From: Squalus acanthias
Taxonomy: Eukaryota
Reading direction: 5' to 3'
DNA length: 64,000 nucleotides
NCBI GenBank assembly: GCA_030390025.1
Contig: JASTWF010000034.1
Coordinates: 2,170,001 to 2,234,000 of the forward strand
Shown: one piece after another, positions 1 to 64,000 of the stretch
Layout of the letters: the number at the start of each line of letters is the position of its first letter
How positions within the stretch are numbered: position 1 is the first letter of the stretch
The notes under the pieces: generated by a model
What the model was told of the DNA's origin: nothing
The model's database searches: none
What the model saw: only the letters and a program-made list of their open reading frames with translations
Program-made: the position numbers and the translations under genes

Positions 1-428
1 CTTATGAGGAAAGAGTGAGGGAGTTGGGGCTTTTCTCTTTAGAGCGGAGGAGGATGAGAGGCGACTTAATAGAGGTTTATAAGATGATGAGGGGGACAGA
101 TAGAGTGGATGTTCAGAGACTATTTCCTCGGGTAGAGGCAGCTGTTACAAGTGGGCATAACTATAAGGTGCATGGGGGGAGATAGAGAAGGGATGTCCGA
201 GGTAGATTCTTTACTCAGAGAGTGGTTGGGGTGTGGAATGGACTGCCTGCTGTGATAGTGGAGTCGGACACTTTAGGAACTTTCAAGCGATAATTGGATA
301 AGCACATGGAGCACACCAGAGTGATAGGGAGTGTGATAGCTTGATCTTGGTCTCGGACAATGCTCGGCACAACATCGAGGGCCGAAGGGCCTGTACTGTG
401 CTGTACTGTTCTATGTTCTATGTTCTAT
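1..428 (+). mobile_element. CR1-type LINE 3' end (ORF2 C-terminus and tail)
   Basis: Translates to YEERVRELGLFSLERRRMRGDLIEVYK...FFTQRVVGVWNGLP; ends in a (CTATGTT)n-type tail. Confidence 0.85.
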
Positions 429-1510
429 AGTTGAATAGCCATTACTGCGTGCAGACATGTGTTTGGCAGAGGTGCCTACCATAGTTGAATAGCCATTACT
501 GTGTGCAGACATGTGTTTGGCAGAGGTGCCTACCATAGTTGAATAGCCATTACTGTGTGAAGACATGTGTTTCGCAGAGGTGCCTATTATAGTTGAATAG
601 CCATTACTGTGTGCAGACATGTGTGTTGGCAGATGTGCCTATGTTAGTTGAATAGCCATTACTGAGTGCAGACATGTGTTTGGCAGATGTGCCTATCTAA
701 GTTGAATAGCCTTTACTGTGTGCAGACATGTGTTTGGCAGAGATGCCTTACATAGTTGAAGAGCCATTACTTTGTGCAGCCATGTGTTTGGCAGATATGC
801 CTATCATAGTTGAATAGCCATTACTGTGTGCAGCCATGTGTTTGGCAGATGTGCCTATTATAGTTGAATAGCCATTACTGTGTGCAGACATGTGTTTGGC
901 AGAGGTGCCTATCATAGTTGAATAGCCATAACTGTGTGCAGACATGTGTTTGGCAGAGGTGCCTATCATAGTTGAATAGCCATTACTGTGTGCAGCCATG
1001 TGTTTGGCAGATGTGCCTATCATAGTTGAATAGCCGTTACTGTGTGCAGCCATGTGTTTGGCAGAGGTGCCTATTATAGTTGAATAGCCATTACTGTGTG
1101 CAGACATGTGCTTGGTAGATTTGCCTCCCATAGTTGAATAGCCATTACTGTGTGCAGACATGTGTTTGGCAGATGTGCCTATTATAGTTGAATAGCCATT
1201 ACTGTGTGCAGACATGTGTTTGGCAGAGGTGCCTATTATAGTTGAATAGCCATTACTGTGTGCAGACATGTGTTTGGCAGAGGTGCCTTACATAGTTGAA
1301 GAGCCATTACTGTGAGCAGCCATGTGTTTGGCAGATATGCCTATCTTAGTTGAATAGCCATTACTATGTGCAGCCATGTGTTTGGCAGATATGCCTCCCA
1401 TAGTTGAATAGCCATTACTGTGTGCAGCCATGTGTTTTCAGATGTGCCTATCATAGTTGAATAGCCAGTGCTGTGTGCAATCATGTGTTTGGCTGATGTA
1501 CCTCCCATAG
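427..1510. repeat. 54-bp minisatellite, ~20 copies
   Basis: Unit ATAGTTGAATAGCCATTACTGTGTGCAGACATGTGTTTGGCAGAGGTGCCTACC; the 18-aa periodicity of ORFs 411-620 and 748-1269 matches. Confidence 0.95.
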
Positions 1511-1515
1511 TATAT

Positions 1516-1858
1516 TTTTATTCGTTTATGGGATGTGGGCTTCGCTGGCATGGCTAGCATTTATTGCCCATCCCTAGTTGCCTTTGAGAAGGTGGTGGTG
1601 AGCTGCCTTCTTGAACCGCTGCAGTCTGTGTGGTGAAGGTACTCCCACATTGCTGTTAAGTAGGGAGTTACAGGATTTCGACCCAGCGATGATGAAGGAT
1701 CGGCAATATACTTCTAAGTCAGAATGGTGTGTGACTTGGAGGGGAACTTGAAGGTGGTGGTGTTCCCATGCGCCTGCCCTTGTCCTTCTAGGTGGAAGAG
1801 GTCGCGGGTTTGGGAGGAGCTGCCGAAGAAGCCTTGGTGAGTTGCTGTAGTGTATCTT
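1516..1858 (-). mobile_element. 3' end of a non-LTR retrotransposon (family B, same as 21311-21700)
   Basis: Reverse complement matches 21360-21700 (...GGGATGGGCAATAAATGC...CCCATGAATGAATAAAAA), which follows the RT ORF at 20265-20801. Confidence 0.8.
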
Positions 1859-2021
1859 GTTGAATAGCGGTTAATCTGTGCAAGGTGTGGGATGTGGATG
1901 TGTGTTTTATGAAATTGCCATAGGTTTGAATGAGTGTTGGGCATTTGGGTTTGTCAACCCTCTGGGCAAAGAGTGAAGTTGAGATGGAGAGATGTGGAGG
2001 TTTGGAAAAGCAGGTACTCAC

Positions 2022-2258
2022 CCTGACCACCCGAGTGAGCTCGTTGAACTTCTTCTGACATTGGGTGTGGGTCCTGGGCACCAGGCCCCTCGAGGAGATG
2101 TGCTGAGCCACCTCCCTCCACACCCATCTAAACTCCCGGGGCAATGGCCTCCTGCACCTCACAGGGAACAACACTGCCCATCGCTTTTCCACAGCGCCAA
2201 CCAGAGCCACCAAAGCCTCGTCGCTCAAGCCCCTAACTCTTTCTCTGGGCCTCTCCAT
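2022..2258 (-). CDS. Myb/SANT-like DNA-binding domain exon (Harbinger Myb / MSANTD-NAIF1-like)
   Basis: MERPRERVRGLSDEALVALVGAVEKRWAVLFP...WREVAQHISSRGLVPRTHTQCQKKFNELTRVVR has the trihelix/Myb_DNA-bind pattern (W..VA, R+..QC.KKF.+L). ATG context is AATAATGG; a GTGAGT donor starts at 2021. Confidence 0.75.
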
Positions 2259-2292
2259 TATTTTGAATTAATAATTGGACATAGATCCTTAC

Positions 2293-2383
2293 TAGGAATG
2301 CCGACAGCAGTGAGGAGGGGATAGTACATATTTTGTATATCATAACATATTCCTAATATCCTAAACACTTCACCCCAATCTAT
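2293..2383 (-). pseudogene. GPR139-like GPCR first exon (copy 1, probably start-less)
   Basis: IDWGEVFRILGICYDIQNMYYPLLTAVGIP, then a phase-1 GTAAGG donor at 2292. Same TM1 motif and intron position as copies 2 and 3 and vertebrate GPR139 (YYSLLLCLGLP/ANIL). In-frame ATA at 2381-2383 where an ATG might be expected. Confidence 0.7.
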
Positions 2384-2459
2384 GCCTTCCCTTCTGTGAG
2401 TGTCTGGTGGTCTTTGTGCTGGGGGCAGCGTGCTGACTGTGTGAGGTGACACAGTGAAG

Positions 2460-2545
2460 GGAGCTCCTTATTTAGAGCAGAGGGAAATCCCCGAGTGACA
2501 TCATTAGGCCTCACTGTAACTGGCATTAATTACAGTCATTGAACA
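2460..2545 (-). promoter_or_regulatory. Putative promoter of GPR139-like copy 1
   Basis: Minus strand TGACTGTAATTAATGCCAGT ... GGGGATTTCCCTC ... CTAAATAAGG, collinear with motifs upstream of copies 2 and 3. Confidence 0.6.
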
Positions 2546-2574
2546 ATCAGACTCATTGAACCATTGTCACCACA

Positions 2575-4380
2575 GCACTTTACTCAACTACCTCCTCTTT
2601 CACTATGACTTTGGCAGCAGCTTCTTCCTTGCTAAAGACAGATGCAAAGTATTCATTTACTATCTCAGCCATGCCCTCTGCCTCCATTCGTATGTCTCCT
2701 TTTTGGCCCTTAATCGGCCGCACCCCTCCTCTTACTGCCCATTTAGTATTTATATGCCAAAAGAAGACTTTTGGATTCCATTTTATGTTAGCTGCCAATC
2801 TATTCTAATACTCTCTCTTTGCCCCTCTTATTTCCTTTTTCACTTCCTCCCTGAACTTTCTATATTCAGCCTGGTTCTCACTTGTATTCTGAACTTGACA
2901 TCTGTCATACGCCCCATTTCTCTGCTTCCTCTTACTCTCTATCTTCCACTATCTCTTTCGTCATCCAGGGAGCTCTGGCTTTGGTTGCCCTACCTTTCCC
3001 CCTCGTGGGAATGTACCTCGATTGTACCTGAATCATCTCTTCTTTAAAGGCAGCCCATTGTTCAATGAGAGTTTTGCCTGCCAGTCTTTGATTCCTTTTA
3101 CCCAAGCCAGCTCGGTTCTCAACCAACTGAAATTGGCCCTCCCCCAATTAAGTATTTTTACTCTAGATTGCTCCTCGTCCTTTTCCATAGCTAATATAAA
3201 CCTCATGATACTACGATCACCGTTCCCTGAATGCTCCCTTACTGAAATCCTCTCCACTTCACCTACCTCATTCCCCAGAACCAGATCCAGCAATGCCTCC
3301 TTCCTCTTTGGGCCAGAAATGCCCCAATCAAGAAAGTTCTCTTGAACTCACTAAGGAAATTCTTTCCCCTCTCTTCCCTTTATACGATTACTATCTCAGT
3401 CTATATTAGGATAACTGAAGTCCCCCATTATTACCACTCTATGGGGTAAAAATTCAGTTGGTTGCGCCTCCCGTTAGCGCCTTAAGAGGGCGCTAATGGG
3501 GCGCAAAGCCGCTAACGCGCGGGCGCAGCGATGTTTGCGCCGCTCGAGAACTTAACTAGACATTGTGCGGCGGCGCTAAAGTTTACCGCTGCGACCGCCT
3601 GCGCGCGCAGATTGTGACGTCATTCCATGGTGCAACGCCCTTGTGGCGCCCCGGAGCGGAAATTGAGTGGCGCCCCCTGCCTTACCGCCTGACGCTAGCA
3701 ACGACAGGTTGAAGGGAGCGTTCTGCAGTCATGAAGGGAAAGGGGGAGCGCTATTTAAAGGTGACCGCTTCCTGCCTTTTATTGTTGGTGGCATTTTTGA
3801 ACTACGCATTCTGAGAGAGAGAGGGAGAGACTTCTGGAGAGATTCAACGTTGTGTGAAGGTGTTTTGGGTACTGAGCAGCACTTTGCAGGTTCATTTTGA
3901 TTTGCCATTCGTTGTATCGATTTAGCAGAGACTGTGGGAGCTGCACTCTGAGCTCTTTGCCTGGTACTCTCCATTGTTCTTTCCTGCACATTTGATGTGC
4001 AAGTCTCTCCAGGCCGAAATTCAAGGCGGCAATGAACAGGATGTGGATGGAAAGCAAGATTAACCATCCCCTTTAAGAGCTGGCCCGTGCCATTGTGTGT
4101 GTGTTCCATTGCTGACTGACATTACATGAGCTTCGCCAGTGCTCTGAGTTAGCGCCTCACTCCTTGGCCTTTGCGCCTTAAGACAGGTGTGCAGCGCCTG
4201 ATTTAGCGCTCCACTCACCTCCCGGGGCGGTAAAAGTGAAGTTTCCAGTCAGTGGCGATAATTAGCGCCAGGCGCTAGGGGCGCAACCTAATTTTTCCCC
4301 CTATATTTCTTCCACCTCTCTGCAATTTCCCTGCAAATTTGCTCCTCTGTTTCCTTCCCACTAGTTGGTGGCCTATAGAA
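2575..4380 (-). mobile_element. Degenerate CR1 ORF2 fragment (endonuclease to linker), split by the MITE at 3443-4301
   Basis: ORFs LDLVLGNE..., APWMTKEI, EIVNEYFASVF; CR1 sequence resumes after 4301 (YRPPTSG on the minus strand). Confidence 0.8.
3443..4301. mobile_element. PIF/Harbinger-type non-autonomous DNA transposon (MITE-like, 859 bp)
   Basis: TIRs GGGGTAAAAATT and (rc) GGGGGAAAAATT, subterminal GTTGCGCC..TAGCGCC, 3-bp TSD TAT at 3440-3442 and 4302-4304; removing it restores the CR1. Confidence 0.8.
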
Positions 4381-4429
4381 GCGTTTTACAGCCAATGATT
4401 CTGCCAGTCCCATTTGCAACATTTAACCT

Positions 4430-4672
4430 CTGCTGCCTTCCACCCTATCACAGACCAACTCTTTTGTTCATTCCTCCCCCCACCCCCCCTTACCCTGCCC
4501 CTACACCTGCTTACAATCTGTTACATCTCTAACTTTTTCCAGTTCTGCCGAAGGGTCACAGACCTGAAACTTTAACTCTGTTTCTCTCTCCACGGATGCT
4601 GCCTGACCTGCTGAGTGTTTCCAGCATTTTTTGTTGTTATTTCAGATTTCCAGCATCCGCAGTATTTTGCTA
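4430..4672 (+). mobile_element. Penelope-like element terminal repeat (degenerate hammerhead motif)
   Basis: AGTTCTGCCGAAGGGTCACAGACCTGAAAC...GATGCTGCCTGACCTGCTGAG; homologous to 40486-40690 and 41540-41640. Confidence 0.6.
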
Positions 4673-4689
4673 TTGTAATGTTTAAGATA

Positions 4690-5123
4690 AAAGAGAAAGA
4701 AAGACTTTCACGACCACCGGACGTCTCGAAGCGTTTTACAGCCAATGAATACTTTTGGAGTGCAGTCACTGTTGTCAGGTGAGAAACGCGGCAGCCAATT
4801 TGCGCACAGCAAGCTCCCACAAACAGCAATGTGATAATGACCAGATTAATAGTTTTTGTTGTGTTGATTGAGCGATAATTATTGGCCAGGACACCAGGGA
4901 TAACTTCACTACTCTTCATCGAACGAGTGCAACGGGATCTTTTACGTCCTGAGAGAGCAGTTTAACATCTCATCCGAAAGACGGCACCTCCAACAGTGCA
5001 GCACTCCCTCAGTACTGCACGGGAGTGTCAGCCTAGATTTATGGGCTCAAGTCCCTGGAGCTTGGGACCAACAACCTCTGACTGAGAGGCTAGTGTGCTA
5101 CCTACTGAGCCACAACTGACACT
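4690..5123 (-). mobile_element. tRNA-headed Deu-domain SINE (SacSINE1-like)
   Basis: Minus-strand head GTGGCTCAGTAGGTAGC (A-box-like), core GTACTGAGGGAGTGCTGCACTGTTGGAGGTGCCGTCTTTCGGATGAG, (CTTT)n tail; second copy at 9927-13085. Confidence 0.75.
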
Positions 5124-5129
5124 GTCAGA

Positions 5130-5440
5130 CGTGTTTACAGAGCATGTGTGTAAACGCACGAAGCGTGGTCAATAAGGTGGGTGATCTGCAGGCGCAAATA
5201 GCCACATAGTAAAATGATGTCGTGACGATAACAGAGTCCTGGCTCAAAAAGGGCAGGATTGGGTACTAAATATACCTGGATATAAGATGTTCGGGAAAGA
5301 TAGGGAAGGAAAGAAAGGAGGTGGATTAGCAGTATTGATTAAGGAGAATATTAGTGCTGGAGAAAGAGGATGTCTTCGAGGGGTCAAGGACAGAATCTGT
5401 TTGGTTAGAGTTAAGAAACAATAGAGGTACCATTACACTG
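5130..5440 (+). mobile_element. CR1 ORF2 5' (endonuclease N-terminal) fragment
   Basis: NARSVVNKVGDLQ...PGYKMFGKDREGKKGGGLAVLIKE...ESVWLELRN. Confidence 0.75.
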
Positions 5441-6195
5441 ATCCCACCTCAATCCAGGAATTTAATTCCCAGAGCCGCCTAGATTACACTGCTCCCACCT
5501 CAGTCCAGGAATGTCATTCCCAGGGCTGCCTAGAATACACTGCTCCCACCTCAGTCCAGGAATTTCATTCCCAGGGCTGCCTAGATTACACTGCTCCCAC
5601 CTCAATCCAGGAATTTCATTCCCAGGACAGCCTGGATTACACTGCTCCCACCTGAATCCAGGAATTTAATTCCCAGGGACAGCCTAGATTACACTGCTCC
5701 CACCTCAGTCCAGGAATTTCATTCCCAGGCACAGCCTAGATTACACTGCTCCCACCTCAATCCAAGAATTTCATTCCCAGGCACAGCCTAGATTACACTG
5801 CTCCCACCTCAGTCCAGGAATTTCATTCCCAGGCACAGCCTAGATTACACTGCTCCTGCCTCAATCCAGGAATTTCATTCCCAGGCACAGCCTAGATTAC
5901 ACTGCTCCCACCTCAATCCAGGAATTTCATTCCCAGGACAGCCCAGATTACACTGCTCCCACCTCAATCCAAGAATTTCATTCCCAGGCACAGCCTAGAT
6001 TACACTGCTCCCACCTCAGTCCAGGAATTTCATTCCCAGGCACAGCCTAGATTACACTGCTCCCACCTCAATCCAAGAATTTCATTCCCAGGCACAGCCT
6101 AGATTACACTGCTCCCACCTCAGTCCAGGAATTTCATTCCCAGGCACAGCCTAGATTACACTGCTCCCACCTCAGTTTAGGAATTTCATTCTCAG
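5433..6195. repeat. 51-52-bp minisatellite, ~14-15 copies
   Basis: Unit CTGCTCCCACCTCAGTCCAGGAATTTCATTCCCAGGCACAGCCTAGATTACA. Confidence 0.95.
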
Positions 6196-6433
6196 TCCAT
6201 TTCTCTTTTGCCTGAAAATGGAAGAAGAAGAAGAGTGACCTTACCCAGACAAACATGTCATCGTGTTTGACCGAGGGGAAGAATAATTAAAAGGAGCAGA
6301 GGATTAAAACGAAGGGATAAAAGGAAAAACACTTAAAATATTAACCAATGAGATAAATACGCTGTAAGCACCTCAATACTCCATGAAACTCTCTGGAAAC
6401 ATTAAATTCTCGCATAATCATACTCACAGAACA

Positions 6434-9200
6434 ATACATAGATACATAGATACATAGAAGATAGGAGCAGGAGTAGGCCATCCGGCCCTTCGAGCCTGCT
6501 CCGCCATTTAATGAGATCATGGCTGATCCTTCAATTCAGTATCCCGTCCCCGCCTTCTCTCCGTAACCCTTAACCCCTTTTGCCTGTAGAAATATATCTA
6601 ATTCCCTCTTAAATATATTTAATGAGCTGGCGTACACTGCCCTCTGTGGCAATGAGTTCCACAGGTTCACCACTCTCTGAGTGAAGAAATTCCCCCTCAT
6701 TTCTGTCCTAAATGGTTTAGCCCTTATCCTTAAATTATGTCCTCTAGTTCTGTTCTCACCCGCCAAGGGAAACATTCCTTCTGCATCTAATCTGTCTAGA
6801 CCTGTCAGAATTTTATACACTTCTATGAGGTCCCCTCTCAATCTTCTAAACTCCAGTGTGTACATCCCTAAACTACATAGTCTCTCCTCATAGGTCAATC
6901 CCGCCATTCCTGGTATCAGCCTGGTGAATCGCCGCTGCACCCCCTCCATGGCAAGAACATCTTTCCTCAGATGAGGCGACCAAAACTGTACACAGTACTC
7001 GAGGTGTGGTCTCACCAGTGCCCTGTACAGCTGCAGCAAGGTATCCCTGTTCCTGTATTCCAACCCTTTTGCTATGAAGGCCAGCATACCGTTTGCCTTC
7101 TTGACCGCCTGTTGCACCTGCATGCTCGCCTTCAGTGACTGGTGTACAAGAACACCCAGGTCTCTCTGTACTTCCCCCTCTCCCAATTTATTGCCATTTA
7201 AATAATAATTTGCCCTCCCGTTCCTGCACCCAAGGTGGATAACTTCGCACTTGTCCACATTATAGTGCATCTGCCATTTATCCGCCCAATCACCCAGTCT
7301 GTCCAAATCGCTCTGGAGCTTCCTGGTCTCCTCCTCTGAGCCCACCCCCCCTCCTAGTTTAGTGTCGTCTGCAAATTTGGAAATGCTGCATTCGACTCCC
7401 TGATCCAGGTCATTAATATAAATTGTGAACAGCTGGGGACCCAGGACAGATCCCTGTGGTACCCCACTTGTTACTGCCTGCCATTCAGAAAATGAGCCGT
7501 TTATTCCAACTCTCTGTTTTCTATCTGACAGCCAGTTCTCTATCCACGTCAATACTTTCCCCTTTATCCCATGAGCTTCAATTTTCCATGCTAATCTTTT
7601 ATGTGGGACCTTATCGAAGGCCTTTTGGAAGTCCAGGTACACCACATCTACTGGCTCTCCCCCATCTATTTTACCAGTTACTCCCTCAAAAAATTCCAAT
7701 AGATTAGTCAAGCACGATTTACCCTTTGTAAATCCATGTTGACTCTGTCCTATCCTGTCCCCATTTGCTAAGTGCTCGGCTATTTCATCCTTAATGATGG
7801 ACTCCAGCATTTTGCCCACAACTGATGTAAGGCTTACAGGTCTGTAATTACCTGCTTTTTCCCTACCCCCCTTTTTGAATAGTGGGGTAACGTTAGCTAC
7901 CCTCCAATCCATGGGCACTGTTCCCGAGTCTAACGAATTCTGAAAAATCATGCTTAGTGCATCCGCTATCTCTAGGGCCACCTCCTTCAGTACCCTAGGA
8001 TGCATGTTATCAGGCCCTGGGGATTTGTCCGCCTTCAATCCCTTTAGCTTCCTTAACACCATATCCTTAGAGATATTGATTTGCGTCAGTTCCTCCTTTG
8101 CCAATGTCCCTATTTTTCCCGATATCCCAGGGAGGTTTTTTGTGTCTTCCTTCGTAAAGACTGACCCAAAGTATGCATTTAGTTGGTCTGCCATTTCCTT
8201 ATTTCCCATTATATATTCCCCCGTATCTGACTGCAATGGACCAACTTTGGTTTTCACCAGTCTTTTCCTCTTGATATACTTATAAAAGCTTTTGGAGTTA
8301 GTTTTTATATTTTCCGCCAGCTTGCTTTCGTAAGCTATTTTGCCCTTCTTGATTAAGCCCTTTGCCCTCCTTTGCTCTATCTTAAACTGTTCCCAATCTT
8401 CCGCTCTGGCGCGTTTTTTGGCTATTTTATACGCCCTATCTTTGGATTTTATGCTGTCTCTAATTTCCCCTGTTATCCACGGTTGAGTCACCTTTTTAGA
8501 TTTCCTTTTATGCCAGATTGGTATAAACAATTTTTGCAATTTTGTCATTCTATCTTTAAATGCTTGCCATTGTTTATCTACCTCCAGTCCTCCCAGGAAC
8601 GTTGTCCAATCAGACCTACTCAGTTCCCGTCTAATGGCATCATAATTCCCCTTGTTTAAATTCAGGACCTGAGTCTCTGAGTCAATTTCTTCGCTCTCCA
8701 TTTCGAGTGAGAAATCGATCATGTTATGATCGCTCTGACCCAAGGGTCCCCGTACAACAAGATTACTAATTAGTCCCTTCTCATTGCACAGTACCCAGTC
8801 CAATATAGCCTGTTCCCGAGTTGGTTCCTCGACATATTGATCCAGATAACCATCCCTTAAACACTCAAGGAATTCCTCCTCCTCATTATTTTTACTGATT
8901 AGGCTAGTCCAATCTATATGTAAGTTAAAGTCACCTATGATGACAGCTGTGCTCTTATTGCACGCTTCTCTAATTTCCCTCGTGATGCCCTCCCCAACCT
9001 CTATTTTACTATTTGGAGGCCTATATACCACTCCTATTAATGTTTTTCGCCCCTCGCTATTTCTTAGCTCCACCCATATAGATTCTGTATTAACTGAGTT
9101 AATATCCTTCCTTTCAATTGCATTTATCCCCTCTTTTACCAGCAATGCTACCCCTCCTCCCTTTCTTTTTTGTCGATCCTTCCTAAATACTGAATACCTG
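6434..9200 (-). mobile_element. Young 5'-truncated CR1 LINE with uninterrupted ORF2 (partial APE endonuclease and complete RT)
   Basis: ORF 6536-9232 (898 aa) with [42 protein letters not shown]; (ATAGATAC)n tail at 6434-6457. Confidence 0.95.
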
Positions 9201-9765
9201 TCAGTCAACATTCTCAAACCCTCCATCACCATTCCAGGGTCTGCACAGACCCGACAGAGGTGGGGACACAGGGGTATACAATCGGGAGGGAGAAACCCTG
9301 CGAGTCCTCAACATTGCCTGAGGAGATAATGAAGTCTGATGGCTTCCAGTCAGACATGGGCAAGGTAACTTCCTGCTGATTACCACCGACCGCCCTCCCT
9401 CAGCTGATGAATCGGCACATCTTGAACACCAGTTGATGGGAGCACCGAGAGCAGAAAGGGCGCAAATTATACTCTGGGTCGGGAGGGGGAAACTTCAATG
9501 TCCATCTCCAAGAGTGGCTCGGAAGTACCATCATTAACCGAGCCCTGAAGAACACAGACTGGGATTGCGGCAGGTGGTGGGAGACCCAAGATGAGAGAAT
9601 AGGCTGCTTGACCTCTTCCTCACCAACCTACTTATCGCATATACATCTGTCCATGACGATATTGGTAGGACTGACCACCGCTCAATGTCTGTGGAGAATA
9701 AGTCTCGCCTTCACCCTGAGGCCACCCTCCATCATATCATGTGCATCTACCATGGTGATCAATGG
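9201..9765 (+). mobile_element. Degenerate non-LTR endonuclease-region fragment (probably family B)
   Basis: Remnants YRPPSADES, GNFNVHLQEWLGS, LDL..T, DH; frameshifted. Confidence 0.5.
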
Positions 9766-9926
9766 AATGAAGTTAGACAGAGTCAAGCGATCCCAACACA
9801 TCAAATTATTTCAAATCTTTCATATCCTGTTGTGAATGGTGATGAACAATTGAGCCGTTTCCCCATAGCCCTGAAAATTTCTCCTTTTCAAGTTTGTATC
9901 CAATTACCTTTTGGAAGTTATAGTTA

Positions 9927-10124
9927 AGAAAGAAAGAAAGAATTGAATTGATACGGCGCTTTTCACGATCTTGGGATGTCCCAAAGCGCTTTCAAGCCAA
10001 TGAAGTACTTTTGAAGTGAAGTCACAGTTGTACCGTAGGAAACGTGCCAGCCAATTTGAGCACTGCAAGCGCCCACAAACAGCAATGTGATAATGACCAG
10101 ATAATCTGCTTTAGTGATGTTGAT
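9927..10124 (-). mobile_element. SacSINE1-like SINE, 3' part (split by a CR1)
   Basis: Matches 4690-4870 (CCCACAAACAGCAATGTGATAATGACCAGAT); (AAGA)n tail. Confidence 0.75.
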
Positions 10125-12882
10125 AGAAACATAGAAAATAGGTACAGTAGTAGCCCATTCGGTCCTTCGAGCCTGCACCGCCATTCAATGCGTTCATGGC
10201 TGAACATGCTACCTCAGTACCCCATTCCTGCTTTCTCAGCATACCCCTTGATCCCCCTAGTTGTGAGTGTTATATCTAACTCCCTTTTGAATATATTTAG
10301 CGAACTGGCCTCAACAACCTTCTGTGGAAGAGAATTCCATAGATTCACCACTCTCTCGGTGAAGAAGTTCCTCCTCATCTCAGTCTTAAATGGCTTCCCC
10401 TTAATCCTTAGACTGTGACCCCTGGTTCTAGTTTTCCCTAACATTGGGAACATTCTGCCCGCATCTAATTTGTCTAAACCAGACAGGATTTTAAATGTCT
10501 CTATAAGATCCCCCCTCATTCTTCTGAACTCCAGAGGATACAAGTTCAGTTGACCCAATCTTTCTTGATATGTCAGTCCGGCCATCCCAGGAATCAATCT
10601 AGTGAACCTTCGCTGCACTCCCTCAATAGCAAGAATGTCCTTCCTTAAGTTAGGAGACCAAAACTGCGCACAATACTCCAGGTGTGGCCTCACCAAGGCC
10701 CTGTACAACTGCAGCATCACCTCCCTACTCCTGTACTCAAATCCCCTTACTATGAAGGCCATCATTCCGTTTGCTTTCTTGACTGCCTGCTGCACTTGCA
10801 TTCCCACCTTCAGTGACTGATGTACCATGACGCCCAGGTCTCGTTGCACCTCCCCTTTCCCTAATCTGCCACCATTCAGGTAATAGTCCGCCTCTCTATT
10901 TTTACCACCAAAGTGGATAACCTCACATTTATCCACATTGTACTTCATCTGCCATACATTTGCCCATTCACCCAACCTGTCCAAGTCACTCTGTAGCCTC
11001 CTAGCATCCTCCTCATTGTTCACACTGCCTCCCAATTTAGTGTCATCCGCAAATTTGGAGATATTACATTTAATCCCTTCGTCCAAATCATTAATATATA
11101 ATGTAAACAGCTGGGGTCCCAGCACCGAACCCTGCGGTACCCCACTGGTCACTGCCTGCCATTCTGAAAAGTACCCATTTACTCCTACTCTTTGTTTCCT
11201 GTGTGCCAACCAGTTCTCAATCCACGTCAACACATTACCCCCAATCCCATGTGCTTTAACTTTGCTCACCAATCTCTTGTGTGGGACCTTGTCGAAGGCC
11301 TTCTGAAAGTCTACTGGTTCCCCCCTGTCCACCCTATTGGAAACATCCTCAAAAAATTCGAGAAGATTTGTCAAGCATGATTTCCCTTTCACAAATCCAT
11401 GCTGACTTGGACCTATCATGTCGCCACTTTCCAAATGGTCTGTTATGACATCTTTAATAATTGCTTCCATCATTTTACCCACGACCGATGTCAGGCTGAC
11501 CGGTCTATAATTCCCTGCTTTCTCCCTCCCTCCTTTTTTAAAAAGAGGGGTTACATTGGCCACCCTCCACTCCATCGGAACTGATCCAGAGTCTAAGGAA
11601 TGTTGGAAAATGATCGTCAATGCAGCCATTATTTCCAAGGCCACCTCCTTAAGTACTCTGGGATGCAGACCATCAGGCCCCGGGGATTTTTCAGCCTTCA
11701 GTCCCATCAATTTCCCCAATACCTTTTCCCGAATAATAAGGATTTCCCTCAGCTCTTCCCTCTTACCAGATTCTCTGACCCCTTTTATTTCCGGCAGGTT
11801 GTGTGTGTCCTCCACAGTAAACACCGAACCAAAGTACTTGTTCAATTGATCCGCCATTTCCTTGTTCCCCATTACGACTTCCCCTGTTTCCGACTGCAGG
11901 GGACCTACGTTTGTTTTTACTAACCTCTTTCTTTTTACATATTTATAGAAGCTTTTGCAGTCCATTTTAATGTTCTCTGCAAGCTTCCTTTCATATTTTA
12001 TTTTCCCTGCCCTAATCAAACCCTTCGTCCTCCTCTGCTGAGTTTTGAAGTTCTCCCAGTCCCCGGGTTTGCTGCTACTTCTGGCCAATTTGTATGCAAC
12101 TTCCTTGGTTTTAATACTATCCCTGATTTCCCCTGTTAGCCATGGTTGAGCCACCTTCCCTTTTTTATTTTTACGCCAGACCGGGATGTACAATTGTTGT
12201 AGTTCATCCATGCGATCTCTAAATGTCTGCCATTGACCTTCCAATGATAGCCCCTTAAATATCGCTTGCCAATTTAACCTCGCCAATTCACGCCTCATAC
12301 CCTCAAAGTTGTCCTTATTTAAGTTCTGGACCATGGTCTCTGACTTAACTGTTTCCTTCTCCATCCTAATGTAGAACTCCACCATACTATGGTCACTCTT
12401 CCCCAGGGGGCCTCGTACCACAAGATTGCTGATTAGTCCTTCCTCATTACACAACACCCAGTCCAGGATGGCCTCCCCTCGAGTTGGTTCCTCAACATAT
12501 TGGTTTAGGAAACCATCCCTTAAACACTCCAGGAAATCTCCTCCACCGTATTGCTTCCAGTTTAAGTAGCCCAATCTATATGCATATTAAAGTCGCCCAT
12601 GATAACTGCCGTGCCTTTTTTGCACGCACCTCTGATTTCCTGTTTCATACCCTCCCCCACCTCACTACTGCTGTTTGGAGGTCTGTACACAACCCCCACT
12701 AACGTTTTCTGCCCTTTGGTGTTCTGCAGCTCAACCCATATTGATTCCACATCCTCCAAGCTGATGTCCTTCCTAGCTATTGCATTAATCTCCTCTTTAA
12801 CCAGCAATGCTATCCCACCCCCTTTTCCTTTTATTCTATCCTTTCTGAATGTTGAATACCCCTGGATGTTCAGTTCCCAGCC
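10125..12882 (-). mobile_element. 5'-truncated CR1 LINE, ORF2 with one frameshift and an RT motif deletion
   Basis: ORFs 12562-12807 and 10214-12574 (786 aa) carry CR1 EN/RT motifs; GEPVDFQKAF lacks 5 residues of VDVVYLDF. Confidence 0.92.
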
Positions 12883-13085
12883 TTGATTGAGATAAATATT
12901 GGCCAGATCATTGGGGTTAACTCTGCTGCTCTTCTTAGATATAATTTCATGGGATCTTTTACGTCCACCTTAGAGAACAGACAGGTTTAACGTCTCATCT
13001 GAGAGACGGCACCTCTGACAGTGTAGTGCTCCCTCAGTACTGCCCTCCCCCCCCCCCAACAATGCAGCACTACCTCAGTACTGGC
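12883..13085 (-). mobile_element. SacSINE1-like SINE, 5'/core part
   Basis: TTGATTGAGATAAATATTGGCCAG...GACGGCACCTCTGACAGTGTAGTGCTCCCTCAGTACTG continues the 9927-10124 piece. Confidence 0.7.
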
Positions 13086-13089
13086 TAGT

Positions 13090-15380
13090 GTGCAGTTTGT
13101 CACGTAGTGCAGCTTGGAACAGAGTGTTGAGCTGCGAGTTTTGTGAGTGAGGGAGTTCGGGGAGGGAGGTGTTCCTTCCTTTTTCTATCTTTGTCAGCTT
13201 CTAGGACCTGGTGAGTATTTCTACAGTCCATCGTTAAAGTAAAAGTAAGGTCTCTAGTTTAGAGTAAGTAGTGTTTAAAGGGAAGTAAGGTCCCTAGTAT
13301 ATTTAATATTCTTTAATTTAAAGGAAGTAAAGGGAGTAAATTAAGGACATGGCAGGGCAGCTCGGCAGCGTGGAGTGCTCCTCCTGTGCTTTTTGGGAAT
13401 TCAGGGACACTTTCAGTGTCCAGGGAGAAAACATGTGCAGGAAGTGTCTCCAGCTGCAGCTACTCGAAATCCGCGATTCGGAGCTGGAGCTGCGACAGGA
13501 GCCACTGTGGACCAGCCGCGAAGCTGAGATCTTCGTGGATAGCACGCTTAACGAGGTGGTCACACCGCAGGTAAAGAGTGCACAGGCAGACAGGAAATGG
13601 GTGACCGCCAGACAGTGTCAAAGAACTAGGATGGTACTGCAGGAGTCCCCTGCGTCCATCTCTCTCTCTAACAGATTTTCCGTTTTGGATACTGATGGGG
13701 GAGAAGGTTTCTCAGGGGAATGCAGCAAGAGCCAAGTCCGAGGCACTACGACTGGCTCAACTGCACAGGCGGGGAGTAAGAGTGGGAGAGCAATAGTGAG
13801 AGGGGATTCTATCGTAAGGGGAACAGATCGATGTTTCTGTGGACGCAGACGTGACTCCAGGATGGTATGTTGCCTCCGTGGTGCCAGGGTCAAGGAGGTC
13901 ACTGAACGGCTGCAGGGCATTCTGAAGCGGGAGGGCGAACTGTCAGAGGTCGTGGTTCACATTGGTACTAACGATATGGGTAGAAAGAGGGATGAGGTCC
14001 TGCAACAAGAATTTAGGGAGCTAGGTAGCAGATTAAAAAGCAGGACTCAAAGGTTATAATCTCTGGATTACTCTCGGTGCCACGTGCTAGTAAGTACAGG
14101 AATAGGAGGATAGAGCAGATGAATGCGTGGCTAAAGAGTTAGTGCAGGAGGGAGGGCTTTAGTTTCCTGGATCACTGGGTCTGCTTCTGGGGAAGGTGGG
14201 ACCTTTACAAGTCGGACGGTTTGCACCTGAACCGAAACGGGGCCAACATCCTTGCGGGGAGGTTTGCTAGTACTGTTGGGAGGGGGGTTTAAACTAACTT
14301 GGCAGGGGGATGGGATACGGAGTGGAGCTATAGTAGGGGTGATGCCCAGGCAAATATAGAGGAAAAAACAAGTCAGCCTGGAAGTCAGAGCAAATATGTA
14401 ACGGCACAAGGGTGTATGGCAAGGCTGGATGGCATTTATTTTAATTCAAGGAGTCTTGCGAGTAAGGCAGATGAATTGAAGGTGTTGATGAACACATGGG
14501 AGTATGATATTGTTGCTATCAGAGAGACATGGTTGAGGGAGGGGCAGGACTGGCAGCTCAATATTCCGGGGTAAAGAATATTCAGGCGAGACAGAGGGGG
14601 GTATAAAAGCGGAGGGGGTGTCGCAATATTAATCAAGGAGTCAATTACAGTACTGCTGTAAGGAGGGATGATATCTTAGCAGGTTTCTCTAAGGAGGCCA
14701 TATGGGTAGAACTTAAAAACAAAAAGTGGGCAAGCACCTTGCTGGGAGTGTACTATAGGGCCGCAAACAGTCATTGGGAGATAGAGGAACAGATATGTAG
14801 GCAAATCTCAGCGAAGTGTCGAAATAATAGGGTAATAATAGTAGGGGATTTCAACTTCCCCAATATTAACTGAGATAGTCAGAGTGTGAAAGGCTTAGAG
14901 GATGCGGAATTCTTAAAGTGGATCCAGGAGAGCTTTTTGAGCCAGCATGTAGAATGTTCGACAAGTGAGGGGGCGGTACTGGACCTAATTCTAGGGAATG
15001 TAGCTGGGCAACTGGTGGAAGTGTCATAAGGAGAGCATTTTGGTGACAGTGACCATAATTCATTGAGATTTAAGGTAGTCATGGAAAAGGACAAAGATTG
15101 ACGGGAAATAAAGATTCTAAATTGGGGGAATGTCGATTTTAATATGATAAGGCAGGACCCGGCCAAAGTGGATTGTATCAGCTACTTGTAGGAAAATCCA
15201 CATCAGAGCAGTGGCAGTCTTTCAGAAAGTAAATAGAGAGAGTATAACGCCAACATGTTCCCGTAAGGGTCAAGTGTGGGACCATCAAGCCCAGGGAAAC
15301 CTGTATGTCAAGTGATATACAAGAATGGATTAGGAAAAAAAGAGAGGTTTTTGGCAGATACAAAGGAGTAAAAACAGTGG
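13090..15380 (+). mobile_element. CR1 5' half: 5' UTR, ORF1 (zinc finger and SGNH esterase), start of ORF2; degenerate
   Basis: ORF 13349-14059 has CSSC..CRKC and GDS...HIGTND; then FNSRSL..K, ETWL, YRAAN, GDFN with stops and frameshifts. Confidence 0.88.
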
Positions 15381-17500
15381 AAATAGAGCTTTCCAGCTTA
15401 ATCCCACTTTCCAGCTTTTGGTCCGTAGCCCTGTAGGTGATGGCACTTCAAGTGCATATCCATGTACGTTTTAAACGTGTTGAGGGTTTCTGCCTCTACC
15501 ACCCTTTCAGGCCTTGAGTTTCAGTCCCGCAACGACCTCTGGGTGAAAAAAATTCTCATCTCCCGTCTAATCCTTCTACCATTTACTTTAAATCTATGCT
15601 CCTTGGTTATTGAACTCATGCCAGGGGAAATAGGTGCTTGCTATCCACTCTATCTAGGCCCCTCATAATTTTATACATCTCAATTAAATCTCCCCTCAGC
15701 CTCCTCTGTTCCAAAGTAAAGAACCCCAGACTATTCTCCAGTCTTGGCAACATCCACGTAAATCTCCTCTATAATGTCTCAAATGCAATCACATCTTTCC
15801 TGTAATGTTTTGACCAAAATTGTACGCAGTATTCTAGCTGTGGCCTAATTGGTGTTTTATACAGTTCTAGCATAAACTCCCTGTTTTTATATTATATGCT
15901 TCGGCTAATAATGCAATGTATCCCACATGCCTTTTTAACTTCCCTATCTACATGTCCTGCTAGTTTTAGAGATATGTGGAAATGTACTCCAAGGTCCCTC
16001 TGTTCCACTGCACCTCTCAGTGTCCTGCCATTTATTGTGTATTCCCTTTTTTTTGGCCCGCCACAAATGCATTACCTCACACTTCTCCGAAATGAAGTCC
16101 ATTTGCCACTGTTCTGCCCACCGGACCAGTCCATTGATATCTTCTTGCAGTCTACAGCTTTCTTCCTCACTATCAACCACACGGCCAAATTTTGTATCAT
16201 GTGCAAACTTCTTCATCATGGCCCCAACACTGAAGTCTAAATCATTAATATATACCACAATTAGCAGGGGACCTAGTACTGAGCCCTGTGGAACCTCGCT
16301 CGGAACAACCTTCCACTCACAAAGAACACCCGTTGACCATTACGACCTTTGCTTCCTGCCACTGAGCCAATTTTGGATCCAACTTGCCACCTTCCCTTGG
16401 ATCCAATGACCAACCTGTCATGTGGGACCTTGTCAAAGGCCTTTCTAATATCTATGTGGACTACATCAAATGCACTCCCCTCATCGACCGTCCTCATTAC
16501 CTCCTCAAAAAATTCAATCCAGTTAGTCAGACACGACCTTCCCTTAACATTACCATGCTGACTGCCCTTGATTAATCTGTGCCTTTCTAAATGCCGATTT
16601 ATACTGCCGCTCAGAATCTTTCAATATTTTATCCACTACCAAGGTTAGACTGACTGCCCTGCAATTACTCGGTCTATCCCTTTCTCCCTTTTTAAACAAT
16701 GGTACAACGTTAGCAGTCCTCCAGTCCTCTGGCATCACGCCTGTAGCCAGAGAGGATTGGAAAATGATGGTCTGAGCCTCCGCTATTTCCTCCTCTGCCT
16801 CTCGTAAAAGCCTGGGATACATTTCATCCGAGCCTCGTGATTTATCTAATTTCAAAGATGCTAAACCCCTTAATGTTTCCTCTCTCACTATGTTTGTCTC
16901 ATCTAATATTCCACACTCCTCCTCCTTCACTACAATATCTGCATCGTCTCACTCTTCTGTGAAGACAGACACAAAGTATTTATTAAGAACCATGTCCACG
17001 TCTTCCGCCTCTACACACAGATTCACTGTTTGGTCTACAATAGGCCAGACTCTTTCCTTAGTTATCCTCTTGCTCTTGATGTATGTATAAAACATCTTTG
17101 GGTTTTCCTTGCCAATATTTTTCCATGCCCTCTCTTTGCTTTCCTAATACTCCTTTTTAATTTCACCCCTGCACTTTCTATACCCCTCTAGGCTTTCTGT
17201 AGTATTGAGCTCTCGGTATCTGACAAAAGCTTCCCTTTTTGTTCCCTTATCCTACCCTGTATTCCCCTTGACAACTAGGGGACTCTAGATTTGGAAGTCC
17301 CATCCTTTATGTTTTTGGGAATATATTTGCTCTGAGCCCTCACTATCTCCTCGTTGAACGCTTCCCATGGCTCTGCACTGATTTCCAATTAAGAAGCTGT
17401 TTCCAGTCCACTTTTCCTAAATCACATCTCAGCTTAGTAAATTGGGCCTTTCCCCAATTGAAAACTTTTAAACCTGGTCTTTCTTTGTCCTTTTCCATTA
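15381..17500 (-). mobile_element. Degenerate CR1 ORF2 fragment
   Basis: KSRGSDEMYPRLL, DWRTANVVPLFKKG, KAFDKVPH, KFAHDTK in broken frames. Confidence 0.85.
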
Positions 17501-17865
17501 GGGGAGATTTAATATAGATATTCCAGATTGTAATGGGTTTTGATAGAGTAAGTAAGTCGGTTTCCAGAGGCAGAATGATGGGTAACCAGAGGAAACACAT
17601 TTAAAGTAATTGGCAGAAGAACCAGAGGAGAGATGAGAATTTTCTTTACGCAGTGACTTTTGATCTAGAATGCACTGACTGAGAACGTGGTGGAAGCAGA
17701 TTCAATAGTAAATTTCGAAAAGGAATGGGGTAATTAGATGAAGGGGAATTTTTATGGGGCTCTGATTAAAGAGTAGGACTGAATAAATAACTCTTTCAAA
17801 GAGACGGCATGGACACGATGGGCCGAATGCCCTCCGTCTGTGATGTACCGTTCAATGATTCTATT
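17500..17865 (+). mobile_element. CR1 3' end fragment
   Basis: RGDLI..., FFTQ-like remnants and a GGGCCGAATG...CTGT tail. Confidence 0.65.
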
Positions 17866-18074
17866 AGCAAGAGACAGAGAGAGAGAGAAGAGGGAGAGAG
17901 AAGAGGGGGAGAGAGAGAGAAAGGGAGAAATAGAGAAATAAAAATAGAGACTGAAAGACAGGGAGAGTTACAGAGGGAAATAAATTAACTTTAAAAGGGG
18001 AATTGGATAAATACCTGAAGGGGAACAATTTGCAGAACTATGGGAAAAGAGCAAGGGAATGGGACTAATTGAAG

Positions 18075-18565
18075 GGGTGAGGCCATGGTGGGATTTGAAC
18101 ATGAGGAGGAGAATATTTAAATCGAGTTGTTGCCGGATCGGCAGCCAATGTTGGTCAGTGAGCACAGGGGTGATGGGTGAACGGGACATGATGTGTGTTA
18201 GGATATGGGCAGCAGAGTTTTGGATGAGCTCTAGTTTACGGAGCCTTGTTACTGGGAGGCCGGCCAGGAGAGTATTGGAATAGTCGAGTCTGGATTTAAC
18301 AAAGGCACGGATGAGGGTTTATGCAGCGGAAGGGCTGAGGTGGAGCGGAGATGGGTGAAATTTTGGAAGTGGCAGTCGGCAGGACTGGTGATTCAGAAGA
18401 TATGAGTTCGGAACTCAGCTCAGGGACAAAGAGATCGCAGAGGTTGCAAACAGCCTGGTTCAGCCTCAGACATTGACCAGGGAGGGGGACTGAATCGGTA
18501 GATAGAGAATGGAGTTTGTGACTAGGACCGAAGACAATGGCTTCGCTCTTCCCAAGATTTAAATG
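18075..18565 (-). mobile_element. L2-type LINE RT C-terminal fragment
   Basis: RLDYSNTLLAGLP...IQNSAA...SPITPVL...HWLP on the minus strand; homologous to 51914-52420. Confidence 0.75.
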
Positions 18566-18808
18566 ACAAACAGTAATTCAGTGAAACGTGGTTTACGGAC
18601 CCAATATCTGGATATAGAGACTGACCAAGGACACTAACAGCAGCAAAGAATGAAGAATAGTAATACAGTTAGCAAAGGTTTGCAGAGTTAATAGCTGGAT
18701 AGAGAGATTTACCTGGAACAACAACTGCAGCAAGGAGGGGAGAGTAAATTACAAGAACAGTAATACAGTAAAACATGGTTAACAGAATAGCTGGATAGAG
18801 AGACTTAC

Positions 18809-19031
18809 CAGGCACACCAACAGCAGCTAGGAGTGGATAGTAAATGTATTGAATAATCAGAAGTGCCAAATAGATCCGATAGTCTAATGACATTGTATCA
18901 TAATTTTCTGAAAGATCGTCAACCTGCCAGCTGAAACTCCTGCCCATTGTTGTAGCATTCCAATCTACTGTTCTCAGATTCTGATCCATTGTTGTAACAT
19001 TCCAATCTACTGTTCTCAGATTCCGACCCAT
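18809..19031 (-). CDS. GPR139-like GPCR first coding exon (copy 2)
   Basis: MGRNLRTVDWNVTT-MDQNLRTVDWNATT-MGRSFSWQVDDLSENYDTMSLDYRIYLALLIIQYIYYPLLAAVGVP, 223 nt (phase 1), GTAAGT donor at 18808; TM1 motif and intron position match vertebrate GPR139. Confidence 0.8.
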
Positions 19032-19159
19032 TGTTTTAAAATTCCAATCTACTGTTCCATGATTCCGACTCCCTCTCTATGTGCCGAGCAGCGCGCTGAT
19101 CACTGTCAGTGCCGGAGGTGATGCTCTCACTGACACTATGGGATAACACATTGAAAGGA

Positions 19160-19312
19160 GTCCCTTTTTAATAGAAGAGGGAAACCCTGCACTGATACAA
19201 TTAGAGTCCATGGAGACTGACATTAATTACAGTCACTAAACAAACATCTTCAGTTAACCCGTGGAGACTGACATTAATTACAGTCACTGAACAAACAGCT
19301 TCAGTTAACCCC
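19160..19312 (-). promoter_or_regulatory. Putative promoter of GPR139-like copy 2
   Basis: TATTAAAAA (19165-19173), GGGTTTCCC (19179-19187), two 51-bp tandem units each containing GACTGTAATTAATGTCAGTC. Confidence 0.6.
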
Positions 19313-19339
19313 TTTCAATCCAACAGTTTTTGAACCACA

Positions 19340-19940
19340 GTAAAGTAGAGCATTTACCCGGTCCGGATGGGAAGTATGAGGGTTGCTGAAGGAAGGAATG
19401 GTGGAAATAGCGCAGGCTCTGAACAGAATATTTCAATCTCCTCGGATATGGGAGTGGTGCCAGAGGACAGGAGGGTTGCAAATGTTACACCCTTTTAAAA
19501 AAGGAGAGGGGGATAAACCCTGTAACTGCAGGCCAGTCAGACTAACGTCATTGGTGGGGGAAACTTCTAGAGGCCATATTCACAGAGAAAAGTATCTGTC
19601 TTTGGAAAAAACATGGATTAATAAATGACAACCAGCATGGATATGTTCACAGCAAAGTGTGTCTGACAAACTTGATTAAGTTCTTTGATGAAGTAACGGA
19701 GAGGGTTGATGAGGGTAGTGCGGTTGATGTTGTGTATATGGACATTCAAAATGCATTTGATGAAGTACAATTGAATAGACTTGATAGGACCAAAGGGACA
19801 GTGGCAGTGGGGATCTGACACTGGCTAAGGGACAGAAAACCGAAAGTAGTGGTGAACGGTTGTTGTACAGACTGGAGGGAAGTGTACAATTGTGTCCCCC
19901 AGTGGTCGCTATTCGGACCACTGCTCTTTTTGATATACAT
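19340..19940 (+). mobile_element. Degenerate CR1 RT fragment
   Basis: PGPDG, FKKG..DKPCNCRPV.LTS, VDVVYMDIQNAF remnants. Confidence 0.7.
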
Positions 19941-20019
19941 ACATATATACATACACATACACATACACATTTATATATACATACATTTACACACACACAG
20001 AGGAGGACATAGACAGACA

Positions 20020-21700
20020 GGTGAAATGAGCAAAGTGATAAAAGGTGCCGTCGACAGTGCTATTATGTGGCACTTACTCACTAATAACCTTCTCACTGAT
20101 GCCCAGTTTGAGTTCCGCCAGGACCACTCGGCTCCAGACCTCATTACAGCCTTGGTACAAACATGGACAAAGGAGCTGAATTTCAGTGGTGAGGTGAGAG
20201 TGACTGCCCTTGACATCAAGGCAGCATTGGACTAAGTGCGGCATCAAGGAGCCCCAGTAAAATTGTGTCAATGGAAAGCAGGGGGAAAACTCTCCACTGG
20301 CTCGAGTCATACCCGGCACAACGGAAGATGGTTGTGGTTTTTGGAGGTCAATCATCACAGCCCCAGGACATCGCTGCAGCAGTACATCAGGGCAGTGTCC
20401 TCGGCCCAACCATCTTCAGCTATTTCATCAATGACCTTCCCTCCATCCTATGGTCAGAAGTGGGAATGTTCGCTGATGAGTGCTCAGTATTCAGTTCTAT
20501 TCACAACTCCTCAGATAATGCAGCAGTCCATGCCCGCATGCAGCAAGACCTGGATGATATTCAGCCTTGGGTTGATAAGTGGCAAGTAATAATCACACCA
20601 AACAAGTGCCAGCCAATGACAATCTCCAACAAGCGCCACATCCCCTTGACATTCAATGGGATTACCATCGCCAAATCCGTCACCATCAGTATCCTGGGGG
20701 TTTCCATTGACCAGAACCTTAACTGGACCAGCCACATAAATACTGTGGCTAAAAGAGCAGGTCAAGGCTGGGTATTCTGCGGCGAGTTTCTCGCCTGCTG
20801 ACTCCCCAAATCCTTTCCACCATCTACAAGGCACAAGTCAGGAGTGTGATGGAATACTCTCCACTTGTCTGGATGAGTGCAGCTCCAACAACACTCAAGA
20901 AGCTCGACATCATCCAGGACAAAGCAGGCCACTTAATTGGTAGCCCATCCATCACCATAAAGGGGTAGAGAGGGTGGTAAAAAGGGAGGGGGTCGCGGTA
21001 TTGATTAAATAATCTATTACAGCTGTGAGGAGAGATGATATGTTGGAGGGATCATCAAACGAGGCCATATGGGTCGAATGGAAAAACAAAAAAGGGGCGA
21101 CCACACTGCTGGGAATGTACTATAGACCCCCAAACAGTGAGAGGGAGATAGAAGAGCAAATATGTCGACACATTTCTGAGAATTGCAAAAACCATAGGGC
21201 AGTATTAGTAGGAGATTTGAACTACCCCAATATTAACTGGGATAAGCTGGGTTCGTTTTCCTTGGAACAGAGGAGGCCTGCTCCTGCTCCTATTTCTTAT
21301 GTTATGTTCTTAAACATTCACTCCCTCCACCACCGGCGCACCGTGGCTGCAGTGTTTACCATCTACAAGATGCACTGCAGCAACTTGCCAAGGTTTCTTC
21401 GGCAGTACCTCCCAAACATGCAGCCTCTACCACCTAGAAGGACAAGGGCAGCAGGAGCATGGGAACACCATCACCTGTAACTTCCCCACCAAGTCACACA
21501 CCATCCTGACTTGGAAGTATATCACCATTCCTTCATTGTCGCTGGGTCAAAATCCTGCAACTCCCTCCATAACAGCACTGTGGGAGCGCCTTTCCATCAC
21601 CGACTGCAGCGGTTCACCACCACCTTCTCAAGTGCAACTAGGGATGGGCAATAAATGCAAGGCGTGCCAGCGATGACCACAGCCCATGAATGAATAAAAA
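20020..21700 (+). mobile_element. Family B non-LTR retrotransposon RT and 3' end, interrupted by CR1 pieces (~20960-21310)
   Basis: QFEFRQDHSA, ALDIKAA, QGSVLGPTIFSYFINDLP, MFADEC; resumes at TAAACATTCACTCC (21311) and ends ATGAATAAAAAA. Confidence 0.8.
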
Positions 21701-21759
21701 AGAAAAACAAAATAGATGGCAGATGAAATTCCATAAATTGCATAGATTTTAGAACGTTT

Positions 21760-23210
21760 GCCGCGGATTGGAATGTAGCAAATGTAACCCCAATATTTAA
21801 GAAAGGAGGGAGAGAGAAAACGGGGAACTACAGACCAGTTTTCCTGACATCAGTAGTAGGGAAAATGCTAAAATATATTAAGGACGTAGTAACAGGGCAC
21901 TTAGAAAATTATAATAGGATTGGGCACAGTCAACACGGATTTATGAAAGGGAAATCGTGTTTGACAAATTTGTTAGAGTTTTTTGAGGTTGTAACTAGCA
22001 GAACAGATAAGGGGGAGACAGTAGATGTGGTGGATTTGGATTTTCAGAAGTCATTCGATAAGGTGCCGCACAAGAGGTTATTAAACAAAATGGGATTGGG
22101 GGTAATATTCTAGCATGGGTTGAGGATTGGTTAACGGACAGAAAACAGAGAATAGCAATAAACGAGTCATTTTCGGTTTGGCAGGCTGTAACTAGTGGGG
22201 TACCGCAAGAATCAGTGTTTGGGCCACAGCTATTTACGATATATATCAATGATTTGGATGAGGGGACCAAATGCAATATATCCAAGTTTGCTGATGATAC
22301 AAAGCTGGGTGGGAATGTAAGTTGTGAGGAGGATGCAAGGAGGCTTCAAGGGGATATAGACAGGCTAAGTGAATGGGCAAGAACATGGCAAATGGAATAT
22401 AATGTGGAGAAATGTGCAGTTAGGAAAAATAGTAAAGCAAGGTATTTTTTAAATGTTGAGAGATTGGGAAATGTTGGTGTTCAGAGGGACCTGGGTGTCC
22501 TTGTACATGAATCACTGAAAGGTAACATGCAGGTACAGCAAACAATTAGGAAAGCAAATGGTATGTTGGCCTTTATTACAAGAGGATTTGAATATAAGAG
22601 TAAAGACGTCTTACTGCAATTATATAAGGCCCTGGTGAGACCACACCAGGAGTACTGTGTACAGTTTTGGTCTCCTTACCTAAGGAAGGATATAATTGCC
22701 AAAGAGGGAGTGCAACGAAGGTTCACCAGACTGGTTCCTGGGATGGGGGGATTGTCCTATGAGAACAGATTGAGTAGACTAGGCCTATGTTCTCTAGAGT
22801 TTAGAAGAATGAGAGGTAATCTCATGGAAATATATAACATTCTTAGAGGGCTTAACAGGGTAGATGCAGTGAGGATGTTTCCCCTGGCTCGGGAGTCTAG
22901 AACAAGGGGTCACAGTCTCAGCAAAAGACGTCGGCCAGTTAGGTCCGAGATGAGGAGAAAATTCTTCACTCAGAGGGTGGGGAATCTTTGCAATTCTCTA
23001 CCCCAGAGGGCTGTGGATGCTCAGTCGTTGAGTATATTCAAGACAGAGATTGAAAGATTTTTGAATATTAAGGGAATCAAGGGATATGGGGATAGTTCAG
23101 GAAAGTGGAGTTGAGGTAAAAGATCAGCCATGACCTTATTGAATGGCGGAGCAGGATCGAGGGGCCAAATGGCCTAATCCTGCTCCTATTTCATATGTTC
23201 CTATTTTCTA
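21760..23210 (+). mobile_element. 5'-truncated CR1 RT and 3' end
   Basis: ORFs 21865-22113 and 22215-23114 (KFADDTK, FFTQRV); CR1 3' UTR GAATGGCGGAGCAGG...CCTGCTCCTATTTC. Confidence 0.9.
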
Positions 23211-23418
23211 ACTCTCAATATCTATCCCTGTCTTTCTCTTCCCTCTGCCTCTCTCAGCCTGTCTGTCTCTCTCTGGCTGTCTGTGGCTCTCCCCCTGACT
23301 TTCTGTCTCTCTATTTCTATCTCTCAATCTGCCCACTCTCTTTGTTTCTATTTCTCTCTTTGTGTCTGTCTGACTCTCTCTATGGCCCACTCAATGACCC
23401 CCCCATGTCTCGCTCTAT

Positions 23419-26400
23419 GTCCTGACTGCTCCCTCCCCCCTAGTGTCCTGACTACTCCCCCTCCCCCCCTAATGTCCTGACTACTCCCCCCTCCCCCCTA
23501 GTGTCCTGACTACTCCCCCCCTCCCCCCTAGTGTCCTGACTACTCCCCCTCCCCCCCTAGTGTCCTAACTACTCCCCCCTCCCCCCCTAGTGTCCTGACT
23601 ACTCCACCCTCCCCCCTAGTGTCCTGACTACTCCACCCTCCCCCCTAGTGTCCTGACAACTCCCCCTCCCACCCTAGTGTCCTGACTACACCCCCCTCCC
23701 CCCTAGTGTCCTGACTACTCCCCCTCCCCCCCTGGTGTCCTGACTACTCCCCCTCCCCCCTAGTGTCCTGACAACTCCCCCCCTCCCCCCTAGTGTCCTG
23801 ACTACTCCCCCTCCCCCCCTAGTGTCCTGACTACTCCCCCTCCCCCCTAGTGTCCTGACTACTCCCCCTCCCCCCTAGTGTCCTGACTACTCCCCCTCCC
23901 CCCTAGTGTCCTGACTACTCCCCCTCCCCCCTAGTGTCCTGACTACTCCCCCTCCCCCCTAGTGTCCTGACTACTCCCCCTCCCCCTAGTGTCCTGACTA
24001 CTCCCCCTCCCCCCTAGTGTCCTGACTACTCCCCCTCCCCCCTAGTGTCCTGACTACTCCCCCTCCCCCCTAGTGTCCTGACTACTCCCCCCTCCCCCCT
24101 AGTGTCCTGACTACTCCCCCCTCCCCCCTAGTGTCCTGACTACTCCCCCTCCCCCCTAGTGTCCTGACTACTCCCCCTCCCCCCTAGTGTCCTGACTACT
24201 CCCCCTCCCCCCTAGTGTCCTGACTACTCCCCCTCCCCCCTAGTGTCCTGACTACTCCCCCTCCCCCCTAGTGTCCTGACTACTCCCCCTCCCCCCTAGT
24301 GTCCTGACTACTCCCCCTCCCCCCTAGTGTCCTGACTACTCCCCCCTCCCCCCTAGTGTCCTGACTACTCCCCCCTCCCCCCTAGTGTCCTGACTACTCC
24401 CCCTCCCCCCTAGTGTCCTGACTACTCCCCCTCCCCCCTAGTGTCCTGACTACTCCCCCTCCCCCCTAGTGTCCTGACTACTCCCCCCTCCCCCCTAGTG
24501 TCCTGACTACTCCCCCTCCCCCCTAGTGTCCTGACTACTCCCCCTCCCCCCTAGTGTCCTGACTACTCCCCCTCCCCCCTAGTGTCCTGACTACTCCCCC
24601 TCCCCCCTAGTGTCCTGACTACTCCCCCTCCCCCCTAGTGTCCTGACTACTCCCCCTCCCCCCTAGTGTCCTGACTACTCCCCCTCCCCCCTAGTGTCCT
24701 GACTACTCCCCCTCCCCCTAGTGTCCTGACTACTCCCCCCTCCCCCCTAGTGTCCTGACTACTCCCCCTCCCCCCTAGTGTCCTGACTACTCCCCCTCCC
24801 CCCTAGTGTCCTGACTACTCCCCCTCCCCCCTAGTGTCCTGACTACTCCCCCTCCCCCCTAGTGTCCTGACTACTCCCCCTCCCCCCTAGTGTCCTGACT
24901 ACTCCCCCTCCCCCCTAGTGTCCTGACTACTCCCCCCTCCCCCCTAGTGTCCTGACTACTCCCCCCTCCCCCCTAGTGTCCTGACTACTCCCCCTCCCCC
25001 CTAGTGTCCTGACTACTCCCCCTCCCCCCTAGTGTCCTGACTACTCCCCCTCCCCCCTAGTGTCCTGACTACTCCCCCTCCCCCCTAGTGTCCTGACTAC
25101 TCCCCCTCCCCCCTAGTGTCCTGACTACTCCCCCTCCCCCCTAGTGTCCTGACTACTCCCCCTCCCCCCTAGTGTCCTGACTACTCCCCCTCCCCCCTAG
25201 TGTCCTGACTACTCCCCCTCCCCCCTAGTGTCCTGACTACTCCCCCCTCCCCCCTAGTGTCCTGACTACTCCCCCCTCCCCCCTAGTGTCCTGACTACTC
25301 CCCCTCCCCCCCTAGTGTCCTGACTACTCCCCCTCCCCCCTAGTGTCCTGACTACTCCCCCCTCCCCCCTAGTGTCCTGACTACTCCCCCCTCCCCCCTA
25401 GTGTCCTGACTACTCCCCCCTCCCCCCTAGTGTCCTGACTACTCCCCCTCCCCCCTAGTGTCCTGACTACTCCCCCTCCCCCCTAGTGTCCTGACTACTC
25501 CCCCTCCCCCCCTAGTGTCCTGACTACTCCCCCTCCCCCTAGTGTCCTGACTACTCCCCCTCCCCCCTAGTGTCCTGACTACTCCCCCTCCCCCCTAGTG
25601 TCCTGACTACTCCCCCCTCCCCCCTAGTGTCCTGACTACTCCCCCTCCCCCCTAGTGTCCTGACTACTCCCCCTCCCCCTAGTGTCCTGACTACTCCCCC
25701 CTCCCCCCTAGTGTCCTGACTACTCCCCCTCCCCCCTAGTGTCCTGACTACTCCCCCCTCCCCCCTAGTGTCCTGACTACTCCCCCTCCCCCCTAGTGTC
25801 CTGACTACTCCCCCTCCCCCCTAGTGTCCTGACTACTCCCCCTCCCCCCCTAGTGTCCTGACTACTCCCCCTCCCCCCTAGTGTCCTGACTACTCCCCCT
25901 CCCCCCTAGTGTCCTGACTACTCCCCCTCCCCCCTAGTGTCCTGACTACTCCCCCTCCCCCCTAGTGTCCTGACTACTCCCCCTCCCCCCTAGTGTCCTG
26001 ACTACTCCCCCTCCCCCCTAGTGTCCTGACTACTCCCCCCTCCCCCCTAGTGTCCTGACTACTCCCCCTCCCCCCTAGTGTCCTGACTACTCCCCCCTCC
26101 CCCCTAGTGTCCTGACTACTCCCCCTCCCCCCTAGTGTCCTGACTACTCCCCCTCCCCCCTAGTGTCCTGACTACTCCCCCTCCCCCCTAGTGTCCTGAC
26201 TACTCCCCCCTCCCCCCTAGTGTCCTGACTACTCCCCCCTCCCCCCTAGTGTCCTGACTACTCCCCCTCCCCCTAGTGTCCTGACTACTCCCCCCTCCCC
26301 CCTAGTGTCCTGACTACTCCCCCCTCCCCCCTAGTGTCCTGACTACTCCCCCTCCCCCCTAGTGTCCTGACTACTCCCCCCTCCCCCCTAGTGTCCTGAC

Positions 26401-26905
26401 TACTCCCCCTCCCCCCTAGTGTCCTGACTACTCCCCCTCCCCCCTAGTGTCGTGACTACTCCCCCCTACCCCCCTAGTGTCCTGACTACTCCCCCTCCCC
26501 CCTAGTGTCCTGACTACACCCCTCCCCCCTAGTGTCCTGACTACTCCCCCCTCCCCCCTAGTGTCCTGACTACTCCACCCTCCCCCCTAGTGTCCTGACT
26601 ACTCCCCCTCCCCCCTAGTGTCCTGACTACTCCCCCTCCCCCACTAGTGTCCTGACTACTCCCCCTCCCCCCTAGTGTCCTGACTACTCACGCTCCCCCC
26701 TAGTGTCCTGACTACTCCCGCTCCCCCCTAGTGTCCTGACTGCTCCCCCCTCCCCCCTAGTGTCCTGACTACTCCCCCTCCCCCCTAGTGTCCTGACTAC
26801 TCCCCCTCCCCCCTAGTGTCCTGACTACTCCCCCTCCCCCCTAGTGTCCTGACTACTCCCCCTCCCCCCTAGTGTCCTGACTACTCCCCCTCCCCCCTAG
26901 TGTCC
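23419..26905. repeat. 28-29-bp satellite, C-rich on +, ~120 copies
   Basis: Unit TAGTGTCCTGACTACTCCCCCTCCCCCC. Confidence 0.97.
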
Positions 26906-27405
26906 NNNNNNNNNNNNNNNNNNNNNNNNNNNNNNNNNNNNNNNNNNNNNNNNNNNNNNNNNNNNNNNNNNNNNNNNNNNNNNNNNNNNNNNNNNNNNNN
27001 NNNNNNNNNNNNNNNNNNNNNNNNNNNNNNNNNNNNNNNNNNNNNNNNNNNNNNNNNNNNNNNNNNNNNNNNNNNNNNNNNNNNNNNNNNNNNNNNNNNN
27101 NNNNNNNNNNNNNNNNNNNNNNNNNNNNNNNNNNNNNNNNNNNNNNNNNNNNNNNNNNNNNNNNNNNNNNNNNNNNNNNNNNNNNNNNNNNNNNNNNNNN
27201 NNNNNNNNNNNNNNNNNNNNNNNNNNNNNNNNNNNNNNNNNNNNNNNNNNNNNNNNNNNNNNNNNNNNNNNNNNNNNNNNNNNNNNNNNNNNNNNNNNNN
27301 NNNNNNNNNNNNNNNNNNNNNNNNNNNNNNNNNNNNNNNNNNNNNNNNNNNNNNNNNNNNNNNNNNNNNNNNNNNNNNNNNNNNNNNNNNNNNNNNNNNN
27401 NNNNN
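26906..27405. other. Assembly gap (500 N)
   Basis: Exactly 500 N, typical of a fixed-size scaffolding gap. Confidence 0.99.
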
Positions 27406-30400
27406 GGGAGTAGTCAGGACACTAGGGGGGAGGGGGAGTAGTCAGGACACTAGGGGGGAGGGGGAGTAGTCAGGACACTAGGGGGAGGGGAGTAGTCAGG
27501 ACACTAGGGGGAGGGGGAGTAGTCAGGACACTAGGGGGGAGGGGGAGTAGTCAGGACACTAGGGGGGAGGGGGAGTAGTCAGGACACTAGGGGGGAGGGG
27601 GAGTAGTCAGGACACTAGGGGGGAGGGGGAGTAGTCAGGACACTAGGGGGGAGGGGGAGTAGTCAGGACACTAGGGGGAGGGGGAGTAGTCAGGACACTA
27701 GGGGGGAGGGGGAGTAGTCAGGACACTAGGGGGGAGGGGGAGTAGTCAGGACACTAGGGGGGAGGGGGAAGTAGTCAGGACACTAGGGGGAGGGGGAAGT
27801 AGTCAGGACACTAGGGGGGAGGGGGGAGTAGTCAGGACACTCGTGGGGGAGGGGGAGTAGTCAGGACACTGGGGGGAGGGGGGATTAGTCAGGACACTAG
27901 GGGGGGAGGGGGAGTAGTCAGGACACTAGGGGGGAGGGGGAGTAGTCAGGAATCTAGGGGGGAGTGAGGAGTAGTCCGGACAATAGGGGGTAGGGAGGAG
28001 TAGTCAGGACACTAGGTGGGACGGGGGAGTATTCAGGACACTGGGGGGGAGTGGGGAGTAGTCAGGACACTAGCGGGGGAGGGGGAGTAGTCAGGACACT
28101 AGGGGGGAGAGGGGATTAGTCATGACACTAGGATGGGAGGGGGGAGCAGTCAGGACACAAGTGGGGAGGGGGAGAAATCAGGACACTAGGGGGAAGGGGG
28201 GAGTAGTCAGGACACTAGGGGGGAGGGGGGAGTAGTCAGGACACTAGGGGGGAGGGGGGAGTAGTCAGGACACTAGGGGGGAGGGGGAGTAGTCAGGACA
28301 CTAGGGGGGAGGGGGAGTAGTCAGGACACTAGGGCGAGGGGGCAGTAGTCAGGACACTAGGGGGGAGGGGGAGTAGTCAGGACACTAGGGGGGAGGGGGG
28401 AGTAGTAGGACACTATGGGGGGGAGGGGGAGTAGTCAGGACACTAGGGGGGAGGGGGAGTAGTCAGGACACTAGGGGGGGAGGGGGAGTAGTCAGGACAC
28501 TGGGGGAGGGGGAGTAGTCAGGAAACTAGGGGGCGAGAGGGGAGTAGTCAGGACACTAGGGGGGGGAGGGGGAGTAGTCAGGACACTAGGGGGAAGGGGG
28601 AGTAGTCAGGACACTACGGGGGGAGGGGGAGTAGTCAGGACACTAGGGGGGAGGGGGAGTAGTCAGGACACTAGGGGGGAGGGGGAGTAGTCAGGACACT
28701 AGGGGGGGGAGGGGGAGTAGTCAGGACACTAGGGGGGAGGGGGGAGTAGTCAGGACACTAGGGGGGAGGGGGAGTAGTCAGGACACTAGGTGGCGAGGGT
28801 GGAGTAGTCAGGACACTAGGGGGGAGTGGGGAGTAGTCAGGACACTATGGGGGGGGAGAGGTGAGTAGTCAGGACACTAGGGTGGAGGGGGAGTAGTCAG
28901 GACACTCGGGGGGAAGGGGGAGTAGTCAGTACACTAGGGAGGAGGGGGGAGTAGACAGGACACTAAGGGGGGAGGGGGAGTAGTCAGGGCACTAGGGGGT
29001 GAGGAGGGAGTAGTCAGCACACTAGGGTGGAGGGCGGAGTAGTCAGGACACTTGGGGGGGAGTAGTTTGGACACTAGGGGGGAGGGGGTGTAGTCAGGAC
29101 ACTAGGTGGGAGTGGGGAGTAGTCAGGACTCTAGGGGGGGAGGGGGGAGTAGTCAGGACACTAGGGGGAGGGGGAGTAGTCAGGACACTAGGGGGGGAGT
29201 GGGGAGTAGTCAGGACACTAGGGGGGAGGGGGGAGTAATCAGGAGACTAGGGGGCGGGAGGGGGGAGTAGTCAGGACACTAGGGGGGAGGGGGGAGTAGT
29301 CAGGACACTAGGGGGGAGGGGGAGTAGTCAGGACACTAGGGGGGTGGGGGAGTAGTCAGGACACTAGAGGGGAGGGGGAGTAGTCAGGACACTAGTTGGG
29401 AGGGGGGAGTAGTCAGGACCCGAGGGGGGAGGGGGAGTAGTGAGGACACTAGGGGGGAGGGGGGAGTAGTCAGGACACTAGGATGGAGGGGGAGTAGTCA
29501 GGACACTAGGGGGGAGGGGGAGTAGTGAGGACACTAGGGGAAGGGGGAGAAGTCAGGACACTAGTGGGGGAGAGTAGTAAGGACACCAGGGGGGAGGGGG
29601 GAGTAGTCAGGACACTAGGGGGGGAAGGGGAGTAGTCAGGACACTACGGGGGAGGAGAAGTAGTCAGGACACGAGCGGGGAGGGGGAGTATCAGGACACT
29701 AGGGGTGGAGGGGGAGTAGTCAGGACACTAGGGGGGAGGGGTAGTAGTCAGGACACTAGGGGGGAGGGGGAGTATTCAGGACACTAGGTGGGAGGGGGAG
29801 TAGTCAGGACACTAGGGGGGAGGTGGAGTAGTCAGGACACTAGGGGGGGAGGGGGGAGTAGTCAGGACTTTAGGGGGGAGGGGGAGTAGTCAGGACACTA
29901 GCGGGGAGGGGGGAGTAGTCAGGACACTAGGGGGAAGGGGGGAGTAGTCAGGACAGTAGGGGGGGAGGGGGGAGTAGTCAGGACACTAGAGGGGGAGGGG
30001 GGAGTAGTCAGGACACTTGGGGGGAGGGGGGTGTAGTCAGGACACTAGGGGGAGGGGGAGTAGTCAGGACACTAGTGGGTGGGTGAGTAGTCAGGACACT
30101 AGGGGGGAGGGGGAGTAGTCAGGACACTAGGTGGGAGGGGGAGTAGTCAGGACACTAGTGCGGGAGGGGTGAGCAGTCAGGACACTAGGGGGGGAGGGGG
30201 GAGTAGTCAGGACACTAGGGGGGGATGGGGAGTAGTCAGGACACTGGGTGGAGGGGGCGTAGTCAGGACACTAGGGGGGAGGGTGGAGTAGTCAGTACTC
30301 TAGGGGGGGGAGGGGGAATAGTCAGGACACTAGGGGGGGAGGGGAAGTTGTCAGGACACTAGGGGGGGAGGGGGAGTAGTCAGGACACTAGGGGGGGAGG

Positions 30401-31589
30401 GCGTGTAGTCAGGACACTAGGGGGGAGGGGGACAGTAGTCAGGACACTAGGGGGGAGGGGGGAGTAGTCAGGACACTAGGGGGGAGGGGGAGTAGTCAGG
30501 ACACTAGGGGAGAGTAGTCAGGACACTAGGGGGGAGGGGGAGTAGTCAGGACACTAGGGGGGTGGGGGAGTAGTCAGGACTCTAGGGGGGAGGGGGGAGT
30601 AGTCACGACACTAGGGGGGAGGGGGAGTAGTCAGGACACTAGGGGGGAGGGGGGTGTAGTCAGCACACTGGGGGGAGGGGGAGTTGTCAGGACACTAGGG
30701 GGGACGGGGGAGTAGTCAGGACACTAGCGGGGAGGGGAGAGTAGTCAGGACACTAGGGGGGTGGGGGAGTAGTCAGGACACTAGCGGGGAGGGGGGAGTA
30801 GTCAGGACACTAGGGGGGAGGGGGAGTAGTCAGGACACTAGGGGGGAGTGGGGAGTAGTCAGGACACTAGGGGGGGAGGGGGAGAAGTCAGGACACTAGG
30901 GGGGAGGGGGAGTAGTCAGGACACAAAGGGGGGGAGGGGGGAGTAGTCAGGACACTAGGGGGGAGGGGGAGTAGTCCGGACACTAGGGGGGAGGGGGAGT
31001 ATTCAGGACACTAGGGGAGAGGGGGAGTAGTCAGGACACTAGGGGGGAGGGGGAGTAGTCAGGACACTAGGGGGGAGGGGGGGAGTAGTCAGGACACTAG
31101 AGGGGGTGGGGGAGTAGTCAGGACACTAGGGGGGAGGGGGAGTAGTCAGGACACTAGGGGGGAGGGGGGAGTAGTCAGGACACTAGGGGGGGGAGGGGGA
31201 GTAGTCAGGACACTAGGGGGGGAGGGGCAGTAGTCAGGACACTAGCGGGGAGGGGGGAGTAGTCAGGACACTAGGGAGGGAGGGGGAGTAGTCAGGACAC
31301 TAGGGGGGAGGGGGGAGTAGTCAGGACACTAGGGGGGGGAGGAGGAGTAGTCAGGACACTAGGGGGGGAGGGGGAGTAGTCAGGACACTAGCGGGGAGGG
31401 GGGAGTAGTCAGGACACTAGGGAGGGAGGGGGAGTAGTCAGGACACTAGGGGGGAGGGGGAGTAGTCAGGACACTAGGGGGAGGGGGAGTAGTCAGGACA
31501 CTAGGGGGGAGGGGGGAGTAGTCAGGACACTCGGGGGGGAGGGGGGAGGGTGGAGTAGTCAGGACACTAGGGGGGAGGGGGAGTAGTCA
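27406..31589. repeat. Same 28-29-bp satellite in the opposite orientation (G-rich on +), more variable
   Basis: Unit GGGGGGAGGGGGAGTAGTCAGGACACTA is the reverse complement of the left array unit. Confidence 0.97.
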
Positions 31590-31795
31590 TTAACATCAGT
31601 AGAGATGCAGTCAGTAACACGGCGCTGGGGAATGGGGTTACTGAGTGACAGTGTGAGGCAGCTGAATTAACATCAGTCGAGAAACGGTCAGAAACACAGA
31701 GTTTCTGAGGCACTCACACAAGGGCCGTACAGTCTCAGAAGGGATTGACCGTTCCCCTTTTACCTGCTGCGTACTGCACTCCGTTTTAGGATGTC

Positions 31796-33561
31796 GACAC
31801 ACACAGACACACACACAGACACAGACAGACACACACACAGACAGACACACACACAGACAGACACAGACACACACAGACACACACAGAGACAGACACAGAC
31901 ACACACACAGACAGACACACAGACAGAAACACACACAAACACACACAGACAGACACACACAGACACACACACAGACACAAAGACAGACACACAGACACAC
32001 ACACAGACACACAGACAGACACAGACAGACACACAGACACACAGACAGACAGACACAGACACACACACACACACACACACAGACACACAGACAGACACAC
32101 ATACACACACACACACACACACAGACACACGCACACAAACACACACACAAACACACACACACACAGATAGACACACAGACACACACACACAAACACACAC
32201 ACACAAACACACACACACACAGACTGACACAGACCGACAGACAGACACACACACACACACACACACATACACAGACACACACACACAGACACACAGACAC
32301 ACACACACACAGACACACACACACAGACAGACACACAGACAGACACACAGACAGACACACAGACAGACACACACAGACACACACACAGACACAGACACAG
32401 ACACACAGACTCAGACACAGACACACACACACACACACATACACACAGACAGACATACACAGACAGACACACAGACAGACACACACAGACACACACACAG
32501 ACACAGACACACACACACACATACACACAGACACACATACACAGACAGACACACAGAGAGACACAGACACCCCCACAGACACACACACACACACAGACAC
32601 AGACACAGACAGACACACACACAGACACACACACACAGACAGGCACACACACACAGACAGGCACACACACACACTCAGACACACACACACACACAGACAG
32701 GCACACACACAGACAGGCACACACACAGACACAGACACACACACACAGCCACACACACACAGCCACACACACACAGCCACACACACACAGACACACACAC
32801 ACAGACACACAGACACAGACACACAGACACACAGACACAGACACACACACACAGCCACACACACACAGCCACACACACACACACACAGACACACAGACAC
32901 AGACACACAGACACACAGACACAGACACACAGACACAGACACACACACACAGACACAGACACACAGACACAGACACAGACAGACACACAGACACAGACAC
33001 ACACAAACACAGACACACACACAGACACACACAGACACACAGACACACAGACAGACACTCAGACAGACACACACACACACACACACAGAGACACACAGAC
33101 ACACACACAGACACACACAGACACACAGACACACACACAGACACACACACACACACAGACAGACACACACACACACACACAGACAGACAGACACACACAC
33201 AGACACACACAGACACAGACACAGACACACAGACACACAGACACAGACAGACACACAGACACAGACACACACACACACAGACACACAAACACAGACACAC
33301 ACACAGACACACAGACACACAGACACAGACACACAGACAGACACAGACACACAGACAGACACAGACACACACACACACACACAGACACAGACACACACAC
33401 AGACACACACAGAGACACAGACACACACAGAGACACAGACACAGACAGACAGACACACACACACACAGACAGACACACACACACACACACAGACACAGAC
33501 ACACAGACAGACACACATACACACACAGACACAGACACACACACACAGACACACACACAGA
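31796..33561. repeat. Compound (CA)n/(CAGA)n microsatellite
   Basis: ~1.8 kb of ACACAC/ACAGAC. Confidence 0.97.
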
Positions 33562-34097
33562 CGCGCGATTACAAAATAAGGGCAAATGTTGCACAGACCC
33601 TCCTGCGAACAGGTGCAAGATTAAGTCACCTCGCCACATCCTCGCCCTCCGGATCCGATAGCGAACAACCTGGTTGTGAAGGGAGCCACTGGCGAGAGGC
33701 TGTGTACCTGGGGAAGAGATTGGCTCACAGCATTCATTCAGTAATCTCGCTCCTTACACATGAACCGTCGCTCCCTCCTCATGGTCTGGCATCCGCCTGC
33801 AATCCTCACTGTGCGACAGCTCCTATTACTTCCCCTCCCCACCAACAACACTTCCACTACTCTTAAAGGGGCCACGCCACTCCCTCCCTCCCCAATGACA
33901 CAACCCACTCCACTGGCCGCTTCTCGAAAGAGCTTTGATTATCCCTCTGCTGGTTTATTTAAAAAGTCTCCCTTGTGAGCTGCTGTTTGTTTTCTTTCGA
34001 GCGGGGGTTGCTGGGGAGAGTTAAGAAATAAGGATCCGAGAACTGAAATTGCCCAGCAGTCTGAAAATGAATCAGGCCACATCTCTGCATGCCTGTG

Positions 34098-37000
34098 TCA
34101 GGAGTCCCCGATTTGAGGATTCCCACAGTTTGGGGAGGTGTGGAGTCCCACAGTTTGGGGAGGTGAGGAGTCCCACAGTTTGGGGAGATGAGGAGTCTCA
34201 CAGTTTGGGGGTGAGGAGTCCCCACAATTTGGGGAGGTGAGGAGTCCCACAGTTTGGGATGGTGAGGAGTCCCCACAATTTGGGGAGGTGAGGAATCCCC
34301 ACAGTTTGGGGAGGTGAGGAGTCCCACAGTTTGGGGAGGTGAGGAGTCCCCACTGATTGTGGAGGTGAGGAGTCCCACAATTTGGGGAGGTGAGGAGTCC
34401 CACAGTTTGGGGAGGTGAGGAGTCCCACAGTTGGGGGAGGGGATGAGTCCCACAGTTTGGGGAGGTGAGGAGTCCCACAGTTTGGGAGGTGAGAAGTCCC
34501 CACAGTTTTGGGAGGTGAGGATTCCCCACAGTTTGGGGAGGTGAGGATTCCCACAGTTTGGGGAAATGTGGAGGCCCACAATTTGGGAGGTGAGGAGTCC
34601 CACAGTTTGGGGAGGTGAGGAGTCTCGCAGTTTGGGGAGGTGAGGAGTCCCACAGTCTGGGGAGGTGAGGAGTCCCCACAGTTTGGGGAGGTGAGGAGTC
34701 TCACAGTTTGGGGAGGTGAGGAACTCACAGTTTGGGCGGTGAGGAGTCCCCATAGTTTGGGCAGGTGAGGAGACCCACAGTTTGGGAGGTGTGGAGTCCC
34801 CACAGTTTGGGGAGGTGAGGAGTCTCACAGTATGGGGAGGTGAGGAGTCCCACAGTTTGGGGAGGTGAGGAGTTTCACAGTGTGGGGAGGTGAGGAGTCC
34901 CACAGTTTGGGAGGTGAGTCCCCACAGTTTGGGGAGGTGAGGAGTCCCACAGTTTGGGACGGTGAGGAGTCCCACAGTTTGGGGAGGGGAGGTGTCCCAC
35001 AGTTTGGGGAGGTGAGGAGTCCCACAGTTTGGGGAGGGGAGGAGTCCCACAGTTTGGGGTGGTGAGGAGTCCCACAGTTTGGGGAGGTGAGGAGTCCCAC
35101 AGTTTGGGAGGTGTGGAGTCCCACAGTGTGGGGAGGTGAGGAGTCCCACAGTTTGGGGAGGTGAGGAGTCCCACAGTTTGGGGAGATGAGGAGTCTCACA
35201 GTTTGGGGGTGAGGAGTCCCCACAATTTGGGGAGGTGAGGAGTCCCACAGTTTGGGACGGTGAGGAGTCCCCACAATTTGGGGAGGTGAGGAGTCCCCAC
35301 AGTTTGGGGAGGTGAGGAGTCCCACAGTTTGGGGAGGTGAGGAGTCCCACAGTTTGGGGAGGTGAGGAGTCCCACAGTTTGGGGAGGTGAGGAGTCCCAC
35401 AGTTTGGGGAGGGTGAGGAGTCCCACAGTTTGGGGAGGTGAGGAGTCCCCACAGTTTGGGAGGTGAGGAGTCCCACAGTTTGGGGAGTGAGGAGTCCCAC
35501 AGTTTGGGAGGTGAGGAGTCCCACAGTTTGGGAGGTGAGGAGTCCCACAGTTTGGGAGGTGAGGAGTCCCACAGTTTGGGGAGGTGAGGAGTCCCACAGT
35601 TTGGGGAGTTGAGGAGTCCCACAGTTTGGGGAGGTGAGGAGTCCCACAGTTTGGGGAGGTGAGGAGTCTCACTGTTTGGGAGGTGAGGAGTCCCACAGTT
35701 TGGGGAAATGTGTTGGCCCACAGTTTGGGAGGTGAGGAGTCCCACAGTTTGGGGAGGTGAGGAGTCCCACAGTTTGTGGAGGTGAGGAGTCTCACAGTGT
35801 GGGGAGGTGCGGAGTCCCACAGTTTGGGGAGATGAGGAATTCCACAGTTTGGGGAGGTGAGGAGTCCCACAGTTTGGGGAGGTGAGGAGTCCCACAGTTT
35901 GGTGAGGTGAGGAGTCCCACAGTTTGGGGAGGTGAGGAGTCCCACAGTTTGGGGAGGTGTGGAGTCCCACGGTTTGGGGAGGTGCGGAGTCCCACAGTTT
36001 GGGGCGGTGAGGAGTCCCACAGTTTGGGAGGTGAGGATTCCCACAGTTTCGGGAGGTGAGGAATCCCACAGTTTGGGGAGGTGAGGAATCCCACAGTTTG
36101 GGGAAATGTGCTGGCCCACAGTTTGGGAGGTGAGGATTCCCACAGTTTGGGGAGGTGATGAATCCCACAGTTTGGGGAGGTGAGGAGTCCCACAGTTTGG
36201 GGAGGTGAGGAGTCCCACAGTTTGGGGAGGTGAGGAGTCCCACAGTTTGGGGAGGTGAGGAGTCTCACAGTTTGGGGGTGAGGAGTCCCCACAATTTGGG
36301 GAGGTGAGGAGTCCCACAGTTTGGGGAGGTGAGGGCTCTCACAGTTTGGGGAGGTGAGGAGTCCCACAGTTAGGGGAGGTGAGGAGTCTCACAGTTTGGG
36401 GAGGTGAGGAGTCTCACAGTTTGGGGATGTGAGGAGTCCCACAGTCTGGGGAGGTGAGGAGTCCCCACAGTTTGGGGAGGTGAGGAGTCCCCACAGTTTG
36501 GGGAGGTGAGGAGTCTCACAGTTTGTGGGTGAGGAGTCCCCACAATTTGGGGAGGTGAGGAGTCCCCACAGTTTGGGGAGGTGAGGAGTCCCACAGTTTG
36601 GGGAGGTGATGAGTCCCACAGTTTGGGGAGTTGAGGAGTCTCACAGTTTGTGAAGGTGAGGAATCTCACAGTGTGGGGAGGTGAGGAGTCCCACAGTTTG
36701 GGAGGTGAGTCCCCACAGTTTGGGGAGGTGAGGAGTCCCACAGTTTGGGGGTGAGGAGTCCCCACAGTTTGGGGAGGTGAGGAGTCTCACAGTTTGGGGG
36801 TGAGGAGTCCCCACAATTTGGGGAGGTGAGGAGTCCCACAGTTAGGGGAGGTGAGGAGTCTCAGAGTTTGGGGAGGTGAGGAGTCTCCACAGTTTGGGGA
36901 GGTGAGGAGTCCCCACAGTTTGGGGAGGTGAGGAGTCTCACAGTTTGTGGGTGAGGAGTCCCCACAATTTGGGGAAGTGAGGAGTCCCCACAGTTTGGGG

Positions 37001-40000
37001 AGGTGAGGAGTCCCCACAGTTTGGGGAGGTGAGGAGTCCCACAGTTTGGGGAGGTGAGGAGTCTCACAGTTTGGGGAGGTGAGGAATCTCACAGTATGGG
37101 GAGGTGAGGAGTCCCACAGTTTGGGGAGGTGAGGTATCCCACAGTTTGGGAGGTGTGGAGTTCCACAGTTTGGGGAGGTGAGGAGTCCCACAGTTTGGGG
37201 AGGTGAGGAGTCTCACAGTTTGGGGAAGTGAGGAGTCCCACAGTTTGGGGAGGTGAGGAGTCTCACAGTTTGGGGAGGTGTGGAGTCCCACAGTGTGGGG
37301 TGGTGAAGAATCCCACAGTTTGGGGTGGTGAGGATTCCCCACAGTTTAGGGAGGTGATGAGTCCCACAATTTGGGGAGGTGAGGAGTCCCACAGTTTGGG
37401 GAGGTGAGCAGTCCCCACAGTTTGGGGAGGTGAGGAGTCCCACAGTTTGGGGAGGTGAGGAGTCCCACAGTTTGGGGAGGTGAGAAGTCCCCACAGTTTG
37501 GGGAGGTGAGGAGTCTCACAGTTTGGGGAGGTGAGGAATCTCACAGTTTGGGGTGGTGAGGAGACCCCACAGATTGGGTGGTGATGAGTCTCACAGTTAA
37601 GAGAGGTGAGGAGTCCCATAGTTTGGGAGGTGAGGAGTCCCAGAGTTTGGGGAGGTGAGGAGTTCCAGAAATTTGGGAGTTGAGGGTTCCTAGAGTTTGG
37701 GAAGGTGAGGAGTCGCACAGTTTGGGAGGTGAGGAGTCCCACAGTTTGGGAGGTGAGGAGTCCTACAGTTTCGGGAGGTGAGGAGTCCCCACCGTCTGGG
37801 GAAGAGGAGTCCCACTGTTTGGGGAGGTGAGGAGTCCCACAGTTTGGGGAGGTGAGGACTCTCACAGTTTGGGGATGAGGAGTCCCACTGTTTGTGGAGG
37901 TGAGGAGTCTCACCTTTGGGGAAGTGAGGAGTCTCACAGTTTGGGGAGGTGAGGAGTCCCATAGTTTGTTGAGGTGAGGAATCCCCACAGTTTGGGGAGG
38001 TGAGGAGTCTCACAGTTTGGGGAGGTGAGGAGTCTCACAGTTTGGGGAGGTTAGGAGTCTCACAGTTTGGGGAGGTGAGGAGTCCCCACAATTTGGGGAG
38101 GTGAGGAGTCCCACAGTTTGGGGGTGAGGAGTCCCCACAGTTTGGGGAGATGAGGAATCTCACAGTTTGGGAGTGAGGAGTCCCCACATTTTGGGGAGGT
38201 GAGGAGTCCCACAGTTAGGGGAGGTTATGATTCACCACAGTTTTGGGAGGTGAGGAATCGAACAGTTTGGGGTGGGGAGGAGTCCCACATTTTGGATGGT
38301 GAGGAGACCCACAGTTTGGGATTGATGAGTCCCACTGACTGTGGGGTGTTGTGTACCACAGTTTGGGGTGATGAGTCCCACAGTTTGGGGAGGTGAGGAG
38401 TCCCACAGTTTGGGAAGGTGAGGTGTCTCACAGTTTGGGGATGTGGAGTCTCACAGTTTGGGAGGTGTGGAGTCCCACAGTTTGGGGAGGTGAGGATTCA
38501 CCACAGTTTGGGGAGGTGATGATTCACCACAGTTTGGGGAGGTGAGGAATCGAACAGTTTGGGGTGGGGAGGAGTTCCACTGTTTGGGAGGTGAGGAGTC
38601 CCACATTTTGGATGGTGAGGAGAACAACAGTTTGGGGTGGAGAGGAGTCTCACAGTTTGGGGAGGTGAGGAGTCCCACAGTTTGGTGAGGTGAGGAGTCC
38701 CACAGTTTGGGGAGGTGAGGAGTCCCACAGTTTGGGAGGTGAGGAGTCTCACAGTTTGGGGAGGTGAGGAGTCCCCACAGTTTGGGAGGTGAGGAGTCCC
38801 AGAGTTTGGGGAGGTGAGGAGTCCAGAAATTTGGGAGTTGAGGGGTCCAAGTGTTTGGGAAGGTGCGGAGTCCCACAGTTTGTGAGGTGAGGAGTCCTAC
38901 ATTTTGGGGAGGTGAGGAGTCCCCACAGTTTGGGGAGGTGAGGAGTCCCCACATTTTGGGGAGGTGTGGAGTCCCACAGTTTGGGGAGGTGAGGAGTCCC
39001 CACAGTTTGGGGATGAGGAGTCTCACAGCTTGGGAGGTGAGGAGTCCCTCAGTTTGGGGAGGTGAGGAGTCCCACAGGTTGGGGAGGTGAGGAGTCTCAC
39101 AGTTTGGGGAGGTGAGGATTCACCACAGTTTGGGGAGGTGATGATTCACCACAGTTTGTGGAGGTGAGGAGTCCGACAGTTTGGGGAGGTGAGGAGTCCG
39201 ACAGTTTGGGGAGGTGAGGAGTCCTACAGTTAGGGGAGGTGAGGAGTCCCACAGTTTGGGGAGGTGAGGATTACCACAGTTTGGGAGGTGAGGAGTCCCT
39301 GAGTTTGGGGAGGTGAGGGGTCCCAGAAATTTGGGAGTTGATGGGTCCAAGTGTTTGGGAAGGTGCGGAGTCCCACAGTTTGGGAGGTGAGGATTCCCAC
39401 AGTTTGGGGAGGTGAGGAGTCCCCACAGTTTGGGGAGGTGTGGAGTCCCACAATTTGGGGAGGTGTGGAGACCCCACAGTTTGGGGATGAGGAGTCTCAC
39501 AGTTTGGGAGGTGAGGAGTCCCACAGTTTGGGGTGGTGGGGAGTCCCACAGTTTGGGGAGGTGAGCAGTCCCACAGGTTGGGGAGGTGAGGAGTCTCACA
39601 GTTTGGGGAGGTGAGGAGTCACCACATTTTGGGGAGGTGAGGAGTCCCACAGTTTGGGGAGGTGAGGAGTCTCACAGTTTGGGGAGGTGATGATTCACCA
39701 CAGTTTGGGGAGGTGATGATTCACCACAGTTTGGGGAGGTGGGGAGTCCCACAGTTTGGGGAGGTGAGGAGTCTCACAGTTTGGGGAGGTGATGATTCAC
39801 CACAGTTTGGGGAGGTGATGATTCACCACAGTTTGGGGAGGTGGGGAGTCCCACAGTTTGGGGAGGTGAGGAGTCCCACAGTTTGGGGAGGTGAGGAGTC
39901 TCACAGTTTGGGGAGGTGAGGAGTCCCACAGTTTGGGGAGGTGAGGAGTCCCACAGTTTGGGGAGGTGAGGAGTCCCACAGGTTGGGGAGGTGAGGAGTC

Positions 40001-40312
40001 CCACAGTTTGGGGAGGTGAGGAGTCCCACAGTTTGGGGAGGTGAGGAGTCTCACAGTTTGGGGAGGTGAGGAGTCTCACAGTTTGGGGAGGTGATGATTC
40101 ACCACAGTTTGGGGAGGTGAGGAATCGAACAGTTTGGGAGGTGAGGAGTCCCACATTTTGGATGGTGAGGAGACCCACATTTTGGGGAGGTGAGGTGTCC
40201 CAACCGTTTGGGAGGTGAGGAGATCCACAGTTTGGGATTGATGAGTCCCACTGACTGTGGGGTGATGAGTCCCACAGTTTGGGGTGATGTGTCCCACAGT
40301 TTGGGAGGGGGT
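34098..40312. repeat. ~25-bp minisatellite, ~250 copies
   Basis: Unit GAGGAGTCCCACAGTTTGGGGAGGT with variant units. Confidence 0.97.
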
Positions 40313-40485
40313 GGCTCTGGCTGCCAGCCTCTTTTCCGCGGTGTTCTCCCTGCCTGGGTGGCCCTTGAGAGTGAGCATGCGCTGTCCACTGATATGTACG
40401 ATATCTTCCATGACTGGTGGGCACCGCAGGTTAGAGAGGCGATAATCGATCTTCACAATCACATTATGATTTAATTATACAGAAG

Positions 40486-40690
40486 CAAAATATGGTGGAT
40501 GCTGGAAATCTGAAATAAAAACAGAAGATGCTGGAAATACTCCGCAGGTCAGGCAGCATCTGTGGCGAGCGGAACAAAGTTAAGCTTTCAGGTTGATGAC
40601 CTTTCATCAGAACTGGAATAATTTAGAGATGTAACACAGTTTAAGCAGGTGCAAGGGCAGGGAAAGGGGTGAGCAGAGGAAAGAACAAAG
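40486..40690 (-). mobile_element. Penelope-like terminal repeat with hammerhead-like core
   Basis: rc AGTTCTGATGAAAGGTCATCAACCTGAAAGCTTAACT...GATGCTGCCTGACCTG...TTTCAGATTTCCAGCATC. Confidence 0.65.
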
Positions 40691-41108
40691 CATAGAAGCA
40701 TAGAAGATAGGAGCAGGAGTAGGCCATTCGGCCCCTCGAGCCTGCTCCGCCATTCAATGAGATCATGGCTGATCATCCAAATTCAGTACCCTGTCCCTGC
40801 TTTCTCCCCATATCCCTTAATCCACTTCGTCTTAAGAAATATATCGATCTCCTTCTTAAATATATTTAATGAATTGGCCTCAACTGTCTTCTGTGGTAGA
40901 GAATTTCACAGGTTCACCACTCTATGGGTGAATAAATTCCTCCTCATCTCAGTCCTAAATGGCTTACCCCTTATCCTTAGACTGTGACCTCTGGTTCTGG
41001 ACTCACCCGCCATCGGGAACATCCTTCCTGCATCTAGTCTGTCTAGTCCTGTTAGAATTTTATAAGTTTCAATGAGATCCCCTCTCATTCTTCTAAACTC
41101 TAGCGAAT
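40691..41108 (-). mobile_element. CR1 3' end (short 5'-truncated insertion)
   Basis: YSLEFRRMRGDLIETYK...FTHRVVNL; (CATAGAAG)n tail. Confidence 0.9.
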
Positions 41109-41379
41109 ATGGTGGAAGGCAGGAGCGGTTAAATGACAAAAGGTATGATAGTACAAGGCAACATTTAATTATGTGATTATTATTTGTTTGTCGCTGTATT
41201 GTACATAGTTATAATTGGATATATGTGGTGCGCTGGGGGCCTTGCCTAAATGGTTCGTGTTGCCATCTGGTGACACTGGGAAACTAAGAGTCAGCCCCTA
41301 CAACTAGTGAACAAAGGCCCAATCTGAAAAAAGTGAATGATCTTCCCCAATTGGGGCTTTCAATTGCGGAATGTTTACC

Positions 41380-41935
41380 CAGGATCGCCCGCGCGCCAGA
41401 ACGTGCCCTATCAATGACTGCAGGAGCCGAGTGCGCAGGCGCGGGTCTGGTGCGTGCTCCGAACATGCGCAGTGCGGGTGGTGTCGACGGGAAGGAGCTA
41501 ATTAAACGGCTCGGTAGGCGATAGAAGAATTTGTGGGAAATAACAACAGAAAACGCTGGAAAAACTCAGCAGGCCAGGCAGCATCCGTGGAGAGAGAAAG
41601 AGAGTTAACGTTTCAGGTCGATGACCTTTCATCAGAACTTGTGGGGATCGGGGAGGAACTAGCGTCGGGGCTGGCCTTGGGAAGCTTCATCGACACTCGG
41701 CGTAGGCCTCAGGATCCGAAGAAGATCCCGCGGGCCCCGTGTTTGCGTCGCGCTGCCAAGCCCAGCCCAGTCCGGCCGCGGAGGTGAGCGTTGGCGACTG
41801 TCCGCCATCTTGCGAGAGGCTTTCTCCCCGCTGACAGGCCCGGGTTACCCCGGCAACCGGCCGCCATCTTGGTAAAGGAGAACGGGTCAGGGTGCATGCG
41901 CGGCCCCTCCCCCAGCGCGCACGTCAGAAAGGGGC
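41380..41935 (+). promoter_or_regulatory. CpG-rich promoter / first-exon region with YY1- and NRF1-like motifs
   Basis: Locally high CpG; CGCCATCTT twice (~41803, ~41862); CATGCGCA and TGCATGCGC; G/GTGAG donor at 41784. Confidence 0.6.
41540..41640 (-). mobile_element. Penelope-like terminal repeat fragment with intact hammerhead-like core
   Basis: rc AGTT CTGATGA A AGGTC ATC GACCT GAAA CG TT AACT. Confidence 0.65.
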
Positions 41936-42137
41936 TGTTGAACTGGAGGCAAAGAGAGACTGGGAGAGGGACAAAGACATGGTGCAATGGGTAGAGATTT
42001 CAGCACAGGGAGAGGGAGAGTGTGTGGGACAGGGAGTTACAGCTTTTGGGGAACAGGAGAGGAAAGATTGTTCCATAGAAACTAGAATTGTCTGTCCTGT
42101 ACTTACAGTGATTAATTTTTGTAAACTCCTTTTACAG

Positions 42138-42645
42138 GGTATTTGAGGTGGAGGATTTGCAGATGGGAAACTCAAACCAGACATCATGCCAAGATCTGAC
42201 AGAGTCACTCGATTCATCAGGACCTGAATATCATCGGCCTTTGAATGTGGAAGGAGAAATGTTTGTCGGTTCTGTGTGTGGGAACGGATTTCAAACATTG
42301 TGACTGGAAAAGCATCGACACACACAGACACACACCCACCCGAGTGAAAGTGAGAAAAGTTCGCACACATTCACAGCGGGGAGAAACCGTACACGTGTTG
42401 TGTCTGTGGACGAGGCTTCAACCGATCGTCCGACCCGGAGAGACACAAGGACACCCGCACAACGGAGAAACCGTGGGAATGTGGGAAGGGATTCAATCGC
42501 CTGTCCCAGCTGGAAACTCATCGGTGCAGTCACACTGGGGAGAGACTGTTCACCCGCTCCGTGTGTGGGAAGGCATTCACTCGGTCATCCATCCTGCTGA
42601 AACACCAGCCAGTTCACTCTGATAACAGACCTTTTAAAAGTTCTG
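42138..42645 (+). pseudogene. C2H2 zinc-finger gene exon, decayed
   Basis: Acceptor TTTTACAG ends at 42137. [22 protein letters not shown]..., [58 protein letters not shown]; frameshifts and lost Cys/His. Confidence 0.85.
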
Positions 42646-42804
42646 GTCAGGACAGGTATGTATACATTATTCAATAGAATACTCTGGTTGACAGAATTCT
42701 TTCATTATTAAGCCAGAATAACTTGGGGTTATGTTAGGTTAAACCACACTTCAGACAGAAGGGTATGAAGGTTAAAGAAGCAGGTAATGAACATTCCTGT
42801 GTGG

Positions 42805-45800
42805 GTGAGAGAAGGTGGGTGTGAGGTGAGAGAGAGAGAGAGAAGGGGTTGTGTGGTGTGTGGGGAGAGAGAGAGAGAGAGAGAGAGAGAAGGGGTTTGT
42901 GTGTGTGGGGAGAGAGAGAAGGTTTGTGTGTGTGGGAGAGAGAGAGAAGGGGTGGTGTGTGTGTGGGGAGAGAGAGAGAAGGGGTGGTGTGGGGAGAGAG
43001 AGAAGGGGTGGTGTGTGTGGGGAGAGAGAGAAGGGGTTGTGTGTGTGTGGGGAGAGAGAAGGGGTGGTGTGTGTGTGGGGAGAGAGAGAAGGGGTGGTGT
43101 GTGTGTGGGGAGAGAGAGAAGGGGTGGTGTGTGTGGGGAGAGAGAGAGAAGGGGTGGTGTGTGTGTGGGGAGAGAGAGAAGGGGTGGTGTGTGTGTGGGG
43201 AGAGAGAGAAGGGGTGGTGTGTGTGTGGGGAGAGAGAGAAGGGGTGGTGTGTGTGTGGGGAGAGAGAGAAGGGGTTGTGTGTGTGTGGGGAGAGAGAGAA
43301 GGGGTTGTGTGTGTGTGGGGAGAGAGAGAAGGGGTTGTGTGTGTGTGGGGAGAGAGAAGGGGTGGTGTGTGTGTGTGGGGAGAGAGAGAAGGGGTTGTGT
43401 GTGTGTGTGGGGAGAGAGAGAAGGGGTGGTGTGTGTGTGTGGGGAGAGAGAGAAGGGGTGGTGTGTGTGTGGGGAGAGAGAGAAGGGATGGTGTGTGTGT
43501 GGGGAGAGAGAGAAGGGGTGGTGTGTGTGTGGGGAGAGAGAGAGAAGGGGTGGTGTGTGTGGGGAGAGAGAGAGAAGGGGTGGTGTGTGTGGGGAGAGAG
43601 AGAGAAGGGGTGGTGTGTGTGGGGAGAGAGAGAGAAGGGGTTGTGTGTGTGTGGGGAGAGAGAGAAGGGGTTGTGTGTGTGTGGGGAGAGAGAGAAGGGG
43701 TTGTGTGTGTGTGTGGGGAGAGAGAGAGAAGGGGTTGTGTGTGTGTGTGTGTGTGTGGGGAGAGAGAGAGAAGGGGTTGTGTGTGTGTGGGGAGAGAGAG
43801 AGAAGGGGTTGTGTGTGTGTGGGGAGAGAGAGAGAAGGGGTTGTGTGTGTGTGGGGAGAGAGAAGGGGTTGTGTGTGTGTGTGTGGAGAGAGAGAAGGGG
43901 TTGTGTGTGTGTGTGTGGAGAGAGAGAAGGGATTGTGTGTGTGTGGGGAGAGAGAGAGAAGGGATTGTGTGTGTGTGTGTGTGGAGAGAGAGGAGGGGTT
44001 GTGTGTGTGTGGGGAGAGAGAGAGAAGGGGGTGTGTGTGTGTGGAGAGAGAGAAGGGGGTGTGTGTGTGGAGAGAGAGAAGGGGGTGTGTGTGTGTGGAG
44101 AGAGAGAAGGGGGTGTGTGTGTGTGGAGAGAGAGAAGGGTGTGTGTGTGTGTGGAGAGAGAGAAGGGGGTGTGTGTGTGTGGAGAGAGAGAAGGGGGGGT
44201 GTGTGTGTGGAGAGAGAGAGAAGGGGTTGTGTGTGTGGGGAGAGAGAGAGAAGGGGTTGTGTGTGTGTGTGTGGAGAGAGAGAAGGGGTTGTGTGTGTGT
44301 GGGGAGAGAGAGAGAAGGGAGTGTGTGGGGAGAGAGAGAGAAGGGTGTGTGTGTGTGTGGAGAGAGAGAAGGGGGTGTGTGTGTGTGTGGGGAGAGAGAG
44401 AGAAGGGGTTGTGTGTGTGTGGGGAGAGAGAGAGAAGGGGTTGTGTGTGTGTGTGGGGAGAGAAGGGGTTGTGTGTGTGTGTGGGGAGAGAAGGGGTTGT
44501 GTGTGTGTGTGGAGAGAGAGAAGGGGTTGTGTGTGTGTGGAGAGAGAGAAGGGGTTGTGTGTGTGTGCGGAGAGAGAGAGAAGGGGGTGTGTGTGTGGGG
44601 AGAGAGAGAAGGGGCTGTGTGTGTGGGGAGAGAGAGAGAAGGGGGTGTGTGTGTGGGGAGAGAGAGAAGGGGTTGTGTGTGTGGGGGGGAGAGAGAGAGA
44701 AGGGTTGTGTGTGTGGGGAGAGAGAGAAGGGATTGTGTGTGTGTGGGGAGAGAGAGAAGGGCTGGTGTGTGTGTGGAGAGAGAGAGAGAAGGGGTTGTGT
44801 GTGGGGGGGGAGAGAGAGAGAAGGGGTTGTGTGTGTGTTGTGTGGGGGAGAGAGAGAGAAGGGGTTGTGTGTGTTGTGTGGGGGAGAGAGAGAGAAGGGG
44901 TTGTGTGTGTGTGTGGGGAGAGAGAGAAGGGGTTGTGTGTGTGTGTGGGGAGAGAGAGAAGGGGTTGTGTGTGTGTGTGGGGAGAGAGAGAGAAGGGGTT
45001 GTGTGTGTGTGTGGGGAGAGAGAGAAGGGGTTGTGTGTGTGTATGGAGAGAGAGAAGGGGTTGTGTGTGTGTATGGAGAGAGAGAGAAGGGGTTGTGTGT
45101 GTGTGGGGAGAGAGAGAAGGGGTTGTGTGTATGGAGAGAGAGAAGGGGTTGTGTGTATGGAGAGAGAGAAGGGGTTGTGTGTGTGTGGGGAGAGAGAGAA
45201 GGGGTTGTGTGTGGGGGAGAGAGAGAGAGAAGGGGCTGTGTGTGGGGAGAGAGAGAAGGGAATGTGTGTGTGTGGGGAGAGAGAGAAGGGATGGTGTGTG
45301 TGTGGGGAGAGAGAGAAGGGATTGTGTGTGTGGGGGGAGAGAGAGAGAAGGGATTGTGTGTGTGTGGGGAGAGAGAGAGAAGGGGTTGTGTGTTTGGGGA
45401 GAGAGAGAGAAGGGGTTGTGTGTTTGGGGAGAGAGAGAGAGATGGGGTTGTGTAGTTTGGGGAGAGAGAGAGAGAAGGGGTTGTGTGTGTGGGGAGAGAG
45501 AGAAGGGGTTGTGTGTGTGGGGAGAGAGAGAAGGGATTGTGTGTGTGTGTGGGGAGAGAGAGAGAAGGGGTTGTGAGTGTGGGGAGAGAGAAGGGGTTGT
45601 GTGTGTATGGGGACAGAGAGAAGGGTTTGTGTGTGTCGGGGGAGAGAGAGAAGGGTTTGTGTGTGTGGAGAGAGAGAGAGAAGGGGTTGTGTGTGTGTGT
45701 GTGTGGGGAGAGAGAGAGAAGGGGTTGTGTGTGTGTGGGGAGAGAGAGAGAAGGGGTTGTGTGTGTGTGGGGAGAGAGAGAGAAGGGGTTTTGTGTGTGT
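42805..45800. repeat. Compound (GA)n-GGGG-(GT)n minisatellite, ~28-34-bp units
   Basis: Unit GGGGAGAGAGAGAAGGGGTTGTGTGTGTGT. Confidence 0.97.
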
Positions 45801-46259
45801 CACAATCGGCTCCAGTTGGTTGGAGGACTCGCTTGTGAGCGGATGATTTGTTCCTGTCGCTGCCGCCCCGGCCGAGAAGCGAGCAGCAGAGAAGCGAGCA
45901 GCCCCTGCAATTTCTTGTTTTCAGCCAAATGCTAGAGGTATGAATGTCTCATCACAAAATCTTTGACGCGAGCTGATTTGTTTGCTGTGTTTGAAAGCCT
46001 TTTAGTGACTCGCACGGGACTTGTGCTTTTGCATTTCCTTGCGGTTTTCAGTGTGTGATCGCTTCACGTTTTGAGACTGAAATGAAGTGTAATGTCTGAT
46101 TCAAATTGCGGCTTCATATGGCGTTCTGCCAAATTAAGGCAATTCGACACTACTTACGGATTCAAATCGCCTTTTCTCTCGTGTGCTGCGTTTTTCCCTT
46201 TATGCGGCCGCGTGCGCGTCACAGACAGTGGTTGAAGAATAAACCTGCGGCTGCATTGT

Positions 46260-46506
46260 ATTTAGGACTGAGATGAGGAGAAATGTCTTCATTCTAAGCG
46301 TTTTGAATCTTTGCAATTCTCTACCTCAGAGGGCTGTGGCGGTTCAGTCGGTGAGTACATTCCTAACCGAGCTGTATTTAGACATGATGGGAATCAAGGA
46401 TATGGGGCTAAGTAGGGAAGTTTCAGTTGAGGTAGAGAATCTTATTGAATGACGGAACAGGCTCGAGGGCCGCATTGTCAAATCCTGCACCTATTTCTTA
46501 TGTTCT
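46260..46506 (+). mobile_element. Old CR1 3' end
   Basis: FRTEMRRNVF...NSLPQRAV; GAATGACGGAACAGGCTCGAGGGC...CCTATTTCTTATGTTC tail. Confidence 0.7.
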
Positions 46507-46870
46507 CAAGTACCGATCATAGCGGGCGGGTTGAGAACTGTGGCTCGTCTGCCTTTGTACATTAAATAAGCATCAGAGTAGGAAGCAGCATAAAAAGGAA
46601 GATGACTGCGTGGATGACGTGCATTTTGTTCAATGGGTTGCAAAATAAATATTTTCGATGGGTAAAATTGCTTTCACGGTTTCAAGAGGATTTCTCCTGT
46701 GGCCTAGGCATTTCGTGATGACGTGATTTAATAATGGGGTGAAGTGCTTGTTTTACTTTCTGCTTGAATCGTAGTTTGATTGTAGCTTTGAATATTTCTC
46801 GGCACAGGAACCGAAAGGCAGCATTTAAAATGAAGTAAAAAGGGGCCCTTTGGGACGACGTCATCATTTC

Positions 46871-46954
46871 TGTAGTCGGCAGGATTTGAACCTGCGCGGT
46901 GAAACTCCAATGGAATTAACTAGCCCATCGACGTAGCCACTGGGCCACGACTAT
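46871..46954 (-). pseudogene. tRNA-Ser (AGA-type) pseudogene
   Basis: rc ATAGTCGTGGCCCAGTGG...CCATTGGAGTTTCACCGCGCAGGTTCAAATCCTGCCGACTAC resembles vertebrate tRNA-Ser GTAGTCGTGGCCGAGTGG...; the anticodon arm is disrupted. Confidence 0.8.
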
Positions 46955-47082
46955 CCCGACGTTTGTCGAGCCCCACGTAGCTTCTCATTTGCTGCAAAAA
47001 CGGTGCCTCTGGTCTGAACGCTCTGGTACGTAATCACTTGGGTTCCTGTGGAATAATTCGAATTGCAAAGCATTTCTCGACT

Positions 47083-47156
47083 GTCTCTGTGGCGCAATGG
47101 GCCAGCGCGTTTGGTTGTTAACTGAAAGGTTGGTGGTTCTAGCCCACCCAGGGACG
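47083..47156 (+). tRNA. tRNA-Asn(GTT), divergent, possibly a pseudogene
   Basis: GTCTCTGTGGCGCAAT...GTTAA...GGTGGTTCTAGCCCACCCAGGGACG matches vertebrate tRNA-Asn; TTTTT at 47171-47175. Two G.U pairs in the anticodon stem and TTCTAG in the T loop. Confidence 0.8.
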
Positions 47157-47289
47157 TGAGCGGTTTATAATTTTTGCAAACTTATCTATTGTTTAAACAT
47201 GGGGTCTTTGATTTCGTGAAATGAACAGTGGTGAGCATTCACTGCTGCTGACTTCCTGCTTCCAATGGGAACAATCGCTTCACTGATCA

Positions 47290-47704
47290 GTCTCCACTGT
47301 ATACCTGCCTCCAGCCCCTGCTACTGAATACAAGGGAACTCCACAGTATACCTCCCCACACACACCAGTACTGAACCCTGGGGCACTCCACGGTGTACCT
47401 CCCTCAAGCCTCCTGTACTGAACCCTGGGGATCTCTACTGCATACCTCCCTACAGGCCCCTGTACTGAACCCTTGCGACCTCCACTGTACAGCTCCCTCG
47501 AGCCTCCAGTACTGAACTCTGGGGATCTCTACTGCATACCTCCCTACAGGCCCCTGTACTGAACCCTTGCGACCTCCACTGTACAGCTCCCCCGAGCCTC
47601 CAGTACTGAACCCTGGGGAACTCTATTGTAGACCTCCCTCGAGCCCCAAGTACTGAAACCGGTGGAACTCCACTGTAAACCTCCTTCTAGCCCCCACGAC
47701 TGAA
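47290..47704. repeat. Diverged left part of a 47-bp minisatellite derived from CR1 RT
   Basis: Variants of GTACTGAACCCTGGGGAACTCCACTGTATACCTCCCTCCAGACCCCA. Confidence 0.85.
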
Positions 47705-50620
47705 TATAGAATCATAGGAGCAGGAGCAGGCCATTCGGCCCCTCGAGCCAGCTCCGCCCTTCAAGGAGATGATTGCTGATCATCCAAATTCAGTACCCTG
47801 TCCCTGCTTTTTCCCCATATCCCTTGATCCCTTTAGCCTTAAGAAATATATCTAACTCCTTCTTGAATATATTTAATGAGTTGGCCTCAACTGCATTTTG
47901 TGATAGAGAATTCCACAGGTTCACCACTCTTTGGGTGAAGAGATTCCTCCTCATCTCAGTCCTAAATGGCTTATCCCTTATCCTTAGACTGTGACCCCTG
48001 GTTCTGGACTCCCCGGCCATCGGGAACATCCTTCCTGCATCTAGTCTGTCTAGTCCTGTTAGAATTTTTTAAGTTTCAATGAGTTCCCCTCTCATTCTTC
48101 TAAACTCCAGCGAGTATAAGCACAATCGACCCTATTTCTCCTCAGACATTATTCCTGCCATCCCAGGTATCCGTCTGGTGAATCTTCGCTCCATGGCAAG
48201 AACATCTTTCCTCAGATAAGGAGACCAAACTGCACACAATACTCAAGATGTGGTCTCACGAAGGCTCTGTACAACTACAGCAAGACATCCTTGTTCCTGC
48301 ACTCGAACCCTCTCGCTACGACGGCCAACATACCATTTGCCTTCTAAACCGCCTGCTGCACCTTCATGCTTACTTTCAGCGACTGGTGCACAAGGACTCC
48401 CAGGTATCGTTGCACTTCCCTGTCTCCCAATCTATTGCCATTCAGATAATAATCTGCCTCCTGTTTTTGCCACCAAAGTGGACAACCTCGCATTTATGCA
48501 CATTGTACTGCATTTGCCATGCATCTGCCCAATCACCCAACCTATCCAAATCATACTGGAGTTTCTCGGTATCATCCTCGCAGCACACACGCCCACCCAG
48601 CTTTGTGTCGTCTACAAACTTGGAGATATTACATCTAGGTCCCTCGTCTAGATCATTAACATACATTGTGAATAGCTGTGGTCTTAGGATCGATCCCTGC
48701 GGTACCCCACTAGTCACTGCCAGCCACTCGGAAAAAAGACTCGTTTATTCCTACTGTTTGCTTCCTGTCTGCCAATCAGTTCTCAATCCAAGTCAGTACC
48801 CTGCCCACAATCCCATGTGCCTTAACTTTACATGCTAATCTCTTATGCAGGACCTTATGGAAAGCCTTCTGAAAGTCCAAATACACCCCATCCACTGGTT
48901 CTCCCTTATCTATTTTACCAGTTACATCCTCAAAAAATTCCAGTAGATTATTCAAGCACGAGTTACCTTATGTAAATCCATGTTGGCTTTGACCGATCCT
49001 GTCACTGCTTTCCAAGTGCTTTGCTATTATATCTTTTATAATGGACTCCAACATTTTCCCCACTACCGATGTCAGGCTTCCCGGTCTATAATTCCCCGTT
49101 TTCTCTCTCCCACCTTTTTTAATAGTGGGGTAACATTAGCTAACCTCCAATCCATGGGAATTGTTCCAGTGTCTATACAATTTTGGAAGATGACTTGCAA
49201 TGCATCTACTATTTCTAGGGATACTTCCTTAAGTATCCTAGGATGTTGATTATCAGGCCCTGGGGATGAATCGGCCGTCAATTTCCCTAACACCATTTCC
49301 CTACAATTACTGATTTCTTTCAGTTCCTCCCTCTCATTCGGCCCTATGTTCCCCGACATCTCTGGGAGGTTATTTGTGTCATCCTTTGTGAAGACAGAAC
49401 CAAAGTATGTATTCGATTGGTCTGCCATTTTTTCGTTCCCCATTATAAATTCCCCTGATTCTGACTGCAAGGGACCTACGCTTGACTTCACCAATCTTTT
49501 TCTCTTCACATATCTATAGAAGCTTTTACAGTCAGTTTCTCAAATCCTCGCAAGCTTACTCTCATACTCTATTTTCCCACTCTTAATGAATCCCTTTGTC
49601 CTCCTCTGCTGAATCCTAAACTGCTCCCAATCCTCAGGTTTGCTGCTTTTTCTGGCCAATTTATATGTCCTCTCTTTGGATCTTATGCTATCCCTAATTT
49701 CCCGTGTTAGCCACGGTTGATTCACATTTTTTGTTTTATTTTTATGCCAAAAAGGGCTGAACAAATTCTGTAGTTCATCCATGCGATCTTTCAATGTTTG
49801 CCTTTGCCTATCCACCATCAACCCTTTGATTAACATCCCCCAATCAATCCTACCCAATTCGCACCTCGTCCCATCGTAGTTTCCTTTATTTAAATTCAGA
49901 ACCCTAGTCTCTGAGTCAACTACTTCACTCTCCATCTTAATGAAGAATTCGATCATATTATGATCGCTCCGCCCCAAGGGGCCTCGCACAAAAAGATTGC
50001 TAATTATTCCTTTCTAATTACATAATACCAAGTCTAAGATGGCCTGATCTCGAGTTGGTTCCTCGACATATTGGTCAAGGAAAACATCCTGTATACACTC
50101 CAGGCATTCCTCCTCCACAGTATTGTTACTAATTTGGTTTGCCCAATCTATATGTAGATTAAAGTTACCCATGATAAGTGCAGTGCTCTTATTGAACGTG
50201 TCTCTAATTCCCGTTTAATGCCATCCCCAAGCTCCGCATTACTGTTTGGGGGTCTGTATACAACTCCCACTAACGTTTTCTGTCCCTTGGTATTTCTCAG
50301 CTCTACCCGTACAGATTCTACATCATCAGAGCAAATATCCTTCCTTACAATTGTGTTAATCTCCTCTTTAACCAGCAATGCTACCCGGCTTCCTTTTTCC
50401 TTTTGCCTGTCTATCCTGAATATTGAATAACCCTGGATGTTGAATTCTCAGCCTTGGTGTCCCTGGAGCCATGTTTCCCTAATCCCAATCATATCATATC
50501 CGTTTACATCTATTTGCGATGCTAATTCATCGACCTTATTATGAATGCTCCTCGCATTCAGACACAAAGCCTTCAGGCTTGTTTCTTTTAACATACTTAG
50601 ACCTTTTAGAATTATTATTT
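47705..50620 (-). mobile_element. CR1 LINE, near-complete ORF2, degenerate
   Basis: EN and RT motifs across ORFs 50148-50378, 49540-49989, 49072-49509, 48442-48717 and 47790-48029; related to 10125-12882. Confidence 0.92.
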
Positions 50621-51360
50621 ACCGGGGAACTCCACTGTCTACCTCCCTCCAGACCCCAGTACTGAACCCTGGGGAACTCCACTGTATACCTCCCTCCAGA
50701 CACCAATACTGAACCCTGGGGAACTCCACTGTGTACCTCCACGCAGACACAAGTACTGAATCCTGGGGAACTCCACTGTATACCTCCCTCCAGACCCCAG
50801 TACTGAACCCTGGGGAACTCCACTGTATACCTCCCTCCAGCCCCTAGTACTGTACCCTGGGGAACTCCACTGTATACCTCCCTCCAGCCCCTAGTACTGA
50901 ACCCTGGGGAACTCCACTGTATACCTCCCTCCAGCCCCTAGTACTGAACCCTGGGGAACTCCACTGTATACCTCCCTCCAGCCCCAGTACTGAACCCTGG
51001 GGAACTCCACTGTATACCTCCCTCCAGACCCCAGTACTGAACCCTGGGGAACTCCACTGTATACCTCCCTCCAGACCCCAGTACTGATCCCTGGGGAACT
51101 CCACTGTATACCTCCCTCCAGACCCCAGTACTGAACCTTGGGGAACTCCACTGTATACCTCCCCCCAGACCCCAGTACTGAACCCTGGGGAACTCCACTG
51201 TATACCTCCCTCCAGACCCCCCAGTACTGAACCCTGGGGAACTCCACTGTATCCCTCCCTCCAGACCCCAGTACTGAACCCTGGGGAATTCCACTATATA
51301 CCTCCCTCCATACCCCAGTACTGAACCCTGGAGAACTCCACTATTTACCTACCTCCAGCC
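50621..51360. repeat. 47-bp minisatellite (~15 copies) derived from a CR1 RT motif
   Basis: 47-bp period; the minus strand encodes [15 protein letters not shown]. Confidence 0.95.
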
Positions 51361-51620
51361 CGAAGACAGCCATTCAACACAATTCTGTGTTTTCTGTCCC
51401 TGATCCAATTTGTATCCATGCTGCTTCTGCCCCTTTTATCCCACGGGCTTTAATTTGCTCACAAGCCTAATATGTGCAACTTTATCAAACGCCTTTTGAA
51501 TTTCCGAATACAGAACATCAACTGCACAGCCCTCATCAACCCTTTTACCTCATCAAAACTCTCAATCAGTTTAGTCAAACACGATTTGCCTTCAACAAAT
51601 GTGGGCTGGCTCTCCCTGAT
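51361..51620 (-). mobile_element. Old CR1 RT fragment contiguous with the 47-bp array
   Basis: GKSCLTKLIE, DEGCAVDV, QKAFDKVAH remnants on the minus strand. Confidence 0.7.
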
Positions 51621-51751
51621 AACAAATACACAGTGGAATAAAGATCCAGTGAATTGGAAAATTGGGCTTGATCAGCAAGACACAGGGCAATAAATTTATC
51701 ATTAATTGTTAACTTGAACATGACAACCAGCACAGAGGGGAATAGAGCGAG

Positions 51752-53858
51752 AGATTTCTCATCTACTCGTTGCCCCTTGGTGACATCATCCCAAAACACA
51801 GTGTCAGTTTCCACATGTACGCTGACGACACCCAGCTCTACCTCACTACCTCTTCTCTCGACACCTTCACAGTGTCTAAATTGTCAGACTGCTTCTCCGA
51901 GATACAGTTCTGAATGAGCCAAAAGTTTCTCCAATTATATATTGGGAAGACCGAAGCCATTGTTTTGGGTCCCCGCCACCAACACCTTTCGCTAGCCACT
52001 GACTCCATCCCTCTCCCTAACATCTGTCTGAGGCTGAACCACACTGTTCGCAACATTGGTTTAATATTTGACCCTGAAGTGAGCCTCCGACCACATATCC
52101 GCAGCATAACAAAGGCCGCCTACTTCCACCTCCGTAGCATCGCCCGTCTCCGCCCTTGCCTCAGCTCATCCGCTGCTGAAACCCTCATCCATGCCTTTGT
52201 TACTTCTAGACTTGACTATTCCAACGCACTCCTGGCTGGCCTCCCACATTCCACCCTATGTAAACTTGAGGTCATCCAAAACTCGGCTGCCCGTGTCATA
52301 ACTCGCAACAAGTCCCGTTCACCCATCTCCCCTGTGCTCGCTGACATACACTGACTCCCTGTTAAGCAGCATCTCGATTTCATAAATTCTCATCCTTGTT
52401 TTCAAATCCCTCCATGGCCTCGCCCCTCCCTATCTCTAATCTCCTTCAGCCCCACAACCCCCCGAGATATATCCGCTCCTCTAATTCTGCTCTTTTCAGC
52501 ATCCCTGATTATAATTGCGCAACATTTGGTGGCCGTGCCTTCTGTTGCCTCGGCCCTAAGCTCTGGAATTCCCAACCTCAACCTCTCCGCCTCGCTACTT
52601 CTATTTCCTCCTTGAAGACGCTCCTTAAAACCTACCTCTTTGAAAAAGGTTTTGGTCACCTGCCCTAATTTAAGAGTTTGGAATAAACGGCTCATTTTCT
52701 GAATGGCAGGCAGTAACAAGTGGGGTACCACAGGGATCTGTCCTGGGTCCCCAGCTGTTCACAATTTACTTTAATGACCTGGATCAGGGAGTCGGCTGCA
52801 ACATTTCCAAATTTGCAGACGACACTAAACTAGGAGGGGGGGTGGGCTGAGAGGAGGAGACCAGGAAGCTCCAGAGCGATTTGGACAGACTGGGTGATTG
52901 GGCGGATAAATGGCAGATGCACTATAATGTGGACAAGTGCGAAGTTATCCACCTTGGGTGCAGGAACGGGAGGGCAAATTATTATATAAATGGCAATAAA
53001 TTGGGAGAGGGAGAAGTACAGAGAGACCTGGGTGTTCTTGTACACCAGTCACTGAAGGCGAGCATGCAGGTGCAACAGGCGGTCAAGAAGGCAAACCGTA
53101 TGCTGGCCTTCATAGCAAAAGGGTTGGAATACAGGAACAGGGATACCTTGCTGCAGCTGTACAGGGCGCTGGTGAGACCACACCTCGAGTACTGTGTACA
53201 GTTTTGGTCGCCTCATCTGAGGAAAGATGTTCTTGCCATGGAGGGGGTGCAGCGGCGATTCACCAGGCTGATACCAGGAATGGCGGGATTGACCTATGAG
53301 GAGAGACTATGTAGTTTAGGGATGTACACACTGGAGTTTAGAAGATTGAGAGGGGACCTCATAGAAGTGTATAAAATTCTGACAGGTCTAGACAGACTAG
53401 ATGCAGAAGGAATGTTTCCCTTGGCGGGTGAGAACAGAACTAGAGGACATAATTTAAGGATAAGGGCTAAACCATTTAGGACAGAGATGAGGGGGAATTT
53501 CTTCACTCAGAGGGTGGTGAACCTGTGGAACTCATTGCCACAGAGGGCAGTGTACGCCAGCTCATTAAATATATTTAAGAGGGAATTAGATATATTTCTA
53601 CAGGCAAAAGGGGTTAAGGGTTACGGAGAGAAGGCGGGGACGGGATACTGAATTGGAGGATCAGCCATGATCTCATTAAATGGTGGAGCAGGCTCGAAGT
53701 ACCGGTGGCCTGCTCCTGCTCCTATCTTCTATGTATCTATGTATCTATGTATCCTTCTGTGGAACGGAGCCACTTTTGTGTCTTAAACTCCTGAGCAGCG
53801 CCTTGGGACGTTTTACTACGTTAAAGGCGCTATATAAATACACGTCGTTGTTGTTGTT
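51752..53858 (+). mobile_element. L2 LINE 3' portion, split in its 3' UTR by a CR1 (52671-53752)
   Basis: FHMYADDTQLYL, KTEAIV, ETLIHAFVTSRLDYSNALLAGLP; tail GCGCTATATAAATACA..(GTT)n at 53826-53858. Confidence 0.85.
52671..53752 (+). mobile_element. Young CR1 3' fragment, nearly identical to 6434-7515
   Basis: ORF 52881-53651 differs from the 898-aa ORF C-terminus at only two internal residues (YYIN, NRM); (GTATCTAT)n tail. Confidence 0.93.
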
Positions 53859-54096
53859 GATCTGGTTTTAAAATGGAAGTAGTAACCAATACACCCAGGA
53901 ACAAAGGCACTGTTGTTTGATAAATTGGACATGAAAACTAATAAAAAGATTGCAGCACAGGACCTTCTCCTGATCTTATTTATTATTTTATTCAGAACGT
54001 TGCAATTATTTGTACAAATTGACATATTAAGCATAGAGGGAAAATGAGCTACAGTTATTTAAATTTGACTTGAAAAATAATACACAAGTGCATTAG

Positions 54097-54872
54097 TTAA
54101 TGGTTAAATTGGGTATGATAATCAATACACAGGGTAAAACTGCCAGTTAATTGTTAAATTGGGTATGATAATCAATACACAGGGTGAAATTGTCACAGTT
54201 AATTGTTAAATTGGGTATGATAACCAATACACAGGGTGAAACTGTCACACTTAATTGTTAAATTGGGTATGATAACCAATACACAGGGTGAAACTCTCAC
54301 AGTTAATTGTTAAATTGGGGATGATATCCAATACACAGGGTGAAACTGTCACAGTTAATTGTTAAATTGGGTATGATAACCAATACACAGGGTGAAACTG
54401 TCACAGTTAATTGCTAAATTGGGTATGATAACCAATACACAGGGTAAAACTGTCACAGTTAATTGTTAAATTGGGTATGGTAACCAATACACAGAGTAAA
54501 ACTGTCACAGTTAATTGTTAAATTGGGTATGATAACCAATACACAGTGTAAAACTGTCACAGTTAATTGTTAAATTGGGTATGATAACCAATACACAGTA
54601 AAACTGTCACAGTTAATTGTTAAATTGAGTATGATAACCAATACACAGTAAAACCGTCACAGTTAATTGTTAAATTGGGTATGATAACCAATACACAGTG
54701 TAAAACTGTCACAGTTAATTGTTAAATTGGGTATGATAACCAATACACAGGGTAAAACTGTCACAGTTAATTGCTAAATTGGGTATGATAACCAATACAC
54801 AGGGTAAAACTGCCGCAGTTAATTGTTAAATTGAGTATGATAGCCAATAAACAAGGGAGTAAAGTTAATTGT
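54097..54872. repeat. 52-bp AT-rich minisatellite, ~15 copies
   Basis: Unit GTTAATTGTTAAATTGGGTATGATAACCAATACACAGGGTGAAACTGTCACA. Confidence 0.95.
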
Positions 54873-54896
54873 TATTTCTTAAATAGGAATTAAGCA

Positions 54897-55163
54897 AAAC
54901 ACAACGTATATTTATACAGCGCCTTTAACGTAGTAAAGCGTCCCAGGGCGCTTCACACGAGTTTATCAAACAACATTTGTCATCGAGCCACATAAGGAGA
55001 TATTTGGGCAGATAACCAAAAGCTTGGTCAAAGAGGTAATTTTTAAGGAGCGTCTTGATGGAGGAGAGAGAGGCAGAGAGGTTTACGGACAGAATTCCAG
55101 AGCTTAGGGCACAGGCAGCTGAAGGCATGGCCACCAATGGTGGAGTGATTAAAATCAGGGATA
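54897..55163 (-). mobile_element. L2 LINE 3' end
   Basis: Reverse complement matches 52500-52670 plus 53753-53858. Confidence 0.8.
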
Positions 55164-58100
55164 CATTGAGAGGGACATTGAGAGAGACATTGACTGAAAC
55201 ATAGAGCGAGACATTGGGAGGGTCATTGAGCGGGCCATAGAGCGAGTCAGACAGACACAGAGAGAAATAGAAACAATGAGAGTGGGCAGATTGAGAGATA
55301 GAAATAGAGAGACAGAAAGTCTGGGGGAGAGCCACAGACAGCCAGAGAGAGACAGACAGGCTGAGAGAGGCAGAGGGAAGAGAAAGACAGGGATAGATAT
55401 TGAGATTTAGAAAATAGGAACATATGAAATAGGAGCAGGAGTAGGCCATTCGGCCCATCGATCCTGCTCCGCCGTTCAATAAGGTCATGGCTGAACTTCT
55501 ACCTCAACAACACTTTCCTGAACTATCCCCATATCCCATGATTTCCTTAATATTCAAAAATCTTTCAATCTCTGTCTTGAATATACTCAACGACTGAGCA
55601 TTCACAGCCCTCTGGGGTAGAGAATTGCCAAGATTCCCCACCCTCCAAGTGAAGAATTTACTCCTCATCTCGGACCTAACTGGCCGACGTCTTTTGCTGA
55701 GACTGTGACCCCTTGTTCTAGACTCCCGAGCCAGGGGAAACATCCTCACTGCATCTACCCTGTTAAGCCCGCTAAGAATTTTATATATTTCCATGAGATT
55801 ACCTCTCATTCTTCTAAACTCTAGAGAACATAGGCCTAGTCTAATCAATCTGTTCTCATAGGACAATCCCCCCATCCCAGGAACCAGCCTGGTGAACCTT
55901 CGTTGCACTCCCTCTTTGGCAATTATATCCTTCCTTAGGTAAGGAGACCAACACTGTACACAGTACTCCTGGTGTGGTCTCACCAGGGCCCTATATAATT
56001 GCAGTAAGACGTCTTTACTCTTATATTCAAATCCTCTTGTAGTAAAGGCCAAGATACCATTTGCTTTCCTAATTATTTGCTGTACCTGCATGTTACCTTT
56101 CAGTGATTCATGTACAAGGACACCAAGGTCCCTTTGAACACCAACATTTCCCAATCTCTCAACATTTAAAAAATACCTTGCTTTACTATTTTTCCTAGCT
56201 GCACATTTCTCCACATTATATTCTATTTGCCATGTTCTTGCCCATTCACTTAGCCTGTCTATGTCCTCTTGAAACCTCCTTGCATCCTCCTCAGAACTTA
56301 CATTCCAACCCAGCTTTTTATCATCAGCAAACTTGGATATATTGCATTTGGTCCCCAAATCCAAATCATTGATATATATCGTAAATAGCTGTGGCCCAAA
56401 CACTGATTCTTGCGGTACCCCACTAGTTACAGTCTGCCAAACCGAAAATGACTCGTTTATTGCTATTCTCTGTTTTCTGTCTGTTAACCAATCCTCAACC
56501 CATGCTAGAATATTACCCCCATTTTGTTTAATAACCTCTTGTGCCGCACCTTATCGAATGACTTCTGAAAATCCAAATCTACCACATCTACTGTCTCCCC
56601 CTTATCTGTTCTGCTAGTTACAACCTCAAAAAACACTAGCAAATTTGTCAAACACGATTTCCCTTTCATAAATCCGTGTTGACAGTGCCCAATCCTATTA
56701 TAATTTCTAAGTGCCCTGTTACTACGTCGTTAATATATTTTAGCATTTTCCCTACTACTGATGTCAGGAAAACTGGTCTGTAGTTCCCCGTTTTCTCTCT
56801 CCCTCCTTTCTTAAATATTGGGGTTACATTTGCTACATTTCAATCCGCGGCAAACGTTCTAAAACCAATGCAATTTATGGAATTTCATCTGCCATCTATT
56901 TTTTTTTCTTTTTTATTCATTCATGGGCTGTGGTCATCGCTGGCACGCCTAGCATTTATTGCCCATCCCTAGTTGCACTTGAGAAGGTGGTGGTGAACCG
57001 CTACAGTCGGTGATGGGAAGGCGCTCCCACAGTGCTGTTATGGAGGGAGTTGCAGGATTTTGACCCAGCGACAATGAAGGAATGGTGATATACTTCCAAG
57101 TCAGGATGGTGTGTGACTTGGAGGGGAAGTTACAGGTGATGGTGTTCCCATGCTCTTGCTGCCATTGTCCTTCTAGGTGGTAGAGGCTGCATGTTTGGGA
57201 GGTACTGCCGAAGAAACCTTGGCAAGTTGCTGCAGTGCATCTTGTAGATAAATAGGAGCAGGAGTAGGCCTCCTCTGTTCCAAGGAAAACAAACCCAGCT
57301 TATCCCAGTTAATATTGGGGTAGTTCAAATCTCCTACTATTACTGCCCTATAGTTTTTGCACTTCTCAGAAATTTGTCGACATATTTGCTCTTCTATCTC
57401 CCTCTCACTGTTTGGGGGTCTTTAGTACACTCCCAGCAGTGTGGTCACCCCTTTTTTGTTTTTCCATTCCACCCATATGGCCTCGGTTGATGATCCCTCC
57501 AACATATCATCTCTCCTCACAGCTGTAATAGTTTCTTTAATCAATACCGCGACCCCCTCCCTTTTTACCACCCTCTCTACCCCTTTATGGTGATGGATGG
57601 GCTACCAATCGAATGTTTTGCTTTGTCCTGGATGATGTCGAGCTTCTTGAGTGTTGTTGGAGCTGCACTCATCCAGACAAGTGGAGAGTATTCCATCACA
57701 CTCCTGACTTGTGCCTTGTAGATGGTGGAAAGGATTTGGGGAGTCAGGAGGTGAGACACTCGCCGCAGAATACCCAGCCTTGACCTGCTCTTTTCGCCAC
57801 AGTATTTATGTGGCCGGTCCAGTTAAGGTTCTGGTCAATGGAAACCCCCAGGATACAGATGGTGACGGATTTGGCGCTGGTAATCCCATTGAATGTTAAG
57901 GGGATGTGGCTCTTGTTGGAGATTGTCATTGCCTGGCACTTGTTTCGTGTGATTATTACTTGCCACTTATCAACCCAAGGCTGAATGTCATCCAGGTCTT
58001 GCTGCATGCGGGCATGCATTGCTTCATTATCTGAGGAGTTGTGAATAGAACTGAATACTGAGCAATCATCAGCGAACATCCCCACTTCTGACCAAAGGAT

Positions 58101-59251
58101 GGAGGGAAGGTCATTGATGAAATAGCTGAAGATGGTTGGGCCGAGGACACTGCCCTGATGTACTGCTGCAGTGATGTCCTGGGGCTGTGATGATTGACCT
58201 CCAAAAACAGCAACCATCTTCCTTTGTGCCGGGTATGACTCGAGCCAGTGGAGAGTTTTCCCCCTGCTTTCCATTGACACAATTTTACTGGGGCTCCTTG
58301 ATGCCACACTCAGTTCAATGCTGCCTTTATGTCAAGGGCAGTCACTCTCACCTCACCTCTGGAATACAGCTCCTTTGTCCATGTTTGGACCAAGGCTGTA
58401 ATGAGGTCTGGAGCCGAGTGCTCCTGGCGGAACTCAAACTGGGCATCGGTGAGAAGGTTATTAGTGAGTAAGTGCCACATAATAGCACTGTCGACGGCAC
58501 CTTTCATCAATTTGCTCATTTCAGCAGTCTGTCTATGTCATCCTGAAGCCTACCTTATCCCGCTCTGTGTGTGCTTGTATATATGTATATGAATATATAT
58601 ATATGTCTATGTCTATATCATAATATATATCAAAAAGAGCAGTGGTCCGAATAGCGACCCCTGGGGGATACCACTGTACACTTCCCTCCAGTCTGAATAA
58701 CAACCGTTCACCACTACTCTCGGTTTTCTGTCCCTTAGCCAATGTCAGGTTCCCACTGCCACTGTCCCTTTGGTCCTAACAAGTCTATTCAATTGTACTT
58801 CATCAACTGCATTTTGAATGTCCATATACACAACATCAACCACACTACCCTCATCAACCATTTCCGTTACTTCATCAAAGAACTTAATCAAGTTTGTCAG
58901 ACACACTTTGCCGCTAACATATCCGTGCTGGTTGTCATTTATTAATCCAAGTTTTTTTCCAAAGACAGATACTTTTCGCTGTGAATATGGCCTCTAGAAG
59001 TTTCCCCACCACTGACGTTAGGCTGACTGGCCTGCAGTTACAGGGTTTATCCCCCTCTCCTTTTTTAAACAGTGTGTAACATTTGCAACCCTCCTGTCCG
59101 CTGGCACCATTCCCATATCCGAGGAGGATTGAAATATTCTGGCCAGAGCCTGCGCTATTTCCACCATTTCTTCCCTCAGCAAACCTCATACATCCATTCC
59201 GGACCGGGTAAATGTTTTACTTTACTGTGGTATAAAAAGTGTTGGATTGAA

Positions 59252-59405
59252 AGGGGTTAACTGAAGCTGTTTGTTTAGTGACTGTAATTAATGTCAGTCT
59301 CCACGGGTTAACTGAAGATGTTTGTTTAGTGACTGTAATTAATGTCAGTCTCCATGGACTCTGATAGTATCAGTGCAGGGTTTCCCTCTTCTATTAATAA
59401 GGGAC
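59252..59405 (+). promoter_or_regulatory. Putative promoter of GPR139-like copy 3
   Basis: Two 51-bp units with TGTTTGTTTAGTGACTGTAATTAATGTCAGTC; GGGTTTCCC (59378-59386); TATTAATAA (59392-59400). Confidence 0.6.
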
Positions 59406-59526
59406 TCCTTTCAATGTGTTATCCATCGTGTCAGTGAGAGCATCACCTCCGGCACTGACAGGGATCAGCGCGCTGCTCCAGAGAGGGAGTCGGAATCTGA
59501 GAACAGTAGATTGGAATGTTACAACA

Positions 59527-59707
59527 ATGGATCAGAATCTGAGAACAGTAGATTGGAATGTTACAACAATGGGCAGGAGTTTCAGCTGGCAGTTTGACAT
59601 TCTTTCAGCAGATTATGATACACTGTCATTAGACGATCGGATCTATTACGCACTTCAGATTATCCAATACATTTACTATCCCCTTCTTGCTGCTGTTGGT
59701 GTTCCTG
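59527..59707 (+). CDS. GPR139-like GPCR first coding exon (copy 3)
   Basis: MDQNLRTVDWNVTT-MGRSFSWQFDILSADYDTLSLDDRIYYALQIIQYIYYPLLAAVGVP, 181 nt (phase 1), GTAAGT donor at 59708. Confidence 0.8.
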
Positions 59708-62700
59708 GTAAGTCTCTCTATCCAGCTATTCTGTTAACCATGTTTTACTGTATTACTGTTCGTGTCATTTACTCTCCCCTCCTTGCTGCAGTTGTTGTTC
59801 TGGTAAGTCTCTGTATCCAGCTATTAACCCTGTAAACCTTTGCTAACTGTATTACTATTCTTCATTCTTTGCTGCTGTTGGTGTCGTTGGTAAGTCTCTA
59901 TATCCAGAAATTGGGTCTGTAAACCACGTTTCACTGTATTACTGTTTGTCATTTAAATCTTGAGAAGAGCGCAGCCATTGTCTTCGGTCCTCGTCACAAA
60001 CTCCATTCTCTATCTACCGATTCATTCCCCCTCCCTGGTCAATGTCTGAGGCTGAACCAGGCTGTTTGCAACCTCTGCGATCTTTTTGTCCCTGAGCTGA
60101 GTTCCGAACTCATATCCTCTGAATCACCATTCCTGCCGACTGCCACCCCCAAAATTTCACCCATCTCCGCTCCACCTCAGCCCTTCCGCTGCATAAACCC
60201 TCATCCGTGCCTTTGTTATATCCAGACTCGATTATTCCAATACTCTCCTGGCCGGCCTCCCAGTAACAAGCCTCCATAAACTAGAGCTCATCCAAAACTC
60301 TGCTGCCCATATCCTAACACACATCATATCCCGTTCACCCATCACCCCTGTGATCACTGACCAACATTGGCTGCCGATCCGGCAACAACTCGATTTAAAT
60401 ATTCTCCTCCTCATGTTCAAATCCCACCATGGCCTCACCCGTGCAATTAGTACCATTCCCTTGCTCTTTTCCCATAGTCCTGCAAATTGTACCCCTTCAG
60501 GTATTTATAAAATTCCACTTTTAAAGTTAATTTATTTCCCTCTGTACCTCTCCCTGTCTTTCAGTCTGTATTTTTATTTCTCTCATTCTCCCTTTCTCTC
60601 TCTCCCCCTCTTCTCTCTCTCTCTGTCTCTTGCTCATAGAATCATCGAACGGTACATCACATACAGAGACCATTCGGCCCATCGTGTCCGTGCCGTCTCT
60701 TTGAAAGAGTTATCAATTCAGTCCTACTCTTTAATCAGAGCCCCATAAAAATTCCCCTTCATCTAATTACCCCATTCCCTTTCGAAATTTACTATTGAAT
60801 CTGCTTCCACCACGTTCTCACTCAGTGCATTCTAGATCACATCTCACTGCGTAAAGAACATCCTCATCTCTCCTCTGGTTCTTTTGCCAATTACTTCAAA
60901 TTTGTTTCCTCTGGTTACCCACCATTCTGCCTCTGGAAACAGACTTACTTAATCTATCAAAACCCATTACAATCTGGAATATCTATACTAAATCTCCCCT
61001 GATGGAAAAGGACAAAGAAAGACCAGGTTTAAAAATTTCAATTGGGGAAAGGCTAAATTTACTCAGCTGAGATGTGATTTAGGAAAAGTGGACTAGAAAC
61101 AGCTTCTTAATTGGAAATCAGTGCAGAGCTGTGGGAAGCATTCAAGGAGGAGATAGTGAGGGCTCAGAGCAAATATATTCCCAAAAAGATAAAGGATGGG
61201 ACTTCCAAATCTAGAGCCCCCTGGATGTCAAGGGGAATACAGGGTAGGATAAGGGAAAAAAAGGGAAGCTTCTGTCAGATACCGAGAGCTCAATACGACA
61301 GAAAGGCGAGAGGGGTATAGAAAGTGCAGGGGTGAAATTAAAAAGGAAATTGGGAAAGCAAAGAGATGGAATCAAAAAATATTGGCAAGTAAAATCAAGG
61401 AAAACCCAAAGATGATTTATGCATACATCAAGAGCAAGAGGATAACTAAGGAAAGAGTCTGGCCTATTATAGAACAAACAGTGAATCTGTGTGTAGAGGC
61501 GGAGGACGTGGATATGGTTCTTAATAAATACTTTGTGTCTGTCTTCACAGAAGAGTGAGATGATGTAGACATTGTAGTTAAGGAGGAGGAGTGTGAAATA
61601 TTAGATGAGACAAACATAGTGAGAGAGGAAACAATAAGGTGTTTAGCATCTTTGAAAGTAGATAAATCACGAGGCTCGGATGAAATGTATCCCAGGCTTT
61701 TAAGGGAGGAAATAGCGGAGGCTCAGACCATCATTTTCCAATCCTCTCTGGCTACAGGCGAAATGCAAGATTAATCAAGGACAGTCAGCATGGCAATGTT
61801 AAGGGAATGTCGTGTCTGACTAAATGGATTGAATTTTTTGAGCAGGTAATGAGGAGGGTCGATGAGGGGAGTGCATTTGATGTAGTCCACGTAGATATTA
61901 GTAAGGCCTTTGACAAGGTCCCAAATGATAGGTTGGTCATTGGATCCAAGGGAAAGTGGCAAGTTGGATCCAAAATTGGCTCAGTGGCAGGAAGCAAAGG
62001 TCGTAATGGTCAACGGGTGTTTTTGTGACTGGAAGGTTGCTTCCAGCGGGGTTCCACAGGGCTCAGTACTAGGTCCCCTGCTATTTGTGGTATATATTAA
62101 TGAATTAGACTTCAGTGTTGGGGCCATGATGAAGAAGGTTGCACATGATACAAAAATTGGCCGTGTGGTTGGTAGTGAGGAAGAAAGCTGTCGACTGCAA
62201 GAAGATATCAATGGACTGGTCAGGTGAGCAGAACAGTGGCAAATGGACTTCATTTCGGAGAAGTGTGAGGTAATGCATTGGTGGCGGGCTAACAAAAAGG
62301 GAATACACAATAAATGGCAGGATACTGAGAGGTGCAGTGGAACAGAGGGACCTTGGAGTACATTTCCACATATCTCTAAAACTATCAGGACATGTACATA
62401 GGGTGGTTAAAAAGTAATGTGGGATACATTGCTTTATTAGTCGAAGCATAGAATATAAAAACAGGGAGTTTATGCTAGAACTGTATAAAACACCAATTAG
62501 GCCACAGCTAGAATACTGCGTACAATTTTGGTCAAAATATTACAGGAAAGATGTGATTGCATTTGAGACATTATAGAGGAGATTTACGTGGATGTTGCCA
62601 AGACTGGGGAATAGTTTGGGGTTCTTTACTTTGGAACAGAGGAGGCTGAGGGGAGATTTAATTGAGGTGTATAACATTATGAGGGGCCTAGATAGAGAGG

Positions 62701-63044
62701 ATAGCAAGCACCTATTTCACCTGGCAGAGAGGTCAATAACCAAGGAGCATAGATTTAAAGTAATTGGTAGAAGGATTAGACGGGAGATGAGAATTTGTTT
62801 CACCCAGAGGGCGGTGCGGGTCTGAAACTCAAGGCCTGAAATGGTGGTAGAGGCAGAAACCCTCATCACGTTTAAAACGTACATGGATATGCACTTGAAG
62901 TGCCATCACCTACAGGATTAGGGACCAAGAGCTGGAAAGTGGGATTAAGCTGGAAAGCTCTATTTCGACCGGCGCAGATGCAATGGGCCAAATGGCCTCC
63001 TTCTGTGCCATAAATTTCGACGATTCTACAATTCTGTGATGTTT

Positions 63045-63585
63045 AACCTTCGCTGATCTAAAAAGAACAATCCCAGCTTCTTCTGTCTCTCCACGTAATT
63101 GAAGATCCAGATCCCTGGTACCATTCTGGCAAATCTCCTCTACACCTTCTCTAATCCTTGACATGCTTGCCAAAGTGTGGTGCTCAGAATGGGACACAAT
63201 ACTCCAGCTGGGGTCTAACCAATGCTTTTTAAAAGGTTAACATTTCTACCTGGATTTTGTTACTCTGTGTCTCTCTTTATAAAGCCAAGGACTCCGTATG
63301 CTTTATTAACAGCCATCGCTACTTGTCCTGCCACCTTCAATGATTTGTGTAAGTACACACCAGGTCTCTCTGATCGTGCACCCGCTTTGAAATTGTACCG
63401 TTTAGTTGATATTGCCTCTGCTCACGCTTCCTACCAACATGTATCACTTCACCCTTCTCTGTGTTAAATTGTATCTGCCCATTTCACCAGTCTGTCTGCG
63501 ACCTCCTGAATTTCTTTTACTATCATTCTCACTGGTTATTAACATTTCCGAGTTTTCTGTCATTTTCAAACTTTGAAATCATGCG
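63045..63585 (-). mobile_element. Old CR1 RT C-terminal fragment
   Basis: rc PQLEYCVPF, QRRFARMVPG, EKLGLFF remnants. Confidence 0.65.
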
Positions 63586-63589
63586 CTGT

Positions 63590-64000
63590 CATAGAGTCAT
63601 CGATAGTTATAGTTATACAGCACAGAAAGGGGCCCTTCGGCCCATTGTGTCCGCGCCGGCCATCAAGCCCTATCTATTCTATTCCCATTTTCCAGCACTT
63701 GGTCCGTAGCCTTGTATGCTATGGCATTTCAAGTGCTCATCTCAATGCTTCTTGAATGCTGTGAGGGTTCCTGCCTCTACCACCGTTTCAGGCAGTGAGT
63801 TCCAGATTCCAACCACACTCTAGGTGAAATTTTTTTTCCTCAAATCCCCTCTAAACCTCCTGCCCCTTACCTTGAAACCATGTGCCCTGGTGATTGACCC
63901 CTCTACTAAGGGGGAAATTCCTTTCTATCTACCCTTTCTATTCCCCTCATAATTTTGTACACCTCAATCAGGTCCCCCTGCAGCCTTCTCTGCTCCAAGG
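63590..64000 (-). mobile_element. CR1 3' end
   Basis: rc LEQRRLQGDLIEVYKIMRG...; tail-like ATAGAGTCATCGATAGTTATAGTT. Confidence 0.75.

Follow-up and report, generated by a model that had tools for sequence, protein, structure and literature searches.

Two first exons before one second exon in a shark GPR139-like receptor unit: a probable case of exon capture

Are two neighbouring first exons of one receptor family, with no second exon between them, the alternative heads of a single gene? In the stretch of Squalus acanthias DNA analyzed here (64,000 nucleotides; hereafter the window), two such exons lie on the same strand. The original prediction was that they could be alternative cassettes spliced to a shared constant exon, as in protocadherin or UGT1 clusters, or else that the upstream one was an orphan of a partial duplication.

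The two first exons and their second exon

Both exons, with their promoters and phase-1 donors, were found at the predicted positions. The upstream one (copy 2, or type B; 18809-19031, minus strand) is an intact coding exon 1 of 223 nt (74 codons plus 1 nt), as read from its sequence and from the intactness and omega of its relatives. It ends in a G followed by the donor GTAAGT at 18808. It contains 42-nt repeats, which include two N-glycosylation sequons, as well as a hypervariable segment, and codes for the first half of TM1. Its putative promoter and 5' leader, so assigned by position and conservation, occupy 19032-19312 (minus strand) and contain a 51-bp duplication (19211-19311) and a three-codon upstream ORF starting at an out-of-frame ATG (19060). 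Just within its intron, the 3' end of exon 1 is repeated twice in tandem, in degenerate copies that have donor-like ends (18608-18749, minus strand). The downstream exon (copy 1, or type A; 2293-2383, minus strand) is 91 nt long, ends in an A followed by the donor GTAAGG at 2292, and begins with ATA, not ATG, the rest of its frame being open. Its sequence and the decay of its relatives suggest a relic exon 1 of an older gene. Its promoter and leader (2384-2573, minus strand) are homologous to those of copy 2 (70-84% over aligned pieces), and are 86-89% like those of intact genes on contig C7 that have an A exon only. Copies 1 and 2 are both in phase 1 because each stops one base past the Pro codon of G-V/I-P.

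The interval between the copies carries a 52-bp tandem array (5432-6195) and two long ORFs (6536-9307 and 10214-12586), which we take to be RT-like LINE ORFs. As had been claimed, no match to exon 2 was found between the copies, nor elsewhere in the 64-kb window. Exon 2 was located in the left flank (C2671:2163227-2162326), beginning 6,774 nt left of the window, with the start and phase expected of it: it opens with N-L-V-T-I-V-I-L behind a phase-1 acceptor, remains intact and open over 299 codons past the split codon, and matches Pfam 7tm_1 (E 3e-19). Both first-exon donors are in phase with this acceptor. Since exon 2 lies beyond copy 1 and there is no assembly gap anywhere between copy 2, copy 1 and exon 2, copy 2 can reach exon 2 only by splicing across copy 1, which bears out that part of the original prediction. 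Window positions 1-18808 (minus strand) would then belong to a predicted intron of 25,581 nt, from the copy-2 donor to the acceptor at C2671:2163228. A third copy (copy 3, type B; 59527-59707, plus strand) is, by sequence comparison, exon 1 of a neighbouring, oppositely oriented unit, whose A exon (with ATG; C2671:2247110) and intact exon 2 (near C2671:2255170) both lie right of the window.

Could an exon 2 have been lost from between copies 1 and 2 by local misassembly? The scaffold does contain gaps (the window's only run of N is at 26906-27405), and some pairs of B exons elsewhere span gaps. However, the interval itself is gap-free, and B, A and exon 2 follow one another in the same order on many contigs, at dozens of loci that have diverged, so that we consider the chance of this negligible.

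With regard to family, 119 of the 120 matches listed for exon 2 were 74-82% identical to it; they are shark proteins named 'probable G-protein coupled receptor 139'. These relatives, from Heptranchias, Heterodontus and Pristiophorus, were annotated automatically, and their protein records also show both kinds of N-terminus, long with repeats and short. The 7tm_1 match, this identity and a coding sequence split into two exons by a phase-1 intron within TM1 place the gene in the shark 'GPR139-like' class A family; one contig of run X8, from another organism, has an exon-1 end joined to the exon-2 acceptor. The best match among solved structures was human GPR139 (PDB 7vug and 9m42; residues 2-283, E 4.8e-8), a value close to that of an unrelated class A receptor (PAF receptor, 8e-8), so human GPR139 is probably a distant relative at best. 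With this E value and 1,981 exact matches of an exon-2 motif in the genome, exon 2 does not appear to represent a single-copy, highly conserved orthologue of human GPR139. No paper on this shark receptor family or its exon layout was listed in searches of the main texts of mostly open literature; in PMC12208981, the words exon, shark and expansion are absent.

Layout and selection across the subfamily

We found the order B, A, exon 2 repeatedly across a GPR139-like shark subfamily that numbers about 110 genes. The B motif had 108 exact matches in the genome, and among 76 listed A exons, 43 had a listed same-strand B exon within 45 kb upstream and four had one downstream. The two-first-exon layout is thus inherited and not a local accident, and copy 2 is no orphan; it is copy 1 that appears to be the relic. 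If first exons shared a constant exon, an excess of them would be expected. In contrast, contiguous surveys counted eight functional first exons (type B) against eight copies of exon 2, five of each in 464 kb and three of each in about 164 kb; in the regions examined, B exons per exon 2 never exceeded two. Units of B and exon 2 in which A is absent or reduced to a promoter fragment also exist, and the B-to-A spacer is still common to them; at C2671:2348322 and C295:88260, A is missing and both B and exon 2 are intact.

Same-strand pairs of B exons within 50 kb were rare (five pairs among 113 listed B exons). One pair (C1725) had a listed exon 2 between its members, another (C625) had listed A and exon-2 matches between them, and two spanned assembly gaps. 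The only clean pair of the five was on C1120, where two intact B exons, differing at 25 of 138 nt, and an A exon carrying a stop accompany one intact exon 2, all free of gaps. The two B exons lie at 197790 and 211425 of this contig and exon 2 at 239066. Apparent stacked heads on C218 and at C2671:1.72-1.78 Mb both span gaps, and three scaffold gaps at C2671:5.77-5.90 Mb led us to discard a nested insertion as the reading of the order B, B, A, exon 2 seen there. A genome-wide ratio of exon 1 to exon 2 based on motifs was also dropped, because the patterns are unequal in breadth (541 vs 1,981 family-wide); two further exon-2 patterns, with 228 and 220 matches, also caught other subfamilies.

Selection differed strongly between the parts of the unit. 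Of 40 B copies, 39 had an open frame and a GT donor, and 38 of the 40 kept Y-P...G-x-P. The omega of B was 0.059 in codons 32-46 (TM1; 2dlnL 72 against 1; n=39), indicating purifying selection, and 2.83 in codons 7-31 (N-terminus; 2dlnL 19; n=39), indicating diversifying selection. Exon 2, which was duplicated along with each unit, is also diversifying, with pN/pS of 5.6 and 3.6 across codons 121-160 of an alignment of 20 intact copies.

On the other hand, A evolves neutrally. Its omega was 0.88 overall and 1.17 over its portion of TM1; in the 30 copies with an ATG and no stop it was 0.83. None of these values differed from 1 in a test of 29 codons that is compatible with weak constraint. The relative rate of A (1.22-1.26 times the mean) was similar to that of exon-2 fourfold sites (1.18-1.33). 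The 64 copies sampled comprised 26 (22 with ATA, and biased toward the window's own copy) to which 38 ATG copies had been added, and 41 of the 64 had the ATG; genome-wide, exact A motifs with ATG numbered about 40, compared with 30 with ATA. Within the sample, 23 copies had no ATG, 11 had a stop and five had a donor without GT. ATG and GT without a stop were retained in 30, whereas all of ATG, open frame, donor and Y-P...G-x-P were kept in eight. One stop was shared by seven copies and another by four; as defects are partly shared by descent, independent losses must be fewer than these counts.

These observations largely refute, by ratio and by selection contrast, an array in which many selected first exons serve a single constant exon. 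Two promoter-exon modules of equal phase do lie upstream of one exon 2, as such an array would have them, but with A neutral and exon 2 copied and diversifying in every unit, it is highly improbable, and the idea of alternative cassettes on a constant exon does not hold.

Probable capture of a neighbour's second exon

Which first exon, then, is joined to exon 2? Because copy 2 is intact and under selection and copy 1 decays neutrally, we consider it quite probable, judging from sequence, that copy 2 is spliced over a 25.6-kb intron to exon 2, encoding one receptor of 374 residues, with copy 1 as a fossil inside the intron. The opposite assignment would make copy 1 the working exon 1, starting at the near-cognate ATA or at an in-frame ATG that lies 12 codons upstream of the donor, and would leave copy 2 as an orphan. 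Copy 1 is indeed the first exon closest to exon 2 (an intron of 9,065 nt), with an open frame and an intact donor. However, strong purifying and diversifying selection on B would not be expected of an orphan, the internal Met is not conserved among A copies, and the units without A keep an intact B, in two cases with an intact exon 2 as well. This assignment is therefore very unlikely. Contigs of runs from other organisms (at most 0.47 of the words), compared with exon 2 (four probable RNA runs) and with copy 1 (two probable RNA and two DNA-like runs), gave no join for this locus among the loose ends listed (24 of 69 and 24 of 227), a result that carries no weight as to expression.

It is also possible, although with a rather low probability, that such units are two-promoter genes, in which B makes the main receptor with the long N-terminus, the A promoter is active in some copies, and a few loci have two B exons per exon 2. 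A would then yield a short-N-terminus isoform or a regulatory transcript, in a small but real alternative-first-exon system. Consistent with this are the in-phase donors of both exons, the 30 of 64 A copies with ATG, GT and no stop, the C1120 locus, and the relative rate of the A promoter, which was 0.75-0.80 vs 0.93-1.02 in introns with badly aligned stretches masked. An apparently strong conservation of this promoter (diversity 0.05 vs 0.17) had shrunk to that rate upon masking. However, this signal is weak, with medians near intron values; even those A copies that have an ATG and no stop give an omega of 0.83, A has been deleted from several units, C1120 stands alone as a clean pair among the five listed, and the window's own A lacks an ATG.

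Under the preferred reading, in which copy 2 is the exon in use, the unit may have started as tandem neighbours, two two-exon genes, one of B type and one of A type. Through a deletion or an unequal crossover, the B gene would have lost its own exon 2, after which the acceptor of the A gene would have served the B promoter and exon 1. By the logic of splicing, an exon that used to be first should lack an acceptor, so splicing past A would need nothing special. The fused unit would have been copied about 110 times, and among the copies B and exon 2 would have diversified at extracellular segments, while A would have lost start codons, gained stops and been deleted outright in some units.

Several observations bear on this reading. 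First, C7 carries two head-to-head intact A-exon 2 genes; the 26 kb that separate them are free of gaps and contain no B. A C7 gene aligns with a B-A-exon 2 unit from the A promoter onward, at 78-83% through promoter, exon, whole intron and exon-2 start, which makes it likely that B captured an older A-type gene. Second, A-like exons from DNA-like runs of two other organisms have ATG at the codon that is ATA in copy 1. Third, gene models of other sharks join B-type N-termini to the closest exon-2 relatives. A quick exon-2 protein tree (111 rows, midpoint root, weak support) did not settle the order of events; it took 73 of 120 homologues, leaving out those with no recognisable exon-1 end.

Thus, we likely see an ordinary one-protein receptor gene, formed by placing one gene's head on its neighbour's body, with about a hundred copies made afterwards. 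The data lend no support to a variable-exon cluster, though the C1120 locus leaves room for a small version of it. The protocadherin-like claim is replaced by exon capture in a very large, little-studied shark receptor family, in which the fossil exon and the unfused parental gene type are both still found in one genome. Gene models of this subfamily (about 110 genes) would be wrong if the nearest exon 1 were used. The subfamily also offers a natural experiment on the decay of a displaced exon and promoter over many duplicates. A more speculative thought, to which we attach only a small chance, is that head swapping is a working route of diversification: upstream loss of exon 2 would repeatedly leave two selected first exons per receptor body, as on C1120, and the retained A promoter would still drive or tune expression. 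In that case, GPCR genes with variable exons would be emerging at some loci, with alternative ligand-facing N-termini on one seven-helix body. Should both heads be in use at loci like C1120, the family would offer a rare instance of coding variable exons among class A GPCRs.

Comparison with known systems

UGT1A has several promoter and first-exon modules upstream of shared downstream exon(s). An upstream exon is spliced past a downstream one, the variable exons being numerous and functional and each constant exon present once. The clustered protocadherin alpha and gamma genes have this arrangement too (PMC8787164), and splicing past a downstream first exon is also predicted for the shark unit. 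The shark unit resembles them in having more than one promoter and first-exon module, of the same phase, before a shared exon. In contrast, one of its two first exons is decaying (eight of 64 A copies fully intact, omega 0.88, and copy 1 without ATG), functional first exons and exon 2 are equal in number (8:8, with one clean 2:1 case on C1120), and each unit has its own duplicated and diversifying exon 2.

Several features of exon capture, on the other hand, are present: the downstream part exists complete elsewhere, in the intact C7 genes without B; the displaced part decays and the head is under selection, by omega and defects of A vs B; and the chimera was amplified, as seen in the 108 exact B-motif matches and the pairing of B with A. 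In the rodent vomeronasal receptors Fpr-rs3/4/6/7 and Fpr-rs1, a receptor promoter and first exon captured the coding exon of another gene, and an unrelated coding exon came to lie behind a V1R or V2R first exon with a change of tissue (PMC7873101). What the shark case would share with this is a birth-and-death cluster, decay of the displaced part into a pseudogene and amplification of the chimera. It differs in that both partners are paralogues and the head is itself coding, for the N-terminus and half of TM1. Moreover, what was displaced is the old exon 1, with no known change in expression.

Structure of the locus around copies 1 and 2

The two-first-exon structure is real: we found copies 1 and 2 (the A-type and B-type exon 1, respectively) on the minus strand at window 2293-2383 and 18809-19031, as the original prediction had it, with GT donors and both ending in phase 1 after G-V/I-P. 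Each has its own promoter, the two promoters being homologous to each other, and no exon-2 sequence was present between the two copies. The first codon of copy 1 is ATA. The exon 2 predicted to lie left of the window was located with a matching phase 1 on the same contig (start at C2671:2163227, 6,774 nt beyond the left edge of the window, which spans C2671:2170001-2234000); it has 299 open codons past the split codon and matches 7tm_1. Splicing to exon 2 would remove a predicted intron of 9,065 nt for copy 1 or 25,581 nt for copy 2, and the span from copy 2 through copy 1 to exon 2 is gap-free (the single gap in the window is at 26906-27405). Copy 2 and exon 2 joined, a splice that we infer, would encode 374 residues. 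The gene is most closely related to shark proteins that carry the automatic name 'probable G-protein coupled receptor 139', and an exon-2 motif has 1,981 exact matches in this 3.7-Gb genome versus 2 for a reversed control. In a contig of run X8 (another organism, guessed to be RNA), the end of an exon 1 is joined at the exon-2 acceptor, and the base preceding the junction is G, as it is in B; this is evidence for a two-exon structure in the family rather than at the window's locus.

Several other features surround these exons. A 42-nt repeat (window 18943-19069) encodes N-glycosylation sequons and differs in copy number among paralogues and other sharks' proteins. An out-of-frame ATG just ahead of the copy-2 start opens a three-codon upstream ORF (window 19052-19060, minus strand), which is absent from copy 3, the B-type exon at 59527-59707 (plus strand). 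In most units, the B donor is followed by degenerate tandem repeats of the 3' end of exon 1 that carry donor-like sites (18608-18749, minus; 59766-59907, plus); the first such repeat of copy 2 is in frame and could provide a minor alternative donor adding a second hydrophobic stretch. An inverted duplication (15380-23420 versus 55199-62966, 93-97% identity) places copy 3 at the head of a neighbouring unit pointing away rightwards. The ORF fragment directly after the copy-1 donor (1788-2267, minus), which we take to resemble a Myb/SANT-like DNA-transposon protein, is common to A copies and also found alone elsewhere. Broken frames at 42245-42677 (plus) contain what is presumably a C2H2 zinc-finger-like motif. 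Finally, a 28-bp satellite (23418-31589) runs in opposite orientations on the two sides of the 500-N gap, which may cast doubt on the scaffold join at that point.

Recurrence of the B-A-exon 2 layout

A contiguous 464 kb around the window contained five B, three whole A, one A-promoter fragment and five exon 2, and about 164 kb near 5.8 Mb (a region with three gaps) contained three of each exon. Thus, copy counts did not bear out the idea that first exons share one constant exon, the ratio of B to exon 2 being 5:5 and 3:3. Exact start motifs identified at least 108 B, 43 A with ATG (including 3 unchecked matches on large chromosomes) and 30 A with ATA. A listed same-strand B lay within 45 kb upstream in 43 of the 76 listed A exons, versus 4 downstream; upstream DNA was examined for 8 of the 33 A exons without a listed B, revealing an intact B missed by the motif in 5 and running into gaps in 3. 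The order was identical in more distant members on C2450 and C2561. The layout is therefore inherited, and misassembly is very unlikely given its recurrence in contiguous surveys, in A-B pairing and in these distant members.

Some units deviate from this layout. A was absent from the units at C2671:2348322 and on C295, and reduced to a promoter fragment at C2671:2470082. A 2-kb insertion with LINE-like ends (C2671:2441645-2443642) splits the exon 2 of a unit whose B exon is still intact. At C977:34736-37456, an intact exon 2 is preceded by an A-type exon carrying an in-frame poly-proline insertion, and the 26 kb upstream of it contained no B. C3318:40861-43745 is one more instance of stacked heads: 2 kb separate a damaged A exon from the intact B downstream, and a second A comes after that B. 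At C1120:197790-239973, two intact B exons 13.6 kb apart (differing at 25 of 138 nt) are followed by an A containing a stop and then by an intact exon 2, in a stretch free of gaps; of the five close B-B pairs among 113 listed B exons, no other is clean. This locus may represent the same accident repeated or a true two-headed gene, for which it is the best candidate.

Selection on the two first exons and on exon 2

B is under selection. Among 40 copies (taken from the contiguous regions and from the top hits of two DNA searches), 39 were open with a GT donor and 38 kept Y-P...G-x-P; with one frameshifted copy excluded (n=39), omega was 0.059 in codons 32-46 and 2.83 in codons 7-31 (2dlnL 72 and 19 against omega = 1, respectively). 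The A sample comprised 64 copies, 26 found by similarity or position and the others through the ATG motif, a criterion biased towards intact copies. Their first codon was ATG in 41, ATA in 22 and AGA in 1; 11 contained a stop and 5 had a donor without GT, many defects being common by descent. ATG, an open frame and GT were combined in 30, of which 8 also kept Y-P...G-x-P. In the codon test (n=63, one frameshifted copy excluded and stops masked), omega was 0.88 overall and 1.17 in the TM1 part; for the 30 copies with ATG and no stop it was 0.83 (2dlnL <=0.4 throughout). Across 40 units that have an exon 2 as well as an A, the A exon evolved at 1.22-1.26 times the mean rate, similar to exon-2 fourfold sites. 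Thus, A is not under selection as B is, as judged from only 29 codons and from partly shared defects. Of the eight fully intact A copies, seven had an upstream B and one lies against a gap; they thus yielded no example in this subfamily of A acting by itself. On the other hand, the A promoter (window 2384-2573 in copy 1) changed somewhat more slowly than the A exon and introns in the same 40 units (relative rate 0.75-0.80 of the mean versus 0.93-1.02 in introns), a weak hint of a retained role.

Exon 2 was intact in 20 of 24 full-length copies, with pN/pS of 0.11-0.27 in codons 1-40, 201-220 and 261-280, and of 5.6 and 3.6 in aligned codons 121-160; it is thus not the constant exon originally proposed. 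Together with the diversity of B, this places variation in the first as well as the second exon of every unit, a pattern of birth-and-death families. With A neutral-like and exon 2 variable, a variable-exon architecture is not supported for the window, and the best reading, a fairly probable one, is a chimeric receptor gene that contains copy 1 as a fossil first exon.

Origin of the unit and comparison with known systems

Intact genes on C7 consist of an A-type promoter (86-89% like that of copy 1), an A-type exon with ATG, an A|GT donor and exon 2, and no B was found in the gap-free 26 kb between two of them lying head to head. One aligns with the A-exon 2 part of the C2561 unit (78-83%) over promoter, exon, whole intron and exon-2 start. 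In DNA-like runs X19 and X21 from other organisms, the first codon of A-like exons is ATG in 17 and 5 contigs, respectively, which make up all or nearly all of the depth. Gene models from three other shark genera attach long, repeat-bearing N-termini of the B type to close relatives of exon 2, so B is an old exon type rather than a local invention. Spacer sequence that separates B from A in full units is still shared by the B-only units, suggesting that these lost A secondarily. In the simplest history, a B head would have fused to a complete A gene and the resulting unit would then have been amplified; a tree did not confirm the order of events.

Among the papers listed by our literature searches, none dealt with the gene structure of the shark GPR139-like family. 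In clustered protocadherins, promoter choice determines which of the many functional variable exons is spliced to the constant exons (PMC8787164), and three defining features of that system fail in the S. acanthias units. The closer working analogy is with the rodent vomeronasal formyl peptide receptors, which show first-exon capture, decay of the displaced part and later amplification (PMC7873101).

Follow-up and report, generated by a model that had tools for sequence, protein, structure and literature searches.

A compact candidate promoter block upstream of GPR139-like first exons in Squalus acanthias and other sharks

Three first exons of a GPR139-like type are present in the 64,000 bp stretch of Squalus acanthias DNA analysed here (the window), and upstream of each of them there is a block of about 120 bp in which a homeodomain-type dyad, a GGG(G/A)TTTCCC site, and a TATA-like box follow one another in a fixed order and at fixed distances. 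The block is non-coding, is better conserved than its flanks, and occurs in other sharks as well. Judged by its sequence, it appears to be a real and well-conserved candidate promoter of a large shark receptor family, and the literature search did not find it described. The explanation preferred here, at a probability of about two in three, is a compact TATA promoter that has been copied by duplication and kept under selection, in which a homeodomain- or POU-type factor and a second activator would act at fixed distances within one cell-type programme.

Location of the three copies

LINEs and satellites abound in the window, which is vertebrate DNA with a single gap of 500 N. The tandem arrays nearest to the copies have units of 52, 28, and 52 bp and are 2.9–4.4 kb away from them.

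The positions of the blocks, their motifs, the exons, and the bounding features are given in Table 1. The two arms that carry copies 2 and 3 are inverted with respect to one another, about 8 kb long, and 92–97% identical by blastn. As copies 2 and 3 are in the arms of one inverted duplicate, they amount to a single observation and only copy 1 is independent of them; the full-length alignment of the block is therefore one between two independent copies only.

Table 1. Upstream blocks, first exons, and neighbouring features in the window.
Feature	Position	Strand	Remarks
Copy 1, conserved upstream block, predicted core promoter	2442..2563	-	gapless alignment to copy 2
Copy 1, predicted start	near 2442-2447	-	placed by TATA spacing alone
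Copy 1, dyad element with TAATTAATG core, single unit	2518..2537	-	
Copy 1, GGGGATTTCCC	2482..2492	-	perfect match to kB consensus
Copy 1, TATA-like box	2469..2476	-	7/8
Copy 1, first-exon frame IDWGEVF...MYYPLLTAVGIP	2293..2383	-	3' end is a phase-1 GT donor
Copy 2, two 51-bp units, each with TGTTTGTT and dyad	19211..19311	-	dyads 19215-19234, 19266-19285
Copy 2, conserved block: element, spacer, AGGGTTTCCC, TATTAAAA, initiator-like hexamer	19139..19260	-	
Copy 2, AGGGTTTCCC	19179-19188	-	9/10 of kB consensus
Copy 2, TATTAAAA	19166-19173	-	within conserved block
Copy 2, initiator-like CCCATA	near 19139	-	
Copy 2, exon 1 coding part	18809..19031	-	14-aa NxT-bearing repeats, ectodomain, TM1 start, phase-1 donor
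Copy 3, two 51-bp units with dyad	59254..59354	+	dyads 59280-59299, 59331-59350
Copy 3, conserved block: element, AGGGTTTCCC, TATTAATA	59305..59425	+	AGGGTTTCCC 59377-59386, TATTAATA 59392-59399
Copy 3, exon 1 coding part	59527..59707	+	to phase-1 donor
GACTGTAATTAATGYCAGT, copies 1 and 2, 0 mismatches	2519-2537, 19216-19234, 19267-19285	-	
GACTGTAATTAATGYCAGT, copy 3, 0 mismatches	59280-59298, 59331-59349	+	
Inverted segmental duplication, arm with copy 2	15377..23420		blastn
Inverted segmental duplication, arm with copy 3	55199..62969		blastn
LINE reverse-transcriptase-ORF remnant, upstream bound of copy 1 block	2619..3200	-	same orientation as gene
Different LINE remnant, upstream bound of copy 2 block	19383..19899	+	orientation opposite to gene

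Order and spacing of the motifs

The consensus sequences used were GGGRNWYYCC for kB, TATAWAWR for the TATA box, and YYYCARRRR for O/E. The named motif sites of the 120-bp block are TAATTAAT, TTTCCC, and TATA. A search of the whole window for the 19-base motif GACTGTAATTAATGYCAGT, with up to 3 mismatches permitted, found it five times, each time without a mismatch, where 0.03 matches would be expected and none of 100 shuffles gave five. It occurs once at copy 1 and twice at each of copies 2 and 3, where both occurrences are within the 51-bp units.

Downstream of the element, TTTCCCTC and the TATA-like part are at identical offsets in copies 1, 2, and 3, and a pattern for this part, made from the three copies, has matches in the window at these three loci only. 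The order of element, GGG(G/A)TTTCCC, and TATA-like box in all three copies had been described in the first-pass annotation and is borne out here, as are the tandem duplication of the 51-bp unit in copies 2 and 3 and the GACTG/CAGTC arms of the element in these copies, which on re-examination are perfect. The TATA-like box, which had been named as such, agrees with 7 of the 8 consensus positions at offset 61 in three out of three copies. An initiator-like BBCABW sequence is found at offset 92–97 in copies 1 and 2, with 5 of 6 positions matching in copy 3.

The 20-mer element is a dyad centred on ATTAAT, with 8 out of 10 symmetric pairs in copies 2 and 3 and 7 out of 10 in copy 1, and the TAATTA core, a homeodomain-type site, is present in all five units. 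TAATTA fits many homeodomain proteins. In all copies GTAATTAAT has 8 of the 9 bases of ATAATTAAT, the first A of which is G here; ATAATTAAT is given as the optimal site of POU4F/Brn3 (Brn3a) in the available parts of two papers (PMC2829025, PMC3692409). The match would make POU4F a candidate and is a lead only, and the POU4 consensus, in the parts of these papers to hand, does not have the symmetric ACTG/CAGT arms of the shark dyad. A forkhead-like run, which had also been proposed, is present as TGTTTGT in copies 2 and 3, but copy 1 has TGATTGT; scans with consensuses for octamer, SOX, EBF, and forkhead sites gave no site common to all copies.

Conservation of the block

The block, taken to begin 26 bases ahead of the element and to extend to 95 bases past the element start, can be aligned between copies 1 and 2 without a gap, and 85 of its 122 positions are identical (z 12.8; 0 of 300 shuffles). 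This is similar to the level seen in the TM1-coding end of exon 1, at 35 of 48. There is no convincing alignment between copies 1 and 2 in the 5' leader (z 1.6) or in the 150 bp upstream of the block (z 0.6), nor for the first 150 bp of the copy 1 intron (z 1.7, or 2.4 against copy 3). The LINE remnants upstream, located by tblastn with a LINE ORF from the window itself, are different parts of the element in opposite orientations and end 82 bp (copy 1) and 98 bp (copy 2) from the outermost motif; that unrelated remnants come so close would mean that the conserved island is small.

The proposal of a family-wide element calls for a motif that is better conserved than the sequence around it. This is so for the block, which exceeds its flanks, but the element does not stand out significantly from the rest of the block in unbiased tests (p 0.13–0.48). 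The broader proposal of a family-wide upstream cis block stands as regards its gapless, coding-like conservation and its presence in other sharks, but the NF-kB and forkhead labels attached to it fit some of the copies only.

Between copies 2 and 3 there are 4 differences in 152 bases of the promoter and 206 in 4002 of the flanks (p 0.11). Their ectodomains differ at 8 of 46 residues, and positive selection is not demonstrated over these 46 codons (pN 0.096, pS 0.146).

Two other roles for the block, as coding sequence and as structured RNA, were considered and rejected. Its differences fall 12, 7, and 9 by codon position, with no third-position excess, and a 2-base deletion shifts the frame in copy 3. 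A phmmer search of 1.84 billion representatives with the 48-aa frame gave two matches, both to unrelated repetitive proteins, and a word search gave none. The fold is no more stable than those of shuffled sequences (z -0.5 to -1.1), and there is no Rfam match to 18700–19500.

The block in other sharks

Four of the 21 public runs listed, under three organism labels and all as contigs, were aligned to 18740–19370 at 80% likeness. The contigs aligned number 829, 45, 50, and 606 per run, the 829 and the 606 being from two genome-scale runs, and the block is found on contigs from all four. A contig of 1042 bp under another organism label is gapless over 19149–19370, differs there at 32 letters, and runs on into exon 1 and the intron. 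In run X1, two long pieces are gapless over 19098–19276 and 19117–19276.

Two joined forms omit 70 and 72 bases and have 19 and 21 other letters in their place, so that each comes out shorter by exactly one 51-bp unit. The spacers of these forms are identical to that of copy 2 at 11 of 19 and 12 of 21 positions, with AATTG kept. Spacer letters turn over at constant spacing and the number of 51-bp units varies; indeed, a 102-base step back in run X16 hints at more than two of these units. Among the 40 substitutions listed, of 136, 12 are in 19100–19340, and none of these is in the element (p 0.13). A metagenome scan for the 14-base core found at least 119 stretches, all with no more than 25–37 bases aligned to the promoters, and these were taken as chance.

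The block can also be recognized in a protein. Among 121 shark proteins compared with it, the Heterodontus protein P0044 begins with 46 aa that match, at 59% (E 3e-15), a translation of the block from the spacer through the TTTCCC site to the TATA region, which would suggest a gene model mis-started inside the promoter block. Seven others of the 121 have shorter matches, five of these being to the 5' leader.

The putative receptor genes

The exon of copy 2 has 25 matches among 65 candidates (best E 1.7e-51), which are shark 7tm_1 receptors of Pristiophorus, Heptranchias, and Heterodontus annotated as "probable G-protein coupled receptor 139/142". With a full-length family member as query, 2419 of the 8000 candidates scored have E<=1e-5, and the 120 listed are all from sharks. 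The nearest solved structure to this full member is human GPR139, at only 48.9 bits (E 6e-12), so that "GPR139-like" labels an expanded family which resembles GPR139 only remotely.

In copies 2 and 3 there is an in-frame ATG, followed by 14-residue repeats with NxT and a phase-1 donor, and the family matches are strong. The exon 1 with its YYP..VGVP end and phase-1 donor is strong in these two and weak in copy 1, where the family match is at best E 0.002 by tblastn, with the same donor and the same promoter block. Copy 1 has no in-frame ATG ahead of the M-YYP and the first transmembrane helix and is for this reason possibly a pseudogene.

The three exons had been taken as GPR139-like exons, and as first exons they can be kept, but the window is without any 7TM body exon: neither tblastn with 25 proteins nor an HMM built from 111 bodies (best E 1.3) found one encoding TM1–TM7 in it. 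For copies 1 and 3 the body exon may be beyond the ends of the window, with 2.3 kb and 4.3 kb left, respectively. Downstream of copy 2 there are 16 kb with no body exon before copy 1 is reached, and copy 2 could be an orphan exon, the first exon of a long-intron gene in which copy 1 is nested, or an alternative first exon. The 24 loose contig ends listed, of 244, include no splice junction with a body exon.

A shared promoter and its alternatives

Under the preferred explanation, each gene duplication would copy the block of about 120 bases ahead of the first exon, and selection would likely retain it. The TATA-like box would set the start of transcription about 30–34 bases downstream, leaving about 60–110 bases between it and the coding frame; the predicted starts are near 2442–2447, 19139–19144, and 59421–59425 in copies 1, 2, and 3. 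A homeodomain or POU-type factor would bind the TAATTAATG dyad, about 85 bases upstream, while the TTTCCC site, about 45 bases upstream, may take a second, less constant activator, for which a Rel/NFAT-like factor is one candidate. The rigid spacing suggests that the factors touch the basal machinery as one unit. All members of the family would be turned on by one cell-type programme, and the doubled 51-bp unit in copies 2 and 3 may raise the input.

It is unlikely that the block is a choice element, with identical promoters vying for a homeodomain complex in short supply and one family member expressed per cell as the outcome. A very large, clustered GPCR family with variable ectodomains and a common homeodomain-type site is what such a model would call for, and common motifs are predicted by the competition model for V1R genes in the available part of PMC1955453; OR promoters are reported in that of PMC3247239 to be enriched for homeodomain, O/E, and TATA sites. 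Duplication with co-expression, however, predicts a shared promoter equally well, and by its matches the family is not OR, V1R, V2R, or TAAR. The olfactory analogy, which had been drawn from the outset, extends to the homeodomain site but not to a conserved O/E site, the best fits departing from the O/E consensus by 1 base in copies 2 and 3 and by 2 in copy 1, at positions that are not shared. Were the family expressed one member per cell, receptor choice would have arisen independently in it.

Gene conversion or promoter swapping between paralogues would explain the similarity with no selection motif by motif, the motifs being partly read into the sequence, and is quite improbable. Conservation is indeed spread across the block with no peak on the named motifs: between copies 1 and 2 the best 19-base window inside the block has p 0.20 and the longest run p 0.13, and mismatches do not cluster (runs test p 0.48, contrast p 0.21). 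Duplications and satellites are frequent in the region, and conversion was suggested for the unbroken homology of V1R promoters (PMC1955453, available part). An old neutral tract would not, however, keep 122 bp free of indels at 30% substitution, and the two joined forms alter the letters of the spacer at constant length. The element, at 18 of 19, is also better kept than the spacer, at 13 of 28 (p 0.0006), in a contrast picked after the fact.

There is likewise a small chance that this is an NF-kB-inducible immune promoter and that the receptors are inflammatory or leukocyte sensors. The kB consensus is matched at 10 of 10 positions in copy 1, where both strands are perfect, and at 9 of 10 in copies 2 and 3, at the same offset. 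The fit to NF-kB reported in the first-pass annotation is perfect in copy 1, then, but falls short in copies 2 and 3. Some paralogues also carry a changed site: the third C of TTTCCC is changed at 19179 in two contigs each of runs X1 and X16, and P0044 has Thr where the CCC of the window gives Pro, from which an altered TTTCCC site can be deduced for its gene. The constant core of the kB-like site, TTTCCCTCT, could be read by other factors. Both the NF-kB reading and that of a choice element are compatible with promoter function.

That the start is further upstream and the block is transcribed, as a 5' leader or an upstream ORF from the ATG inside TAATTAATG, is very unlikely. This ATG opens 48–50 codons in copies 1 and 2, P0044 reads that frame into the receptor, and the element is covered by contigs of two putative RNA runs, one contig of which has the letters of copy 1 at 2489–2518 and 2551–2569, flanking the element; but the contigs of these runs cover upstream sequence, exon, and intron alike and, since the intron is included, may be DNA, while LINE DNA begins within about 100 bp upstream and the block lacks a coding signature, a fold, an Rfam match, and, in copy 3, an intact frame. 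Were those contigs transcripts, the start would be upstream of the element and the predicted start wrong; as DNA they would be uninformative.

Clustered protocadherin and UGT1 loci have variable first exons, each with a conserved promoter element. The likeness to the shark loci is in repeated first exons with a promoter of their own, copies 1 and 2 being co-oriented with no body exon between them, but the members of the shark family in databases differ from this arrangement in that each carries a full 7TM body. It would be a long shot that sharks have an unrecognised repertoire of hundreds of GPR139-like genes with a POU4/homeodomain-driven pick of one per sensory cell, the body-less first exons, that of copy 2 among them, being alternative cassettes of promoter and ectodomain that are joined by splicing, protocadherin-style, to a shared 7TM exon downstream.

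Comparison with known promoters and receptors

In mouse V1R subfamilies, upstream homology that at times reaches the level of the coding sequence has been read as promoter (Stewart and Lane 2007; PMC1955453, available part), and, like the shark block, it is non-coding and forms an island ahead of the genes of an expanded GPCR family. According to the same part of that paper, the V1R islands are 500–1000 bp and limited to subfamilies, their starts have been mapped by RACE, and expression is known to be singular. The shark block, in contrast, is about 120 bp, is gapless despite unalignable ectodomains, and has a TATA-like box at a fixed offset, with a start predicted from sequence. As far as the available text goes, the V1R islands appear to be the nearest described case. 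Mammalian OR promoters also have a homeodomain site and a TATA-like box near the presumed start, but in the available parts of the two reports (PMC3247239, PMC3247230) they pair the homeodomain site with O/E sites, where the shark block has the adjoining GGG(G/A)TTTCCC instead.

Structures are available for human GPR139 and GPR142 (PDB 7vug, 9m42), and the shark genes are named after GPR139 in databases. Compared with human GPR139, the shark family has many members and glycosylated 14-aa N-terminal repeats, and the match between them is one of 49 bits. Extra groups of fish GPR139/142, "GPR210", are named in PMC6504862, the available part of which does not mention sharks. The literature search found no paper on the shark GPR139-like expansion or its promoter: the main text of PMC11979771 has no "GPR", the supplements of PMC10620051, PMC11406177, and PMC10115646 gave no matches, and the available part of PMC12208981 has nothing on promoter or shark.

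For the present, a conserved promoter in a family of duplicated genes is nothing out of the ordinary. A 120-bp promoter common to divergent members would be a direct handle on the family, from which a reporter could show the cell type. In shark genomes the block can serve to count and classify members of the family, and it indicates that some gene models begin inside the candidate promoter.

First exons and gene models

There is no exon encoding the rest of the 7TM receptor between the copy 2 first exon and copy 1, in the same orientation (2600–18800), which would leave the former as an orphan exon, part of a gene with copy 1 nested in it, or an alternative first exon. In the case of copy 1 (2293–2383, −), there is no in-frame ATG ahead of M-YYP, and the two ATGs that precede it are both out-of-frame. 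Copy 1 is possibly a pseudogene that retains the promoter block, the predicted core promoter upstream of each first exon. The Heterodontus public gene model P0044 begins at an ATG within this block, likely a mis-annotation, and many gene models of the family have N-termini derived from LINE or leader sequence.

Repeats of 42 bp (14 aa) make up the ectodomain; every one carries an NxT glycosylation motif, and their number varies widely, from 1 to 8, among shark homologues. The start of the intron carries two more degenerate copies of the exon end and splice donor, with a period of about 87–96 bp. These may be alternative donors, since contigs from other sharks step back similarly.

Repeats and mobile elements

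Features and their window positions
Feature	Position	Strand	Detail
Ectodomain 42-bp repeats	18943–19069		copy 2
Ectodomain 42-bp repeats	59493–59572		copy 3
Exon end and splice donor repeats	18560–18846		copy 2
Exon end and splice donor repeats	59670–59955		copy 3
Long open LINE reverse-transcriptase frame	6536–9307	−	923 aa
Long open LINE reverse-transcriptase frame	10214–12586	−	790 aa
Minisatellite array	427–1511		54-bp unit
Minisatellite array	5432–6195		52-bp unit
Minisatellite array	34114–40305		25-bp unit
Minisatellite array	47292–47704		47-bp unit
Minisatellite array	50624–51358		47-bp unit
Minisatellite array	54095–54853		52-bp unit

That 53000–53761 is 98% identical to the 3' end of the 923-aa LINE frame suggests recent activity. 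A short frame in the copy 1 intron (2050–2260, −), which we take to resemble a Myb/SANT-type transposon protein, and GC-rich terminal-repeat-like stretches upstream of copy 1 (3450–3750, 4150–4290) are likely DNA transposon remnants. A G-rich 28-bp satellite (23418–31589) has opposite orientations on either side of the 500-N gap (26906–27405); either the array is genuinely inverted or it was flipped in scaffolding.
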